This document shows, one piece after another, positions 1 through 64,000 of a DNA stretch of 64,000 nucleotides; the stretch's first letter is position 1, and each line of letters opens with the position of its first letter. The translations under genes and the position numbers were made by a program. Below the pieces are notes generated by a model. The model saw only the letters and a list, made by a program, of their open reading frames with translations, had not been told where the DNA came from and did no database searches. The stretch spans positions 67,928-131,927 of the forward strand of contig CAVSSM010000011.1 in the NCBI GenBank assembly GCA_963730605.1. The letters run 5' to 3'. This stretch comes from an uncultured Chlamydiae bacterium. GTDB lineage: Bacteria; Chlamydiota; Chlamydiia; Chlamydiales; SM23-39.

Positions 1-536
1 CATTTTGGAAATCGCTGAAAAAATTGCAAAGCGGCGAGCTCGAAAAAAACTTCTTGTCCTCGATATCGGAAGCGTCAAGAAGAGGATTACGGAAACATTC
101 GAAAAACTGACAGACGGCTTTGTTAAATTTCTTGGGAGCCATCCAATGGCAGGCACAGAAAAAAGCGGATACGAAAACAGCGACCCCAAGATTTTTCAGG
201 GAGCCGTCTGGGTGATCACGCCTCATAACAAGAACACTGAAGGCTCAATGACAGTGGCCGAAGAGTTGATCCGCAGCCTTGGCGCAAAGCCGATGCGGAT
301 GGATGCGGCGGAGCACGACCGGCGGGCCGCGATCATCTCTCAACTCCCTTATCTCATTTCAAAGACGCTTTTCGATTTTGTCGATCCCGAAAGCCTTGCA
401 ATGGCGGGGCCGGGGTTCAAGTCAATGATTCGGCTCGCCGCCGATAATTTGGAAATGCGAAGAGAACTCGGCCGCTACAACCGAGAGAATATTGCACATT
501 GCCTGAAACAGTATATTGACTCATTAACAAATTTGC
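1..536 (+). CDS. tyrA: Prephenate dehydrogenase, 5'-truncated by the window edge; reads in frame through an inserted element into pheA
   Basis: Motifs DIGSVK, GSHPMAGTEKSG, HDRRAAIISQLP, AGPGFKSMIRLA in ORF 5..1414. Confidence 0.9.
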
Positions 537-623
537 TAGGATCTGAAATGCAGGAAGCGAAGCGAACGGAATGCGATCCTGCTTCAGGATCGCCAAAGAA
601 CTACAGTTTCCGGAGGAATCCTA
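537..623. mobile_element. 87-bp palindromic element (including TA at both ends) forming the tyrA-pheA linker
   Basis: Ends TAGGAT...ATCCTA; inner hairpin GCGATCCTG-CTT-CAGGATCGC at 573-593; GAAGCGAAGCGAA at 554-566 recurs in the element at 15253-15265. Confidence 0.65.
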
Positions 624-1414
624 TGAAGAAAATCGCATATCAAGGGGTCCCAGGATCATATAGCCATATGACGGCGCTTCGCCTCTTTGGGACCGAGGCT
701 GCTTTCTTGGGGCTTTCCCAATTTTCGGACGTGATCGAAGCCGTTGAAAAGGGATCTGCAGACGCCGCCCTTCTTGCCATCGAGAACACGCTCATCGGGC
801 CGATCTATGAGGTGCTGGATTTAATTGGGGAAAGCACGTTGGAGATCAATGGGGAGACGCCGACGCGGATCGAACATTGCCTTCTGACTCTTCCGGATGC
901 GGAGATCGAAGAGATCCGAACCGTTTATTCTCATCCGAAGGCGTTGGGGCAATGCCTGAAGTTTTTCCGCAAACACCCTAACCTCCTCCCTGAAGCCTAT
1001 GTCGATACGGCAGCCGCTGCCGGCTTTGTCGCGAAAAAGAAAGATCCAAGTGCGGCCGCGATCGCAAGCAGGATGGCGGGATCGATCCATGGGCTCAAAG
1101 TGTGCTTGGCGAACATCGAAGACAACCCCGAAAATTTCACCCGCTTTCTCTTGCTTTCGACAAAACCCTCAGAGGGTCCGAAATGCACGATCCGGATCAC
1201 TTTGGAACATAAGCCCGGAAAGCTCGCGGAGATCCTTTCGGTCATTTCCAAGGAGGGGGTCAATGTCACCTCCATCATCTCTCGCCCCCTCATCGGCCGT
1301 CCGTTCGAATACGCTTTTTACCTCGATCTCGAAACGCCGAGCGTGTCCCTCCTCGAAGAGATCAAGGGAAAATCCAAAACCTTCCGGAACTTAGGCCGCT
1401 ACGGTGCATTATGA
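623..1414 (+). CDS. pheA: Prephenate dehydratase with ACT domain
   Basis: IAYQGVPGSYSH, AIENTLIG, YSHPKALGQC, NFTRF, SRP motifs; ATG at 623 preceded by GGAGG. Confidence 0.92.
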   Translation: MKKIAYQGVPGSYSHMTALRLFGTEAAFLGLSQFSDVIEAVEKGSADAALLAIENTLIGPIYEVLDLIGESTLEINGETPTRIEHCLLTLPDAEIEEIRTVYSHPKALGQCLKFFRKHPNLLPEAYVDTAAAAGFVAKKKDPSAAAIASRMAGSIHGLKVCLANIEDNPENFTRFLLLSTKPSEGPKCTIRITLEHKPGKLAEILSVISKEGVNVTSIISRPLIGRPFEYAFYLDLETPSVSLLEEIKGKSKTFRNLGRYGAL

Positions 1415-2532
1415 GAACGTTCAATCCATCCGCGACAAACGCGGTCAACGCCGAGATGAACCGCTTGCGCAAATCGGGGGTGCGTATCTACAATTTCGGG
1501 TCGGGCGATCCGGTCGTTCCGAACCATCCGGCTGTCTTGAAAGAGGTCGAAAAAGCGGTTAAGGAACAGATAAGCCCTTATGCTCCTGTCGGAGGCCTTC
1601 TCGAGCTCCGCGAGGCGGCGGCGGAATGGATGAATTGCCGTTACGGCAGCCATTTCGGGGTCGATCAGACGATCGTTACCTGCGGAGGGAAATTCGCTCT
1701 CTTTGCCGCCCTCGAGGTACTCTTGAATCCGGGAGAAGAGGTTCTGTTCGCGGCGCCTTACTGGCCCTCCTACCCTGACATCGTACGGCTTGCCGGAGGC
1801 ATTCCAAAGCCGATCGTCCTCGACGAAAAAACAGATTGGAAAATCACTCCGGAGGATATAAAGCGTCATGCTGGAAAAAAAACAGCCGTGTTTCTTTTCA
1901 ATAATGGATGCAATCCGACCGGCGCTCTCTATTCAAAAGAGGAGGTCGCCGCCCTTCTCAAAGCCGCTAATCAGGCGGGGCTTTATGTGGTCGCAGATGA
2001 GGTCTACAGCGAAATGGTTTACGATGGCGCGAAATATGTTTCATGCGCCGCCTTTGCCGAATATGGCTCTCGCACCGTGATCATCGAAAGCTGTTCGAAG
2101 AATTTCGCGATGGCCGGATACAGAGTGGGTTTTGCGTTCGCAGGCCACGAGATCATTAAGAACATGATCGCCGTCCAAAGCCAGTCGACGACCGGAACTT
2201 CCCACATCAGCCAACGGGCGGCGCTCGCTGCTCTTCGCCACTCAAGAGAGGCCGCGGCGCTTGTGCAGGGTGCGATGGACCGGAGGCGGAAGCTCTTTTT
2301 CCGCACCTATAACGAGCTTTTCGGCACCTCGTATAAGCCCCCCGCATCCACCCTCTATTTCTTCGTGAAAATCAAGGGGACCTGCGAGGAGATTCTCAAA
2401 AGGGCCCATGTCGCCTTAGTGCCGGGCAGCGCGTTCGGGCTCGATGGCTATGCCCGCTTTGCCTTTTCGGAGAGCGAAGAGGATATCGTTCTTGGACTGA
2501 AAGCGTTTAAAGCTTTTGAAGAGCGAGCGTAA
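1411..2532 (+). CDS. PLP-dependent aminotransferase class I/II (aspartate/prephenate or aromatic aminotransferase)
   Basis: NNGCNPTG, DEVYSE, SCSKNFAMAGYRVG; ATGA overlap with pheA. Confidence 0.88.
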   Translation: MRTFNPSATNAVNAEMNRLRKSGVRIYNFGSGDPVVPNHPAVLKEVEKAVKEQISPYAPVGGLLELREAAAEWMNCRYGSHFGVDQTIVTCGGKFALFAALEVLLNPGEEVLFAAPYWPSYPDIVRLAGGIPKPIVLDEKTDWKITPEDIKRHAGKKTAVFLFNNGCNPTGALYSKEEVAALLKAANQAGLYVVADEVYSEMVYDGAKYVSCAAFAEYGSRTVIIESCSKNFAMAGYRVGFAFAGHEIIKNMIAVQSQSTTGTSHISQRAALAALRHSREAAALVQGAMDRRRKLFFRTYNELFGTSYKPPASTLYFFVKIKGTCEEILKRAHVALVPGSAFGLDGYARFAFSESEEDIVLGLKAFKAFEERA

Positions 2533-3097
2533 TCAGCGGGCCTAAATCGATTTTGTCTTGTCTTTCTTGCAAAGTCGCATGGACCGCTTTTTGGGCATCC
2601 AGCGGATTGTAGCCGAGATTGAGGAGCGCGCTGACGGCATCAGAGGCCAAATCGCCGCCCTTGACCCCTAAAGAAATCGACGCATCTTTCCCTTTGCCTT
2701 TGATCTTGTCCCGCATTTCGATGACGAGCCGCTCCGCCGTTTTTTTCCCGATGCCCGGAATTTTGCTCAAGATCCGGATGTCTGCGGCTGCGACGGCCCT
2801 CTGGAATGCCTCCAGTTCTATGTGACCGATGATCGCCGCGGCCGTTTTGGGGCCGATTCCCGATAGGCCGATGAGCGTCTCGAAGAGGTCGCGCTCTTCT
2901 TTGATGAGGAAAGCGTAGAGCGTATGGGCATCCTCGCGGACGACGTGAGAGAGGAAAAGATGGACGGCCGATTCTGGAGTGGGGAGTCGCATGTAGGTGC
3001 TAAGCGGGATGGCGAGGCGATACGATATTCCGGCCGCCTCGACAACCGCTTTCAGCGGCTCTTTTTCTAATAAAACGCCTCGGATCGCTTCGTACAT
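2507..3097 (-). CDS. ruvA: Holliday junction branch migration protein RuvA
   Basis: HVVREDAHTLYAF, SGIGPKTA, IPGIGKKTAERL, ALLNLGY. Confidence 0.95.
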   Translation of the reverse strand: MYEAIRGVLLEKEPLKAVVEAAGISYRLAIPLSTYMRLPTPESAVHLFLSHVVREDAHTLYAFLIKEERDLFETLIGLSGIGPKTAAAIIGHIELEAFQRAVAAADIRILSKIPGIGKKTAERLVIEMRDKIKGKGKDASISLGVKGGDLASDAVSALLNLGYNPLDAQKAVHATLQERQDKIDLGPLITLALQKL

Positions 3098-3100
3098 GAC

Positions 3101-3574
3101 TCATCCTTTACTTAAATAATTTCCGCAACAAATGGCGAGCGCTAGGGCATCGGCTGCGTCTTCTGGCTCGGGAGGAGCGGGAAGCCGGAGGAGGCTTTGG
3201 ATCATCCGCTGCACCTGGAACTTGCTCGCCTGGCCTTTGCCTACGACGGCTAACTTCGCTTTTTTAGGAGCATACTCGTAAACGGGAATTTTTGCTCGCG
3301 CTCCGGCAAGAAGGACCATCCCTTTGGCCATGCCGAGCTTGATGGCGCTTCCCGCATTTTTCATAACAAATTGGGATTCGACGGCGATCGCCGTCGGTTT
3401 ATGCTGCTCGATGAGGCTCTCGAGCGCATCGAAGAGGAGGCGGTAGCGCTCCTCAAGGCAAAGCTTCGGGGGAGGCCTAATGCAGCCGAAATCGATGGGC
3501 TCCATCGGGAGCCGGATGATCCCATATCCTGTGATTCTAGTTCCGGGATCGATGCCGAGGATGATGTGCTGCAT
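3101..3574 (-). CDS. ruvC: Crossover junction endodeoxyribonuclease RuvC
   Basis: ILGIDPGTRITGYG, DAADALALAIC; probable ATG at 3574. Confidence 0.95.
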   Translation of the reverse strand: MQHIILGIDPGTRITGYGIIRLPMEPIDFGCIRPPPKLCLEERYRLLFDALESLIEQHKPTAIAVESQFVMKNAGSAIKLGMAKGMVLLAGARAKIPVYEYAPKKAKLAVVGKGQASKFQVQRMIQSLLRLPAPPEPEDAADALALAICCGNYLSKG

Positions 3575-3654
3575 ACTGCCAAAGGTAGAGGTCTTGCAGA
3601 AAATAATCAAGGTATAGACAGCTCCTCAACTCGTCCGCTATACTGGGCTCTCTT

Positions 3655-4677
3655 ATGCCCCAAGAGATGCAAAATATCTTAGTTCGAATGCCCAACTGGA
3701 TCGGGGATCTCGTCATGGGAACGCCGGTCTTGACCGACCTACGCGCCGCTTTCCCAAAAGCATCCATTACCGCCATGTGCAGGACGCCGATCTCTGAGCT
3801 TTTGGTGAAAGACGCTGCGATCGATGAGCTCTTTTGTTTCACTCCCCCGGCCAACAAATTCCTCCGCCGCGAAGAGCAGCGCAATATCATCGCGAAGATC
3901 CTAACGGGAAAATTCGATACGGCCATCCTGCTCACGAATTCGTTTTCCTCGGCCTGGTGGTGTTGGCAGGGAAAAGTAGCAAGGAGGATCGGCTATTCGG
4001 CCCATTTGCGGAGGATTTTTCTCACCGACCCCATCCGTTGGCCAAAACAAAAAATGCATCAGGTCGACCTCTATAAAAGGCTCCTTGAGCCGCTTGGGAT
4101 CCCTCGTTCCGACACTGCGCCGCGGCTCTATGTCACAAAAGAGGAAGTCGATGGATCCAAGCAGCTCCTTTTCCAAAGAGGTTACATGGCAGGAAAAAGG
4201 CTGATCGGGATCAACCCGGGCGCATCTTACGGCTCGGCCAAATGCTGGCCGCCTGAGAGGTTTCGCGCGCTCGCATTGGAGCTCTTAAAGGAAGGCTATG
4301 TCGTCTTTTTCGGCGACGCGTCGACATTTACGCTCGTACGCGAGATTTGCCAGAGGCTTCCCGAACAGACAATCAACTTGGCCGGCATCACGTCGCTTCG
4401 AGAGCTCGCGTGCATCATCAAAGATTGCGATCTTCTCGTGACAAACGATAGCGGTCCGATGCATATCGCTGCGGCGTTCGATACTCCACTTATCGCCCTG
4501 TTCGGGTCAACGGATGAGGAAGCGACCGGCCCCTATGGGAAACCGGACGCCGTGATCAATAAGCATGCGGACTGCGCCCCTTGTTTCAAGCGGACCTGCC
4601 CGATCGATTTCCGCTGCATGAAGAAGATCACCGTGGAAGAGGTGGCTGAAAAAGCGCGGGAACTATTGCGTGTTTAG
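3655..4677 (+). CDS. waaF: Lipopolysaccharide heptosyltransferase II (GT9)
   Basis: PNWIGDLVM, INPGASYGSAKCWP, NDSGPMHIAAA, CAPCFKRTCP. Confidence 0.9.
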   Translation: MPQEMQNILVRMPNWIGDLVMGTPVLTDLRAAFPKASITAMCRTPISELLVKDAAIDELFCFTPPANKFLRREEQRNIIAKILTGKFDTAILLTNSFSSAWWCWQGKVARRIGYSAHLRRIFLTDPIRWPKQKMHQVDLYKRLLEPLGIPRSDTAPRLYVTKEEVDGSKQLLFQRGYMAGKRLIGINPGASYGSAKCWPPERFRALALELLKEGYVVFFGDASTFTLVREICQRLPEQTINLAGITSLRELACIIKDCDLLVTNDSGPMHIAAAFDTPLIALFGSTDEEATGPYGKPDAVINKHADCAPCFKRTCPIDFRCMKKITVEEVAEKARELLRV

Positions 4678-5560
4678 GACGCTTACCCGCCGCATTTTTC
4701 CCAACCCTCTTGATTGGATGCTCAAGAGAGCGGCGAAAAAAAAGAGCAAAAGTTTCCTTCTTGGGTGGAACCGGGGCCTTGGCGATATAGCCCTCGGCTT
4801 ATACGCGATTGTCCATCGGATCCGCGAACGAATCCCCAATGCGGAAATCACTTTCTTGACTCGAGAGAATTTGCTAGACGGTTTCACGATGCTAGGGGAT
4901 GTCCGCATCTTAGCGGCTCCTGACTGGAAGCGAGGCAAAGTGCAATCGATTCGAGAGACGCTCAAGAAGATGGGCATCGACCCGAAGAGTTTCGATCTGA
5001 TCATAGAGTGGCCAAGCCCCACCGATTGGGTCGCATGGCAAGAGGGAACCTCATCCCGAAACTGAAATGGGACCCCCTCCATGACGATCTTTGGAAATCG
5101 TTCGATTTGCCAGACAGCTATACGTATATCTGCGTTCAGCCTGTCACCGAAACCAACTACGGCCTTTGGCGCAATTGGCCGCTTGCAAGGTGGCAGGATC
5201 TCTTCGAGCGGCTCGAGAAGATAGGAAGCGTCAAGGTGCTCCTTTTCGGATTCGGCGCGGGTCCAGACTTTCCTTATAAGAATGTGATCGATCTGAGAGG
5301 AAAGACAACTCTTTTTCAACTCCTCTCGATTGTTAAAAACCGATGCAAAGCTGCGATCCTGCCCGATTCAGGGATTCTCTCGATGATCTACTATCTCGAT
5401 GCTCCCTTTCCCATCCAAATCGTCTCCCTTTGGGCCGATCCCAATCACGGCATCTTGAAGCAGGGCGTCCCGTCTCCCAACAGAAAGCTGCAGCATTTCC
5501 CCCTGATCGGGGGAGAACCGGGATCTCTTATCCCTATCCGCAAAAAAAGTGCTCGACTGC
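4670..5560 (+). CDS. GT9-family glycosyltransferase domain, frameshifted near 5045 and 5510; probably continuous with the downstream pyrophosphorylase
   Basis: WNRGLGDIAL, RNWPLARW, DLRGKTTL, PDSGILSM spread over ORFs 4670..5065 and 5008..5616. Confidence 0.7.
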
Positions 5561-6453
5561 ATTTTTCCGGCAAGGCCCCTTCAAACATGTCCAAATGCCG
5601 AGAGGTTTACTCTTAAACCGATCCAAAAAGTCGGAATCATTCTTCTCGCAGGCGGACAAGGGAGCCGTCTTAGGCTGACAGGACCTAAGGGGGCGTTTCA
5701 AATCCACAACAAAAGTTTATTCCAATGGTCTCTTGAGAAAGTGCCGGCTCATATTCCCGTGGCGCTCATGACCTCGCCTTTAAACCACGACGAGACGGTC
5801 GGTTTGTTTGAAAAGCATAAGTCCTTTGGCCGCGAGGTTTACTTTTTTGAGCAGGAAATGCTTCCTATGCTCGATGCAAAGAAGAAGATCTTAAAAATTT
5901 TGGCCCCGAGCGGCAATGGAAGCGTTTTCAAATCGTTTGCCGAATCGGGAACCTTAGCCCTCTTTGAAGAGCGTGAAATCGATCTTGTCTCGATCATCCC
6001 TATAGAAAATCTCTTAGCCGATCCGGCCGATCCCGCTTTTCTATCTTACATGAGGGAAAAAGATGCCGATGCCGGAATCAAGTGCGTCGAGAGAAAGGCT
6101 GGCGATGCCATGGGCGCCGTTGTAGAGAGGGAAGGGCGTCTTGAAATTGTCGAATATACCGAGGCCGATCCGTCTTTACACTACCCATATTCCTACACCG
6201 GGATGATGGCGATGAAACTGACGTTCATGAAGCGGATGGCAAAAGTCGATCTTCCCCTCCATTGGGTTTGGAAGAGGGCAGGCGATCGATTTGGGTGGAA
6301 GGAGAGCGCTTCATCTTCGATGCGCTTCCCTTAGCCGATCAGGCTGTATCGCTCTCTTACCCCCGAGCGCACATCTATGCGCCCCTGAAGAGCGAGGAAA
6401 ACCTAGAAGAGATTCTGAAGGTGATGAGTACGAGCCTATTTTCAAGAACTTAA
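5549..6453 (+). CDS. UDP-N-acetylglucosamine pyrophosphorylase/UDPGP-family domain, frameshifted near 6300
   Basis: LLAGGQGSRL, PKG, APSGNG, IVEYTE, then ERFIFDALP and YAPLKS in the next frame. Confidence 0.8.
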
Positions 6454-6518
6454 TATAATCTTTATAAAATATTTTCATTCATTGCAAGAGCCGAACCACG
6501 ATTCATTGGAAGGAGGTC

Positions 6519-7538
6519 ATGGAAAAACAGGAGAAATGGTATCATACTCTCATGCAAAAAAAGATTGGATATTTAGGAGCGGGAACGTGGGGATTTGCTC
6601 TTTCGGCCTTGCTCGGCATGAAAGGTCATGAGGTAACGGTGTGGACGCGGGATGCGGCATTGGCCGCCAAGCTGCAAAGGACCCGCGCTCATCCCAAGCT
6701 TGCCGGAGTTCTTGCGCCCGAGACGGTTCGCTTTACGAGCCAGATCCAGGAGGCGCTTTTAGGCGCCGAGGTCCTGGTCGAGAGCGTCACTTGCTCGGGG
6801 ATCCGCCCGGTGTTCGAGCGGCTGCCGAAGATCAAGGTTCCCGTCATCCTGACCTCGAAAGGGATCGAGCAAGGCTCAGGATTGCTTCTTCCGGAAGTCG
6901 CATCGCAATTCGTCCCGAAGGCGCTCATCGGGATCCTGAGCGGGCCGAGCCTCGCCGACGAGGTCGTCCAGAACCTCCCCACTTCGGTCGTTTGCTCCGC
7001 TTACGATCCGGCTGTCATGAAACTCATCCATGAACTCTTCATCACTCCGACGTTCCGAATCTATCCGAACGAAGATATCGATGGGGTCGCCTTCGGGGGC
7101 GCAATGAAAAATATCATCGCGATCGCTTGCGGTATTTCCGATGGGTTGGGCGGCAAAGATAACGCAAAAGCGGCTCTTATGACTCGCGGCCTCCACGAAA
7201 TGCGCAAGTTAGGCGTCGCTAAAAATTGCCTCCCGGAAACGCTGAACGGCCTCTCTGGCCTGGGAGATCTTTCTGCCACTTGCATGTCAGTGAGCAGCCG
7301 CAACTATCGATTCGGCCGATTTGTAGGGGAAGGCTTTTCTCCTGAAGGGGCAAGACAAAAGATCGGTATGGCTGTCGAAGGGATCTATACGTGCGTCGCC
7401 GCCCGCGAATTGGGAGCAAAACATCAGATTTCGATTCCGATCACGGAAGCGACTTATGCGATCATCTACGAGGGGCTCGACCCTCGCGAAGCCGTCCGAG
7501 CGCTCCTCCAGCGCGCCATCAAAGAAGAGCATCTCTAG
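6519..7538 (+). CDS. gpsA: NAD(P)H-dependent glycerol-3-phosphate dehydrogenase
   Basis: GAGTWG, SKGIE, LSGPS, GGAMKNIIAIACG, GLGDL, SRNYRFG; start may instead be ATG 6552. Confidence 0.95.
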   Translation: MEKQEKWYHTLMQKKIGYLGAGTWGFALSALLGMKGHEVTVWTRDAALAAKLQRTRAHPKLAGVLAPETVRFTSQIQEALLGAEVLVESVTCSGIRPVFERLPKIKVPVILTSKGIEQGSGLLLPEVASQFVPKALIGILSGPSLADEVVQNLPTSVVCSAYDPAVMKLIHELFITPTFRIYPNEDIDGVAFGGAMKNIIAIACGISDGLGGKDNAKAALMTRGLHEMRKLGVAKNCLPETLNGLSGLGDLSATCMSVSSRNYRFGRFVGEGFSPEGARQKIGMAVEGIYTCVAARELGAKHQISIPITEATYAIIYEGLDPREAVRALLQRAIKEEHL

Positions 7539-7579
7539 CACTCTAATTTCTTGCGCAATCGGCGGCGTTCTCTTATACA

Positions 7580-9100
7580 GTGAATATGTCTAAGAAAGAA
7601 AAAAGCCAGATTGAGCCGCCATCCGCTCTGCCGCCCTATTTCGGCGTAAAAGTCGTCTCTGCCGCCGAGATGGCCCGCGTTGAAAAACTGGCCGTTCAGG
7701 CTGGCTGCCAAGAAGAAAAATTCATCGAAGAGGCGGGAGGCAAGGTAGCAGCTGCCGCCATTCGACTCATCCTGCAAAATCAGCTTCCGAAAAACGTCTC
7801 TCTTCTGATTGGCAAAGGCAATAAGGGAGCTGACGCGTACGCCGCGGGATTGGCCCTTTTGGAAGAGGGGTTCCGGGTGACAGCGTATCCCTGCTTTCCT
7901 CCAGAGTCGTGCAGCGAATGGAACCGGAAAATGAATGACAGGTTCGCGAAAAAAAGAGGGCAAACGGTCCGGTTTTATGACGGAGAGGAGATGAAGCCAA
8001 GAGAGGGCTTGATCATCGATGGATTATTGGGAACGGGGTTCAAAGGCAATGCTGTTGGAAAAATAGAGACGGCGATTTTGCTTGCAAACGGCTCTAAGGG
8101 ACCGATCCTTGCCATCGACTTGCCTTCAGGGCTAGATGGGACTACGGGGGAAGCAAGAGGCGCATGCATCGAAGCTACCCAAACGGTGACACTCGGAATG
8201 GCGAAAAGCGGCCTTTTTTTCAGGGACGGTTGGAATCATGCGGGCCGCATCGAAGTCGAAGATTTTGGATTGCCAAAGCAATTTGCTGCCTTATGTCAGG
8301 AAATCGCTTATTTACCCGATCCTGCCTTCTTGCCTCTGCCCAAAATCATCCGCAATAGACACAAATACCAAGCGGGGTACGTGGTCGGATATGCTGGATC
8401 GGAGACGATGCGGGGCGCTCCGAAGATGGCGGGGCTGGCAGCGCTTCGGGCTGGAGCCGGCATCGTCCGTCTTTTTTCTAAGGGGAATATCGGAGAGGCG
8501 CCGATGGAGCTCATTTGCCGCAAATGGAATGAAAAGGAATGGCGCCAAGAGCTCAAACGGGCGAGCAGCGTATTCGTAGGCCCTGGAATTGGCGTTAGCT
8601 CGATGCGATGGATGAAAGACATTTCCCTTCCTGCCGTCTTTGACGCGGATGCCCTGCAGAAAGGGGTGAAGTTCTCAAAAAATGCCGTGCTAACCCCCCA
8701 TCGGGGAGAAATGCTTCGCCTTCTAGGGTTGAAAAGCGCTCCGCAAGAGGAAGATTTCCTTTGCCGATGCCAAAAGTTTGCAAATGGTCAAGATACGACC
8801 CTCGTATTGAAGGGGGCTCCGACAATTCTTTTTGGCGAGAAGCTGCCGCCGCTCATCATCTCTAGAGGAGATCCGGGCATGGCGACCGCAGGGGCAGGCG
8901 ATGTGTTGACGGGCATACTTGCCGGAATCTTAGCCCAAAAGATGGACTCTTATGATGCGGCGGCAGTCGGTACTTATTTACACGCCGTTGCGGGAGAAAT
9001 AGCGGCGCGGGAAAAAACTTCCTATGGGCTCATCGCAAGAGACCTGATCGAGTATCTGCCAAAAGCTTTTCAACAGCTTATGGGCGCGGTATACTTTTGA
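7580..9100 (+). CDS. nnr: Bifunctional NAD(P)H-hydrate epimerase/dehydratase
   Basis: GKGNKGAD, DGLLGTG, AIDLPSG, VGPGIG, TPHRGE, MATAGAGDVLTG. Confidence 0.92.
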   Translation: MNMSKKEKSQIEPPSALPPYFGVKVVSAAEMARVEKLAVQAGCQEEKFIEEAGGKVAAAAIRLILQNQLPKNVSLLIGKGNKGADAYAAGLALLEEGFRVTAYPCFPPESCSEWNRKMNDRFAKKRGQTVRFYDGEEMKPREGLIIDGLLGTGFKGNAVGKIETAILLANGSKGPILAIDLPSGLDGTTGEARGACIEATQTVTLGMAKSGLFFRDGWNHAGRIEVEDFGLPKQFAALCQEIAYLPDPAFLPLPKIIRNRHKYQAGYVVGYAGSETMRGAPKMAGLAALRAGAGIVRLFSKGNIGEAPMELICRKWNEKEWRQELKRASSVFVGPGIGVSSMRWMKDISLPAVFDADALQKGVKFSKNAVLTPHRGEMLRLLGLKSAPQEEDFLCRCQKFANGQDTTLVLKGAPTILFGEKLPPLIISRGDPGMATAGAGDVLTGILAGILAQKMDSYDAAAVGTYLHAVAGEIAAREKTSYGLIARDLIEYLPKAFQQLMGAVYF

Positions 9101-10035
9101 TACCACTCGATGAATCGGGGAATTCCAAGTTCCAGCGGGACGGCGGGGCGGAAATTTAAAAGAGCCGCACTTTTCTCTATGTCTGCGCAGGTCTCCTCTA
9201 TTTCACCCGGCTGCATGGGCAGCATTTCTTTGATCGCCTTTTTCTTAAGATGCGTTTCGATGAGGCTGATCAGATCCAAAAGTTCGACTGGGCGGTTATT
9301 TCCTAAGTTGAAAATCTCGCATTTCGCTCCCAAATCGATCGCCGCCGTGGTCCCTCGCACAATATCGTCGATATAAGTGAAATCGCGGCGCATCCGCCCA
9401 GCATTGAACACTTGGATCGGCTGTCCGTTCGCGATATGCTGGGTAAAGCGGTAATAGGCCATATCGGGCCTGCCCCAAGGGCCGTAGACTGTGAAATAGC
9501 GAAGCCCTGTAACCGGCAGGCCATAAAGATGATGGTAGGCGTGGGCCATGGCTTCGTTGGCTTTTTTCGTCGCGCCATAGAGGTTCGCGGGCTGGTCGGT
9601 TTTGTCGTCCACGGAAAACGGGTTTTTTTTGTTGAGTCCGTATACGGATGAGGAAGAGGCGTAGATAAGCTTGATTGTAGGAAATCGGCGGCAAGCCTCG
9701 AGAACAGAGACGAAACCGTGCAAATTCGAAGCGACATAATCGTCAGGTTCGGAGAGGGAATGGCGGATGCCGGCCTGCGCAGCCAGATGAACCACATGGG
9801 TGATTCCGTGGCGCAAGAGCGCAAGCTGAAGCAAGTCTCGATCTCGAATATCCGCATGGAGTATCTCGATTTCTTCGGCTTGTAACTGGATCTCCCGGTC
9901 GCGCTTGAGCTGGAAATCATAATAAGAGTTGAAATTATCAAGGCCGATGACGAAATCGCCCCGCGCCTTGAGATGGAGGGCGAGATGGTAGCCGATAAAT
10001 CCGGCGGCGCCGGTGATTAGAATTCGTTTTCCCAT
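9070..10035 (-). CDS. NAD-dependent UDP-glucuronate 4-epimerase-like SDR
   Basis: ITGAAGFIG, HLAAQAG, YASSSSVYG, YGATKK, VYGPWGRPDMA, RDFTYIDD. Confidence 0.9.
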   Translation of the reverse strand: MGKRILITGAAGFIGYHLALHLKARGDFVIGLDNFNSYYDFQLKRDREIQLQAEEIEILHADIRDRDLLQLALLRHGITHVVHLAAQAGIRHSLSEPDDYVASNLHGFVSVLEACRRFPTIKLIYASSSSVYGLNKKNPFSVDDKTDQPANLYGATKKANEAMAHAYHHLYGLPVTGLRYFTVYGPWGRPDMAYYRFTQHIANGQPIQVFNAGRMRRDFTYIDDIVRGTTAAIDLGAKCEIFNLGNNRPVELLDLISLIETHLKKKAIKEMLPMQPGEIEETCADIEKSAALLNFRPAVPLELGIPRFIEWYQKYTAPISC

Positions 10036-10097
10036 AAAAAAATTTGTGATGTATGATACCTTACGTCCTATCTTAAACCTTCGTTTCGTTAATTTGT

Positions 10098-11132
10098 ATG
10101 AGATTTTTCCCTCTCGCCTTTTTGCTCGTCGCGGGCTGCAGCAGTCCCTACATGGGAAAGGATCTGTTTGGAGCGGATGAATTCGTTCTCGACTCTTACA
10201 AGATCCGCGAGGGAAAATTTTCCATTTTAGAAATGGAAGGGAAAGAACCGGGGGAGCTCGATGATTCGATGCTCAACGAATACCAGGACAAAATTCATGA
10301 AGACGATGTCCTGCAGGTGGCGGTTTATAACCCGAAGCGGAAAGATGTGGCAGACGCGGTGGAATATATCGGCAGCCGGATCGGATATCGGGTCGTCAAC
10401 GGTGAAATTTCCCTGCCCGACCTGCCGCCTGTAACTGTCGCGGAACTGACTCTCGACCAGGCGAAGGAAAAGATCCAAGTGCTCTACCATGAACATATCC
10501 GCGATACGGAGGTCTTCGTCACCTATAAAGACAGGATCGCAAGAAAAGTGGAACTGGCAGGCCTTGTTTCGCTTCCCAGCGTTCCTGTCGACGGGAAAAT
10601 CCGGCTGTTCGATGTACTTTCCAAAGCTCGGATCCCTACCGAGGCGAACCTCTTCAAAAGCTACATCATCCGGGACGGCTCTTTTCTTCCCGTCGATATG
10701 AACAAGCTCATGAAAGAAGGGGACATGTCACAAAACATCGTCGTGCGAGGAGGGGATAAAATCTACATTGCCGAGCCGTCCGCGGCGACCTTGATGGTCA
10801 TGGGAGAAGTGGGAAGAGAGCGGGTCGTCAATCTCCCATCCGGTTTTATGCCGCTCCGGCAGGCCTTGGCCGAATCGGGCGGGATCCCTTACACGGGGGA
10901 TAAGTCCTATATCCAGGTGATCCGCGGCAATATCGCCAAACCGAAAATCTATACGTTGAGCTGGGAGCATGTTATTCATCTGCCGAATGACAGCCTTCTC
11001 CTGATGCCGGGCGATATCGTCTATGTCGCCGCGAAGCCGATCACTGAATGGAACCGGTTCATTTCGCAGCTTCTGCCCATCTTTGGAGGATTCGATGTGA
11101 TCAGCAAACAAATGCAATTGTTCGTGCCATGA
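10098..11132 (+). CDS. wza: Polysaccharide export outer-membrane lipoprotein (Wza-like)
   Basis: Lipobox LVAGC, Poly_export region (GEISLPDL), SLBB-type repeats, LMPGDIVYV, ITEWNRFISQLLP. Confidence 0.85.
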   Translation: MRFFPLAFLLVAGCSSPYMGKDLFGADEFVLDSYKIREGKFSILEMEGKEPGELDDSMLNEYQDKIHEDDVLQVAVYNPKRKDVADAVEYIGSRIGYRVVNGEISLPDLPPVTVAELTLDQAKEKIQVLYHEHIRDTEVFVTYKDRIARKVELAGLVSLPSVPVDGKIRLFDVLSKARIPTEANLFKSYIIRDGSFLPVDMNKLMKEGDMSQNIVVRGGDKIYIAEPSAATLMVMGEVGRERVVNLPSGFMPLRQALAESGGIPYTGDKSYIQVIRGNIAKPKIYTLSWEHVIHLPNDSLLLMPGDIVYVAAKPITEWNRFISQLLPIFGGFDVISKQMQLFVP

Positions 11133-14100
11133 AGCATCAGAAAAGGCCGCTTCACGATCCCGATGAGAGGGTATTCACCCTATTTGATGTAAAACGGCTT
11201 TACTTGAGCCAAAAGAAGAAAATTCTCAGAGCTTCTTTTTGGGGAGCTCTTCTTGCGTTCAGTTTCATTTTGATCAGGTCTGTTCCAAAATATCAAGTTT
11301 CTGCGACTTTTAAAGAGGCTCCCAAATCCATCGAGGGGACAGGAGGCCTGGAAAAGCTTCTTCTCTCAAATGGAAGCGCAAGCTCTCAAGAGTCTCAAAC
11401 AGCCACTTTGATCCAGTCCAATCAAGTCTTAAAACCTCTGGTCGTCCGGATGGGCACCCAAGCTACGGTGCGCAAAGCGGGCCTTTTGTCTCGGGTCTAT
11501 AAGAGGATCAGGGACAATATCCTTTCCGAGAGAGGGCTTAGCTTAAGCGATGTCGATGATTTCGCCTTCCAGAACGTTGTTTACGATGGGGAGAAAACAC
11601 TAACATATAGCCTCAGGTTTGAAGATTCTGAACATTTTTCTATTGGGTCTGGAAAAAAAACAATTGCTTCGGGATCGCTCGGCTCTTGCGTACGTTTGCC
11701 TGAGGCAGAGCTAACGATTGTCAAAGTTCCAAAAGGGCTTAAGGTCGGGACTCATTACTCCCTTTCTATTCAACCTTGGGTTTCTGCAGTGAATGCGATC
11801 CGTTCCAATTTTCGGATAAAGTGCCTCAAACAGCAAAAATCGATTCATGAACTCAAGTTTTTCCATAGGGACCGATATTTTGGGACGGAGCTTTTGAATG
11901 CGTTGACGGAAGAATATCGGAGATATTTAAAGCGGGACCATGATCAGGTTGTCCACGAGCAGCTCAGTTATTTGCAGCAGAAACAAGAAGAAATATGTGC
12001 CAACATGTCCTCGGTTTTCGACGAGTATACAGAATATTTGCAAACCAATCTCAGCCGATCGGGACAATTGGGCTTAACACAAGAGATCGGAGGAATCACT
12101 AAGGAATGCAATGTGCTTGCTAATAAAATCTCTTCGATCGACTTGGAGCTGGATCGGTTAGTTCGAATGGAAGTGGATCAAAAAGCATTTGTTCCAATGG
12201 ATGATACTCCTTTTTCACGCTCTCTCAAAGATACCTTGAGCGCAATATCGGAGTTGAAACAGCAGCGCGATTTAATCGAGTTGTCATTGCCATCTCAAAG
12301 CCGCGCTCTTAATGAGCTGCAGTATGAAAACAAAAAAGGGGAATTGAAAGAGGTTCGAGACCAGCTTTGCGCGATGCAGCATCTTCTCGATGGAATTGAA
12401 AAGCATACGCCGCTTTCTCAGGACGCGTTATTCGATGCGGGAGAATATCTCGGAGCTTGGGCTGGCCGTTTAGCTGATTCCCAAGAGGAAGACAGAAAAG
12501 GGCTGGCTGAGTATCTCGAAAACGCCGTCCGGCTTCTTTCTATGCAAGAAAAAATGGTTCAGGAACAAATCCATTATGCCCACGACACTCCAGCCGCGTT
12601 CAAAGGCATCGATTTAACGACGGCCCGGGCTCTTTTCCTAGAATACTACAAAAAGCTCGATCAAATCGCAGAAGGGGTAAGCCATTTTTCTCGCTTAGCG
12701 GATGAAATTGAGAGAGGCGATTTCGAGATCAGTTCTTTAAGCGCCGTGCTCTTGGATCCCCTAAGCCAGCGTCTGATTCAACAAGCAAGCGAGATTGCCC
12801 TCAAATTGAAGGATGAAAAACATCATAGCGAAAAAGAAGGAAGCCGGTGGGCAGAGGAGTTGTCGCTGCAAAAAAAAATCCTCAAAGAACATCTGGATCA
12901 ACTTTTTAAACTCGAACAAGTGAAATCCGATCTAGTCCAAAATAGGATCGATGCTTTGCAGGCAATCAGATTCGGCTCCATTTCGGGGCAAATTTCCGTT
13001 TTGCAAGAGAGACTGGCCGATTCCGTCAAAGAGCGGAAGACCGCGCTTTTGAAGGAGAAAACAATCCTGGAAGAAAAAGTGAGGCAAATTCTAAATGGCC
13101 TCACCGATATTCCCGAAAGGTGGCGAAGGGAGAAATGGCTGAACTTAAAGAGCCAGATGGGGATCAAAATGGTCCAAGGGTTGACCGAACTTGTCGAATC
13201 AAAGACAATTAGCTCTCATCTCCACCATGTCGAATCAAAACCTCTCGATATTGCGACCCTTCCTACCACTCCCTGTTCCCCAGGGCTTTTGGTCAAAGCC
13301 TTCCTGGGTGCCATGCTGGCCGGATTCTTTGTGTTCTCCCGCGCCTTTCTCGGGGCGGTTTTGAAGGGATTCCCCTCAACGAAAGAAAAACTTTGTGCGA
13401 TGGGATACCCTGTTCTCGGCGAGATCTCAACGGTTTGCGATGGTCCCGGGACAGAGCCTCGCGGGGCGGATCTGGAAGCCCTTCGGCAAATATTTCTTTT
13501 CCTCGACAAAGAGCCCATACCGGGAGTGATTGAAAAAACGGGAATTGGCTCCTCAGATTTTTCAGCTGGAGCGAGGGACATGGCCAAAGGCAAGGCTGCG
13601 GAAACACGAGAAGGTCCAGTGGACCTTCGCAGTGCGGAGCAGATGAGCACAGCGAATTGCCTCGGAAGCGAAGATGAAAAATCTGAGTCAAAGCCGACGC
13701 CGCACCAAAACCGATTTTTCAATCGCGAGCGGTATAAAGTGAAAGTTGTTGGCCTTATCGAAGGCAAAGGCCCCGATTATTCTTTTGCGCTGGCAGAGCA
13801 TTTTTCCCGCATGTCCTTGCGCCCACTGGTCATCCGATGCGATTTCAACATGAAGTTCAACCGGGAAGACCTGCCGGGGGTCTTGCAGGTTTGGAAAGAG
13901 GAGATCTCCAGCCCACCTCTCAAGAGGAGGCAGGGCTACGATCTTCTCACGTCCGGCGGATTCACCCCTTACGGGGCGGAAGTCATCCGGTCGCTTGCAT
14001 TTCAAAACTCACTTGATAAGTTTAAAAAAGAGTATGACTTTGTCTTGATGGTCTTTCGCTCGCCGCTGAACCTCGCGGACAGCTTGGCGCCTCTTTCCCT

Positions 14101-14221
14101 TTGCGACTATGCGATCGTCACCGTCTCTGGAGAGCCAACGGAGCAGTTGACACCGTTTATCGATTGGGCTTACCATGGAGACATGTGCCGTTTAGCCATT
14201 CTCACAGCGAGCTCTCCATGA
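11129..14221 (+). CDS. Wzc-like polysaccharide co-polymerase with degenerate kinase domain and a 73-aa in-frame element insertion
   Basis: N-terminal TM followed by PKYQVSATF, long coiled coil, second TM, YPVLGEI, C-terminal P-loop-like domain; ATGA-coupled to wza. Confidence 0.75.
13517..13735. mobile_element. 219-bp palindromic element inserted in frame in the wzc-like gene
   Basis: Imperfect TIR ATACCGGGAGTGATTGAAAAAACGG / CCGATTTTTCAATCGCGAGCGGTAT; inner IR CTCAGATTTTTCA / TGAAAAATCTGAG; central GAAGGTCCAGTGGACCTTC. Confidence 0.85.
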
Positions 14222-15177
14222 CAGGCAAGCGCAAAAAAATTCTTGTAGCAGGAGGAGCAGGATTCCTAGGCTCTCATCTCTCTCTGAGGCTTTTGAAAGA
14301 AGGCAACGAGGTTCTATGTGTCGATAATTTCTACACAGGCAGCCGCGATAATTTGCTCTCTTTAATGGAACATCCTCGTTTCGAAGTGATGCGCCACGAC
14401 ATCTGTTTCCCTCTACATGTGGAGGTGGACGAGATCTATAACTTTGCCTGCCCGGCATCCCCTTTCCACTACCAGCGCGATCCCATCCAGACGGCGAAGA
14501 CCAGCTTTCTCGGAGCTCTTCACCTCCTCGGATTGGCCAAGCGCCTCAAAATCAAAATCTTTCAAGCCTCGACGAGCGAAGTCTACGGCGATCCCCATAT
14601 CCATCCGCAAACCGAAGAGTATTGGGGCCACGTCAATCCGATCGGCATCCGATCTTGCTATGATGAAGGAAAGCGGTGCGCTGAAACTCTCTTCTTCGAT
14701 TATTACCGAGTCCATGGCCTTCGCATTAAAGTCGCACGCATCTTCAACACGTTCGGCCCAAGGATGCATCCGAACGATGGCCGAGTTGTCTCCAATTTTA
14801 TTGTCCAAGCCCTTCGCAATGATCCTATTACCGTATACGGAGAAGGCAAGCAAACCCGATCTTTCTGCTATGTGGACGATCTGATCGATGCAGTGATTCG
14901 GATCATGGATACGCCAGATAGCATCACAGGGCCCTTCAACATTGGGAATCCGACCGAGATGCCAGTCATCGACCTTGCGCGGCAAGTTCTGGCCTTAACC
15001 GGCTCTTCTTCCAAGATCGAGTTTGTCCCTTTGCCCTCTGACGACCCGAAACAAAGGCGGCCTGACATTCGGTATGTAAAGGAAGTTTTAGGATGGGAGC
15101 CGAAGGTTCCTTTGCAAGAGGGTCTCAAGGCGACCATCGATCATTTCAGGAGCGTTATTAACCCGCTAGGCAAATAA
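14218..15177 (+). CDS. UDP-glucuronate decarboxylase (UDP-xylose synthase family)
   Basis: [44 protein letters not shown]. Confidence 0.93.
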
Positions 15178-15323
15178 GAGAAAACAAAGGGCACTAGCGA
15201 AGCGCACGAGGTCCCCCCGACGCATCGTCGGGAGGGGTGTGAAAGCCAGATCGAAGCGAAGCGAATCGGCCCGAAGGGAGCCGCAGCAAGCCCTTTGTCT
15301 CTTATTTGAAATAGCGGGTTAAT
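15157..15323. mobile_element. 167-bp palindromic element overlapping the decarboxylase stop and the DMT start
   Basis: TIR ATTAACCCGCTA / TAGCGGGTTAAT; inner IR AAATAAGAGA..ACAAAGGGC / GCCCTTTGTCTCTTATTT; REP-like hairpin at 15210-15238. Confidence 0.85.
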
Positions 15324-16239
15324 GTTGGCTCATCTCGGGAAGCAAGCGTCCTTTTATAGGGGGATCGGTTTCATGGCCTTGTCGGCGACAGGCATGTCGC
15401 TGGTCGGCCTGTTCGGCAAATTCGGCATCCAAGATTTGACTCTTTCTGCCCTCATGTTTTGGCGTTTTGTCGCCACGTCAACGCTTTTCTTCTTATCGCT
15501 TTTGGCCCTTGGGCGTCTGAAAGGCTTTTTCGAGTTTCATCATCTTAAACTTCAAATGCTTCGAGCATTTTTTGTCCTACTGGCCCAATATTGTTTTTTC
15601 TATTATCTACTCCATAACAGCTTATTGAATGCCGCAGCGCTTCTCAATACCGGCCCCGTTTTCATCTCCATCATCGAAGGGGGCATTTTACGCAAAAAAG
15701 TAGGGGTCTCGAGTTGGATCGGAGCTTTAGTCTCTTTTGCAGGCGCCCTTATGATCCTGCAACCCGATGCGGGGATTTTTTCTACCTTAAGCCTCATCGG
15801 CCTTCTTTCAGGCATGAGCCAAGGGGCCTCCCAAGTAGTATTCGGTTTCCAGACCAAAGGGGAGGAGAAGCTCCATATCACCCTCCTGCATCTTTTTTTC
15901 CTTTGTACCCTCTTAAGCCTTGTCCCTTTTCTTTTGTTTCATACGGAGATGCAGTCCAGCAAGAGCTTTAGTTCCTGGGATTTAGGCGTGATCTTAGCGT
16001 TGGGAGCCGCGTCCATCCTTAGCCAAGCCTTTAGAGCGCAGGCCTACGCACACGGAACCCCATCTAGGTTATCGCCCTTTCTTTACCTCGCAGTCCTGCT
16101 TGCCGGAGTCTATGATTGGGCCATTTTCGGCAAAGCGCCGAACCTTCTCGCGAGCCTTGGAGCCGCGCTCATCATTATCGGCGGCCTTTTGAAAATCTAT
16201 CTGCGCAAAATAATCCTCGAGAAAAAAACTTTCTTCTAG
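15322..16239 (+). CDS. DMT/EamA family transporter
   Basis: About 10 hydrophobic segments, LLNTGPVF, LSPFLYL; true start may be ATG 15373. Confidence 0.85.
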   Translation: MLAHLGKQASFYRGIGFMALSATGMSLVGLFGKFGIQDLTLSALMFWRFVATSTLFFLSLLALGRLKGFFEFHHLKLQMLRAFFVLLAQYCFFYYLLHNSLLNAAALLNTGPVFISIIEGGILRKKVGVSSWIGALVSFAGALMILQPDAGIFSTLSLIGLLSGMSQGASQVVFGFQTKGEEKLHITLLHLFFLCTLLSLVPFLLFHTEMQSSKSFSSWDLGVILALGAASILSQAFRAQAYAHGTPSRLSPFLYLAVLLAGVYDWAIFGKAPNLLASLGAALIIIGGLLKIYLRKIILEKKTFF

Positions 16240-16433
16240 GACGTCCCTAGACATATAGAAAGACTAGAGACGGTCGGGTTGCTTCGCGGACTTTCCCCAA
16301 ACGAGACGTATCGATTACAAATTGTGTATCCAGGCTTGATTTTGCTCACGCTGCTGAATCTTTTACATTCCCTTTATGGGTTCCGCGGGGTAAAGTGGCC
16401 GGTGTTTTTGGCGTTTTCCGGATCGGCGATCAT

Positions 16434-19400
16434 CTATAGGGCTTTAGAATTTTCATGTTTCTTTTTGATCTCGCGCCATTTGCTCACCATCTGCGTTGCC
16501 ATGGGCGCGGCCTCTTTCCCGGCGTCGCCAAACCTTAGGAAGACCGCGACGGTAAGCTCTGGATGGTCGTAGCGCGTTTTTGTGGGATAATCGGGTGAAA
16601 AGGAAATGGCCCCGAACCAAATGTATTTCATCATTTGGGCAGCGCTTCCTGGATTGACATGCGCTCGGTAGAGAATTTCTGCCGTGCTGGTCTTGCCGAT
16701 CACCTGATGCTGCAGGGCTGTGTAAGCGGCTTGAAGCTCCCGGTTGAGGCGAAGAGACCGGATGATGGCCGACCTTGCGCTCCCTTTCTGGCCCCACATG
16801 GTCCGGTCCATCCCCTCGTAAAGTTGCGCTTCGACATCGGCTGGCATGGGAATTTCCCTCCGCACAACGGTCTCGGGGATGCCGATTTCATGAACCGGCG
16901 CTTTGGCTTGGACCCCGGTAAATAAAGAAAATGGAATCCCCAGCGCCTGCAGCTCGTGGCTGGCAAAGCCATCCCTAGCTTCGAAGACCGAGAGCATTTC
17001 CCTGTCGGGCGCAAGGCCGGAGAGCATCTTCGTAATTTTCGGTTTGACCAATTTGCCTCCATTGGCAAGCGCGCCCAGCATAACGGCTGTCTGTAGCGGG
17101 GTGCAAAGAAGAGTATGCTGGCCGAACGCGAACGAATAGAGGCTGGTCCGGTTCGTCCTCAAATCCTTAGGCAGTAGGCCTGACCTTTCTCCCGGCAGGT
17201 CCACCCCGCTTTTTTCTCCATACCCAAGCCTAGCTGCAGTTACTTTCAGATCGTCCGGATCGGACAAGAAATCCCCGGCCAAAATGGAAAAGTAGGGATT
17301 GCTCGTTTGTTCCAGAGCTCCGGTGATGTCGATTTTCCCGATATGCGGATTGCTGCTTCGCGGCAGTCGGCCTCCTTTGTACATGCGGGGATAAGGCGCT
17401 CCATTCAATCCGTAGGCGACCGCTTTGGGGTTGCGGCCTGCCTCATCCACGATGACAGGAGAATGGCCTTGCATCAACCCTTCGTAAGCGGTGACGAGCT
17501 TGAAAAGGGAGCCTTGCGGCACATCCGATTGGAAAGCAAAAGAACGGAGATATCCGAATCCTCCTTGAGGGTAAAAAGACGCCGCGAGACTTTTCTCATC
17601 GAGAAGCTTCCGGTATTTGCCCAAGAGGGGGCGGTCGAGCTCTCTAAAGGAGCGGAAGGTGCGCAAGAATTCTAATGCGAGATCAGTTGGAAGCGCCTTT
17701 ACAGCGGGGAGCAGTTTCGGGTCGGTGAGCCGCTCTTGAAGGATCGAGAGCCTGTTCGATCTCCAATGCTCGGCGAAAAGCTCCTGCTCTTTTTGATCCA
17801 AGTAATCAAGATAGGGACGGGCATAGGTTTTCTTTTCTTTTTCTATTCTCCTTTTCTCGGCAAGGAACTCTTTTTGGTTCGATTCCCGCCACAACCTGAA
17901 CTCAGATTGGCGAAAGTGGCCAGCCGCCTCTTCCTTCACTTGGGTTTCCATTTTAATAAACGCTTGGCAAAGCTCTTGGTACTCGCTCAGCTTCATTGAC
18001 CCGATCTTTGCGATCAAGTCATCGCTAAAACGGGTGCTGTCGAGAAGGGTACGGCAAAGGTCGATGGCAAATAATTTATCCGCATTGGATGGGATGGAAC
18101 TTAAGAGCCCATCGAGGCGGCGCGCCGCTTTTAGGGCAAGGTCGCCCTGGTTTTTTTGAGGGAGGCTCGAAAAAAGATCTTCCATGACCTCCATAGGATC
18201 GCTTTGCCCCGAGAAATATCTGACCGTTTCGAAATCTTCCTGGACCTGGATCGCGAGGCTCACGTTGTCACATTTTTGAAAAAAAGCCCTGAGCGCACCA
18301 TCTTTCGGCAAGATCAAATCGAGATAGAGATCCCATGACAAGATCGTTTCGTCTTCGATGAACCGGCGTCCCCCGAATCGCTCCTTGACGAGCGTCGCTC
18401 TGCCGTCCCAGATGGCTCCGATATACCGTTCATTTTCAAGCCATCGAGAGACTTTCTGGTTCGAATGCTTGATAAAATCATTCGGATCGAAACGGGGAAA
18501 GCTCGCCAAGGCCAACACTTCTCCGCTATTCGGGTCGAGGGCTACGAGCGCGCCTCCTTTGATCCATGGCTGTTTGAGGGCTTTTCGCTTCTTGTCGGTC
18601 GGATCCATCCCAAGGCTCCTTCCTTCCTGTTCCTTTTCGCTCACGGCTAAAAGCTCTTCGGCAAATTGCTGCAGCTCCGCAGAGATCGACAGGACTACTT
18701 GCTGGCCAGGGACCGGCGCCGCGCCTCCTGGCAATTCACGGACAAAACGGCCTTTCTGGTCGACCTCAAAAGTTTTTTTACCAAAGAAGCCCCTCAGCTG
18801 CTCTTCATATTGCGCTTCGATCCCGCTTTTTCCGACGGAGTCATTGAGGGTATAGGCCTTCTCTTTCAACTCTTTGAGCCTCGCGCAGGCGGACTCGAAG
18901 GAGTTGTAGCCGTGCGGGAGGGCGCTTGCCAGACCCTGTTCATACGAAAGGACCGCTTCCTGCAGGATCGACAATTCTTCAACGATTGCCCCATATTTTT
19001 TTTGGCTGATCGCCCCCATGGTCCCTAGGATATGGGAAGCCGTTTTTTGAAGCGGATAAAACCTCTCCGCAGCCGTTTCGGCATGGATCCCCGGCCAATC
19101 TTTTTCAAGGCCTTTGAGCCGGTAGTGCTCCTCTTCAGAGAGCCTCGATTTGATGAGATACGGAGCGTGAGGAAAGAGGGACGCTTTCGAGTGGATGAGG
19201 TCTTCAACCCTCTCGGAGGATAGATTGAGAGTCGTTCCAAGCAGCTTGGATACAGCACGGATATACTCTTTTCTGGGGTAGACCCGAATCCGGCTGCCCC
19301 CCTCCTCTTGCCAACGGGAGAGGGGGATTTGGGCGATCTGCCCGTAGTAGACGACCGCATTGTAGCAAATCCTGTTCAAAGCGAGGGGGATCCCGAACCG

Positions 19401-19571
19401 ATCGCAGATCGTCCCCCGGTCAGCCCTCTCTATAACGGTTCGCGACTGGGGCTTTTGCGCCTCGATGAGCTTGGCTTCCCTCTGGACAACCCCCAGATGG
19501 AGCGCGCGCAGGCAGATCGCGAGGCATGCGGCGCAGATGACGGCTAGGATTCGGTTAATCTTGTCGGGCAT
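16434..19571 (-). CDS. Penicillin-binding protein 2 (long chlamydial type)
   Basis: RGTICDRFGIPLA, GKSGIE, QGSLFK (SxxK), SN motif, GKTSTAE; ATG at 19571. Confidence 0.92.
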   Translation of the reverse strand: MPDKINRILAVICAACLAICLRALHLGVVQREAKLIEAQKPQSRTVIERADRGTICDRFGIPLALNRICYNAVVYYGQIAQIPLSRWQEEGGSRIRVYPRKEYIRAVSKLLGTTLNLSSERVEDLIHSKASLFPHAPYLIKSRLSEEEHYRLKGLEKDWPGIHAETAAERFYPLQKTASHILGTMGAISQKKYGAIVEELSILQEAVLSYEQGLASALPHGYNSFESACARLKELKEKAYTLNDSVGKSGIEAQYEEQLRGFFGKKTFEVDQKGRFVRELPGGAAPVPGQQVVLSISAELQQFAEELLAVSEKEQEGRSLGMDPTDKKRKALKQPWIKGGALVALDPNSGEVLALASFPRFDPNDFIKHSNQKVSRWLENERYIGAIWDGRATLVKERFGGRRFIEDETILSWDLYLDLILPKDGALRAFFQKCDNVSLAIQVQEDFETVRYFSGQSDPMEVMEDLFSSLPQKNQGDLALKAARRLDGLLSSIPSNADKLFAIDLCRTLLDSTRFSDDLIAKIGSMKLSEYQELCQAFIKMETQVKEEAAGHFRQSEFRLWRESNQKEFLAEKRRIEKEKKTYARPYLDYLDQKEQELFAEHWRSNRLSILQERLTDPKLLPAVKALPTDLALEFLRTFRSFRELDRPLLGKYRKLLDEKSLAASFYPQGGFGYLRSFAFQSDVPQGSLFKLVTAYEGLMQGHSPVIVDEAGRNPKAVAYGLNGAPYPRMYKGGRLPRSSNPHIGKIDITGALEQTSNPYFSILAGDFLSDPDDLKVTAARLGYGEKSGVDLPGERSGLLPKDLRTNRTSLYSFAFGQHTLLCTPLQTAVMLGALANGGKLVKPKITKMLSGLAPDREMLSVFEARDGFASHELQALGIPFSLFTGVQAKAPVHEIGIPETVVRREIPMPADVEAQLYEGMDRTMWGQKGSARSAIIRSLRLNRELQAAYTALQHQVIGKTSTAEILYRAHVNPGSAAQMMKYIWFGAISFSPDYPTKTRYDHPELTVAVFLRFGDAGKEAAPMATQMVSKWREIKKKHENSKAL

Positions 19572-19706
19572 AGAAAAACAAGTATATAAAATTATCACTT
19601 CACGCCCAAGAAGGACTTTTGAATGAGTCTTTGAACGAGTCTTGCAGGTTTCCCTTGGAAAAAAATAGAATTTTGAGGTAAAACTACTATTTTCGTTTTT
19701 GCCGAT

Positions 19707-19777
19707 GCGCCTGTAGTTCAATGGTAGAACAGTAGCCTTCCAAGCTACGAGTGTCAGTTCGATTCTGTCCAGGCGCT
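19707..19777 (+). tRNA. tRNA-Gly (TCC)
   Basis: GCGCCTG/CAGGCGC acceptor stem, anticodon arm GTAGC-CTTCCAA-GCTAC, TTCGATT T-loop. Confidence 0.95.
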
Positions 19778-19816
19778 TTGATAAAACGGCTAACATTATT
19801 TTTTTGAGAGGAAAAA

Positions 19817-20614
19817 TTGGCTACCGCACAACAAAATACAGGAGTGACGATCAAGGAGTTGCTCGAATCCGGCGCTCATTTCGGGCACCAGACCCATCGT
19901 TGGAATCCGAAGATGAAGCGTTTCATTTTCGAAGAGCGGAATGGGATTTACATCATTGATCTTGCAAAAACCCTTCAGCAGATCCGCGCGGCGGCGCAAG
20001 TCGTGCGCGAAATGGTCGCCAAAAGGAAGCCCATCCTCTTCGTCGGAACGAAAAAGCAAGCGAAAGTGGTCGTTAAAGAAAGCGCCGAAGAGTGCGGCGA
20101 ATTTTACATATGCGAACGGTGGCTCGGAGGGACTCTCACCAACCTTCAGACGATTCGGAAGTCGGTTAAAACGCTTGAACGGATCGAGAAAAGGATCGCA
20201 TCGGGCGGCGAAGGGCTGACCAAAAAAGAAATATCCGTATTGAGCAAAGAACGGGTGAAGCTTGACCGGAACCTCTCGGGAATCCGTTCCATGCGCAAGC
20301 AGCCGGGGCTCCTCATTGTCGTCGATCCAAGCAAGGAGCATATCGCGGTCGCTGAGGCGAACACGCTGGGTATTCCGGTGATGGCGCTCGTCGACACGAA
20401 CTGCGATCCGGATCCCATCGAATACGTGATCGCATGCAATGACGATGCCCTGAAGAGCATCAAAGTGATTCTCATCGCGCTGACGCAGGCGGTGATTGAT
20501 CAGAAAAATGAAATGAATGTTTCTGTTGCGAAGGGCGATAGCACGATCCCGCCATCTGAAGATGAGGAAGAGGAAGAAGAGGTAGGGGAAGAGGAGGAGT
20601 CTGACAAGCCATGA
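19817..20614 (+). CDS. rpsB: 30S ribosomal protein S2
   Basis: GAHFGHQTHRWNPKM, RWLGGTLTN, DTNCDP; TTG start. Confidence 0.97.
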   Translation: MATAQQNTGVTIKELLESGAHFGHQTHRWNPKMKRFIFEERNGIYIIDLAKTLQQIRAAAQVVREMVAKRKPILFVGTKKQAKVVVKESAEECGEFYICERWLGGTLTNLQTIRKSVKTLERIEKRIASGGEGLTKKEISVLSKERVKLDRNLSGIRSMRKQPGLLIVVDPSKEHIAVAEANTLGIPVMALVDTNCDPDPIEYVIACNDDALKSIKVILIALTQAVIDQKNEMNVSVAKGDSTIPPSEDEEEEEEVGEEEESDKP

Positions 20615-21462
20615 TGAAAGAAATCACTCCGGATATGATCAAAGAACTTCGCGAGAGGACTGGCGTCGGCATGGGCAAATGCAAAGAGGCTCTTGTCCTA
20701 TCGGAAGGCGATATGGAAAAAGCGATCGACCATCTCCGTAAAGCGGGCATGGCCGCCGGCGTCAAGAAAGAGGGGCGAGAGACGAAAGAAGGTCTGATTT
20801 TGACCGGTGAAGACAAACACAGTTTAGTTCTTGCCGAAGCGAATGCGGAGACCGATTTCGTCGCTCAGAACGATCGCTTCAAGCATTTTCTCCACGATGT
20901 CGTCAAACAAGCTTTGGAAGCGAAGCCGAAATCGCTGGAGGATCTGATCCGGCAGCCCTACTATAAGGACCGCTCTATCACGATCGATCAATACCGGAAC
21001 TTGATCATCCAGGCCCTCGGCGAGAACATTCAGCTTCGCCGAGTCGAAGTGATCCATAGGCATCCCAATAGCTCTTACGGCATCTATTCTCACATGGGCG
21101 GTAAGCTAGTCGTAGTCGTAGAAATAGAAGGCGCGGCGGATCAGGAAGGGATTGCGAAAGAAATCGCGATGCATGTCGCAGCCGAGAACCCCGATTTTCT
21201 CAAGCCTGAAGAAATTCCCGCCCACGTCCTTGCAAGGGAGGAGGAGATTGCCCGCGCGTCGGTCCAAGGCAAGCCTGCGAATATTGTCGACAAGATCGTG
21301 GCCGGGAAGATCAAGGCTTTTACCGATCAGGCCTGTCTGATTCATCAGAAATATGTGAAAGACAATTCTGTAACGGTGCAGCAGTTTCTAGAACTTTGCG
21401 CAAAGAAGATCGGCAAGCCTCTATCGATCCGATGTTTTTGGCGCTGGAAAGTCGGTCAGTGA
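20611..21462 (+). CDS. tsf: Elongation factor Ts
   Basis: KELRERTGVGMGKCKEAL, ETDFVA, IAMHVAA. Confidence 0.97.
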   Translation: MMKEITPDMIKELRERTGVGMGKCKEALVLSEGDMEKAIDHLRKAGMAAGVKKEGRETKEGLILTGEDKHSLVLAEANAETDFVAQNDRFKHFLHDVVKQALEAKPKSLEDLIRQPYYKDRSITIDQYRNLIIQALGENIQLRRVEVIHRHPNSSYGIYSHMGGKLVVVVEIEGAADQEGIAKEIAMHVAAENPDFLKPEEIPAHVLAREEEIARASVQGKPANIVDKIVAGKIKAFTDQACLIHQKYVKDNSVTVQQFLELCAKKIGKPLSIRCFWRWKVGQ

Positions 21463-21492
21463 AGAACGTCGCCTATACTTTCGAAGTGGATT

Positions 21493-22200
21493 GTGTATAA
21501 GAGAATTTTGCTCAAACTTTCGGGCGAAGCTCTTATGGGCGAGCATAAATTCGGCGTCGATCCCGTCGCCTGCGAAAAAATCGCTGCCCAAGTCAAAGAA
21601 CTTTGCGTCCTCGGCGTCCAAGTCGGTGTTGTCATCGGCGGGGGGAATATTTTTCGCGGGGCCGAGGCTGTAAAGTCTGGGATGGGACGGACGCCTGCGG
21701 ACCACATCGGGATGCTTGCGACTTTGATCAACGGCATCGCCCTTCAGCAATCGTTTGAGAAGGTTCATTGCGAAAGCCGCATCATGAGCGCCATTGCCTG
21801 TGATGTGATGGCCGAATCGTACTCGTGGAAAGACGCCCTCAAATACCTTGACAAGGGGATTGTTTTGATTTTTGTCGGCGGCACTGGCAACCCCTATTTT
21901 ACCACCGATTCTGCCGCAGCGCTCCGAGCTCTTGAGATCAATGCCCAGATCCTTTTGAAGGCGACAAAAGTCGATGGGATTTACGACAAAGATCCCCATA
22001 AATATCCGGATGCAGTAAAATTCAAGCGGGTCAGTTATTCCGAAGTATTGGCAAACCAGCTTCAGGTTATGGATCCTACGGCGATCGCCCTTTGCCGAGA
22101 AAACCGGACTCCGATCCGTGTTTTCAATGTCTTTGGCCCACATGCTTTGAAGAGGGCTGTTTGCGATGAAGGGGTAGGAACTCTTGTGGAGGGAGGATGA
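21493..22200 (+). CDS. pyrH: UMP kinase
   Basis: LLKLSGEAL, GGGNIFRG, GNPYFTTDSAAALRA. Confidence 0.97.
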   Translation: MYKRILLKLSGEALMGEHKFGVDPVACEKIAAQVKELCVLGVQVGVVIGGGNIFRGAEAVKSGMGRTPADHIGMLATLINGIALQQSFEKVHCESRIMSAIACDVMAESYSWKDALKYLDKGIVLIFVGGTGNPYFTTDSAAALRALEINAQILLKATKVDGIYDKDPHKYPDAVKFKRVSYSEVLANQLQVMDPTAIALCRENRTPIRVFNVFGPHALKRAVCDEGVGTLVEGG

Positions 22201-22751
22201 GCAGCGTAGAGAATCAAGTCAAAGCGGCTATGCAGGCAGCGCTTGAACATTTAAAAGCAGAACTGAAAACGTTGCGCACCGGCCGTGCCAATGCGGCGAT
22301 GCTCGACCGGGTCCAAGTGGAAGTATACGGCTCCCACGTGCCGATCAAATCTCTTGGCAGCATCACCGTGCCGGAGGCCAGGCAAATCGTCGTGACCCCC
22401 TTCGATCCGAGCAACATCAATGCGATTGCCAAGGCGGTCGAAGCCGCCAACCTGGGCGTTCACCCCATAGCCGATGGGCGGGTGGTTCGCATTCCGATTC
22501 CTCCGCCTGATGAAAATCTCCGAAAGCAAATTGCGAAGCAGTGCCGCGAATTTGGGGAGAAGTCGAAGGTCGCGATGAGGGAGGTGCGCCGCAAATTCAA
22601 CGAGCTTGTGCGCAAGCAAAAGGCCGATGGCGCGATCCCTGAAGACCAGATGAAGAAGTACGAGAAGCATATCCAAGAGCAGACCGATAAGTACTGCAGG
22701 GACATCGACGCTGCCTGCGCCGAGAAAGAAAAGGAAATCATGACAATCTAG
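22197..22751 (+). CDS. frr: Ribosome recycling factor
   Basis: LRTGRAN, VEVYGS, EKEKEIM. Confidence 0.96.
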   Translation: MSSVENQVKAAMQAALEHLKAELKTLRTGRANAAMLDRVQVEVYGSHVPIKSLGSITVPEARQIVVTPFDPSNINAIAKAVEAANLGVHPIADGRVVRIPIPPPDENLRKQIAKQCREFGEKSKVAMREVRRKFNELVRKQKADGAIPEDQMKKYEKHIQEQTDKYCRDIDAACAEKEKEIMTI

Positions 22752-22825
22752 TATCCCGGCTTCGCAGTAGGTTCTTGTACAAAATGAGAGAGATAGGCTA
22801 AAATAGGTCACGTTTTTCGCTGTCT

Positions 22826-22900
22826 GGCCCCGTCGTCTAGCCCGGTCTAGGACACCGGATTTTCATTCCGATAACACGGGTTCGAATCCCGTCGGGGTCA
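22826..22900 (+). tRNA. tRNA-Glu (TTC)
   Basis: GGCCCCG/CGGGGTC acceptor stem, anticodon TTC, GGTTCGAATCC. Confidence 0.95.
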
Positions 22901-22904
22901 TTTC

Positions 22905-22976
22905 GAGACTTTAGCTCAGTGGTAGAGCATCTCACTTTTAATGAGAGGGTCGATGGTTCGAATCCATCAAGTCTCA
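22905..22976 (+). tRNA. tRNA-Lys (TTT), island integration site
   Basis: GAGACTT/AAGTCTC acceptor stem, CTTTTAA anticodon loop, GGTTCGAATCC. Confidence 0.95.
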
Positions 22977-22979
22977 TCT
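22935..22979 (+). repeat. att core, left copy (45 bp)
   Basis: CTTTTAATGAGAGGGTCGATGGTTCGAATCCATCAAGTCTCATCT, identical at 29278-29322. Confidence 0.95.
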
Positions 22980-23136
22980 TCCTATCCAGGTCAACATCAG
23001 CAGCTTATGTAAGTTTTGTCGAAGCCCATCTAGGGCCGAAGGCTAGAAAAAATGGCTGCCGGTGCAATGGCGGTGCAGCGAGAAAAAGTTTTGACGTTGC
23101 CGCGTTCCAATCGCAATCAATATAAAGGTTGGAAAT

Positions 23137-23417
23137 ATGGCATCGATCTATAAACGAAAAAACGACGACGGTACCACTGCTTGGCGCGCTGTCTCCCCAT
23201 CAAAGGGCACCCTTCCGTCTGTAAAAGCTTTGAGCGCAAAGAAGAGGCATTAGACTGGGCCCAAGAGACCGAACGGTCCATCAAACGCGGCCAGTTCAAT
23301 TTCGAGGCCGCTAAACGGCAGCATACCTATTCGGACCTGATCGAACGTCTCCACGCAGATCGGGCGCTCGAACATCAGCGCTCCTTCAAAAACGTCCGGT
23401 CGCAGTTCGATTATTAG
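23137..23417 (+). pseudogene. Tyrosine integrase N-terminal remnant (frameshifted; catalytic domain missing)
   Basis: MASIYKRKNDDGTTAWRAV, frameshift, then IKGHPSVCKSFERKEEALDWAQETE; adjacent to att. Confidence 0.8.
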
Positions 23418-23565
23418 ATTTACGCATGGGTTAGGGAAAGGGATCAAGGCCCGTATCAAATCTCTGGGATGCAGCTGGAACCAACTGCATCACGGATGGC
23501 TTTGTCCTCTCGCTAAACAGGAAGAAGTCCAAAAAATATTTCAATCGGCGGGACTCCAACCCGAG

Positions 23566-25296
23566 ATGCAGGCTTTGTCTCTACCGAAGAGGATGATTGC
23601 AGCAGACCCGAGGATTGCAGGCCGTCAATCCAGGCTCGAAATCCTGGAAGAGCAGATCTACAAAGAAGATGAGCAGCTGCTTAAAGATGTATATCGATAC
23701 GATACTTCCCTCAGGCCGGAAGATTTCGCCCAGCCTCCATGCGAAGAGGGAAAAAGTCGGGAGAGAATCCGAAGCGAAAGGGATTTTCACGGCCAGTGGA
23801 TTGGATTGCAAAAAGCGAGAGAAGCTGCCGAACAAGCGCGAAGCGAACTCTCGCATTTAAACACAGACCAGGGCGAAAAGATATTCGATTCCGATGCGCC
23901 TCTTTTGATCGCCGATGCCTTGATCAAAGATCAGTTTCTATGGGAAGAAAAACACAGGACCCTCCATTACTGCTCGGATTTATTTTGGCGATGGGACGGG
24001 GTGAGATATGTCGAATTGAGCGAAGGCGGAATGCGACAGAGAATTTACGGTTTTTTAAGGGATGCCAAAGACATAAGCGGTGGAAATTTGGAAAATTTCA
24101 ATCCCACCAAATTTAAAGTGGACCAGATCGTCGATGCTCTTCGCGCGGTCTGCCATCACGACCACCATCCGTCCAGCGGAGAGATTTGGCTGGATGATCG
24201 TGAAGGTCCCGATCCTCAATATCTCATCTCATTCCGCAACGGCCTGCTCAACGTGAAGGATTGGCTCGAAAATCCCCACGTCTCTCTCATGCCGCATACG
24301 CCGTTATTGATGAACGTAAACTCCCTGACATTCGATTACGACCCCAGAGCCGCGGAGCCGCAAGAGTGGCTGCGATTTCTGGAATCAATCTGGCCTGGAG
24401 ATCCGGAAAGCCAAGGAACCCTTCAAGAATGGACGGGTTATTTTCTCATACACGATACTCGCCTCCATAAAATTCTTCTCATCATAGGACCGCCAAGAAG
24501 CGGAAAAGGAACCATCGGACGCTGCCTGATGGAACTGCTGGGCTCCTTCAATGTGATCGGACCTACGCTTTCCAGTCTTGCCGGAGATTTTGGCCTTCAG
24601 CCTTTCTTGAATAAAATGCTCGCTCTGATCTCAGACGCCCGTTTGAGCAGCAGAGGAAACAATAGCGTGATCATCGAAAGGCTTCTCAGCATCAGCGGCG
24701 AAGATCCTCTGACCATCAATCGCAAATTCCTTCCGCCTCTGACGGTTCAGCTGCCTACCCGGATCATGATGATGAGCAACGAAATCCCGGATATGCGGGA
24801 CGCAAGCGGAGCCCTCGCGAAACGATATAGAGTATTGACGCTGACGAAAAGCTGGCTCGGCAAAGAAGATACAGCCCTTCTTGGCCGGCTCCGCGCAGAG
24901 CTGCCAGGCATTTTACTATGGGCCCTGCAAGGACTCGCCCGATTGCAGGCAAGGGGGAAATTCATCCAGCCCGCATCATCCGCCCAAACCATCGAAGAAC
25001 TCGAAGCCATGACCAGCCCGATCAAGGCTTTCATTGCCGAAAGATGCGAATTCAAACCGCAGGCGATGGTTTCCGTGGCTGCTCTATTCGCAACTTGGCA
25101 GTCTTGGTGCGAGGTCACAGGTTATCCTCATGCCGGGAATGTGCAATCTTTTGGCAAAAACCTTCGAGCGGCCTTTCCTGAAATCGAGACGACCAGGCCG
25201 CAGGAAGATCAAACCAGGGAGAGGTGTTACAAGGGCATCAGTCTTGGCGCCACCCCTAATCCGTCCACGGACGTCCGCGGACCAAGATGGGAATGA
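23566..25296 (+). CDS. Phage/plasmid P4-family (D5-like) SF3 helicase-primase, probably N-terminally truncated
   Basis: FWRWDG, ISFRNGLL, Walker A GPPRSGKGT, ISGEDPLTINRK, C-terminal winged helix. Confidence 0.88.
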   Translation: MQALSLPKRMIAADPRIAGRQSRLEILEEQIYKEDEQLLKDVYRYDTSLRPEDFAQPPCEEGKSRERIRSERDFHGQWIGLQKAREAAEQARSELSHLNTDQGEKIFDSDAPLLIADALIKDQFLWEEKHRTLHYCSDLFWRWDGVRYVELSEGGMRQRIYGFLRDAKDISGGNLENFNPTKFKVDQIVDALRAVCHHDHHPSSGEIWLDDREGPDPQYLISFRNGLLNVKDWLENPHVSLMPHTPLLMNVNSLTFDYDPRAAEPQEWLRFLESIWPGDPESQGTLQEWTGYFLIHDTRLHKILLIIGPPRSGKGTIGRCLMELLGSFNVIGPTLSSLAGDFGLQPFLNKMLALISDARLSSRGNNSVIIERLLSISGEDPLTINRKFLPPLTVQLPTRIMMMSNEIPDMRDASGALAKRYRVLTLTKSWLGKEDTALLGRLRAELPGILLWALQGLARLQARGKFIQPASSAQTIEELEAMTSPIKAFIAERCEFKPQAMVSVAALFATWQSWCEVTGYPHAGNVQSFGKNLRAAFPEIETTRPQEDQTRERCYKGISLGATPNPSTDVRGPRWE

Positions 25297-25379
25297 CCCC
25301 ATGGAAAATGAAGAGATAGCCGTGCAGCATGGCTTAGCTTCCTGATTATTAATTTCTTGAGACAAAAATTTTGCTTTCC

Positions 25380-25397
25380 TGTAATCTATATGTTACA
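25380..25397. promoter_or_regulatory. Putative TA operator palindrome
   Basis: TGTAA-TCTATATG-TTACA immediately upstream of the toxin gene. Confidence 0.5.
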
Positions 25398-25410
25398 ATT
25401 GAGGTAGAGA

Positions 25411-25746
25411 ATGGAATATACCCTGAAGGTCTATGAGACTCCTAATGGAGCGCAGCCGCTGATGGACTGGCTCCGTGAACTGAGAGACCAAAAAGCGCGC
25501 ACAGCCATTCGGATGCGATTAGACCGCATGCAGCTCGGAAACTTTGGACATTGCGAACCGGTCGGCGAAGGGGTGAGCGAGATGAAAGTAGACCTGGGGC
25601 CGGGATATAGGGTGTATTTTGGAATGATCGGACGCACCATTGTTCTTCTCCTGTGCGGAGGAGACAAGAAAAGCCAAGATAAAGATATCCGGCGCGCGCT
25701 GGACTTTTTTAGAGATCATAAGCAGCGGGAGAAGGCAGATGGTTAA
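25411..25746 (+). CDS. RelE/ParE-superfamily addiction-module toxin (HigB-like)
   Basis: RLDRMQLGNFGHCEPVGEGVSEMKVDLGPGYRVYF, LLLCGGDKKSQDKDI. Confidence 0.92.
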   Translation: MEYTLKVYETPNGAQPLMDWLRELRDQKARTAIRMRLDRMQLGNFGHCEPVGEGVSEMKVDLGPGYRVYFGMIGRTIVLLLCGGDKKSQDKDIRRALDFFRDHKQREKADG

Positions 25747-26040
25747 ATACAGAGACTACAAAGAAGAGCTGATCGATGATCTGAAAGATCACGATGAAGC
25801 GGTTGCTTATCTTAATGCTGCATGGGAAGAGAGCTTAAAAGGGGATGAAGAATCTCAACAGCTCTTTCTTCTTGCGCTTCGCAACGTTGCTGAGGCCCAG
25901 GGAGGGCTGGGAAACTCGCCCGAAGGGTGCGTATTCGGAGGGAACAACTGTATCGTATCCTTTCGCGAAGAGGCAACCCAGGTCTGAGGATTGTCAGATC
26001 TCTGCTCATTGCCCTGGGCTTTAATCTAAAATTCGTCTAG
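25739..26040 (+). CDS. Addiction-module antitoxin with HTH (HigA-like), frameshifted near 25910
   Basis: EAVAYLNAA, LLALRNVAEAQGG, then in a shifted frame KLARRVRIRREQLYRILSRRGNP. Confidence 0.82.
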
Positions 26041-26301
26041 CAATTTGCTTGCTCGCCTAGTGGCCGCTTCTGGAAGAGCATCTTACCGGTTATTTATGAT
26101 CAAGATCTTGTTCTTAGGCGTCCGTTCAAATTTAAAAGTCTGATTTTCAGTCCATTCGATTTGTGACTGAATTGTGACTGCTGACTTCCCTTCGCTTGAA
26201 TTCTATCTGTTGGTTTGTGTTGGATTTTATAAATTAACTTAAAATTATTTTAATGTGTTATTAATTGAAATTATCCTGAAAATTTATGTGATCGAATAAA
26301 C

Positions 26302-26787
26302 ATGTCAGCGCCAAAAGGCCACAAACTATACAACGGATACGAAAAAGGCGGCGACCTCGGCGGCCGGCCCGAAAAGTATACTCAAGAGAAAATCGAGCAG
26401 GAAGCCGGTGCCTTTCTCGAATGGATGGCTCGTCCCGACAGCATCTGGTACAAAGATTTTGCGCTCGAAAGAGGCTATTCCGCCGAATATCTCTCCATCT
26501 GGGCCAAATCGAACAAAAGGTTTTCTCAAGTTTATGAGAGAGCCAAGGAATGGCAGCAATCCAAGCTCGTCAAGGGCGGTCTTCTCAATCAATTCAATGC
26601 GGGATTCACGAAATTCGTGATGTCCAACACGTGCGGTTGGACTGACAGGCAGCAAATCTCCGGGGACGCCGCTAATCCCCTTTCCCTTCTATTGCAAAAA
26701 GTAGACGGCGGCACGAAGGATCTCGTCGATGGCCATAAGGATGAGAAGCTTTGTCTTGGGTCGAAAAGCCTTCCGAACCTCTGCTAA
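26302..26787 (+). CDS. Terminase small subunit-like DNA packaging protein; C-terminus runs into an inverted remnant
   Basis: MSAPKG..GGRPEKYT, FTKFVMSNTCGWTDRQQISGD..NPL pattern. Confidence 0.7.
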   Translation: MSAPKGHKLYNGYEKGGDLGGRPEKYTQEKIEQEAGAFLEWMARPDSIWYKDFALERGYSAEYLSIWAKSNKRFSQVYERAKEWQQSKLVKGGLLNQFNAGFTKFVMSNTCGWTDRQQISGDAANPLSLLLQKVDGGTKDLVDGHKDEKLCLGSKSLPNLC

Positions 26788-27193
26788 ATCGAGTTTCCAT
26801 TGATGCGGGTCTTTCAGTTGAATCTTAGTGACTTCCGCTCCAAATGCATTCGGTAAAGAGGCTAGCGATTGATAGCATGGATCAATCACAATGACATGAT
26901 CACCCGGCTCAATCACAACTCTCATCGTACAGTAAATCCCTTCCTTTGCCCCAGCAAAGGTCAGAACTCAGAGAAGAGTACAACCGTACCACCTCTTGGC
27001 GAAGCAGCGGGTGTCCTGGCGATTCGGTGTAACCCAAAGCAAGAGATCGCCAAAGTTTTTTAGAATCTGGATCAGCCAAGGCAAGGAGCTCCTCGAGAGT
27101 CCAAGTTTCAGCATCTGAACAACAAAGTAGGTATGGAGCTGTAAATTCATATTTCTTCCAGAATTCTTCCAATTTGAAGGGAGGGATATTCAT
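26738..27193 (-). pseudogene. Aminotransferase class I/II remnant (internal deletion, 3'-truncated)
   Basis: PFKLEEFWKKYEF, LGYTESPGHPLLR, EPGDHVIVIDPCYQSL, RPKTKLLIL, then an abrupt end. Confidence 0.75.
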
Positions 27194-27792
27194 GATTTTT
27201 CCTTGAGGTAGTTATATACAGTAGCTCGAGAGATTTGTAGAACATCTGCAACATATGTGGCTGCATTCTTTGTCTCAAAGGCTCCTTGTTTCCAAAGCGC
27301 AAGGATTAGTTTTCGCTTTTCGGCTCGATCAAGAGATCTTAGACACAGCCCCTGCTCTTTGAGGGTGTTCGATACATATACATTAATTTGCTCTCTCCAG
27401 TCATTTTTGAATAAGAAATCGGGCTTCTCTACTTTAGATTCGATGAGATCGAGAATGAAGTGGAGCATGTGCTCCCACTTAGAAATGTCAAGATTGATGC
27501 ACATTAGGCCGATCGGATGCCCAGCTCGACTTCTCAATACGACGGAAACCGATTTCATCCTCGTCCCATCCCAGTTGACCTTGAAATAGGGGGGAAAGAC
27601 ATTTTGAGTGACCGAGAGTTTTTCCATTTCATCGAGCAGCGACTCGTCTCCAATTTTTCGTTTCGATAGATTGTTGAAAACGGCCGCAACGCACTTTGTT
27701 TTAAAATCGTGAATGACCACCTCTATGTGCGGAGAAAGAAGAAGACTGATTGCTTCAGCTATGGGTTTGTACTGGTCAAGCTCATGGGACAT
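27190..27792 (-). CDS. YheO/DauR-like PAS-HTH transcriptional regulator
   Basis: HIEVVIHDF, GLMCINLD, GAFETKNAA..VADVLQISRATVYNYL; ATG of MSHELDQY. Confidence 0.85.
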   Translation of the reverse strand: MSHELDQYKPIAEAISLLLSPHIEVVIHDFKTKCVAAVFNNLSKRKIGDESLLDEMEKLSVTQNVFPPYFKVNWDGTRMKSVSVVLRSRAGHPIGLMCINLDISKWEHMLHFILDLIESKVEKPDFLFKNDWREQINVYVSNTLKEQGLCLRSLDRAEKRKLILALWKQGAFETKNAATYVADVLQISRATVYNYLKEKS

Positions 27793-27996
27793 ACATGCTC
27801 TTTTTATAGACAATATAGTCCATTTAAGACTTTCTTGTCTAATAAATAAATGGCAAACAAAAGATTTGTCAAAAACTGCAGTCCGTAACACGCAAGTGTA
27901 AAAATTTAATTTTCTTTGTAAATTATTATATTGTTAATATGTTTTATTTAATTTTGATTGAAATCATAAATGAGATAAAATACTTCCGTTAGATGG

Positions 27997-28698
27997 TTGG
28001 TATGTATGGTTTTTGTAAAAGCTCAAGTGGGGCCTCCGAATTGCGGGGAGCCTGACGATATGTTTACCGTTCAATACTTTGATGAGCAGGGCAATATGAC
28101 GATTCGCGGAGGAGGCACAAGAGCTTGGAGATGCAATAATCCTGGGAACCTTCTTGCTAGCCGCTACAGCACTGGAGTAAAGCGACGATCGATTGGCACG
28201 GCAGGAGATGGAAAGAATGAATATGCGGTTTACCCGGATTATGAAACGGGTCATGAAGCATTGGTCGTGATGTTGAAAGGAGGGGTGTACTCTCCTTTGA
28301 CGTTACGAGAGGCCATGAAAAGATACGACTCAACCAATCCCCATTATATCGACACGATCGTATCGAAAACAGGATTTGATTCTGAGCGAAAGGTAAAATC
28401 CCTAAACGATAAAGAATTTGAGAAATTTTGGTGGGCAATCGAAGATACGGAAAAATGGAAAGTCGGGAAGGAAGATTTTATCCCTAAATGCTATATCACC
28501 GGTGTGCGTCTAAAACGGGGCGTGATCGATGAATATCGCATTCATCAAAATGGAAAGGACATCTGGTTGTCTAAACAAGAAGCGATTGCTCTTGCTCAAC
28601 AATGGAGGCTTCATGCTATTTTGGTTCATTCTTCCAATGGAAGGTTGTATTTGAGGCCCGAATATCATGAGAAGCCTTTTTACCAGATGGCTTGCTAG
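27997..28698 (+). CDS. NNPGNL-motif lysozyme-like/virion-type protein with DUF3892-like C-terminus
   Basis: GGTRAWRCNNPGNL, YAVYPDYETG, LREAMKRY; C-terminal ITGVR..LSKQEAIALA..GRLYLRP. Confidence 0.6.
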   Translation: MVCMVFVKAQVGPPNCGEPDDMFTVQYFDEQGNMTIRGGGTRAWRCNNPGNLLASRYSTGVKRRSIGTAGDGKNEYAVYPDYETGHEALVVMLKGGVYSPLTLREAMKRYDSTNPHYIDTIVSKTGFDSERKVKSLNDKEFEKFWWAIEDTEKWKVGKEDFIPKCYITGVRLKRGVIDEYRIHQNGKDIWLSKQEAIALAQQWRLHAILVHSSNGRLYLRPEYHEKPFYQMAC

Positions 28699-29134
28699 TT
28701 TTCTCCTATATTTCTCCTGTCCCGCTTTCCTGTTTTGCGAAGAAGATTGGTGGTGGGAGGGTGATACCTCATTGATTTTACCAGTAGAGGAACCTGAGCG
28801 TCTAGTCTCGATGACAGGAGAGCTGGCTCTGCGAATAGAGAATAGAGATCCAGAAAACCCAGAACTTGGAACTATAGACCATTGGGTTATAAAAATGACC
28901 CCGGAATCATTTGAGATCGTCTGTAGCACCCCTGTGCACGCGGCTTTCCATTCGCCCGACTCCATTCGAGAGAGCTTCAGGTGTCATGAATTAAAGCTGA
29001 CAGGTGATTTTGACAGAAATTGGCTGTGCGAACATCTTGGTCAAACCGTGACGTTTTCGGGTTATCTGTGGCATGCCCATACACATCATCATTACACTCC
29101 CGTGATGATGGATACCGCCCCCTGGGTTAAATAA
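28667..29134 (+). CDS. Secreted DUF4431-like protein
   Basis: N-terminal signal peptide; LGQTVTFSGYLWHAHTHHHYTPVMM. Confidence 0.6.
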   Translation: MRSLFTRWLASFLLYFSCPAFLFCEEDWWWEGDTSLILPVEEPERLVSMTGELALRIENRDPENPELGTIDHWVIKMTPESFEIVCSTPVHAAFHSPDSIRESFRCHELKLTGDFDRNWLCEHLGQTVTFSGYLWHAHTHHHYTPVMMDTAPWVK

Positions 29135-29277
29135 CTTTCACGGTGCAATGGCGGTGCACCGAGTTGCCTACTGCACCGTCAAAAAACCGTAAAATCCCGT
29201 TGCATCCATCAAGAAAGTCTTTTATAATCATGCTCATAACGATTGGAAGGAACTGGATAGAGTGGATTTCACCCTCC

Positions 29278-29322
29278 CTTTTAATGAGAGGGTCGATGGT
29301 TCGAATCCATCAAGTCTCATCT
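29278..29322 (+). repeat. att core, right copy (tRNA-Lys 3' fragment)
   Basis: Identical to 22935-22979. Confidence 0.95.
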
Positions 29323-29549
29323 ATTTATCTTGCGCATGCAAATGTCGCACCATACAACAATGAGAAAATCCTGCCTGGCGCGAGTCGGGGTGGCAGCCCT
29401 CGACGAAGAACCCACATTTCAGTGGCTTTGTTAACTTTACGAACAATTGATATCTAGCTGATCTACAAGGACTTAATATTATTCAGTATAACATTATTTT
29501 GCAAAACATCATGTTTTGCTACATAATAATTAGCAAGAAGGGGGTCTCG

Positions 29550-30953
29550 ATGAAATTCGTCAATCGCCATAAAGAACTAGGTCGGCTGGAAAGGTTATTC
29601 CTCTCCCGCTCCGCAGGATTGGCTGTGATTTGGGGACGCCGACGCATAGGAAAGACACGCCTTTTATTAGAATGGACAGAGAAAAACAGGGGTATCTATT
29701 TTGTAGCAGATGAATCGTCTCCTTCTATTCAAAGAAAATTTCTTGCCTTGGCCATAGAACAGGCTTTGCCAGGGTTTTCAGAAGCTGAATATCCCGACTG
29801 GCAATCCCTATTTTTAAGATTGGCTCGCGATGCTGTCCAAGCAAAATGGAAAGGGCCCATTGTGATCGACGAATTACCTTACTTAATTTCTGGATCCCCG
29901 GAGCTCTCAAGCATTCTGCAAAAATTCATCGACCATGGAGCAAAAAAAGCAAATTTGGTCCTGGTGCTTTGCGGCTCTTCCCAGAGAATGATGCAAGGTG
30001 CTATTTTGGATGAATCGGCACCCCTTTATGGGCGGGCAGACGAACTGATCAAACTAGCGCCTATCGCTATTCGGTATATGAAAGAAGCCTTAAAGTTGAA
30101 AACCCCCAGAGCTCTTGTAGAATCTTATGCCGTCTGGGGAGGAATCCCTCGTTATTGGGATCTCGCGAGCAAAGTGGAGAGCGATCTTTACAAAACAATC
30201 GATCGCTTAGTGCTTGATCCCATGGGTCCTTTAAACGAAGAACCTCAGCGCCTTCTCTATGAAGAATCTCCTCCAGCCATCCACTTAAGGCCTATTTTAG
30301 ACGCCATTGGATTGGGGGCGAATCGCCTTTCTGAGGTGGCAGGCCGTATGGGGGTACCTACGACAGCGCTCGGCCGTTCGATTGAGCGACTCATAGAGTT
30401 AGATCTCATCCAACGAGAAGTCCCTTACGGAGCCGATCCTGAAAATTCCAAGAAGACGCTCTATAAAATTAAAGATCCTTTTCTCCGCTTCTGGTTCAAG
30501 GTAGTCGCCTCTAGGCGCAGCTTGTTTTCTCAGGTGTCCATTTCCGTTCGCCAGCAATGGCTGAAAGAGGGGTTGCCCGGCTTATTTGCTACAACCTGGG
30601 AAGAACTTTGCCGCTCAGCCGTTCCGATTCTCTCTGAAAAATGGGAAGCCATCTACGAGCCAGCTGGACGCTTTTGGCAAGGACAGGGCTCAGAATGGGA
30701 TGTTTTATCTCAATCTCCAGATGGCCGCCATTTCCTGATTGGCGAAGCAAAGTGGACGGAAAAAAAGCCATCAGCTCAATGGATTCAAAAGACCGTTCAA
30801 GAATTAAAAAACAAAGGAATTCCACCAGTGAAACGACATCCGAATGTACAGGTTCACTACGTCCTTTTCATCCCAGAAAAACCTAAACAAATCACACTCC
30901 CCTCAGACGTCCGCGTCGTAGAAGCCAAAGAACTCATCGCAGTTTTGCATTAA
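29550..30953 (+). CDS. Archaeal-type AAA+ ATPase with winged helix and C-terminal DUF234/PD-(D/E)XK-like domain
   Basis: FVNRHKEL, GRRRIGKT, IDELPYL, WGGIPRY, DPFLRFW, EWDV..IGEAKW. Confidence 0.85.
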   Translation: MKFVNRHKELGRLERLFLSRSAGLAVIWGRRRIGKTRLLLEWTEKNRGIYFVADESSPSIQRKFLALAIEQALPGFSEAEYPDWQSLFLRLARDAVQAKWKGPIVIDELPYLISGSPELSSILQKFIDHGAKKANLVLVLCGSSQRMMQGAILDESAPLYGRADELIKLAPIAIRYMKEALKLKTPRALVESYAVWGGIPRYWDLASKVESDLYKTIDRLVLDPMGPLNEEPQRLLYEESPPAIHLRPILDAIGLGANRLSEVAGRMGVPTTALGRSIERLIELDLIQREVPYGADPENSKKTLYKIKDPFLRFWFKVVASRRSLFSQVSISVRQQWLKEGLPGLFATTWEELCRSAVPILSEKWEAIYEPAGRFWQGQGSEWDVLSQSPDGRHFLIGEAKWTEKKPSAQWIQKTVQELKNKGIPPVKRHPNVQVHYVLFIPEKPKQITLPSDVRVVEAKELIAVLH

Positions 30954-30971
30954 GAGGAGATCTATACTGGA

Positions 30972-31149
30972 ATATACACAAATGACTTCAAAAGTTGGTT
31001 TCTGCCTTCGTCGGACAGCCACTGCCTTTGAGCCAGGCTTGCTGGCGCCGAAGCAGCTAAACTTAAAAAGTTTAGCGATGCAGGCGGGCTCAAATGCCGT
31101 GGCAAGGCAACGCAGTCGGAAACCAATTTTTGAGTTGATTTCGGTATAT
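30972..31149. mobile_element. 178-bp palindromic MITE-like element
   Basis: TIR ATATACACAAATGACTTCAAAAGTTGGTTTC / GAAACCAATTTTTGAGTTGATTTCGGTATAT; core at 31027-31094 shared with 46390-46460 and 58124-58229. Confidence 0.85.
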
Positions 31150-31185
31150 GCTCTCGAAGCATAAGATTGTTGAAGGAAGGACAAT

Positions 31186-31878
31186 ATGAAGGCAATCATG
31201 ACATGGGTAGTGGGCGTTTTTTGTACGTTTGGGTTACATTCCGTAGATGCTTATGACAATGGGGGTGCTTCATTTTATTCTCAGGCTTCTCAGGATCAAT
31301 TTGCCCACCTGTTACTTTACAAGCTACTTGACAAACAAGATGTTGGATACTATCTGGAAATCGGCGCAGGCGACCCCGTTAAAATTAATAACACTTATTT
31401 TTTTGAGAAAAATTATGGTTGGAAAGGGATCAGCATCGATCTTTCCTCCCAGCATGAAAAGGGGTGGCATGAAAAACGACAAAACCTGTTGCTCATCACC
31501 GATGCTACACGGGCTGATTACGATGCGATTTTATCTCCATTTCCTCGAATCATCGATTATTTATCTTTAGATACCGACTCTGATTACGATGTGATTCTTC
31601 GAAAGATTCCATTTCAGAATTATATTTTCAAGATCATTACGATTGAGCATGATTCCTATCGATTTGGAGATATGTATAAAGAAAGAGAGAGAGAAATTTT
31701 ATCTTCTCTGGGGTATTATTTACTGTGTCCCGATGTATCCATGGGGTGGAATATGTTTGAAGACTGGTGGATCCATCCAAGCGGTTTTGCAGAGCCAGCG
31801 CTTTCACTGCTCATGTCTTTGGATTTGAAAGCGAAGGAACATTTCCAGTTGATCAAGGCTTTGCACGAAATTTTATAA
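31186..31878 (+). CDS. FkbM-like methyltransferase family protein
   Basis: SQDQF, YLEIGAGDP..NNTYFFEKNYGWKGISID, IDYLSLD, IITIEH, FEDWW. Confidence 0.72.
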   Translation: MKAIMTWVVGVFCTFGLHSVDAYDNGGASFYSQASQDQFAHLLLYKLLDKQDVGYYLEIGAGDPVKINNTYFFEKNYGWKGISIDLSSQHEKGWHEKRQNLLLITDATRADYDAILSPFPRIIDYLSLDTDSDYDVILRKIPFQNYIFKIITIEHDSYRFGDMYKEREREILSSLGYYLLCPDVSMGWNMFEDWWIHPSGFAEPALSLLMSLDLKAKEHFQLIKALHEIL

Positions 31879-32255
31879 ACCCTGTCGCAACACATTTGGT
31901 AAACTGTTCGTTCACGAATGAAAATGCTCCGCAAAGGAAATGCACTTGAAAAAGTCAATGCCACGAGTCCAATTTGCCCGCCGTCAGTAAACCAAGTGGA
32001 GCATTTACATAGACCGCTGCTGAAAAAAAATGCAATTGCTCATAACTTTTAGAGCGAGTATGGATGGGATATGAACCTATCCTCCAATTCTTCACGATCC
32101 CTTTACGGCACGCTTTTGGGCGCTTTTCGCGCCTCCGCCCTCGTAAAGATCACCGTCCCGATATTTACTTCGGGCGGTCGACGACGAAAAATCGCCTCAA
32201 AATCGACCATAAATGAATCATTAAGAATTGGAGGATAGGTTCATGGAGGACACCT

Positions 32256-32420
32256 ATGCTATTTTGGGCTTTAATATTTTTGATCATCGCCATCATTGCA
32301 GGAATTTTCGGCTTTCGAGGCGTTGAAGGCATAGCAACGCAAATCGCGAAAATCCTTTTTTTCATCTTTTTGGTGGTTTTCCTGGTTTCGCTCATCATGT
32401 CTCTTATGCCCCGATCGTGA
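32256..32420 (+). CDS. Small membrane protein, DUF1328/UPF0391 (YtjA-like), 54 aa; not in the ORF track
   Basis: [55 protein letters not shown]. Confidence 0.88.
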
Positions 32421-32492
32421 AGCCCGATGCGCCCATTCAATGAGCTGTCAAGGAATTGACTTTTTTTCTTTATCTCTGATATAGCTTGGGTT

Positions 32493-33071
32493 ATGAAATT
32501 TTTTTTCTTGCTCTTTGTTTTTCCAATAGTTGCCGAGATGAAAGTGACGGCGTTTTCCGGAAGCTTGAGAAACGGCTCCTACAACAAGAAATTGATGCAG
32601 CAAGCCGTAAAATTTGCTGAGGAGATGGGGGCGACTGTCACCGTGGTCGATTTGAAGGATTATCCGATGCCTTTCTATGACGGTGATCTCGAAGCGTCGC
32701 AAGGCATGCCAAAAATGGCCAAGAAATTCCGCGACCTCCTCCTTGCAAGCGATGCTATCATCATCTCCACCCCCGAATATAATGGTTCGATTTCGGCCGT
32801 TTTAAAAAATGCGATCGATTGGTCCTCGCGCAGCGTTGAGGGAGGGGGTTCTTACGAGGCCTTCCAAGGAAAAAAATTTGCCATTATGAGCGCATCCCGT
32901 GGCAAGCGAGGCGGAGTAAGAGGGCTCGGCCACCTCCGCTTCATCCTCGAGGATCTTGGCGGCGAGGTGATCGACAAGCAGGTTTCATTCGGGAGCGTTA
33001 CCGATGGTTTTTTTGCTAAGAATGAATTCTCTTCTCTCAAAGAAGAGATCTCCCAGCTTATCAAACCTTGA
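32493..33071 (+). CDS. NADPH-dependent FMN reductase family protein
   Basis: SGSLRNGSYN, STPEYNGSISAVLKNAIDW. Confidence 0.9.
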   Translation: MKFFFLLFVFPIVAEMKVTAFSGSLRNGSYNKKLMQQAVKFAEEMGATVTVVDLKDYPMPFYDGDLEASQGMPKMAKKFRDLLLASDAIIISTPEYNGSISAVLKNAIDWSSRSVEGGGSYEAFQGKKFAIMSASRGKRGGVRGLGHLRFILEDLGGEVIDKQVSFGSVTDGFFAKNEFSSLKEEISQLIKP

Positions 33072-33125
33072 CCTTTTGCCACTGATCACTTAAAGTTTCC
33101 ACTCATCGCTTAAATTCGGTTCTCT

Positions 33126-34430
33126 ATGAAAAGTCTTTTCGCTTTTCTTCTTACGATTGCAGGGATCGTTCATGGGACGGATATCGTCTTCTGGCATGCT
33201 TTCGAAGGGTTTCTCTATGAGAAATTCGCTGAAGTCGTCGACGATTTCAACCATCAATCGAAAGGGTACCGGATCCAGCTTGTCTATAGCGGCAACTACA
33301 AAGAGACCTTTGAGAAAGGAGTGAAAGCGTACGAGGAAGGGAATCCTCCTCACATCATTCAGGTCTACGAAGTCGCCACTCAGACCATGATGCTCAAACC
33401 GGAGATGTTTATCCCCGTCGACAGCCTCCTTTCCAAATTTTTTAAGAAATTCGATACGGCCGTCTACATCGATGCCGTTAGGGACTTCTACTCGTCCGCC
33501 GAAGGAAAAATGTATTCCCTCCCATGGAATGCCTCGACCGGAATTCTCTTCTTCAACAAAGCCCATTTTAAAGAAGCCGGATTAGATCCCGATACGCCGC
33601 CGAAGACGTGGGAAGAGATGGAAGAAATGGGGATGAAACTGGTCAATGCCGGATACAAAGGCTTCACGACCGCTTGGCCTGCAGCTTATCATCTCGAGCA
33701 CATCTGCTGTTGGCATAACCTTCCCTTCGCGACTGAAGCCAACGGCTTTTTAGGGCTCTCAGCAAGGCTTTGTTTCAATGGACCCTGCCAAATCCGCCAC
33801 CTCGATAAACTGACCCAGTGGCAAAAGAAGGGGATTTTCAGTTACCAAGGGCGCTTCACGAATGAGCCCGAAAAATTTTTTACGGAAGGGTCCTCCGCGA
33901 TCCTTCTCCAGGGGTCCAACCGATACCCCATGTTAAAAAAGGCGCTCGCCCAACCGATCGGCGTGGGATTCTTGCCCTATTGGAAAGACATCCAGGGCGC
34001 GCCTTACCGTCTCAATATCGGCGGCTCCTCATTTTGGGCGCTCAATGGATTCGATGAGGACGTTTACCGCGGCGTTGCTCAATTTTTCTCCTATCTCTCT
34101 TTGCCGGAAGTGCAGGCCTATTGGCACCAGCAGACCGGATATCTCCCCATCACGGAATCAGCCTATTATCTCTCGAAGAAAAAAGGCTTTTACGAGCAAA
34201 ATCCGGCTGCGGAAATCGCTGTTTTGGAAGTCATGAACCAGAAAATTTCCCCCTATACGAAGGGAATCCGCCTCGGCAATTACACCTTGGTTCGGGAGCG
34301 GATCATCGACTACTTAGAAAAGGCCATCTTAGGAGAGTTGAGCCCAAAAGAAGCGCTTGACCGGGCCGTCAAGGATGGCAACGCCCTCCTTGACGAATTT
34401 GAGAAAGAACGCACCCGTAAACGTGCTTAA
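33126..34430 (+). CDS. ABC substrate-binding protein, UgpB-like (glycerol-3-phosphate)
   Basis: IVFWHA, PPHIIQVYEVATQTM, PPKTWEE, IGGSSFW, WHQQTGYLP. Confidence 0.82.
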   Translation: MKSLFAFLLTIAGIVHGTDIVFWHAFEGFLYEKFAEVVDDFNHQSKGYRIQLVYSGNYKETFEKGVKAYEEGNPPHIIQVYEVATQTMMLKPEMFIPVDSLLSKFFKKFDTAVYIDAVRDFYSSAEGKMYSLPWNASTGILFFNKAHFKEAGLDPDTPPKTWEEMEEMGMKLVNAGYKGFTTAWPAAYHLEHICCWHNLPFATEANGFLGLSARLCFNGPCQIRHLDKLTQWQKKGIFSYQGRFTNEPEKFFTEGSSAILLQGSNRYPMLKKALAQPIGVGFLPYWKDIQGAPYRLNIGGSSFWALNGFDEDVYRGVAQFFSYLSLPEVQAYWHQQTGYLPITESAYYLSKKKGFYEQNPAAEIAVLEVMNQKISPYTKGIRLGNYTLVRERIIDYLEKAILGELSPKEALDRAVKDGNALLDEFEKERTRKRA

Positions 34431-34439
34431 GACTGTCTC

Positions 34440-35834
34440 TTATCCTTTTTTTCTTTTGCGCCGATAGATGAAATAGAGGGGCGCGAGGCTGAAAATGACC
34501 ATGCTCACAATCAGGATCGATTCATAAGCAAAGACGCTTTGGAAAGGAACCTGCTCGGGTGGAAGAAACCCGAAAAAGATCACGGCAATGCAACTCAGAG
34601 CTCCGGGACCAGCAACTAGCCACATCCCTAACCGTTTTCCGGGAATTCGGAAAGAGCGCGCCACTTCCGGCTTATGTAAGTTAAGCTTGATCGCAGCGGC
34701 AAAGAGAGCGAGGTAGACAAGAAGCGCTAATTGGGCAGTGATGACCGAAAGAATCCAGTAGCTGCTGTTGACGGTCGGCATCAGGATAAAAAATAAAGAG
34801 AGAAGTGTAACCAGACAGGCTTGAGTCAAAAGGATACGGGTAGGGACGCCATATTTGTTGGTTTTGCTAAAGAATTTGGGCAGCATTCCGTCGCTGCTTG
34901 CGACGTGAAGCCCCTTTGTTGGGCCGATGATCCATGCGCCAACTCCGCTTAAAGATCCGAGAATAATGCAAAGCGCGATCAAGGGAAGAAGCCAGGAGAG
35001 ATTGTAGGTTTCGAAAAAGACCGTAAACGCTTGCATGATCCCTGTGGCAAGGCTTAATTCATGCTTCGGCACGACGACGGCGATCGCCAGCGACGCGAAG
35101 ATAATCGTAGAAAGAATGATGAGGGCGGAAATGAAAAGGGATCGGGGATAGTCTCTCACAGGATTGCGCATTTCGGCAGCATGAGCTGCGGCCATCTCGA
35201 GGCCAAGAAGCCCGAAGAGGACGTTCGTGAGGAAAGCTAGGTTCTCCGCCTGAGTTGCCCTTGGAAAGAACTGGGCCCAAGTAAATTGGATCTCCATAGG
35301 CTTGCCTTGAAAGACCCAAAGAGCCCCAAGCACGGTGATGAGAACCATCGGCAGGATGGTTCCAACGAGGGCGCCCACGGTGCTGAGCGCGCTCGATACT
35401 TTCATGCCAAAGCAATTGATCAATGTCGCAGCCCAAAACAAAATGAGGACGGAAACGCACATGTACAACTTGTTATTCGCCAGTTCGGGGTTGAAGAGAT
35501 AGGCGAAGATCCCCGCGATGAGGGCCATGATCGTAGGGTACCAAATGAGGTTGTAAATCCAGTTCAGCCAGATGACGACGAGGCTCCATTTTTTCCCGAA
35601 AGCCTCTCTGACCCAGATGTAGATGCCGCCTCGGTTCGGCCACCCGGTGCCAAGCTCAGCCGAGACCAAAGCCGTGGGGATAAAAAAGAAGAGAGCCATC
35701 AGCAAATAGAAAAAGACGAGGCTGAACCCGTAGACTGCAGAGAAAGTCAAAGTGCGGATGCTGTCGACCGCGATCACATTGATCATGACTAAATGGAATA
35801 AGCCAAGCGGCGCTTTAGGAGATATTGAGCTCAC
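34440..35834 (-). CDS. APC-family amino acid permease (GadC-like)
   Basis: ALVSAELGTGWP..GGIYIWVREAFG; about 12 TM segments. Confidence 0.88.
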   Translation of the reverse strand: MSSISPKAPLGLFHLVMINVIAVDSIRTLTFSAVYGFSLVFFYLLMALFFFIPTALVSAELGTGWPNRGGIYIWVREAFGKKWSLVVIWLNWIYNLIWYPTIMALIAGIFAYLFNPELANNKLYMCVSVLILFWAATLINCFGMKVSSALSTVGALVGTILPMVLITVLGALWVFQGKPMEIQFTWAQFFPRATQAENLAFLTNVLFGLLGLEMAAAHAAEMRNPVRDYPRSLFISALIILSTIIFASLAIAVVVPKHELSLATGIMQAFTVFFETYNLSWLLPLIALCIILGSLSGVGAWIIGPTKGLHVASSDGMLPKFFSKTNKYGVPTRILLTQACLVTLLSLFFILMPTVNSSYWILSVITAQLALLVYLALFAAAIKLNLHKPEVARSFRIPGKRLGMWLVAGPGALSCIAVIFFGFLPPEQVPFQSVFAYESILIVSMVIFSLAPLYFIYRRKRKKG

Positions 35835-35846
35835 GACACACCTAAT

Positions 35847-35878
35847 AAGAAAAAAGGCCGCTTTAGGAGGCGGCCCTT
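35847..35878 (-). terminator. Putative intrinsic terminator downstream of the porin gene
   Basis: Minus strand GGCCGC-CTCCTAAA-GCGGCC followed by a T run. Confidence 0.55.
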
Positions 35879-35923
35879 GTCAAATATGCTTCTTTAGAGA
35901 GGCAATCTCTCAACTGGTTCAAC

Positions 35924-36096
35924 TTAGGAACTGTCTAAAAATAAGTCGAACCATTTCACGGCCATTATAACGGCTCATCTGTCAGACGGCAATGGCTCAG
36001 TTATATTGCTTGAACATGGACCTCGCCATTGCCGCAGACATCTGAGCCCTTCTAAGAACCGTGCAACGGTTCACTTTATTCTTAGACAGTTCCTTA
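35924..36096. mobile_element. 173-bp palindromic MITE-like element with TTA direct repeats; abuts the porin stop
   Basis: TTA-GGAACTGTCTAA...TTAGACAGTTCC-TTA; inner IR GGCAATGGC / GCCATTGCC. Confidence 0.85.
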
Positions 36097-37230
36097 GAAA
36101 TCGAACCGCGCAGAGGCTGTCAAGCCATGCAGATGCAAATCGCCAGGGAAATCGACGAATCCCTGGAGATAGGTGGTAAATAGGCGCATGACATTTTGTT
36201 CCCAAAGGAGCATGAAGTCATAGCGAATGGAAAAGTCGATGTGATAGTTATTGCAGCTGGAGTATTGTCCCCAACCAAGTCCCACTCCCAATTCGGCAAT
36301 AGGACGCACGGCGCCGATACTCTGAACCCTAGTGGTGACTGCCCCGCCTGTTGCGGTATCCTGTTCTTTATGAGAAAGGTTGTGAAATCTCGTGTAAAGA
36401 AGGCTTCCCGCTGCTTTGCCCTCGAAACGAAATCCTGAAGTGCCTAGCATCCAATGCCCTGCTACCCCTGCATCGGGGCCGATGGCCCATGATTGGGATT
36501 TGACGTGGGCAAAGGGAACTCCCAAATTGATGTTCAGGTTTTGACGCAGGAGTAGCCCTCGCAGACCGGCAAAGGGATCGATTGTGACTTTGGTTCCTTG
36601 GTAGAACGGACGGCTGACCATGAGGTCCAAGATGTCTAAATTCATTCTCCAATGAGAACTCACTGAAGGCGCTGTTAGAGGTGTAGTAGTAAACCAATCT
36701 TGAGCGGTCCATGCTCCTGGAGCCCCTGAGGGGAGCGCCGGCGCCGTTTGAGCAGTAGAGGTTTTTTGATGCAGCCATGTGTATTCGGCCCAGCCTACCC
36801 ATCCATCGTAATTTGTGTTAAAGCCAACACCTGCCTTGAATCCGGGCTTGTATTTAAAGTCCTGGAAGGCGATGGCCCCTGGAAGCGGAGGAGTGGCGGT
36901 GCTACTTGGAAGAACGTGGGCTATGTCCATGGAATCCTGAGAAACGTGCCAATAGATAAAGCTGCCGAATACATCGAAATCCCATCCACGCACGTCTATT
37001 CCTGCGGGCGCATTGTACGCTGGGCAACAACATCTTTTCTCCATTGGGAGCGGATCTCCTGGCCCAACGTTGCAGCAAGGATTTTGCTTCTCATTGCAGT
37101 ATGGCTTTTCTTTTTCTTTAGGTTTTTCAACGCAGCGAGAAGCTTCTTTCTCTCTTTTGGCAATGTTTTGAGAAAAAAGCGCAGTGGCTGCGAAAATTGC
37201 AGCTGAACAAATGACGAAAACTCTTGTCAT
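36094..37230 (-). CDS. MOMP-like/Lpg1974-family outer membrane porin with Cys-rich N-terminus
   Basis: Signal peptide, PAYNAPA, FIYWH, YKPGFKAG, C-terminal DLHLHGLTASARFDF. Confidence 0.8.
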   Translation of the reverse strand: MTRVFVICSAAIFAATALFSQNIAKREKEASRCVEKPKEKEKPYCNEKQNPCCNVGPGDPLPMEKRCCCPAYNAPAGIDVRGWDFDVFGSFIYWHVSQDSMDIAHVLPSSTATPPLPGAIAFQDFKYKPGFKAGVGFNTNYDGWVGWAEYTWLHQKTSTAQTAPALPSGAPGAWTAQDWFTTTPLTAPSVSSHWRMNLDILDLMVSRPFYQGTKVTIDPFAGLRGLLLRQNLNINLGVPFAHVKSQSWAIGPDAGVAGHWMLGTSGFRFEGKAAGSLLYTRFHNLSHKEQDTATGGAVTTRVQSIGAVRPIAELGVGLGWGQYSSCNNYHIDFSIRYDFMLLWEQNVMRLFTTYLQGFVDFPGDLHLHGLTASARFDF

Positions 37231-37339
37231 AGATTTTCTTTCCTCTAAATACAAGCGTGATTTTTATTTATTCGACAAATTTTTTTCAAGTTTTTTATGG
37301 CAAAGCCAAGGTTGTCTTGGAGAGAGGGTCGCTCACTCT

Positions 37340-38308
37340 TCAAAACGCCGGCAGGACGGCTCCCTTGTATTTATCTAAGATGAACTGACGCATTTTGTCC
37401 GAGGTCATCGCGGCCTTCAATGCTGCAATATCAGGGCGAGTTTCATCGCCGATGCGGATGGCAAGGATGTTGGCGTAGGGCGAATCCTTGCTTTCCAATG
37501 CCAAAGCGTCCGCTAAGGGAGAAAAGCCGGCTTCCAGAGCGTAATTCGTGTTGATGACTGCAGCTGCGACATCATCGAGGACGCGGGGCAGCATCGCCGC
37601 ATCGACTTCTATAAATTTAAAGTTCTTAGGGTTGTCTTTGATGTTCAAAACGGTGGCGGAGAGATTATTCGGGTCGTCGAGCTCGATCAGTCCCTCGGAG
37701 CGCAGCAAGAGCAACGCTCTTGCCTCATTAGTGGGATCGTTCGGGATCCCGATCTTCGCGCCATTTTGCAAATCCGCGAGCGTTGGGATTCTTTTCGAAT
37801 AGATTCCCATCGGCTCGATCTCGATTTTCGCGATCGACTCTATCGGATAATGGAACTGTTTGATCTGCTCGTCCATGAAAGGGATGTGTTGGAAAAAATT
37901 GGCCGCCACCTCCTTGTTTGCAAGCGCTCGGTTCGGAATGTTGTAGTCGTCCGTCACGATAATCTCGAGATCAAACCCTTGCGCTTTTAACTCAGGTTTT
38001 ACAAATTCCAGCATCTGGGCATGGGGAACCGGCGTCGCTGCGACTTTGAAAGCCCCTTTTTTTGAGCTGCTGCAGGCGGAAAGAGATAGAATGAGACAAA
38101 AGTAACCAAAAAGATGAGGCAGTTGCAAAACTCCACACCTGCGAAAAATCGATGATTTTGGCGACCTCTCGTCAGAACCGGCATGCCGGTTCTGACAGCA
38201 GCGACGAGACCATACTTGAGAAAGTAGGCGAGTCGCTGCTGCGACGAGGGGCGCCAAAAGGGCGGTTTTGCGCGGTGAAGAGTTTTGCAATTGGCTCAGA
38301 CGTTTCAT
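37340..38308 (-). CDS. metQ: Methionine ABC transporter lipoprotein; signal peptide interrupted by an in-frame element
   Basis: Lipobox LSAC, VAATPVPHA, NFFQH, PNDPTNEARAL, SPYAN. Confidence 0.93.
   Translation of the reverse strand: MKRLSQLQNSSPRKTALLAPLVAAATRLLSQVWSRRCCQNRHAGSDERSPKSSIFRRCGVLQLPHLFGYFCLILSLSACSSSKKGAFKVAATPVPHAQMLEFVKPELKAQGFDLEIIVTDDYNIPNRALANKEVAANFFQHIPFMDEQIKQFHYPIESIAKIEIEPMGIYSKRIPTLADLQNGAKIGIPNDPTNEARALLLLRSEGLIELDDPNNLSATVLNIKDNPKNFKFIEVDAAMLPRVLDDVAAAVINTNYALEAGFSPLADALALESKDSPYANILAIRIGDETRPDIAALKAAMTSDKMRQFILDKYKGAVLPAF
38115..38298. mobile_element. 184-bp palindromic element with GA/GA flanks, in frame in metQ
   Basis: TIR TGAGGCAGTTGCAAAACTC / GAGTTTTGCAATTGGCTCA; perfect palindrome GTCAGAACCGGCATGCCGGTTCTGAC at 38171-38196. 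Confidence 0.9.
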
Positions 38309-38979
38309 AATTTTCCTAAGGTTTTATTCACTGCGTAAACGGCGGCGTTGCCCGCCCATTGGATACATTGGACAAGTAAAATAAGAAGCGCGATGGTCGC
38401 AACCATGATCGGCGTGTTGAATCGGTTATAGCCGTATTGGATGGCGACCTGCCCAAGCCCTCCTCCGCCGACGAGGCCAGCCATGGCGCTGTACCCGACG
38501 AGGTTGACGAGCGTCAAGGTCATGCTTGAAATGAGCGAGGGAAGGGCTTCCGGCAAGAGAATTTTTAGGATGATTTGCCAGACGTTCGATCCCATGATGG
38601 TCCCTGCTTCGATGAGATGGCTATCGACCTCGGCGAGGTTCGCCTCGACGAGCCGGGCAAGGAAAGGAGCGGCTGCGAGAGATAGAGGGACGATCGAAGC
38701 GGTCGTGCCTAGACTGGTTCCAACGAGCCACCGGGTGAATGGGATGAGCGCGACCATGAGGATGGCAAAGGGGAAGGATCGCCCGATGTTGACGAGGGAC
38801 TCCAGCGTTTTATAGACCGGAAGATTTTGTTTCAGCCGCCCCTTCCCTGTGAGCACGAGAATCAGGCCGAGCGGCAGGCCGAGAAGGAGGCCGAAAAATG
38901 CGGAGGCAAAGACCATGTAGAGGGTGTTTCCTAGTTGAGAGGGGAGAAGTTGGAGGGCGAGGTCGAGGTTAGATTGCAT
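38305..38979 (-). CDS. metI: Methionine ABC transporter permease
   Basis: NIGRSFPFAILM, GYSAMAGLVGGGGLG. Confidence 0.93.
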   Translation of the reverse strand: MQSNLDLALQLLPSQLGNTLYMVFASAFFGLLLGLPLGLILVLTGKGRLKQNLPVYKTLESLVNIGRSFPFAILMVALIPFTRWLVGTSLGTTASIVPLSLAAAPFLARLVEANLAEVDSHLIEAGTIMGSNVWQIILKILLPEALPSLISSMTLTLVNLVGYSAMAGLVGGGGLGQVAIQYGYNRFNTPIMVATIALLILLVQCIQWAGNAAVYAVNKTLGKL

Positions 38980-39973
38980 GTTCGAGCGCCTCCCAATGGA
39001 CCCCTTGTTCCGTAAGATAGCGAAGGGCCGATCCTACGCCATCGGCAGAACCGGTCAGCTCGATCACCAAGGTCCCAACGCTTACGGTTTGGAGATGGTC
39101 GATCCAGCCGAGCAAAATGTTCGCCTCGACATCAAATTTTTTTACGATGTGGGAAATGACCGGCTGGGCCGCAGCCTTTCCTTTGTAACGGAGGCGCAAA
39201 AGTTTTCTTTTCGGAGACGTTGGCTGGATCCAGTCAGGGGGGATTTCATGGATAGAGCGCTCTATGAACCGCTGCGTCGTTGGATGCTGGGGATCTCCAA
39301 AGACTTGAGAGACCGGCCCAACTTCTATGATCCTCCCCGCTTCGATGACGGCCGTTTTATTGCAGATTTTTTTGATCACTTCCATGTCATGGGTAATCAA
39401 GACGATCGTAATCCTGAGTTCCTTATTCAGGGTTTTCAAAAGATCCAGAATTTCTTGGGTCGTTCTGGGGTCGAGAGCGGATGTCGCCTCGTCGCAAAAT
39501 AGGACTTCAGGATGGTTGGCCAACGCGCGGGCGATCCCGACTCTTTGCTTTTCTCCGCCGCTGAGGGAGTTCGGATGACAATCGATTTTTGAAAGGAGGC
39601 CGACGAAACGGAGTAGTTCTTCGACCCGGGATTCTTGAGTTTGCTTAAGTTTTTTTGCGATCTCGAGAGGATAGGCCACATTGCCTCGGACGGTGCGGCT
39701 GGAGAGCAAATTGAAATGTTGGAAGATCATCCCGGTCTTCATGTAAAAATCCCGCAAGGCTTTTCCAGAGAGTGAACCGATATCGATACCCTGAAACAAG
39801 ATTTTTCCCGAGCTCGGCAAGATCAGCCGCGAAAGACAGCGGATAAGGGTCGATTTACCTGCCCCGCTCATTCCGATGATGCCGTAGACATCCCCTTTTG
39901 CAATTTTTAAAGAAATTTCTCTCAAGGCTTGAGTTGTCTTGAACGTCTTTGAAACAGCTATCGCTTCGAGCAT
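38969..39973 (-). CDS. metN: Methionine ABC transporter ATPase
   Basis: GMSGAGKST, LSGGEKQRVGIARAL, CDEATSALDP, NIL domain. Confidence 0.93.
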   Translation of the reverse strand: MLEAIAVSKTFKTTQALREISLKIAKGDVYGIIGMSGAGKSTLIRCLSRLILPSSGKILFQGIDIGSLSGKALRDFYMKTGMIFQHFNLLSSRTVRGNVAYPLEIAKKLKQTQESRVEELLRFVGLLSKIDCHPNSLSGGEKQRVGIARALANHPEVLFCDEATSALDPRTTQEILDLLKTLNKELRITIVLITHDMEVIKKICNKTAVIEAGRIIEVGPVSQVFGDPQHPTTQRFIERSIHEIPPDWIQPTSPKRKLLRLRYKGKAAAQPVISHIVKKFDVEANILLGWIDHLQTVSVGTLVIELTGSADGVGSALRYLTEQGVHWEALEHAI

Positions 39974-40059
39974 AGGGGAATGATTCTATCACCGATGCGA
40001 ATTTTGTTGGAAAAATTCGACTTCTTTACTAAGATTCTTATCTTTTTTTATCGTGGTTC

Positions 40060-42009
40060 ATGCTCCTAGCAACATCGCGCCTGTCCGTTTCCCCCATTTG
40101 GCAACTGCAAAAATTGGCGTATAACCGCCTGGGGGTGGAAAATTGGGCGAAAGGGCGCGTCCCGTTCCTGATGACCAACAATTCCCGCTTTGCCGCTCAA
40201 GTCGCCGACATCGCATGTGCGGCTTTTCAGAGTCAGCCTTTTACTCTCTTAGAATTAGGCGGTGGCTGCGGGAAATTCGCATTTTTGTGCATCAACGAAC
40301 TGCTTCAGCGTAAGGCAAAGGTCCGCTACTTTCTTACAGACGCCGCGGAAAAGAATGTGGCTTTTTGGGAAAGCCATCCACGGCTCAAACCTTGGATCGA
40401 TCAGGGGATTTTGCAAACGGCTGCTCTTGACCCCCTATCTCACAATCCCCCTCGCGCGGATTTCATTGTGGCTAACTATTTTTTCGATTCCATCCCTCAG
40501 GATCTCTTCCGGGTCGAAAAAGGGGTCCTTTTGGAGGGGCAAGCCTCACTTTTTTCTTCCCCTTTTGCGGACGTGGAGAAAGCGGACTGGGAAGACCCGA
40601 GCCTGCTGGCTAAAATCCGGATCGAGATTTCTTTTCGCCCCTTGGAGGAAAATCCCTACCCCGAATTTCCGGAAGCCCGGGAGGTCCTCGAAGAATATTC
40701 CCGATCTGGCGATCTTTCTTTCTTATTTCCCATCGGTGCCCTCACGGTGATCCGTCGCATCGAATCCTCCTCCAGAGGTGATTTTCTTATTTTGGCTGCC
40801 GATCGCGGGTCTTGCAGAGCCAAGGGGCTCCCAAAGTCGCATCGACTTTGGGGAAAAAAAGATTTAAGCAGTATGTCCCTAATGCCCAGCCTTCATGGGA
40901 GCGCTTTTTCATTTCCGGTCAACTTTCACTCAATCGGCCGCTATATTGAGAAAAAAAAGGGCCACGCCCTGTTTTCTCAAAGCCAGACGGCCGATTTTTG
41001 CCTCGCGCTTCTCTCCAATTTTCCCCAAAGTCGATGCGACTTTGGGGGCCCCTTATCCCAGATCCCAAAAGCGTGGTTGGATGCTCAACCGTTCGGCCCC
41101 TTGAAGACGGAGGCTGCTGATTTCAAGGACATCCTGAAACGGCTTGAAGAGGCCAACTGGGATGCGGCGCTTTTCTTTTCTTTTTTCGACCTGATTGTAG
41201 AGTCCTTTGCCCAAGCCAAAGAGAGGGAAAAAAAAGAAATGGTTGCAGGGATGCGCCGGATCTTGGATCGTTTTTTCTCTCTCTTTGGAGAAGAGTCTCT
41301 TCTATTGGAAAGGTTAGGCCAGTTTTTTACAACGATCGGAGAATTGTCCGAGGCAGCGGCCCATTTTCAAATGGCAGCTCTTTTAAAAGCAATGCCTCGG
41401 CAAAGTGATTCCGCGGGATACTATTTGGAGGTAAATCCCCCCCGTGGCGATGTGCTGCAAGTCGGCGGTCCAAAGAGGTCGTTCAAGGGGGTCCGCAACT
41501 ATAAATATATCGCTTGGAGCGAATCTAGGAAGAGGCTTAGAGAGTTCGATACGATCCTCATGTTCCCGCCCCGGGTGATCGTAGAAAAGCAACAACCGGC
41601 ATTTGTCCGGGAAATCGAAGAGCGGTTTTCGCTTAAGCAGATCCGCTACACCGACAATGACATCGAGGCTTTCCTATCGTCTCTCAGCGGGCAAACCGAT
41701 CCAACTCACGTTTTGCATTTTTTGGGTGAATTAAAGAGGAAAAAAAATATCAGCAGAGAACAATTCGATCGATTTGCTAAACGGCTCGGCTTCGACGCTT
41801 TGGCTCAAAAAGAAGACAATTTTTTCGAAATCCTGATGATTTGTCTGAAAAAGCACATGAACCCGGGCGCGGTCCTTCGAGCGTTCCTCCCTGGACTTCT
41901 AACCTATGACGATCCGAGATTTTTTGAGAAAATAGCGGTTGACCCCTATCTAGAAACGGAGGAGATATCCGAGGCCGCAGGCGTTTGGCTCTCGATCAAA
42001 AAATTATGA
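40060..42009 (+). CDS. SAM-dependent methyltransferase-like protein (MidA-like N-terminus) containing two REP-like insertions
   Basis: LELGGGCGKFA, VANYFFDSIPQD, HGSAFSFPVNFHSIG. Confidence 0.6.
   Translation: MLLATSRLSVSPIWQLQKLAYNRLGVENWAKGRVPFLMTNNSRFAAQVADIACAAFQSQPFTLLELGGGCGKFAFLCINELLQRKAKVRYFLTDAAEKNVAFWESHPRLKPWIDQGILQTAALDPLSHNPPRADFIVANYFFDSIPQDLFRVEKGVLLEGQASLFSSPFADVEKADWEDPSLLAKIRIEISFRPLEENPYPEFPEAREVLEEYSRSGDLSFLFPIGALTVIRRIESSSRGDFLILAADRGSCRAKGLPKSHRLWGKKDLSSMSLMPSLHGSAFSFPVNFHSIGRYIEKKKGHALFSQSQTADFCLALLSNFPQSRCDFGGPLSQIPKAWLDAQPFGPLKTEAADFKDILKRLEEANWDAALFFSFFDLIVESFAQAKEREKKEMVAGMRRILDRFFSLFGEESLLLERLGQFFTTIGELSEAAAHFQMAALLKAMPRQSDSAGYYLEVNPPRGDVLQVGGPKRSFKGVRNYKYIAWSESRKRLREFDTILMFPPRVIVEKQQPAFVREIEERFSLKQIRYTDNDIEAFLSSLSGQTDPTHVLHFLGELKRKKNISREQFDRFAKRLGFDALAQKEDNFFEILMICLKKHMNPGAVLRAFLPGLLTYDDPRFFEKIAVDPYLETEEISEAAGVWLSIKKL
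40822..41054. repeat. Two inverted 36-bp REP-like hairpin units (40822-40857 and 41019-41054)
   Basis: TTTTCCCCAAAGTCGATGCGACTTTGGGRGCCCCTT; the copies differ at 1 base. Confidence 0.88.
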
Positions 42010-42031
42010 AATAAAAAAAGGGAATTTCTAC

Positions 42032-42176
42032 CTCGACTTTGTACAATTTTTGGCGAGCAGATCCAGAGGAAGCGCTCTGCAATTTTTTTCTTTTTTTGCG
42101 AAATTCATAGCCGAAGGCGCTATTTATGAGCAAAAAAAGGAAAAAAGGGCCAGCGATTCTCTCAGAGATGCCGTCA
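42032..42176. mobile_element. Right-truncated copy of the element at 59744-59905
   Basis: 145 bp with 2 visible differences from 59744-59888. Confidence 0.9.
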
Positions 42177-42184
42177 TAAGTCTC

Positions 42185-43258
42185 TTAGTAATAGATGTAC
42201 CAGCTAAAGATCCCGGAGACAAAGTTCCCGGTGTTGCGGCCATAGACGGTAAACCATACACCTCCCAAGAGTCCCATGCTGCCCGAGTAGTTGTATTCGA
42301 TCGCAGGAGCTAGGCTGAGCGAGTCGTTGAAGCCGCCGCCAACAGAAGCGGGAGTAGATCCACTCTTGGTAGTCGTTCCCACCTTGCCGCTAAATTTTGT
42401 GATGTTTTGGCAGTTGTACGCGACGTCGAGGGCAATGACCCAAGGCTGATTGATGCTCAGTTCGAATCCCAAGTCGGCAGAGAAGCTGTTGCCGGGACGG
42501 ACAATTCCATGCGTCCCGAAGCCGCCTCCATAGGCGTTGAAGTTAGTCACTTCGACCACGGTAGGGAGCGTATAGCCGAAAGCGAGCCGGGTATTGAAGG
42601 GGTGGAGAGTGTTCCAGAACGTCAATTTGCTGAAGGCGAGGGAAAACGTCGTTTTCCAGGCGCCTGCGCCCGTCGCATCGAGCCCCAGGTCTTTGGGATC
42701 CAAATTCTTATACTTGCCCGTAGGGAATGATTGTGTAACCGCGAATTTCGCTCCGGGAATCCAGAGGCCTTGCTTTTGGATCAAGAATCCTAGCTGGAGA
42801 GTGATGTCATTGAATCCTCCGCTGAACTCTCCTTTTTCCCAATTGGCTACAGTGCTCATGCCGAGGGTCGTGTCAACGGAGGGAGTGATGCCGGTCTGGA
42901 CAACGGCGAGTGGTTGCGGTTGGATCGTAAATTTATTCGGCGCGTCGACCCTTTCTCGGTCTTCATTAAATGCTCCATAGGTGTCTGTAAAGAAGATGTA
43001 GGGCTGCCATGCCACATGGCCAGGGGGACACATGGTGGCAGAAGGAGTGAGGAGAGGGCCGGTGTACCAAGGGTTGAATAATTCGAGGGCATGCTGATAT
43101 TGGGCTTCCGCTTCTGCCAGTTGCGCTTGGACCTCTTCGGGCGACACATACGGCTGAGAAGATTGCGCAGGTTTCATCTCTCGGGACGATTTGCTCTGAG
43201 CAAAGAGCGCTAAAGGCAATAGGAGCAAAAGACATAAACGGTACATAAAACCTCGCAT
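42185..43258 (-). CDS. Putative outer-membrane beta-barrel protein
   Basis: Signal peptide, PWYTGPLL, alternating beta pattern, C-terminal aromatic residues. Confidence 0.6.
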   Translation of the reverse strand: MRGFMYRLCLLLLLPLALFAQSKSSREMKPAQSSQPYVSPEEVQAQLAEAEAQYQHALELFNPWYTGPLLTPSATMCPPGHVAWQPYIFFTDTYGAFNEDRERVDAPNKFTIQPQPLAVVQTGITPSVDTTLGMSTVANWEKGEFSGGFNDITLQLGFLIQKQGLWIPGAKFAVTQSFPTGKYKNLDPKDLGLDATGAGAWKTTFSLAFSKLTFWNTLHPFNTRLAFGYTLPTVVEVTNFNAYGGGFGTHGIVRPGNSFSADLGFELSINQPWVIALDVAYNCQNITKFSGKVGTTTKSGSTPASVGGGFNDSLSLAPAIEYNYSGSMGLLGGVWFTVYGRNTGNFVSGIFSWYIYY

Positions 43259-43317
43259 AAATAAATATGTTTTGCATTTTTTTGAATTTTTTGACAATGA
43301 AAAAGAAGGAGGCACCT

Positions 43318-43665
43318 ATGACAGATGAAATTTCTTCCAGCAGCGGCGGACTAGCGCCCATCACGCCGCGCGAAAAAAAGATGTACGAGCAGGAATATAA
43401 GCACGGAGCCCAGCTTTTTCAAAAGGCATTGCAGCAATACGTAAAATCGGACAATCCTTACCAACAAGAAGAGTTCCATCAGGTCATGGACAAGGCGATG
43501 CGGGTGCTCAATGAGACGGCCGGAGAACTCAACCGGAAGGCTCTATTGGAGCAGAATGCTAAGATTCAGAAAGACTTTGCGGCCTTCAATAATAAGCCAG
43601 ACGATCCGAATAGTTTCGACAAGCTCAATCACGACCTAGACCAGGCCAAAAAATCGCTTGGCTAA
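43318..43665 (+). CDS. Hypothetical alpha-helical protein
   Basis: GGAGG RBS before ATG 43318; clean 115-aa ORF. Confidence 0.7.
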   Translation: MTDEISSSSGGLAPITPREKKMYEQEYKHGAQLFQKALQQYVKSDNPYQQEEFHQVMDKAMRVLNETAGELNRKALLEQNAKIQKDFAAFNNKPDDPNSFDKLNHDLDQAKKSLG

Positions 43666-44234
43666 AGCAGTCTAAAGACGAAAGCGAGCCAACCGTCATC
43701 TTGGCGCTCTTCTAAAAGAGCCCATTTCCATCCGCTGACCAGCGATAGATATTGCTCTCTTTGCGAGACGAGGACGCCGGAAGTGATGATGGTTTTATGG
43801 GTGGAGGGAAGTTTTTGATAGGTCCAAGCGATTTGTTGTTCAGAAGTGATCATGTTCATGAGAACGAGTGTCGGGTTTTTCTTCCAGGAATAGGCAAAAC
43901 TGGTAATGGTTGCTAAACGGTTCAATTTTTGATTCTCTTCGGCGTGCTGTATCGCCAAGGGGGCGATGTCGAGGCCATGGGCATGGGCTCCTCCCATCCT
44001 CGCAGCTGCGAGGGTGAGGATGCCAGAGCCGCAGCCGATATCGAGAACGATTTGCTTCTCGCACCGGTTTTTCATCAGCTCGATCATCAGCTTTGTTGTG
44101 GGGTGGGAGAGGTCGCCAAATCCTGCGCCAGGGGCGAGCAATAGGGGCTCGAACGGATCCAAGTTAACGGTAGAGAGCCCGTTTTGGAAATTGGGAGCGA
44201 ACTTAGCCCATTGCTGATGCCAATCGATGGACAT
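43662..44234 (-). CDS. prmA: Ribosomal protein L11 methyltransferase-like (short form)
   Basis: PGAGFGDLSHPTT, LDIGCGSGIL; downstream of dnaJ. Confidence 0.8.
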   Translation of the reverse strand: MSIDWHQQWAKFAPNFQNGLSTVNLDPFEPLLLAPGAGFGDLSHPTTKLMIELMKNRCEKQIVLDIGCGSGILTLAAARMGGAHAHGLDIAPLAIQHAEENQKLNRLATITSFAYSWKKNPTLVLMNMITSEQQIAWTYQKLPSTHKTIITSGVLVSQREQYLSLVSGWKWALLEERQDDGWLAFVFRLL

Positions 44235-44235
44235 T

Positions 44236-45411
44236 TTACTCTGAAAAGAAAACCTTGATCTTCTCCAAGAACCCCTTCTTGCGGGGATGATTGCTGGGAG
44301 TTTCTAGCTTTTCGAAGGAGCGGAGAATCGTTTTTTGTTTTTCTGTGAGTTTTACGGGAGTTTCGACGGTCATGCGGACAAGAAGATCCCCTTGGCCTTG
44401 GCCATGGACGTTCGGAAAGCCCTTGCCGCTGACGCGGAGGAGTTTGCCGTTTTGCGTCCCTTCAGGGACTTGGATACGCACCGTCTCGCCGAAAGGCGTC
44501 GGCACTTCTTTCTTGCAGCCGAGGGCGGCTTCGGGAAATGTGACCGGCAAATCGAGATACACATCGTCGCCTTCCCGCTTGAAGGCTTCGTGGGGCTCCA
44601 CTTCGATGTAGACGTAGAGATCGCCGGGAGGGCCGCCGTCTTCGCCTGCGTCGCCATAGCCGCTCATTTTGAGCCGCATGCCATTGTCGACCCCGGCGGG
44701 AATGCGGATTTTGATCCGCTGCTTTTCTTTGATCCGGCCTGCGCCATTGCAATTTTTGCAAGGGTCGGTGATCACTTGGCCAGCGCCATTGCAGTGGGGG
44801 CATGTGCTCGACATGCTGAAAAAACCGCGGCTCTGGTAGATTTGCCCCTTTGCCTTGGCAGGTGGCGCACGCTTGGATCCCGGCTTTCGATTTGGCGCCT
44901 GAACCGCGGCAGGTCTCGCAGGTGACGATAATTTTGGATCGCGAGTTCTTTTTCCGTGCCCTGTCGCAGCCTCTTCGAAAGGAGATCCGGACGGTGGCCT
45001 TCTTGCTTGCTCCCTTTGCGGGCGCCGACGTCTGCCCCCTTCCATGCCGCCGCCAAAGAAGATCGAAAATCGACTCGCCTCCTTGGCCGCCAGCTCGCCG
45101 CCAAAGGCGCCCATGAAGGTGCGAAGCGCTTCTTCCATAGAGCAAAAGCCGCCGCCGCCGGAACCCGCCGCCGCCCATGCCGCCGGCTCCGCTTCAACCC
45201 CTCTTCGCCATATTGGTCGTAGATGCGGCGCTTGCTTTCGTCGCTCAAGACTTCATAAGCTTCGGAAACCAGTTTGAATTGCTGCTTCGGCTTTCGGATC
45301 GCCGGGATTGCGGTCGGGATGGCATTCGAGCGCTTTTTTGCGATAGGCTTTCTTGATTTCTTCGGGAGAGGCCTCGCGAGAAACGCCAAGAGTCGCGTAG
45401 TAATCTTTCAT
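44236..45411 (-). CDS. dnaJ: Chaperone DnaJ (several apparent frameshifts)
   Basis: [17 protein letters not shown], CxxCxGxG repeats, GPPGDLYV. Confidence 0.93.
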
Positions 45412-45435
45412 AAGGCTATTTTAGCAGACCAGCGA

Positions 45436-45648
45436 TTAAAGTGCTAATTTTTTTAGTATCCGCGGCGCAAGGCCGTTTTGGTCCGCTTTGTGGCCGCTTT
45501 GGATTTCAGCGCGGCTTTTGACCGAGGGCTTATCATAGAATCGGTGGGCTTTAGCGGCTTTCATGATCCCTTCTTTATCGAGTTTTTTCTTGAGGGCGCG
45601 GAGGGCTTTGTCGATCGGCTCTCCCATGCGGACTTTTACGCTTGGCAT
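45436..45648 (-). CDS. rpsU: 30S ribosomal protein S21 (3' end probably frameshifted)
   Basis: [30 protein letters not shown]. Confidence 0.92.
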
Positions 45649-45709
45649 GTAGATATCCTTTTCGTTGGGTTAAAAACAAGTGTGATTATAGGGGGTCTCT
45701 CCGTTTCGA

Positions 45710-46287
45710 TCAAGGAGATGCCAAGTAGGAAAGGGCGATGGGGGAGGGATTTCCCTCGAGGAAGAGGCGAAGCGCGAACGCGGCGAGAAGGTGTGGATCG
45801 GGAGAGGTTTCGATCCAAACGCCTGGAAGGGCAAGCCGTTTTTTGATGAGGCTAGGATGGGGGGAGGCCAAAAGGGGAATGTCTTTAAGTTTGCTCATCG
45901 TGGCGGCCAAAGAGAGGAGTTGGGGGGAGGCCTGAGAGCGGGTCAGGGCGTAAAATCCCCCCATGCGGGCGTCGACCAGAACGGCCCATTCAGGGGCATC
46001 GGGCAAAAAGCAAGCAGGCTGCAAAAGCCGAAAAGGGGGATTTGCCAGCCGAAGGCAAGCGCCTTGGCGAGGGCGGCGCCGACCCGGATGCCGGTGTAGG
46101 AGCCGGGTCCAGTCCCGACGGCAATGCAATCGGGCCGAGATGTTCCTAAAAGATTTTTCACTTCCAGGGCGAGGGTCTTCGAGAGTTCAGGGCCGCCGGT
46201 CAGGGATTTGGCGGCCGTGGGAATGCCGTCTTGGCCCAGAGCGATGAGCCCTTTTTCGGAGCTTGTTTCAAGGATCAATGCTTGCAT
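45710..46287 (-). CDS. tsaB: tRNA t6A biosynthesis protein TsaB (frameshift near 46000)
   Basis: ILETSS, GTGPGSYTGIRVG, DARMG. Confidence 0.88.
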
Positions 46288-46338
46288 AGGGAGAATTGTA
46301 TCTTGGTTGCCACTTTTTCGCAGCTTCGATAAACTTGA

Positions 46339-46559
46339 TAAACTCAAATGACATGAAGAATCGGGAATATGGCTAGGAGGCGCCCAGAATTTGAGCCAGG
46401 CGAGAGCCGGCGCCGAAGCAGCTCAACTTGAATAAGTTGGGCGATGCAGGCGGGCTCAAAGGCTGTGGCTGCCCGATGCCGCCACCGGGGTCCCCGAAGA
46501 CGCATCGTCTTTGTGGTGGGGCGCCGCCAGAAACCGATTCCTCATGTTTTTTGAGTATA
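46339..46559. mobile_element. 221-bp palindromic MITE-like element in the tsaB-lon divergent intergenic region
   Basis: TIR ACTCAAATGACATGAAGAATCGG / CCGATTCCTCATGTTTTTTGAGT; shared core 46390-46460; REP-like unit 46487-46521. Confidence 0.85.
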
Positions 46560-46614
46560 ACTCACTTGCTTTTGGCTTGGCGATATTCCATAAATAAAGT
46601 TATGAGAGGTACAT

Positions 46615-49074
46615 TTGGACGCTCCCGAACAACCTAAAGAAGAGCCGCCGGTCGCCGAGGTAGAAGAGCTGGACACTCCGAAAAAGGAGGAGCGGTCGCT
46701 GATCCCCTCCCTCGGATACCCAGACCAGCTTTATATTTTGCCTTTGAACCGCCGCCCCTTTTTCCCCGGGATGGCGGCTCCCATCGTCATCGAGCCGGGA
46801 GCCTATTACGAAGTGCTGAAAATCGTCGCGAAAACCGACCACAAATGCGTGGGCCTATTCTTGACGCACCAAGAAGATGTCAACATCTACAAGATCACTT
46901 TCGACGATCTCCACAAAGTCGGCGTCCTGGCGCGGATCTTGCGCATCATCCCGATGGAGCAGGGCGGCGCGCAGGTCGTCCTGAACATGGAAAAGCGGGT
47001 CTCGATCGAAAAGCCGCGTCAAGAACAAATATCTTGCAGGCGCAAGGTCAAATACCATGACGATACGCCGCTGGGCATCTGTCGCGCGAACTGAAAGCCT
47101 ATTCGATCAGCATCATCACGACGATCAAAGAGCTTTTAAAGCTCAATCCTCTTTTCAAAGAAGAGCTGCAGATCTTTCTTGGGCCATTCCGATTTCACAG
47201 AGCCGGGCAGGCTGGCCGATTTTGCCGTGGCCTTGACGACGGCGACGCGCGAAGAGCTGCAGGATGTCCTCGAGACGTTCGACATCGAAAAGACGGATCG
47301 ACAAGGCGCTGCTGCTTTTGAAAAAAGAGCTCGATATCAGCAAGCTGCAAAGCACGATCAACCAGAAAATCGAAGCGACGATCTCCAAAACGCAGCGCGA
47401 ATTTTTCTTGCGCGAGCAGCTCAAGACGATCAAAAAAGAGCTCGGCATGGAAAAAGACGACAAGACGATCGACATCGAGAAGTTTGAAGAGCGCCTCAAA
47501 AAGCGGACAGTCCCCGAAGACGTGATGAAGTCATCAGCGAAGAGATGGACAAGCTCAGCGTCCTCGAAGTGCAATCGGCCGAATATGGCGTCTGCCGCAA
47601 CTACCTCGATTGGCTGACGATCGTCCCCTGGGGCATCTACAGCAAAGAGACGCACGATCTGAAAAAGGCGGAAAAAATCCTCGAGCAAGACCATTATGGG
47701 CTTGAAGGATATCAAAGAGCGGATCCTCGAGTTCATCGGCGTCGGCAAACTGACCGGCGGCGTCAAAGGGAGCATCATCTGCCTCGTGGGCCCTCCGGGC
47801 GTCGGAAAAACGAGCATCGGCAAAAGCATCGCTCGCGCGCTGAACCGGCAAGTTTTACCGTTTTTCCGTCGGCGGCATGCGCGACGAGGCGGAGATCAAA
47901 GGGCATCGCCGCACCTATATCGGCGCGATGCCGGGCAAAATGATCCAGGCGCTGAAATTTACGCAGACGATGAATCCCGTCATCATGCTCGATGAAGTGG
48001 ACAAGATGGGCGCAAGCTATCAAGGCGATCCCGCATCGGCTCTGCTCGAAGTGCTGGATCCTGAGCAAAACAAAGAATTTCTGGACCACTATCTCGATGT
48101 GCGCTGCGATCTGTCCAATGTGCTGTTCATCGTCACGGCCAACGTTCTGGACACGATCCCCGAGCCTCTGAAAGACCGGATGGAAATCCTGCGCCTTTCG
48201 GGCTACATCCAGGCAGAAAAGATCGAGATCGCCAAGAAATATCTGGTTCCGCGCAACCGCAAGAACATGGGCCTTAAAGCGAGCGATGTCACATTCACCA
48301 ACGGCGCCTTGCGCAGATCATCAATGGCTATGCGCGGGAAGCGGGCGTGCGGACTCTGGAGAACAACATCAAAAAAATCATGCGCAAAGTCGCCGTGAAA
48401 ATCGCGCGCGAAGAGAAGAAGACGCAAGGCCGCAAAGACGATCGATCACCGAAAAAAATCTTGATCGAATATTTCGGCAAGCCGATCTTTACCGCGACCG
48501 TTTTTACGAAGTCAACCCAGTCGGCGTCTGCATGGGTCTTGCCTGGACATCGCTGGGCGGCGCGACGCTCTACATCGAAGCGATCAGATATCCGGCCGAA
48601 AAAACCGAGATGAAGCTGACGGGCCAAGCGGGCGATGTGATGAAAGAGTCGGCGCAGATCGCTTGGAGCTATCTGCATAGCCATGTCGCTCGATATACGC
48701 TCCGGGCATCACCTTTTTTGAAAAATCGCAGGTGCATATCCACATCCCCGAAGGGGCGACCCCGAAAGACGGCCCTTCTGCCGGGATCACCATGGTGACC
48801 GCGCTCCTCTCGCTTCTTCTTGAACACAGCCGGTGCTCGAAAATCTCGGCATGACAGGAGAGATTGACGCTGACAGGACGGTGCTGCCGATCGGCGGCGT
48901 GAAAGAAAAGCTGATCGCCGCGCGGAGATCCAAAGTGAACGTGCTGATTTTCCCCAAAGAAAATTTGCGCGACTATGACGAACTTCCCGAGTACTTGAAA
49001 AAGGGGATCGAAGTCCATTTCGTCGAATGATTACGATGAAGTTTCCGAATCGCTTTCCCCCAAAAAGGAACTAG
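46615..49074 (+). CDS. lon: ATP-dependent protease Lon (many apparent frameshifts)
   Basis: [55 protein letters not shown] across frames. Confidence 0.93.
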
Positions 49075-49076
49075 AC

Positions 49077-49559
49077 ATGCACCGTGTGGCTAAAAAAAAC
49101 TCATCGATCCGGAATGCTTGGAAGAGAAAGTCGCTGCTTTGAGAGGCGCAAAAGCTGACCATTGCCACTCTCAACGGCTCGTTCGATCTGCTCCATGCCG
49201 GCCATCTTTATATCATCCATGAGGCATCCAAACAGGCCGACCGGCTGATCGTCGCCCTCAACTCCGACCGCTCGATCCAGCAATATAAAAGTCCCAGGAC
49301 CGCCCGATCATCCCTCTCCACTACCGCCTGGAGATGATGGCCGCCCTTGAATTTGTCGATTACGTCACTTGGTTTGAAGAGACCGACCCTCGGGCTTTTT
49401 TGGAAGGTCAAGCCCGACGTCCATGTCAATGGAGCCGAATACGGAGAGAATTGCATAGAGGCCGCCACCGTGAAGAAATTCGGCGGGCGGCTCCATCTCG
49501 TCCCGAGGATCGAATCCCTTTCCACCTCAAATATCATCGATAAAATCAGATGCGTTTAA
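49077..49559 (+). CDS. ADP-heptose synthase adenylyltransferase domain (RfaE2/HldE-like), frameshifted
   Basis: NGSFDLLHAGH, VALNSDRSI, KPDVHVNGAEYG, LSTSNII. Confidence 0.82.
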
Positions 49560-50689
49560 TCGGCACTCTTGGCAACGAAAATACAGCGAGAAGGATCACC
49601 TCCTACTTGAAAGAGAAAGGGATCGACAGCAACTGTGAAATTGCGTTTGATGCTAATACTGGGCAGATGTCGTATCAGCTTTGGATTTTAGACGAAGACA
49701 AGATTCAGGCGGCCGCGGCTGATTTCGAGCGTTTTCAGAAAGAGCCGTCGAACGCTGAATTCGACGCACCTGTACACTTGCGGATGGAAGAAGAGGAGCC
49801 GGCTCCTCAAGAAGAAGAGAGAGAGCAGCAAAGAGAGCAGCGAGGCGTGGCAGGAAAGAAAGCTCCTCTCACGTTGGCCCTTCTCATGCTTTGTTTTTTG
49901 ATTTTTATCTACAACGGCTTCCAGGAGTTGCCGATGCGGGAAGAAGGGCTTGAGAGCGTCTTTTTGATGACTCCGATACAAGCCTCCCTCCTCTATGACA
50001 TCCCACCTGCCATCGACGCGTTGGAAGAGATGCTCGAGCGGCATCCCGTAATCCCGGGACAAAAAGCGGAAAATTTGGCGCCCGAAGTGCAGTCCCGTCT
50101 CCAAGAGATCGAAAAATTGCCAATGTGGAAAGGGATCTACGATTGGATCATCTTAAAAGTCAAAGGGCAAGATACAACGTCCGCCGAGGGCCCTTTGTTT
50201 TTAAAGATCCGGCAGGGGGAAGTATGGCGTCTTTTTTCTCCTTGCGTCCTCCATTCTGAATTCCTCCATATCCTTTTTAATATGATTTGGCTCTGGGTTT
50301 TAGGGCGTCCCATCGAGCAGAGAATCGGCTTTGCAAAAACGGGGGTGCTGACCCTCGTATCGGGCATCGGTTCCAACACCATCCAATATCTTGTCAGCGG
50401 CCCTTTTTTCATCGGCTATTCGGGCGTCGTGATGGCTCTCGCGGGGTTCATTTGGATGAGAGAGAGACTCGCGCCTTGGGAAGGATATCCCTTGAATCGG
50501 ACGACCATCCTTTTTCTTATTCTTTTCGTCGTATCGATGTTCGCCCTCACGTTTGCTTCTTTTTTCCTACAAATTTTTACGAGCATGGCCTTTGCGCCTA
50601 ACATCGCGAATACTGCTCACATCGCTGGAGCTTTGATCGGGGCATTTTTGGGCCGGCTTTCTTTTTTTGCCCAAAGAGCTGCCGCATGA
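49550..50689 (+). CDS. Rhomboid intramembrane serine protease (GlpG-like)
   Basis: [26 protein letters not shown]. Confidence 0.9.
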
Positions 50690-50696
50690 GGATGAA

Positions 50697-51602
50697 GTGA
50701 GCGCGCGAGACTTGATCATTTTGGGGTGCTCGAGCCAGCAGCCCACGCGCTTCCGCAACCATGGAGCCTATCTCTTACGATGGAATGACGAAGGGCTCCT
50801 CTTCGATCCAGGCGAAGGGACCCAGAGGCAATTTATTTTCGCCGATATCGCGCCCCCTTGCGTCACTCGGATCTTCATCAGCCATTTCCATGGGGACCAT
50901 TGTCTTGGCCTCGGCTCGATGCTGATGCGCCTCAACCTCGATAAAGTGACCCATCCGATCCATTGCTATTATCCTGCAAGCGGGAAAAAGTATTTCGACC
51001 GGCTTCGCACGTGCTGCATCTATAAGGAAAATATCCGCGTCGTGGAACATCCGGTGGCACATGCTGGTCTTGTCGAAGATGATGGGAAATTCCGGGTCGA
51101 AGCGGCCTTTCTTGACCATGGGGTTGAAAATGTCGGCTGGCGGATTACGGAGCCCGATGCCGTCAAATTCCATAAAGAAGAGTTGAAAAAACTGGGAATC
51201 GAAGGGCCCGATGTCGGGCGTCTCTTAGAAGAGAGGAGCCTCGAGATCGGCGGCCGGAGAATTGCCCTCGAGGAGGTGAGCCATGTGCGGAAAGGCGATG
51301 TGTTCGCCTATATCGTCGATACTCGTCCCTGTCCTCCCGCTACCGCCTTGGCCAAAGGGGCAAAGATGCTCCTTTGCGAGAGCACCTATCTCGACGAAGA
51401 GAAGGACCTTGCCCATGAATATCAGCACATGACGGCAAAACAAGCGGCGGAGCTTGCCCGGGATGCGGGGGTGCAAACCCTGATCTTGACCCATTTTTCA
51501 GCCCGCTACCGCGATCCGGGAGCGCTGGAGCAGGAGGCGCGGAAAATTTTCCCTCAGTCCTTTGCCGCAGACGATTTAAAAAGATTTCCATTTCCTAAAT
51601 AA
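50697..51602 (+). CDS. rnz: Ribonuclease Z
   Basis: [36 protein letters not shown] start at 50697. Confidence 0.95.
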
Positions 51603-51619
51603 CCTGAGTTTTGGGCCAA

Positions 51620-51987
51620 GAACCTATCCGAATAAATTATTAACACAACATACTCTATGTCAATGTTAAACGCTTGCTAGATTCGAGTCATTGAAAAGAT
51701 CAGCACGGAGAAAAATCGAAACAAAGGTCGAGAGTTCGCAGAGGAATAAGAATTCGAGTCGGGACGGGACCTTGCCCTGAGCAAAGGAGGTGCCTCTGTC
51801 CTTACTGCTCTCGAGATCTTTGAAGAAGAGATAAAAGGTAGATCAATTTCCTTTACTCAGGACGGGGTCCGTCCTTACTCCAAATTTCAATTCTCTCTCG
51901 CCCTCTCGATCTCAATTTTGATTTATCTCTGCGCTGATCCTTCTCAGAAGCCTGTTATTTGCGAGAAGTATTTATTCGGATAGGTTC
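51620..51987. mobile_element. 368-bp palindromic MITE-like element
   Basis: Perfect 18-bp TIR GAACCTATCCGAATAAAT, AA flanks, long imperfect internal inverted arms. Confidence 0.85.
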
Positions 51988-52170
51988 AACAAACCCTCCA
52001 ATTCCTGTCATGCTCATGCCAGGACAACGCGAATGCCTAATATAAATAATTTACTTAACAATGAGAAGAAGGTTAATATAAATATTAAAATTTTCACAGT
52101 ATATATTTATTAATATTGTTGCAAAATAAACATATTTTAATTATAATTACATGCGAATAACATCTTAACT

Positions 52171-54549
52171 ATGGTGAAAATAATGTCTTCTATTGATCAT
52201 TTTTCTCAAACTATCGCTCCGGCCACTGCTCCCTGGACTGCTAGCCAACTTGCAGGAGCTTGCACCCCACACGTCGATGCGGAATGTATACGTGAGATCC
52301 GGTTAGCGACGGTGTTCGATAATCATGGCAATCGAGATCGGCAAGATATTTCAGATTTAACTACTGCAAACCATAAAAGATATGCTGACAAGTGGAATTT
52401 AAGGCATGACGTCGTCACAGAAAGTTTGGTCGCCGGTCAATGTACAAATCCCCTTACCCAGATGGCTGTGAGCTGTTCGGCCTATTGGAATAAAATTAAG
52501 TATTTCGTGAACTGGTGCAATGAGCCAGCGAGGCAAGGAATTGAAGAATGGGCAATCTATGCGGATGACGATGCGGTCTATACGAATTTTGAAATCGATC
52601 CCGATCAGGCCATTGACGAGCTTCGCGGCGAAAAAGACACCAGCTTCATCATAGCGATTGAAGGACCCGCAACGCCCTATCCAGAAAATGAAGGAGGCTC
52701 TGCAAGAGGTTCTATTATTGGACCGGCCAATACTGGGGTCATGATCGTAAGGAAGGATGCGAAAGGGTGTGGCGTCATTGAGAGAATTTGGAATAAGCGA
52801 GATAAAGAAACACCGAAAGATCGATTCGATCCGACTTGTCCGACCCGGGGCATCTGCAAGGATCAAAGGCATGGAGATGAACAGGGCGCCCTCGATGAGG
52901 TCCTATATGGGGACATCCCCTCATCGATAGGACGCGACGTCACTCGCATCTCACCCCGCGACGTTTTTTCTCCTACAAGATCCCATATCGCTCTCAATAC
53001 ACTTCACCGCGGCGGCTGTGTGCAGGCATTTAAAAACGGGGACATCGGCGGCCCCTTCGACATTATGCTTCACGATCTCAAAATTAGCCGAGAAGGGATT
53101 TGGCACCCAAGCGATTGGATCGGGCAGACTGCAGGATATCCCATGTACGGCAGAGATCTCTCGTACCAACCACTAGGCGATTGTAAAGAAGACGCAGAGA
53201 AGCCAATCGAACCGATTCGAATCAAAAAGGTGAAAAACCTACTCACAGCTGCTGACTTCTCTGTATCCAACCCCCCAAGAGCAAAAGAGAAAAAAAAGAA
53301 TCAATTTTTATATAAACAGGAATCTAGGACAACTGAAACGTCTCTACATTCTCCCACTACTTGCCGTCTTCCAATCGGCCAAGCGCGCGCGTCTCGCAGT
53401 CTGATCCTGGGGACAGCTTATGACAATAGGGGCGAACCAAAACGAGACGCTATCTCTGGCCTAGTGAACGCGAACCATGGCGAATATGCTCAAATATGGG
53501 GCATGCGCCATACCGTCTCATCGGAAACCTTGCTCCAGAATGCCTGCACCGATCCCTATACTGAGACAGCCGCCGATTGCGCACCCTATTGGAATAAGAT
53601 TCAACTATTGCGAGAATGGCTCAAAGAACCGAAGGAACCTGGAGTGGAAGAAGAATGGTTCTTCTTCGTCGATGACGATATGGTCGTCACCAATCTAGAG
53701 ATCGATCCTTATCTCGCGATCGATCAGCTCCGGAAAGGTGATGAGAGTGTCGTCATTCTAAGAGACGTCGTCAACTGGCTGCCTTGGAGATTCCCAAAAG
53801 ACGTAAATGATGATCGGACAGCAGTCAATACAGGCTTGATGCTAATCAGAAAAGACGATGCAGCCAGAGATTTCATCGAAAGAATTTGGAGTCATCGACA
53901 GGATGCCGTAAACAACCTGGAAGAGCCTGTTTGCCCGACTCTCGGGATGTGCAAGAATCAAAACTCTCTCCATGAGCAAGAAGCTGCAGCAAAAGTCTTG
54001 AAAGAAGACCCGAGTTTAATGGATCGGGTTGTAGCTGTTCCCCTTCCACGCGATACCAGCGCACCCTGCAGAATAGCTGCGAATACGTTCAAACGAGAGG
54101 GATGTTTCGTAAGAAAACAGCACAATTGGGATGCGAATGCATTCAGCTACTATGAAGGCGATCGATGGAGTCCATGGGGAGCATTCCGCCCTGGAGATTG
54201 GATGGCGCAGACGGCTGGAGTTCCTATTTGGGGAAAATTGATTCCACTCCAAGCTGCTGAAGCTTGCCATGATGACCCCAATATTCCCGAAACCGCTATT
54301 CGAAAACAATATATCGAAGACTTGCTTGCCGAAAGCAGCAAGACGAGGAAATCCAACACAACGAATTCCCAGGGCGAGAGCATCAAAATGCAAAATTCAG
54401 TTGACCCGCTAACCTCCTACGGGCAAGTGAGTGGCAACGCCGGTTCGGGTGAACCGCCGGAGATACTCTCTGACCAAGTAGGCAACATAGGGGGTCCGCT
54501 GACATTCCGAATTCAACATTTGAAATGCAAAATTCAGTTGACCCGCTAA
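52171..54549 (+). CDS. Protein with two tandem GT34-like (GMA12/MNN10-type) glycosyltransferase domains
   Basis: Each half has ANH..YA..W, YWNKI, DDD..TN, NTG.M..RK, IERIW and EQ.A. Confidence 0.7.
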   Translation: MVKIMSSIDHFSQTIAPATAPWTASQLAGACTPHVDAECIREIRLATVFDNHGNRDRQDISDLTTANHKRYADKWNLRHDVVTESLVAGQCTNPLTQMAVSCSAYWNKIKYFVNWCNEPARQGIEEWAIYADDDAVYTNFEIDPDQAIDELRGEKDTSFIIAIEGPATPYPENEGGSARGSIIGPANTGVMIVRKDAKGCGVIERIWNKRDKETPKDRFDPTCPTRGICKDQRHGDEQGALDEVLYGDIPSSIGRDVTRISPRDVFSPTRSHIALNTLHRGGCVQAFKNGDIGGPFDIMLHDLKISREGIWHPSDWIGQTAGYPMYGRDLSYQPLGDCKEDAEKPIEPIRIKKVKNLLTAADFSVSNPPRAKEKKKNQFLYKQESRTTETSLHSPTTCRLPIGQARASRSLILGTAYDNRGEPKRDAISGLVNANHGEYAQIWGMRHTVSSETLLQNACTDPYTETAADCAPYWNKIQLLREWLKEPKEPGVEEEWFFFVDDDMVVTNLEIDPYLAIDQLRKGDESVVILRDVVNWLPWRFPKDVNDDRTAVNTGLMLIRKDDAARDFIERIWSHRQDAVNNLEEPVCPTLGMCKNQNSLHEQEAAAKVLKEDPSLMDRVVAVPLPRDTSAPCRIAANTFKREGCFVRKQHNWDANAFSYYEGDRWSPWGAFRPGDWMAQTAGVPIWGKLIPLQAAEACHDDPNIPETAIRKQYIEDLLAESSKTRKSNTTNSQGESIKMQNSVDPLTSYGQVSGNAGSGEPPEILSDQVGNIGGPLTFRIQHLKCKIQLTR

Positions 54550-54680
54550 CCTCCTACGGGCAAGTGAGTGGCAACGCCGGTTCGGGTGAACCGCCGGAGA
54601 TACTCTCTGACCAAGTAGGCAACATAGGGGGTCCGCTGACATTCCGAATTCAACATTTGATGCGCTCGCCCTGGGAATTC
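54363..54680. mobile_element. Palindromic element containing a perfect 137-bp tandem duplication (54386-54522, 54523-54659)
   Basis: TIR GAATTCCCAGGGCGAGAGCATCAAA / TTTGATGCGCTCGCCCTGGGAATTC. Confidence 0.88.
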
Positions 54681-54805
54681 CCGAGTTTGACAAATACATG
54701 TCATTGTAGATGAGGATATTGCAAAAGTTCAAAACGGTTTGGGGCACTACATCTGTTGAGTTAATGTTTTGCTCCTATGATTGCCGATTTATTTCAGTTT
54801 AGACA

Positions 54806-55528
54806 TCAGGCCAGACTTCTAATCTCCTGGGCGGCGATCGCGAAAGCGCAGGCAACGTTCAGGGAATTTTTCATGCCGCAAAGCGGGATCTCCACCAAGT
54901 GATCGGCGATCCTTAAAGCTTCGTCCGATACCCCGTATTCCTCATTCCCCAAGATCAGCGTAAAGCTTCTTGGGAAAAGATAGTTGGAAATAGGGATGGC
55001 CTCATCACTGGTATCGAGAACAATGAGCGGGCGAGGAAGCGTAGAAAGAGGGACGCCTCGATGGACAGGAACGATTTCGGCTGCGCCCATTGCTGTCCGT
55101 CGCACTTTTTCATTATCGATGAAAGGGGTCTTTTCGGAAAAATAGACGGCGCCGATCCGGAGCGCTTCGACAGTCCTAAGGATGCTGCCGACATTGTATG
55201 CGGAGCGGACATTGTCGAGATAGATGGCCGCCGGCAAGAAGTCGGCCGTAGGACTCCGGTCGCTTTTCCGGATCGAAGGAAGAAGGTTGTGCTCTTTCAG
55301 GCAGAGGCCGGCCGCGCTGAGGTGCCAATGATAGCGGTCGGCAAGAGCTTTTAGGCCTGAGTATTCGAAAGGGAGGAGTTTCATCCAGGAGAGCCAGGCC
55401 TCATATTCGCTGAAAGAGGCTTCCTCGCTCTGGCAGATCCGCTCGAAAGAGGCCCGGATGAACTCAGCGCATTTCTTGTGCCGCTGCTTGAGGTCCAGCG
55501 ACAAGAATTTGCGTTTGGTAAATATCAC
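54806..55528 (-). CDS. TrmH/SpoU family RNA methyltransferase
   Basis: LDNVRSAYNVGSILRT, LGNEEYG, SLNVA. Confidence 0.9.
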   Translation of the reverse strand: MIFTKRKFLSLDLKQRHKKCAEFIRASFERICQSEEASFSEYEAWLSWMKLLPFEYSGLKALADRYHWHLSAAGLCLKEHNLLPSIRKSDRSPTADFLPAAIYLDNVRSAYNVGSILRTVEALRIGAVYFSEKTPFIDNEKVRRTAMGAAEIVPVHRGVPLSTLPRPLIVLDTSDEAIPISNYLFPRSFTLILGNEEYGVSDEALRIADHLVEIPLCGMKNSLNVACAFAIAAQEIRSLA

Positions 55529-57123
55529 TTCGCAGCCAGCGCCTTTTTCTTTTCGAGGTATTCTTCGAGCGGGCCTTGATGGAAATGGATCCCGTTTTCT
55601 TCAAAAGCGATGATCTTCGTGGCAAACCCGTTGATGAGCTCCCTGTCATGCGTCGCTGCAATGGCAGTGCCTTTAAAATCTTCCAGGCCCCAGGCAAGCG
55701 CTGACACGGCTTCGAGGTCGAGGTGGTTATTCGGCTCGTCGAGGATGAGGAAATTAGGGGCCGTGAGGAGAAGCGAGCCGAGGATGAGGCGCGCTGTTTC
55801 TCCTCCGGAAAGGTTGCGGACCGGTTTGAACGCGTCATCTCCGCTAAACAGCATCTTTCCTAAAACGCCCCGGACATCCTGGTCGTAGACGATCTCTTTG
55901 CGGCTCTTCAGCCAGTCAAAAGCGGTTTGGTCTGTGTGCTTGTTTAGGACATCGCCGTGATTTTGGGAAAAATAGCCGATCTCAGCTGCGTGGCCTAGAG
56001 TTATTTTTCCACTGTCCAAAGGGAGGACCCCCGCCAGCAATTTGAGAAGCGTCGTCTTGCCGCGGCCGTTATTCCCGATGACAGCAATTTTGTCCCCTCG
56101 GTGGATTTCCAATGAAAAATCGCGCATCACTGGGGAACCGCCTTCATAACTTTTCGTTAGTTTTTCCGCCTTCAAAACGACTTGCCCCGACTGCTTTTCG
56201 GGAATGGCGAAACGGATGTAAGGGCGTTGGATATTCGATTTTTTCAACTCCATCGGCTGCAGGCGCTGGATTTCCCGGACGCGGGATTGCACTTGGCTTG
56301 CGCGGGTGCCGGCTCCGAATTTGGCGACGAACTCCTTCAATTGGGAGATTTTTTTCTCTTTCGCCTTGTTCTCATCGTCAGCGCGGGCGCGCACCGCCGT
56401 TTTTGCGACGAGCATCATGTCGTAATTGCCGGGATAGGTGATGATCGTGTCATAGTCGATATCGGCGATATGGGTGCAGATCGAGTTTAGGAAATGCCGG
56501 TCATGGCTTACGACGACGAGTGTCCCTGTGTAGTTATGGAGAAACTCCTCCAGCCAAGAAATCGAATCGAGATCGAGGTGGTTCGTCGGCTCATCGAGTA
56601 GGAGGGCTTGGGGATGGCCGAAAAGGGCCTGGGCGAGCAATACCCGGAATTGCCGGTCGGTCGGAATCTCATGCATCTTTTTGCGGTGCAGCTCCTCGGG
56701 GATCCCCATGCCGATGAGGAGGATCTCGGCCTCTGATTCCGCGGAGTATCCCTCTTCGTCGGCGATCGCCTCTTCGAGCTCGCCAAGACGAATGCCGATG
56801 GCGTCGGTCATCTCTTCCTCGTAGAGACGGTCTCTTTCCTGCAGCACTTCCCAAAGACGGGCATTGCCCATGATGACCGTATCGATGACTGAAAAATCTT
56901 TGAAATCTTCGATCCGCTGCTTCAGGAAACCGACTTTTTTCGGCAGCGTGACGATCCCGGTCGTCTGGGGCTCTAACCCCATGATGATCTTGAGGAGAGT
57001 CGACTTGCCGGATCCGTTCGGTCCGGTCAGTCCGTACCGGCATCCCTCATTGAATGTAAAAGTGACCTCTTCAAATAAAGTGCGGGTTCCCACCCGTTTG
57101 GAGATCTTTTCCAGGGTAATCAT
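55525..57123 (-). CDS. ABC-F family ATP-binding protein (YbiT-like)
   Basis: Two ABC cassettes (GPNGSGKST, GNNGRGKTT), LDEPTNHLD, no TM segments. Confidence 0.92.
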   Translation of the reverse strand: MITLEKISKRVGTRTLFEEVTFTFNEGCRYGLTGPNGSGKSTLLKIIMGLEPQTTGIVTLPKKVGFLKQRIEDFKDFSVIDTVIMGNARLWEVLQERDRLYEEEMTDAIGIRLGELEEAIADEEGYSAESEAEILLIGMGIPEELHRKKMHEIPTDRQFRVLLAQALFGHPQALLLDEPTNHLDLDSISWLEEFLHNYTGTLVVVSHDRHFLNSICTHIADIDYDTIITYPGNYDMMLVAKTAVRARADDENKAKEKKISQLKEFVAKFGAGTRASQVQSRVREIQRLQPMELKKSNIQRPYIRFAIPEKQSGQVVLKAEKLTKSYEGGSPVMRDFSLEIHRGDKIAVIGNNGRGKTTLLKLLAGVLPLDSGKITLGHAAEIGYFSQNHGDVLNKHTDQTAFDWLKSRKEIVYDQDVRGVLGKMLFSGDDAFKPVRNLSGGETARLILGSLLLTAPNFLILDEPNNHLDLEAVSALAWGLEDFKGTAIAATHDRELINGFATKIIAFEENGIHFHQGPLEEYLEKKKALAAK

Positions 57124-57157
57124 GACCTCATGATAGCATGAAGAAAAGGAAATCTCA

Positions 57158-58060
57158 ATGCTAGAGTTTAGCCAGGCCGTGCCGCGCTTTTTGTCCCACC
57201 TTGGGCTCGCGAGCGGGGCCTCGGAGCACACCCTGAGAGCCTACCGGCTCGACCTGGAAGCCCTTGCCGTATTCGCAAAGGGAGAGCCGATTTCCAAACG
57301 GCTCATCCGCCGCTATCTGGCCCACCTCCATGAAAGCGGCATGAGCGTCCGGACCGTTTTAAGGCGCCTTTCGGCCCTTAGGAGTTTTTTTAAATTCGCC
57401 ATGCGGGAAAAACTCGTAAAGCAAAATCCCTTAGAAGAGATCGAGAGCCCAAAGAAAGAAAAAAGGCTTCCGGTATGGATCACCTACGCCGAGGTGGAGA
57501 TCCTCTTTTCACAGCCCGATACTTCGACCTATTTGGGCCTCCGCGACCGGGCCATCATGGAGCTTTTCTATAGCTCGGGACTCCGTTTGAGCGAGCTTGC
57601 TTTTTTGAGCCGAGGCTGTTGCGACTTGAAAAATCAAACGCTCCGCATCTTCGGCAAAGGGAAGAAGGAGAGGCAGACGCCCATTACGAAAACGGCGGCG
57701 GAATGGATAAGCAATTATTTAACCCATCCCGAGCGGCCGTTCATTGAAAAGGATCCGGAGGCCGTTTTTTTAAACAAATGGGGCATGAGGCTGACGCCCC
57801 GTTCGATCGATCGGAATTTCGCGGCGTATCTCAAGGCAAGCGGACTTTCCGAGAGGATCACGCCCCACACGATCCGCCACAGCATCGCGACCCATTGGCT
57901 CGAAAATGGGATGGATTTGAAAACGATCCAGATGCTCCTCGGCCATACAACGCTTTCGACAACGACGATCTACACGCATGTTTCCGCCAAGCTAAAACGG
58001 GAAGTCTACGACAAGGCCCACCCTCGGGCAAAACATATTGCGACCGGTCAAAAAGAGTGA
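57158..58060 (+). CDS. xerC: Tyrosine recombinase XerC
   Basis: RDRAIMELFYSSGLRLSEL, GKGKKER, PHTIRHSIATH, LLGH, IYTHV, HPRA. Confidence 0.88.
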   Translation: MLEFSQAVPRFLSHLGLASGASEHTLRAYRLDLEALAVFAKGEPISKRLIRRYLAHLHESGMSVRTVLRRLSALRSFFKFAMREKLVKQNPLEEIESPKKEKRLPVWITYAEVEILFSQPDTSTYLGLRDRAIMELFYSSGLRLSELAFLSRGCCDLKNQTLRIFGKGKKERQTPITKTAAEWISNYLTHPERPFIEKDPEAVFLNKWGMRLTPRSIDRNFAAYLKASGLSERITPHTIRHSIATHWLENGMDLKTIQMLLGHTTLSTTTIYTHVSAKLKREVYDKAHPRAKHIATGQKE

Positions 58061-58321
58061 ATCTGCCGGCGTCCTACCCCAAAGATGATGCATCTTTTGG
58101 GGACCCCTCGGACAGCCACTGAATTTGAGACCCGCCTGCACCCCACCCCAAAGACGATGCGTCTTCGTGGACCCCGGCGCTAAACTTTTCAAGTTTAGCT
58201 GCTTCGACGCCGACTTCGTCTGGCTCAAATTCAGGGCGCTGCTTCGCACAAAAAATGTCTCCTAGACATTTTTTGTGATTCCGCAGTGGCAGTTTTCACT
58301 CTTTTTGACCGGTCGCAATAT
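58035..58321. mobile_element. 287-bp composite palindromic element supplying the xerC stop codon
   Basis: Perfect 27-bp TIR ATATTGCGACCGGTCAAAAAGAGTGAA; REP-like units at 58077-58107 and 58141-58176; shared core in reverse orientation. Confidence 0.9.
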
Positions 58322-58360
58322 AGATTTTCTTTTTTCCTTGCCTCGCCCTATACTCAAGTC

Positions 58361-59734
58361 ATGAGCAAAAAAATCACTCTCTTTTCTCTCGTTTGCTTGG
58401 TCGTCTCGGCCATCGACAGCATCCGGAATCTTCCCTCGCAGGCGCTCTTCGGCAGCTCCCTCATCTTTTTCTTTGTCCTCTCTGCGTTGGTCTTTCTCAT
58501 TCCCGTCTCGCTCCTTTCCGCCGAACTTTCCTCGCGCTATTCCGAAGAAGGGGGCATTTTTCATTGGGTGCGGCATGCGTTCGGCAATAAAACGGCTATG
58601 GTCGCTATTTGGCTGCAGTGGATCAATACTGTCGTTTGGTATCCGACGATTCTCTCTTTCATTGCCGGAACCGCGGCTTATCTCTTCGATCCGCAACTCG
58701 CGCAAAATAAAGGGTTCCTCGCTGCCGTCATCCTAATCGTATTCTGGAGCCTGACCGCATTGAGCCTGGGCGGGGTCCGCGTGTCAGCGAAGATCAATAC
58801 GGTTTGCGTCATCATCGGGACGATTCTGCCAATGCTACTCCTCATTGCATTCGGCATCGCTTGGTGGGTTTCTGGCCACGGGGTCCAAATTTCATTCGGA
58901 GCAAGCGATATTTTCCCGACGCTTAAAGCCTCGGAGAATTGGGTCTCGCTCATTGCGATCATGGCCTCTTTTTTGGGGATGGAGCTATCGGGAGTTCATG
59001 TAAGCGACATCAAGGATCCCCAAAGAAATTTTCCTAGAGCGATGGGTCTTTCCGTATTGGTCCTGGTTGTTACCATGCTTTTCGGATCGTTATCGATCGC
59101 GGCCGTCATCCCTGAAAAGGAGATCCGCCTGGTCGACGGGATCATGCAGACCTTCACTCAATTCTTCGCGAGCTTCAATATTCCAGTGTCAGGCGCGATT
59201 TTGGCATTGCTCATCATTGTGGGCAGCCTTGGCAACATCATCAACTGGCTTATTTCCCCTTCCAAAGGGTTGCTCCAAGCCTCTAAATATGGATTTCTTC
59301 CCTCCTTTTTTTCCAAACAGAGTGAGAAAGGGGTCCCAGTCCGGATCATGATCGCCCAAGCGGTTCTGGTATCCGTTTTTTGCCTTGCATTCGTCTTACT
59401 GCCGAGCATCAACGCTTTTTACTGGTTTTTGACCGCGCTCAGCACTGAAATGTACATGATCATGTACGTGATGATGTTTGCCGCTGGGATGAAACTCGGC
59501 CCACCGACGCGCGGCTCCGGCGCATTCCAAATATGGAAAGGGACAAGGCTGTTGACTTGTCTCATCGGGCTTGCTGGGTGTTTCTTAACCATCGTGGTCG
59601 GTTTTTTCCCGCCGACAGGAATCGATGTAGGCGGTGCTATGCGCTATGCGCTCTTAATTGCCATCGGCAACATCGTCCTGATCCTGCCAGTTGCTGGGCT
59701 GTTGATCTATACCGCTCGCAGGAAGGTTTTGTGA
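58361..59734 (+). CDS. APC-family amino acid permease
   Basis: IDSIRNLP, SAELSS..GGIFHWVRHAFG, WYPTIL; paralogous to 34440..35834. Confidence 0.88.
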   Translation: MSKKITLFSLVCLVVSAIDSIRNLPSQALFGSSLIFFFVLSALVFLIPVSLLSAELSSRYSEEGGIFHWVRHAFGNKTAMVAIWLQWINTVVWYPTILSFIAGTAAYLFDPQLAQNKGFLAAVILIVFWSLTALSLGGVRVSAKINTVCVIIGTILPMLLLIAFGIAWWVSGHGVQISFGASDIFPTLKASENWVSLIAIMASFLGMELSGVHVSDIKDPQRNFPRAMGLSVLVLVVTMLFGSLSIAAVIPEKEIRLVDGIMQTFTQFFASFNIPVSGAILALLIIVGSLGNIINWLISPSKGLLQASKYGFLPSFFSKQSEKGVPVRIMIAQAVLVSVFCLAFVLLPSINAFYWFLTALSTEMYMIMYVMMFAAGMKLGPPTRGSGAFQIWKGTRLLTCLIGLAGCFLTIVVGFFPPTGIDVGGAMRYALLIAIGNIVLILPVAGLLIYTARRKVL

Positions 59735-59743
59735 ATGCAGTAT

Positions 59744-59905
59744 CTCGACTTTGTACAATTTTTGGCGAGCAGATCCAGAGGAAGCGCTCTGCAATTTTTT
59801 TCTTTTTTTGCGAAATTCATAGCCGAAGGCACTATTTATGAGCAAAAAAAGGAAAAAAGGGCCAGCGATTCTCTCGGAGATGCCGTCACAAAGTACAAAG
59901 TCGAG
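59744..59905. mobile_element. 162-bp palindromic MITE-like element (complete copy)
   Basis: TIR CTCGACTTTGTAC / GTACAAAGTCGAG; T-rich and A-rich inner arms. Confidence 0.9.
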
Positions 59906-59973
59906 GATCCACTTGCCGCCCAAAATATGGAATTGCAATCCTATTCTGTTTGTGGATATCTTAAATGAAAAAA

Positions 59974-60318
59974 TGGGAAGGCGGTAAGCCGGATTCTGTC
60001 GCGAGCCATCATTCCTCTACTGCGGCCTGCTAGTGCCCTTGCCTTGCGGCAATGCGCGGAACAACGCACCCTTTTTGGGGAAGCTCGATTCGGCCTTGCT
60101 TCGGATAGGGTTTACACGCCTACGGTCTCCCGCAGAGCGACCGGCTCATGAAGCCAGACTTTTCATCCTGTCCCCTCGCTAAAAAAGTGAGGGGCGGCGT
60201 GGTTTCTGTTGCACTTTCCGTCGCCTTGCGGCGCCCAGCCGTTAACTGGTATCCTTTCCTTTGAAGTCCAGACTTTCCTCTCCATAAGATCTTACGGAGC
60301 GATGACTTGTCCTTCCCG
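59974..60318 (-). ncRNA. rnpB: RNase P RNA (class A); ends approximate
   Basis: Minus strand GAGGAAAGTCTGGAC near the 5' end and GACAGAATCCGGCTTA near the 3' end; GGGAAGG/CCTTCCC P1 pairing. Confidence 0.92.
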
Positions 60319-60337
60319 AAAATTGTTAGAACGTCTG

Positions 60338-61101
60338 CTAATGCAGCGGCGGCGCCGTTTCTTCGTTGCTGCGGCCGTCCCTTCAAGCACCTGGCTCTCC
60401 TGCCAGTAGTGGATGCGGGAGCAATGTTCGCAGAAGACGAGACGCTCTCCCTTGCGGACGAGGTTTTCATGCTGCGCAGTAAGGGCGATATGGCAGCCGC
60501 TGCAAGTGCGGTTCTCGATGGGAACGACGACGCGGTCTTTTTTATTGTTCAAGAGCCTTTGATAAATCCTGCAGGATCTCTGGATCGGCTGTTTTTGCAA
60601 GGAGGTCGCGGCCCGTTTTAAGCTCGCTTCCTTCCTGCGTTGATCATCCGGATGCTCTCTTTGATCTCATTTTCGAGATTGACGCTGCTCTCTTCAGACT
60701 GTTGGAGCGATTCCTTGATTTTTTCGAGAGATTTCTTCCTCAAGCGCCCGCTTGTCGATCATGTCGCTCGCGATCTGTTCGGTCGCGATCCTTTCGCGCT
60801 CGGAAGAAGTCATCTCATGGGTCAATGCATTGAATTCGTCGACTTTTTTGACCGTGTTTTGCTTCGCCTCGAGCTTTTTAATCTTTTCTTTAACTTCCCC
60901 GATTTTGGTTTCCTGGGCGGCGATGCTCCTGTTCAATTCGCCGATTTCCGCTTCCTTGTCCACTTGTTGAGTCCGTAGTTCCTGCCGCAGGGAATCGATA
61001 TGGGCAAGCTCGCCCATCCGCTCCTTCTTGAGGCGCATGAGACGAATCATCTTCATATCATATTCTTGAATGTCGAGAATGACCTTAAGGGCTTGATGCA
61101 T
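60338..61101 (-). CDS. Coiled-coil C4 zinc-ribbon protein (CT398/CdsZ-like), frameshifted; 3' end approximate
   Basis: ILDIQEYDMKMIRLMRLKKER, CSGCHI..FCEHCSRIHYW. Confidence 0.85.
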
Positions 61102-61200
61102 GCGAAAACCTATGGTTACCTAGGTATCCTAATGCTCCTCTGAAAATACTGCAAGGTTCAAATTTCAATTAGGAGGACTCTGGAGAAAAGATTGGGGCCT

Positions 61201-61290
61201 GGTTTTAAAGAAATATCTTACTAAGGTGCCCGAAAAGACCGAGAAGCCGCAGCCATTGCCTATGCCACCTCTTGCACGCTTGTCGCCGCC
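61201..61290 (+). pseudogene. Degenerate duplicate of the glyA 5' end
   Basis: TTAAAGAAATATCTT..AAGGTGCCCGAAAA.GACCGAGAAGCCGCAGCCATTGCCTATGCC matches about 62779-62865; ATG region missing. Confidence 0.85.
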
Positions 61291-61304
61291 CCCCTATGAT
61301 TGTC

Positions 61305-61467
61305 TATACCACGCCCGCTTAGGTTGTGTGAATTTTGACAGCGGATTTTGCGTTCTAGTAGCGTTGCGGAGATCGCCGTAAACTTTAGTATGTTAACAAG
61401 ATCGAGCAATGCGCTGGGGCGCAAAAGGCGCTGTCAAAATTCACTCAAAATGAGTGGGCGCGGTATA
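61305..61467. mobile_element. 163-bp palindromic MITE-like element
   Basis: TIR TATACCACGCCCGCT / AGTGGGCGCGGTATA; inner IR GTGAATTTTGACAGCG / CGCTGTCAAAATTCAC. Confidence 0.88.
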
Positions 61468-61596
61468 TAATCATTGCATGATCCTTGTTAGTGCACGCCA
61501 CCTCGATTCCGACTCCTCTTCTTCAGGCTGTCCGTCTTCTGGTTTTCTGGCTTTGTTGCAGTCAAACCGTAAGTGCCTCTACCTTCAGTTGCGCCT

Positions 61597-62439
61597 CTAG
61601 TATGGTGAGACCTTAGCCATCAGTGTATCGAAATCAGTCCTCAATGTCTGCACACCTCTTAAATCCGCCTTCAGCACGGTGTTTTTCAGTGTTTTCGCAT
61701 CTGTTAATTTCTGCTTCAACTCGGGCTGCCGTAGAGTCTCTTCTCCCTCGTTAAGGTGGTTCGCTTTCTCCAGCCTGATTATCGCATTCTTCAGTTCTCT
61801 CTTCAGTTTGGTTACATCCTGCAGTATTTTCTGCTGCTCCATGTAACTCTCCTCCCGCGCCTGTATATCTTTCTCTGGCTCCCAATAACTTTCATATATC
61901 TTCGTAAGAACTCGGTACGTCGCTGGTCCCTCTTCCTTGAGCTTTCTTAAGCGGGCATCTGCAAGTTTTATTGGATCAGCACCGGTGAGAACACCGCCAA
62001 AATCTAAAATGACCGCCATCTCCGTGCCGAATGACTGATACTCTCTTGGTGGTGCATACAAAACGTTAAAAGCTGCTGCGAAAGTGCGATCAATAGTTAT
62101 TGCTATATTAATTAAGCTAGCGCGTACTCCAGGAAAATTCATACCCAAAATACCCAATCTCTTATAATGCTCGGTGTTCTTCCATTCATCTCCATGAACG
62201 ATCCTGCCAATGCCCTCCCCAAGAAGCGAAACCACAAACCTGATGGGAAGCAAGGCAATTTGAAATACCATTGACAACAATAAAAATGGAATTCTTATTG
62301 CATTAGAAAGTCTTCCAATGCTATGTACCCAAGCCCCATGTTGAGTGACCTTCTTGTATGTTTCGTTACTTTCTAATTTAGCCAAGGCACAAAAAATTCG
62401 GGAAGGGGGTGAAGAAGCAACTCTGCCGGTAGAATTCAT
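61597..62439 (-). CDS. Hypothetical protein with hydrophobic N-terminal segment and coiled-coil C-terminus
   Basis: 280-aa ORF, AGAGGA RBS, AT-rich context. Confidence 0.65.
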   Translation of the reverse strand: MNSTGRVASSPPSRIFCALAKLESNETYKKVTQHGAWVHSIGRLSNAIRIPFLLLSMVFQIALLPIRFVVSLLGEGIGRIVHGDEWKNTEHYKRLGILGMNFPGVRASLINIAITIDRTFAAAFNVLYAPPREYQSFGTEMAVILDFGGVLTGADPIKLADARLRKLKEEGPATYRVLTKIYESYWEPEKDIQAREESYMEQQKILQDVTKLKRELKNAIIRLEKANHLNEGEETLRQPELKQKLTDAKTLKNTVLKADLRGVQTLRTDFDTLMAKVSPY

Positions 62440-62769
62440 TCTAATATCCTCTTTTGCTGGTTTGTTTGGTTGTTATTGTGCCGATTAAAGTTATTTATGT
62501 CAATCGGCATTAAAAAATTAATGCAATATTCTATTTAATACAAGTGTCTGATTATTAACTGGAAACGTTATTCCTGCCATTTGAATTAAAGAGATTAAAA
62601 TATTTTTATAACATCCTCAAAACACCCCTTTCACTCTCAAAGGCCAACGCTATTTCGGGATAATCCCTCCCTATCACCCCTTTCTGGGATAACGCATTCA
62701 AAATTCAATTGGCTTTTCCTAAGGGAAGGGATATGCTTTCACCTTACCTATCTAACCTCCGGGTTTTCT

Positions 62770-64000
62770 ATGACACACTTAAAGAAATATCTTGCCAAGG
62801 TGCCCGAAAAAGACCGAGAAGCCGCAGCCATTGCCTATGCCGCCTCCTTGGATGCCGTCGCCGCCGCCTCGCCGGAGATCGCAAAGAGCATTGTCCGGGA
62901 GCTCCACGACCAAAGGAGCTACCTGAAGCTCATCGCCTCGGAGAATTTTTGCTCACTTCCCGTGCAGCTTGCCATGGGCAATCTCCTGACCGATAAATAC
63001 AGCGAAGGGTATGTCGGCCACCGCTTCTATGCCGGCTGCGGGAATGTCGACGACATCGAGGGACGCGCCGTAGAGATGGCAAAGAAGATCTTCAACGCGG
63101 ACCACGCTTATGTGCAACCCCATTCCGGGGCTGACGCCAACCTCGTTGCATTTTGGTCGATTCTGATCCAACGGATTCAATCTAAGGAGATTGAGCGGCT
63201 TGGCAAGAAGAATGTTGATGAGCTAACCCCTGTCGAATACGAAGCGATGAGGAAACTGCTCGTGGGGCAAAAAGTCATGGGGATGGCCCTGGGGTCCGGG
63301 GGGCATTTGACGCATGGCTACCGGCATAACATCTCTTCAAAGATGATGCAATCGGTCAGCTACGAGGTCGATGAAAAGACAGGTCTTATCGATTATACCG
63401 CGCTGCAGGCTCAAGCCAAGGCGGAAAAGCCGCTGATCCTGATTGCGGGCTATTCGGCCTATCCGCGGCTCATCGATTTTGCAAAGATGCGGGAGATCGC
63501 CGATAGCGTCGGGGCCACTTTCATGGTCGATATGGCCCATTTTGCCGGTTTGGTCGCCGGGAAAGTGTTAGAGGGGGTATATGATCCGGTCCCTTATGCT
63601 CATATAGTTACGACAACGACTCATAAGACGCTCCGGGGCCCTCGCGGAGGGCTTATCCTCTGCAAGTCCGAATTCAAGGAAGCCATCGACAAAGGGTGCC
63701 CTCTTGTGCAGGGGGGCCGCATTGCCTCACGTCATGGCCGCAAAAGCGATCGCATTCGAAGAAGCGGCCGCTCCTGCTTTCAAAAAATATTCCCGTCAGA
63801 TCGTCGAAAACGCGAAAGCTATGGCGGAGACCTTCCGCAAAGCGGGAACGAGGGTGTTAACGGGAGGCACCGATAACCATCTTCTTCTCTTGGACGTTTC
63901 ATCCACCTTCAAGCTTACGGGGCGGCAGGCGGAGCTCCTCTTAAGGGAGGCCCATCTAACCGTCAACCGGAACGCCATACCTCGGGACGTTAACGGGCCT
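62770..64000 (+). CDS. glyA: Serine hydroxymethyltransferase (frameshift near 63715; runs off the window)
   Basis: LKLIASEN, YSEGY, QPHSGADAN, TTTHKTLRGPRGG, GGTDNHL. Confidence 0.96.

Follow-up and report, generated by a model that had tools for sequence, protein, structure and literature searches.

How RPE-like coding palindromes arise, i.e. palindromic repeats lying in frame in genes as in Rickettsia, is a long-open question, and it is raised again by a 64-kb stretch (hereafter the window) of the 2.2-Mb, 83% complete genome of an uncultured chlamydia-like soil bacterium (G000). A preliminary description of the window had listed 13 elements of 87-368 bp with terminal inverted repeats (TIRs) and hairpins. 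All 13 starts coincide with real features, and 11 of the elements have related sequence elsewhere in the genome and inverted ends, of which 42032 retains a single one; the feature at 537 has no TIR. Repeat cover was found at 12 of the 13 starts by window-to-genome BLASTN, the exception being 51620, for which this search returned no other copy. One element (32073-32242) and two in-frame hairpins (40822 and 41019) had been missed. The features are given below, with strand where one was assigned; gaps are relative to G003, a same-genus genome (~90% identical, 1.15 Mb compared).

548..620, plus strand: what is left (73 bp) of a MIRU-like start-codon repeat of 75-80 bp; 73-bp gap in G003.
5..1414, plus strand: portion, inside the window, of the gene in which prephenate dehydrogenase, dehydratase and ACT are fused (Pfam PDH_N, PDH_C, PDT, ACT).
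13518..13734, plus strand: IS630-type MITE with internal hairpin modules, 73 codons in frame in the wzc-like gene.
11129..14221, plus strand: wzc-like host gene, 1030 aa, so named in the preliminary description and for its position after a polysaccharide export gene.
15161..15319: MITE, ends approximate, providing the last codons and stop of an NAD-dependent decarboxylase-like gene (14218-15177).
30975..31146: intergenic TA-flanked MITE, with modules common to 46341 and 58036.
32073..32242: intergenic 170-bp MITE with IS5-like ends and a 2-bp duplication.
35927..36093: MITE with ISAzo13-like ends, flanked by duplicated TTA and located where the gene for an outer-membrane protein has its stop codon.
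38116..38297, minus strand: 182-bp MITE, 62 codons in frame in the MetQ lipoprotein signal.
40822..40857, plus strand: free 36-bp hairpin module, 12 residues in frame in a methyltransferase-like gene (40060-42009).
41019..41054, minus strand: second free hairpin, inverted, in frame in the same gene.
42032..42179, plus strand: truncated one-ended copy of the 59744 family, 97% identical to 59741-59891.
46341..46557: TA-flanked MITE at the start of a tsaB-like gene; 218-bp gap in G003.
51620..51987: single-copy 368-bp element with inverted ends resembling the 32073 family and an AA duplication.
54370..54673, plus strand: MITE derived from ISAs1, within which 137 bp are exactly duplicated in tandem.
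58036..58320: MITE of the TA type, built of stacked modules, from which xerC (57158-58060) takes its final codons and stop.
59744..59905: MITE from a family of 17 whose duplications are 5 bp long, its ends resembling a resident IS4-like element.
61307..61465: TA-flanked MITE between genes, one of ~21 in its family.

The elements are short, multi-copy and free of transposase genes, as is characteristic of MITEs. Across the genome, about 10% of which is repeated sequence, 339 MITE-type loci, mostly 140-400 bp long, make up 2.83% of the sequence, and the family clusters include ones of 31, 28, 22, 21, 18, 17 and 13 copies. Scored inverted-repeat pairs numbered 87 on contig C2 versus 2 on a codon-shuffled copy, and the elements at 13517 and 38115 fold into long stem-loops (z = -5.2 and -11.5, respectively). 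Hairpin modules of 30-80 bp are stacked within different MITE families, and the same modules occur free in genes. Target-site duplications, resolved in all families but five small ones, are family-specific (2, 3, 4 or 5 bp) and perfect in e.g. 13/13 (the 2-bp duplication of the 32073 family), 22/28 and 19/21 members; in the TA families the insert equals the core plus 2 at most empty G003 sites. The earlier statement that most elements of the window are bounded by TA or other 2-3 bp repeats was too broad: perfect repeats of this length flank five of the 13 (TA at 30972, 46339 and 61305; TTA at 35924; AA at 51620), the flanks are imperfect at 13517 and 58035 (CA/TA), 38115 (3/4 match) and 54363 (7/8), and no flanking direct repeat was seen at 59744.

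Scanning of window ORFs revealed no transposase, as already noted in the preliminary description; many are present in the rest of the genome, which carries intact IS630, ISAzo13, IS5, IS4-like and ISAs1 elements, 98-100% identical between copies, with IS copies nested. Element ends were compared with those of resident IS elements over 18 positions (99th percentile of the null: 10-11). The matches exceed the null for seven of 15 families and for the 54370 (18/18 to ISAs1) and 35927 (14/18 to ISAzo13) elements, and are borderline or absent in the other eight families. The 18-member wzc-type family averages 15.2/18 to IS630a, the 13518 element matching a 14-copy IS630 at 16/18, and the 32073 ends match the resident IS5 at 12/18; the metQ family (8.5/18) and a mostly in-frame 5-member family (8.6/18) fall below the 99th percentile. 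IS630 is a likely mover of the TA families, in line with the earlier suggestion. The MITEs would move in trans, likely by means of the genome's own IS transposases, the pairing of each family with one transposase being putative.

Elements supply gene termini, as had been claimed. The decarboxylase-like protein has an element-derived C-terminus unlike that of G003 (167-bp gap at 15161), the 54370 element provides some 60 codons at the C-terminal end of the GT34 gene (52183-54549), whose C-terminus likewise differs from G003, and xerC ends 8 codons into the 58036 element, the G003 match ending at residue 294. The 54363 element has two partial loci and no second full-length copy in the genome. 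At 35927 (170-bp gap in G003) the end of the outer-membrane protein is unchanged. The 40822 hairpin, whose core matches the genome 110 times, corresponds to a 12-residue gap in 4/4 relatives aligned; the 41019 hairpin is absent from G003, and an X4 contig runs across it without a gap.

Gene fusion, the other outcome proposed earlier, was confirmed in one case, tyrA-pheA, albeit with a different cause. The 548-620 insert deletes the tyrA stop and brings tyrA and pheA into a single frame of 525 aa, which begins before the first position of the window; in G003 the two genes are separate, with a 4-bp stop/start overlap and the 73-bp gap. Among 104 matches, no other covers more than 53% of the query. 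The 87-bp TIR element placed at 537 was rejected, its left 'arm' being host sequence conserved in G003, and the true insert of 73 bp has no terminal inverted repeat. The start-codon repeat has seven copies in G000 and seven matches in the part of G003 searched; its 77- and 80-bp units open with a start codon, end at the start of the next gene and hold a mini-ORF coupled at -4 spacing. The tyrA-pheA fusion is the product of this repeat and not of a MITE. The MIRU-like unit normally keeps adjacent genes coupled; the tyrA-pheA copy, 7 bp shorter than the 80-bp unit, fuses them, the likely course of events being an insertion and then slippage between short direct repeats.

As previously described, the copies in tyrA-pheA, wzc and metQ lie in coding sequence with uninterrupted frames, and relatives lack the segments. 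All three are absent from a closer strain (run X4), in which tyrA-pheA shows the same 73-bp gap and the other two elements are skipped. Residues 824-897 of the wzc-like protein are missing from the matches of relatives; the gene has no Pfam or NCBIfam match, and its neighbour (10098-11132) matches a polysaccharide export protein. A recurring peptide is encoded by the wzc-type family, eight of whose 11 long matches lie in the same frame within open frames of at least 388 aa; other MITE families are read on both strands. The metQ insert separates the first residues of the lipoprotein signal from its hydrophobic core and is absent from the MetQ N-termini of 8/8 relatives, and the 38116 element has a 100% identical copy elsewhere in the genome.

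Genome-wide, at least 26 of 281 loci of at least 100 bp are spanned by a reading frame (uppP, recD2, E1, E2, menD and folC among the hosts), and free 36-bp hairpins are in frame besides. As translated, in-frame inserts would add 12-105 amino acids to ordinary proteins, in conserved genes with insert-free orthologues. No second close copy was found of uppP, menD, folC, recD2, metQ or tyrA-pheA. The UppP insert (79 residues) lies in a length-variable loop and leaves the invariant residues of the family intact; in the structure model, which predicts it to be a disordered loop, 221 residues have pLDDT of at least 90 and residues 133-208 are below 50. The RecD2 insert (272-372, 105 residues) is missing from all relatives matched on both flanks.

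Orthologous G003 flanks were available for 99 of 308 loci, of which 80 are empty, 17 filled and 2 partial in G003. The empty sites fall outside G003 ORFs (33), in the last 12 codons (15), in the first 12 codons (14) or internally (18, several of these calls depending on doubtful G003 starts or weak identity), whereas gene interiors make up 77% of the genome. Read-through is observed at 17 of 32 sites (9/18 internal, 8/14 N-terminal) versus a chance level of 8.4%, and the number of in-frame survivors is about that predicted by a passive filter. Lengths divisible by three are found in 15/19 in-frame and 35/114 intergenic copies; the lack of bias in the latter suggests a survival filter, not design. 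Of the earlier interpretation, several mobile families in frame in real genes are supported, but not one system 'generating' useful peptides.

We regard it as probable that these are recent mini-transposons, likely moved in trans by resident IS transposases, the genic copies being likely survivors of purifying selection. Persistence would be limited to copies that keep the frame and have landed in a loop, a linker, a terminus or a signal sequence. The long proteins would be made and still function, and signal peptidase may remove many N-terminal inserts along with the signal: 10 of 16 N-terminal cases, hand-picked once the pattern was seen and scored by a crude hydrophobicity rule (one unscored, counted as a miss), have a hydrophobic core, compared with 251 of 1214 genes (p = 0.0004 by Fisher's test), and the 5' ends do not differ in TA content. 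The inserts are most probably tolerated baggage, as described for Rickettsia, and new function is not demonstrated by these results.

A bolder reading, which we consider rather unlikely, is that of a modular mobile system adapted to life inside proteins, with frame-preserving hairpin cassettes that move by a non-RAYT route between MITE families and into genes, a haven in signal sequences and repeat-length changes that fuse coupled genes within one species. Signal sequences would be a haven because the inserted peptide is cleaved off by signal peptidase and so removed at the protein level without an intein. If this were true, the origin of RPE-like coding palindromes would be directly testable, since there are cognate transposases as well as strains with empty and strains with filled sites.

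It is improbable that the elements, chiefly their inner hairpin modules, are shaped to be coding-compatible, genes being a regular niche and some peptides or the fusion maybe useful. Module indels are divisible by three in 36 of 60 cases, which are not independent of each other, above the need of a passive filter on whole elements, and modules of 30, 33, 36, 39, 42, 45, 51 and 72 bp recur; however, so do those of 46 and 80 bp. Free hairpin matches lie in called genes in 29 of 47 cases, in several frames, but six of the 29 are a single tandem array read as a spurious ORF. The same-frame wzc-type peptide and the open frames of intergenic copies (1.13 per element versus 0.86 in shuffles) also favour this reading; against it, one of the eight long wzc-type frames is no fusion, the upstream gene stopping within the element, intergenic lengths are at chance, only three of 18 testable in-frame sites are common to G003, and the youngest high-copy families (170 or 172 bp) stay outside genes except at gene ends.

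Still less probably, the host genes have suffered mild damage, and it is only weak selection, in a host-bound bacterium undergoing an IS burst, that lets the inserts persist. The abundance of repeats, the near-identical, nested IS copies, inserts of up to 105 residues and the 9/18 internal insertions scored as frame-breaking are consistent with this; some apparent breaks, however, are assembly errors (a single frame is insufficient for 24 of 555 orthologues), and host proteins are in most cases 72-97% identical to G003 over matched stretches. The depleted gene interiors and the approximately sixfold enrichment of read-through among survivors imply that selection is at work.

That N-terminal inserts do not become translated extensions, ribosomes restarting at a start codon near the element end so that mature and precursor proteins hardly change, is very improbable. 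Six of 14 N-terminal insertions are out of frame with the downstream gene intact, pheA retains its own start and a purine-rich stretch upstream, and an in-frame Met in 9/15 scored inserts makes restart inside the element possible; as a rule, however, restart predicts read-through near 8%, against the 8/14 seen, and it does not account for the internal inserts (uppP, recD2, E1, E2, wzc-like). Assembly artefact is hardly credible and already largely refuted: 1-bp errors exist (e.g. 5039, 5509, 44852, 46004), but an independent short-read contig of run X1 spans 194-661, fusion included, without a single difference, one of run X2 reaches from 45926 to 46556 and so takes in the left junction of the 46341 element and its body, an identical wzc-like protein, insert included, is on record on a separate 46-kb contig, and in another genus a metQ-type element occupies the same position of a long gene. 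The grounds that the preliminary description named against itself (single-copy elements, orthologues carrying the segments, unspanned junctions) did not hold.

Inserts of the RPE type have been a Rickettsia curiosity without a known mover; the same outcome is now caught under way in another intracellular phylum, with candidate transposases intact in the genome and close strains differing at insertion sites. The cases measure how much foreign peptide housekeeping proteins tolerate (a predicted 79 residues in a UppP membrane phosphatase loop and 105 in RecD2), and tyrA-pheA is a dated, strain-level case of a repeat-made gene fusion. Annotators of chlamydial MAGs should be aware that peptides derived from repeats lead to inflated protein lengths and to false families.

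No chlamydial report of such in-frame MITE/RPE-like inserts was found in the literature searched. The MIRU of mycobacteria, as far as the accessible part of the source describes them, are start-codon units whose short ORF is coupled to the next gene (PMC12548453). The chlamydial repeat is likened to them by layout (77-80 bp unit at start codons, coupling at -4 spacing, tandem copies), in another phylum and with length variants (73, 75 bp) that lead to in-frame fusion or extension. Intragenic copies occur among REP elements of the GTAG/CGTC type (PMC3733652, in part). Like these, to the extent they are described there, the chlamydial hairpins are short, GC-rich, single, paired or arrayed and sometimes in frame in genes, but most of them (63/110) lie inside MITEs. 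A RAYT/IS200-type transposase was not found in the 83%-complete genome, where one weak PF01797 match (E 3e-5) lies in the upstream part of an open frame with a different main part, which we take to resemble a sugar isomerase.

RUP/IS630-Spn1, Correia/NEMIS and ERIC/RU-1 are described, in the sections available, as MITEs with cognate IS ends and ORF fusions, and, as set out for the 107- and 155-bp Correia forms, length variants free of stops enter genes while stop-rich ones stay intergenic (PMC2229807). TIRs, TA or other duplications, resident-IS-like ends and stop-free genic versus stop-rich intergenic variants are thereby common to both; the chlamydia differs from what is described there in having ~20 families, belonging to no fewer than five IS types, within a single genome of 2.2 Mb, inner modules in common, and long inserts in single-copy housekeeping genes. 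A review, in its accessible part, calls in-frame MITE fusions 'not unusual' (PMC10969869). RPEs (Ogata et al. 2000, 2002) are, in the same partial sources, palindromic repeats, many in frame in conserved Rickettsia genes (PMC10969869, PMC2229807); an RPE in Gmk leaves activity intact, and their target duplication is listed as unknown (PMC2229807, Table 1). The earlier comparison with RPEs is apt: in both cases an intracellular bacterium has conserved genes with in-frame copies of several palindromic families, likely as neutral loops, and one family is read mostly in one frame. The chlamydial elements thus appear to work like RPEs, a likeness of behaviour and no claim of membership; compared with RPEs as portrayed there, they are longer (to ~350 bp, 105 residues), consist of exchangeable modules, show clear duplications of the target, end in sequences that match intact IS elements of the same genome, and differ between close strains.

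The preliminary description had listed 13 palindromic elements in the window, which is C11:67928-131927 of the genome; real features lie at all 13 starts, and 12 of them have related sequence elsewhere in the genome, the one at 51620 being single-copy. Inverted repeats are indeed above chance, with 87 inverted pairs on contig C2 vs 2 on its shuffled copy. The 87-bp element with inverted ends drawn at 537 is in reality a 73-bp insert at 548-620 with no inverted ends, and 42032 is a one-ended fragment, not a complete element. The flanking direct repeats of 2-3 bp ascribed to most elements are perfect in five of the 13. The description had overlooked an element of 170 bp at 32073 and, at 40822 and 41019, two in-frame hairpins of 36 bp. 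The ends of the decarboxylase, GT34 and xerC genes, said to be supplied by elements, are gene-end insertions of MITEs, the ancestral end of xerC being deduced solely from match limits. An 89-bp stretch of the 5' end of a glyA-like gene (62779-62868) is duplicated at 61205-61293, immediately left of the MITE at 61307. Separately, 56-bp direct repeats (93%) of a tRNA-like 3' end (22931-29329) enclose a segment of about 6.3 kb that carries a P4-type primase gene (23593-25296) and is likely an integrated satellite or plasmid-like element.

De novo detection across the genome (G000; 2.22 Mb, 12 contigs, 83% complete) yielded end clusters of 31, 28, 22, 21, 18, 17, 13 and 11 members together with smaller ones, with family-specific target duplications of 2, 3, 4 or 5 bp. 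Copy counts that scored palindromic copies twice were left out of the family sizes. Families and fragments amount to 339 loci, 62.8 kb or 2.83% of the genome, an undercount, since the 237-bp uppP element was caught only via its inner module. G000 encodes intact IS630 transposases of three types (14, 6 and about 9 copies) as well as intact ISAzo13, IS3, ISAs1, an IS4-like DDE_Tnp_1 element and an IS5-type element. Ends were compared over 18 terminal bases, random 22-mers giving a 99th percentile of 10-11. Those of the wzc-type family, an 18-member IS630-type MITE family, match the 14-copy IS630a at a mean of 15.2/18, and those of the 31-member family at 12.3/18. For the IS5 element there are two matching families (11.5-12 bases), for ISAzo13 two (11.5-14.5) and for the IS4-like element one (11.7); the window MITE at 54370 matches ISAs1 at 18/18. 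Ends are borderline or unmatched in 8 of 15 families, the metQ family among them. We infer from these comparisons that the MITEs are likely mobilised in trans by resident transposases. In the TA-type families genome-wide, TA stands on both sides of 52 of 74 cores; in the remainder the outer base alone differs in 21 and the inner base in one. Among autonomous IS630a copies, 14/14 are flanked by TA at both ends. Random mutation after insertion would not be expected to act so one-sidedly; insertion in these families may be blunt or relaxed.

Elements are also nested: ISAs1 lies in a 59744-type MITE that itself lies in another MITE, ISAzo13 lies in a 61307-type MITE, and a MITE lies in a MITE.

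C1:446774-448364, nested insertion
C1:551573-553107, nested insertion
C1:251681-252019, nested insertion

A group II intron reverse transcriptase/maturase is present three times in the genome (C1:286480-288440, also on C4 and C8). There are further an ORF of 6629 codons, to which repeats on C10 are related, and expanded LRR and HECT-domain gene families (C11:8-19897 and C10:54203-83770; C2:39926-58110).

Recent movement is indicated by G003, a same-genus relative about 90% identical, of whose ~1.7 Mb 1.15 Mb were covered for empty and filled sites and 1.27 Mb for the comparison of insertions and gaps. Orthologous flanks were found for 99 of the 308 loci of at least 60 bp, and 80 of these sites are empty, 17 filled and two partial; G003 has its own insertions, from some families common to both genomes. 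X4, a closer strain from a different study, is without 548-620, 13517-13732 and the metQ element (182 bp, 38116-38297), each absence being seen on one low-depth contig. An X1 contig spans 194-661 with zero differences; the runs X1-X3 possibly come from the source study and serve as an assembly check, not as independent strains. The 54-bp gap of X4 at 40814-40867 is not an ancestral empty site, host codons present in G003 being removed as well, and may be a later loss. Copies of the metQ-type element occur at 100% identity; the element was matched in 8 of 18 same-family genomes and in none of 12 others, and in another genus (G017) it lies four residues into a frame of 2128 codons. The wzc-type peptide has a short weak match in one of 350 other genomes, a sample without G003, where the peptide is present. 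An in-frame element common to G000 and G003 (G000 C1:495567-495800 and L183) gained a 72-bp module in the G000 copy, so this coding insert grew in place from 54 to 78 codons. In G001 (L093, contig C37) the wzc-like frame extends into downstream decarboxylase sequence, which is either a fusion or a mis-assembly.

At a first pass over the 308 loci, 35 are spanned by an ORF, 38 contain a gene end, 27 contain a gene start, 23 have coding flanks on both sides and 185 are intergenic. Those 23 loci were not accepted as disruptions, most testable ones lying at gene junctions. A stricter pass over 281 loci of at least 100 bp, which omits some confirmed cases and retains a few doubtful ones, kept 26: 15 N-terminal, eight internal and three C-terminal. 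The hosts include rlmD, menD, folC, kdsB, both the E2 and the fused E1 of a 2-oxoacid dehydrogenase, recD2, uppP, a metal-binding lipoprotein, a TraH-like protein and a sulfatase-like protein. The proposed in-frame insertion in the wzc-like gene is borne out by a 73-residue insert absent in the relatives searched, where the recD2 (about 105 residues) and uppP (79 residues) inserts are missing too. For uppP, menD, folC, recD2, metQ and tyrA-pheA there is no second close copy in the genome. In a UppP model built with 22 sequences the membrane core is confident and residues 133-208 are disordered, low confidence being expected for any unaligned insert. Searches of solved structures put the inserts of UppP, RecD2 and E1 between the stretches that match or ahead of them, without residue-level position.

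Are such inserts designed to be read through, or do they survive a filter? The 80 sites empty in G003 fall outside its ORFs in 33 cases, in the last 12 codons in 15, in the first 12 codons in 14 and internally in 18; the genome consists of 77% gene interiors, 7% termini and 16% non-coding sequence. TA and TAA targets within stop codons likely account for the excess at gene ends. Nine of the 18 internal cases and eight of the 14 N-terminal ones are read through, vs 8.4% for a random catalogue element in a random frame; several internal calls, read-through and broken alike, are shaky, with doubtful starts and 30-61% identity. Of the 19 in-frame copies, 15 have a length divisible by three, vs 35 of 114 intergenic ones, and the latter count leaves the idea that whole elements are built as multiples of three unsupported. 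By rough arithmetic from the 33 non-coding survivors, about 13 internal in-frame insertions would be expected if all were kept; since nine are seen, tolerance suffices. Most likely the inserts are tolerated rather than useful, translation through them being predicted from sequence.

Several N-terminal inserts adjoin signal-like sequences. A hydrophobic core adjoins the insert in 10 of 16 hand-picked N-terminal read-through cases vs 251 of 1214 genes (p = 0.0004), and the gene classes are alike in TA counts over codons 2-15. The metQ insertion, rightly described as in frame, adds 62 codons after the first residues of a lipoprotein signal and ahead of its core; signal cleavage of the MetQ leader would remove their product. 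For some N-terminal inserts, restart within the element is an alternative to such read-through. No report of a MITE in a signal peptide was found in the non-subscription literature searched.

The tyrA-pheA frame, also correctly called in-frame, arose differently. In G003 the tyrA stop overlaps the pheA start by 4 bp, and in G007, another genome, the two genes stand apart in the opposite order. The repeat involved has units of 75-80 bp, with a start codon at the beginning and a purine-rich stretch at the end immediately before the host start, and forms tandem arrays. Units of 77 and 80 bp retain the -4 coupling; the window copy, at 73 bp, is one above a multiple of three and thereby fuses the two frames, with about 25 residues as linker. 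We propose that an 80-bp unit was inserted and then lost 7 bp by slippage. PheA may also be made separately, since its own start is kept. Among 104 matches no other protein aligned beyond 53% of the TyrA-PheA query, and three distant proteins of 671-732 aa have both Pfam domains. The MIRU design, in the portion of PMC12548453 consulted, has the same layout; compared by description, the likeness extends to start-codon repeat, unit layout and tandem arrays.

The hairpin modules are the least ordinary part of the case. The length variants within a family are distinguished by hairpins of 23-80 bp, which also occur in other families; 36 of 60 module indels are multiples of three, the 46- and 80-bp modules being exceptions. 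One hairpin core has 110 matches, 63 within MITE loci and 47 free, and 29 of the free ones lie in called genes (six of them in one spurious ORF). A search for a RAYT as mover yielded no convincing candidate in the 83% complete genome. The free hairpin also forms 36-bp tandem arrays (C5:65883-66230, C7:8765-9079, C2:62448-62510), and the C5 array reads as a 12-residue repeat within a 266-aa ORF with a signal-like start.

Compared with short-read contigs, the window has 1-bp assembly errors at 5039, 5509, 6298, 44852 and 46004, and 24 of 555 G003 orthologues require more than one frame; individual frameshift calls are hence uncertain. The dnaJ, tsaB-like and lon genes look split (43662-49030), and at least the breaks at 44852 and 46004 are assembly errors, since short-read contigs (three and two runs, respectively) differ there by 1 bp. 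A cdsZ-like gene (60694-61101), whose match covers just the first 127 of 251 profile positions, may likewise be split by an assembly error. Profile matches to CdsZ and the CT351 family, both under cut-off, are consistent with the chlamydia label, and the runs best matching G000 are soil metagenomes, no RNA data set being listed among the matching runs.

No chlamydial MITE or RPE report was found in the non-subscription literature searched; the main text of a survey (10.1101/2024.01.18.576219) has no "chlamyd", and its supplements may list MITEs of Chlamydiota. According to the sections consulted of a review (PMC10969869), it is "not unusual" for intragenic MITEs to form in-frame fusions, which RPEs raise to high frequency; Delihas, in the excerpted text, describes such fusions likewise for Correia and ERIC, the end match of RUP to IS630 and a Gmk that retains activity with an RPE (PMC2229807), and intragenic REPs are on record in the part seen of PMC3733652. 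In the tests applied the elements described here behave as bacterial MITEs, and they work like RPEs, the likeness being one of behaviour, not of sequence homology. The RPE-like situation is real, well supported and of recent activity, and the phylum is a new one for it; it offers candidate movers, polymorphism between strains, modules shared by families and one fusion made by a repeat.

Follow-up and report, generated by a model that had tools for sequence, protein, structure and literature searches.

A recent in-frame MITE insertion in the signal peptide region of a chlamydial metQ gene

How a lipoprotein gene could accommodate 62 additional codons within its signal peptide is the question raised by metQ in an uncultured Chlamydiae bacterium (genome G000), which we analysed in a window of 64,000 nucleotides, the whole stretch of DNA considered here and the one to which plain coordinates refer. 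The gene (37340-38308, minus strand) encodes 322 amino acids in an open reading frame, the 62 inserted residues included. Its product was identified as MetQ/NlpA by PF03180 (E 1e-85); the best NCBIfam matches, PRK11063 and TIGR00363, both scored below their own cut-offs. It is the sole MetQ that we found in G000, and MetQ was present in 12 of the 41 genomes searched, G000 included. On the same strand lie metI, encoding an intact permease of 224 amino acids (38305-38979; PF00528), and metN, encoding an intact ATPase of 334 amino acids (38969-39973; PF00005 and NIL), metQ being the last gene of an intact metN-metI-metQ operon. The initial annotation of this DNA had described the metQ start as coupled to metI; the ATG does overlap the metI stop as ATGA (38305-38308, minus strand), an overlap also found in the sister genome G003, and we infer translational coupling from it.

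The net insertion amounts to 186 bp, or 62 codons, placed in frame at codon 4, and it shifts the lipobox cysteine from residue 17 in the empty allele to residue 79 in the filled one, with the frame left open as first annotated. The native h-region and lipobox are intact (38072-38113, minus strand; Cys79 codon at 38072-38074). The lipobox, LSAC at residues 76-79, lies downstream of the h-region and follows the pattern L-A/S-G/A-C given in the accessible text of PMC9360617, as expected for Sec/SPII substrates. The n-region of the filled allele does not have the short, positively charged form usual for such substrates: it is positively charged and 65 residues long, compared with leaders of 14-24 residues in orthologues.

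The inserted element is a MITE, or miniature inverted-repeat transposable element. Its ends are fixed at 38116-38297, a length of 182 bp, by the common ends of six copies found in G000 by BLAST. The left terminal inverted repeat, GAGGCAGTTGCAAAACTC (38116-38133, plus strand), pairs over 18 bp with the right one, GAGCCAATTGCAAAACTC (38280-38297, minus strand), matching it at 16 of 18 positions, and is of the same type as the ends of the autonomous insertion sequences (ISs) described below. The element is bounded by a 4-bp target-site duplication with one mismatch. The ancestral copy, AGAC, is on the start-codon side (38298-38301, plus strand), which fits the empty site in G003 and the joint between 38111 and 38298 in contigs from sequencing run X3; comparison with empty alleles shows one change in the second copy, AGAT (38112-38115, plus strand), giving His where the empty allele reads Arg. 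Perfect 4-bp duplications (TCTA, CCTA and AATA) flank three other G000 copies, and an exact 4-bp duplication was seen in 39 of 76 related elements, any other length from 2 to 6 bp occurring in at most 8 of the 76. The total of 186 bp given in the initial annotation is therefore correct, but its division into a 184-bp element plus a GA duplication is ruled out by the copy ends, the empty site and the duplications of related elements; the six genomic copies give 182 bp plus 4 bp.

Six-frame translation revealed no transposase, and three of the six frames through the element are open. The element folds as a long hairpin that is as strong as had been proposed (-99.1 kcal/mol, z -10.7, none of 200 shuffles being equally stable), with a perfect 26-bp internal palindrome detected by self-match at 38171-38196. 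This hairpin is kept across 12 aligned copies, 28 of the 51 pairs having changed on both sides. A known RNA family was also considered and set aside, as no Rfam family scored above threshold (best aspS, E 0.8).

The absence of a transposase distinguishes the metQ element from the IS1182/IS5-related ISs that it resembles in its 4-bp duplication and its terminal repeats (16 of 17 positions identical to one end of the IS L304). The autonomous ISs with the ends of the MITE (L189, L194, L301, L303 and L304) are 1.56-1.60 kb long and flanked by 4-bp duplications; elements of 1602 bp, among the terminal-repeat matches listed, likewise have 4-bp duplications and encode a transposase of 376 amino acids. 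This partner transposase contains DDE_Tnp_1 and DUF772 domains and scores best against NF033551 (IS1182), with 94.7 bits for a cut-off of 270; as it also falls below the IS5 cut-offs, the name IS1182/IS5-like is approximate. Of 103 genomes of the family, 10 contain matches to it, with ends of the same type on either side (L301, L303, L304); neither the IS nor its transposase was found in the G000 assembly, which is 83% complete. The MITE was presumably mobilised by an IS1182/IS5-like DDE transposase of this kind.

Of 24 other genomes in the host family, 9 contain related elements, and there were matches in 10 of 41 genomes overall; none was found in the 16 genomes of other families in the order (0/16). 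A scan for the terminal repeats returned at least 124 loci (L175-L298). Among the matches listed, these repeats bound elements of 73-232 bp in Lentisphaerota, Desulfobacterota, Zetaproteobacteria and others, suggesting that this group of ISs has spawned MITEs across many phyla. The closest named record among the matches listed is L207, in a Candidatus Rhabdochlamydia metagenome-assembled genome (76%), which makes an environmental chlamydia the likely host.

Three of the six G000 copies are in frame, one breaks a gene and two are intergenic. All three in-frame copies lie no further in than codon eight, and each of the proteins concerned has a hydrophobic leader: MetQ, a TraH-family protein and a glycosyltransferase-like protein. 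The oldest in-frame copy, on contig C10, is shorter by 33 bp, which is divisible by three, and differs by three substitutions, yet its frame is kept; the gene-breaking copy, at C2:168397, interrupts its gene in mid-sequence and persists. In other genomes, signal peptides clearly contain in-frame insertions at L006 and L016 and probably at L207, and L255 lies in a protein without a leader, while L020, where the start is probably downstream, and L017, which is not frame-neutral, were left uncounted. Eighty related elements at other loci, many of them outside the chlamydiae and some with flanks of only 300 bp, are mostly without in-frame fusion. The TraH-family protein (PF06122) lies in a gene cluster at C8:11653-16709 that suggests an integrated conjugative region.

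The alignment of orthologues that had been called for found the metQ site empty in all 11 orthologues examined, with leaders of 14-24 residues. The closest of them, in G003, whose mature part is 93% identical, has the sequence MKRLSVCFCLIFFLAAC; it contains one copy of the target, starts with MKRL and has its lipobox cysteine at residue 17. Two X3-run contigs join 38111 to 38298, skipping a net 186 bp. Removing the insert does, as claimed at the outset, restore a canonical signal. A contig from run X1 provides another empty allele and one from run X2 a filled junction with 29 element bases; this sequencing-run evidence covers the parts of the locus that the contigs span, and runs of the P1 study with pieces identical to G000, which may have been derived from the same data, were not counted as independent. 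Because the site is empty in relatives and the metQ element is 100% identical to two other G000 copies, the insertion is recent. The 31 synonymous and 16 non-synonymous differences from G003 in 244 codons of the mature region are mostly older than the insertion and were not used.

Could the filled gene still be translated? A strong 12-bp helix starts about 20 nt past the A of the metQ ATG. Opening the transcript from -15 to +18 was calculated to cost 6.6 kcal/mol in the filled allele versus 8.0 kcal/mol in the empty G003 allele; a penalty first appears at +21, where the cost from -15 is 12.2 versus 8.5 kcal/mol. Initiation is thus predicted to be little affected, which gives no support, for this step, to the earlier suggestion that the hairpin could alter translation. 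The read-through product would have an n-region of 65 residues containing 12 Lys/Arg and 2 Asp/Glu, followed by the native h-region and LSAC. When the insert peptide (residues 5-64) was searched against proteins, none of the 83 candidates, of 177-564 amino acids, reached E <= 0.001. Re-routing to the Tat pathway through the Arg-Arg pairs of the insert was dismissed, as TatC was not found in G000 (83% complete).

We took a census of repeat elements of at least 110 bp in G000, finding 275 in about 30 sequence clusters. The comparison drew on 1.38 of about 1.7 Mb of G003, in 140 stretches of 85% mean identity; among the 103 elements with both flanks in G003, the site was empty for 82, the element possibly shared for 6 and the state unclear for 15. 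A stricter filter kept 64 elements of G000 and 7 of 35 from G003, at sites that were intergenic in 32 cases, N-terminal in 20, at the C-terminal end in 12 and internal in 7. Five of the 20 N-terminal rows were dropped by hand, as the start was mis-called or did not precede the site, leaving 22 polarised N-terminal or internal insertions. Gene calls on element-stripped sequence resolved the ends of 178 of the 275 elements and were therefore used for background rates only, the main counts being made without them.

Codons 2-10 hold 13 of these 22 insertions, where 4.5% would be expected after AT weighting (P 1e-12), 4.2% after TA weighting and 3.1% under a uniform model. Ten of the 12 frame-neutral N-terminal insertions are read through, against 3.8 expected from the six frames of each element itself (P 1.6e-4). 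The surplus holds when metQ is removed (9 of 11, P 3e-4) and in the uncurated N-terminal rows (10 of 20, P 3e-5), and internal insertions show it as well (5 of 6 against 2.2 expected, P 0.02), so that 15 of the 22 curated sites are read through. A null of 6.8% derived from intergenic copies was rejected as too low, since families differ, in favour of the element-matched one. Those intragenic insertions that survive are thus concentrated in the first codons, in a frame that can be translated, as shown statistically in one genome pair, from a hand-curated list in which insertions are not independent across families.

Internal in-frame MITEs of 54-105 codons were observed in conserved proteins at C2:111400, C2:393484, C7:30665, C1:671801 and C9:103315, which we take from their motifs to be dehydrogenase E1- and E2-like, V-ATPase subunit I-like and LptD-like. 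Within the window, a MITE of another family (13526-13724; C11:81453-81651) lies in frame near codon 798 of a protein of about 960 amino acids, with an empty site in G003, and nine more MITEs of other families lie at 15155-15299, 30972-31149, 32070-32245, 35923-36097, 42027-42179, 46339-46560, 58035-58322, 59741-59906 and 61304-61468. Elsewhere in G000, C1:713624 and C1:727341 correspond to the same G003 locus in opposite orientation, suggesting an inverted duplication or an assembly artefact, and very long Gly/Asn-rich repeats at contig ends (C10:54291-83769 and C11:1-15733) probably belong to one large repeat-protein locus.

All five N-terminal insertions that break the frame contain an internal ATG in frame with the host gene (element-matched P about 0.005). 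In two further genes no open frame leads in from upstream, and an in-frame ATG is provided by the element. One, in genome G008 (L002:1496-1676), is presumably pyrH, judged by its conserved N-terminal motif; the ATG inside the element is the only in-frame start before that motif, and a likely essential gene may therefore depend on a start supplied by a MITE. The alternative that the pyrH start had mutated was rejected, because the ATG-TGA found there is the end of the upstream gene. The other, in G003 (L003:503-685), is a hemW-like gene interrupted at codon 3, whose site is empty in G000.

The initial annotation had seen the signal peptide as a safe haven for such an insert and had called for a genome scan for enrichment. 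We called signal peptides with a home-made hydrophobicity rule, which accepted 256 of 1822 gene calls, or 18.6% after AT weighting. Six of the ten N-terminal read-through cases have a hydrophobic leader (P 0.004) and the other four have none; without metQ the count is 5 of 9 (P 0.014), but in the strictest count, which also sets aside a polytopic transporter, it is 4 of 9 and not significant (P 0.07). If further cases that do not belong to the polarised set are included, the count becomes 10 of 15 to 10 of 19 (P 6e-5 to 9e-4); it is biased upward, because the leader helped in accepting starts. Enrichment in signal peptides therefore appears moderate. Read-through insertions were also found at the N-termini of cytoplasmic enzymes, presumably RlmD-like and MenD-like from their sequence motifs, which argues that removal with a signal peptide is unnecessary for an N-terminal insertion to be tolerated. 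The idea of a safe haven is thus supported at the population level, but the haven would be the N-terminus generally rather than the signal peptide alone. Three more predicted lipoproteins of G000 have MITEs in their signal peptides (C2:284502, C2:407532 and C1:590623), two in frame and one frame-breaking with internal ATGs.

Taking these data together, we consider it probable, though well short of certain, that metQ is read through from its native ATG and that the product is exported and lipidated at Cys79, the 62 extra residues being cut off with the signal peptide. The 182-bp MITE is lodged in frame at codon 4, with a copy of the 4-bp target on either side; ribosomes would likely start at the native ATG and cross the element, and the additional peptide would likely be removed following lipidation. 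As 182 + 4 is a multiple of three and three of the six frames are open, roughly half of all insertions should leave an open reading frame; selection would then keep the ORF-preserving ones where extra residues harm least, at N-termini. Signal-peptide n-regions would probably be favoured above all, because the extra peptide (with its 12 Lys/Arg and 2 Asp/Glu) would stay cytoplasmic and be removed. The metQ insertion would be tolerated rather than adaptive, and export may be less efficient.

It is also conceivable, if rather unlikely in our estimation, that metQ is dead or crippled and the allele too young to have been purged. Residues 15-25 of the product, TALLAPLVAAA (38234-38266, minus strand), overlooked in the initial annotation, form a candidate decoy h-region ending in AAA, with a Kyte-Doolittle 11-mer mean of 2.03 against 2.3 for the true h-region; they could possibly act as the signal, or targeting by SecA could fail, so that MetQ would be mis-sorted or degraded; alternatively, the hairpin could draw a nuclease, RNase III being known to cleave transcripts of Correia elements (PMC10969869, as far as its accessible text goes). 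A young insertion, identical to two other copies, would not yet make a dead metQ look decayed, the patchy distribution of MetQ (12 of 41 genomes) suggests that it may be dispensable, and the persisting copy of the same family at C2:168397 indicates that purging is not immediate. Against this stand the genome-wide surplus of open frames at N-termini, the older C10 copy, which keeps both the frame and the decoy stretch in an intact gene, and the intact metN and metI in a genome with no other MetQ found.

Translation could instead restart inside the element. No ATG in the metQ frame occurs there, but codon 61, a TTG in that frame with AGGTG 7 nt upstream (38126-38140, minus strand), is a candidate start, also overlooked in the initial annotation, that would give a 19-residue leader and make the long precursor incidental. 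Restarting appears to operate in this lineage, as suggested by the internal ATGs of all five frame-broken insertions, by pyrH in G008 and hemW in G003 and by the lipoprotein at C1:590623; moreover, a TTG 13 nt from the end is in this frame in metQ, C10, L006, L207 and L255. For metQ we nonetheless hold restarting to be improbable: the codon is TTG rather than ATG and is buried in the 12-bp terminal helix, where exposing it costs 28.1 kcal/mol, or 13.1 without the 5' arm; the short leader would carry no Lys or Arg, the C8 and L016 cases use another frame, and restarting alone leaves unexplained why whole frames stay open. Least credible, and very improbable in our view, is that the element has been kept because it tunes the level of MetQ relative to MetN and MetI, through hairpin-dependent processing of the mRNA or slower export. 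Processing of mRNA by way of MITEs is known in other bacteria (accessible parts of PMC10969869 and PMC2229807) and the hairpin is kept in the family, with its two-sided changes; but the structure is conserved whatever the insertion site, indicating that it serves the element, and neither the 11 orthologues nor close relatives have an insertion at the metQ site.

In-frame MITE fusions are already known. The RPEs of Rickettsia (Ogata et al. 2000, 2002) are hairpin repeats of about 150-180 bp, often in frame in protein genes, according to the accessible text of PMC10969869 and PMC2229807, the latter reporting that one RPE-bearing enzyme is translated and active (Abergel 2006). The metQ insertion is real, recent and RPE-like: in both systems, as far as those texts describe RPEs, small hairpin repeats of several families per genome lie in frame in unrelated genes of an intracellular bacterium. 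The likeness is one of mode, and the chlamydial element differs in having 18-bp terminal inverted repeats, a 4-bp duplication and identifiable autonomous ISs; the chlamydial insertions also cluster in codons 2-10, often in signal peptides, a bias absent from the accessible parts of the RPE accounts. In-frame occurrence is also described for the QMITEs of Coxiella in the accessible text of PMC5896051. A further parallel is the Yersinia YPAL/RU-2 element in YPO1552, a 168-bp MITE fused in frame at the N-terminus within a predicted signal peptide (Delihas 2007, accessible text of PMC2759123). There the MITE supplies part of the predicted signal of a hypothetical protein, whereas the metQ element interrupts a lipoprotein signal native to a conserved transporter subunit, a situation with known empty sites and many parallel cases. 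The main text of a MITE survey of 183,232 genomes (PMC11602168), whose supplements may list such elements, mentions neither chlamydiae nor in-frame, signal-peptide or IS1182 cases. In a literature search that covered subscription journals thinly, we found neither an account of native signal peptides split by MITEs nor one of chlamydial insertions biased towards the N-terminus. What is new is the measurable preference for N-termini, together with the two routes of survival and the possible signal-peptide refuge. The autotransporter ESPR is likewise a long N-terminal extension before a normal h-region; it is, however, conserved and evolved, unlike the recent, strain-level insertion of selfish DNA in metQ.

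We propose, tentatively and as a possibility that may well fail, that the n-regions of signal peptides offer selfish DNA in these chlamydiae a self-cleaning refuge. Several MITE families would survive there in frame, and leaders of 80-110 residues would be translated, tolerated and cut off at export, leaving the mature protein unchanged, while broken N-terminal insertions would survive through a start supplied by the element; MetQ itself would reach lipidation with a leader of 78 residues. Without export of MetQ, the insertion would be an ordinary recent knockout. The census provides a measured rule on the positions in proteins at which MITEs can persist, and insertions of this kind would likely cause gene callers and signal-peptide predictors to mis-start or mis-localise lipoproteins in environmental chlamydiae. 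If the precursors are exported, the genome would constitute a natural panel of filled and empty alleles from which the limits that Sec, Lgt and SPase II set on the length and randomness of the n-region could be read.
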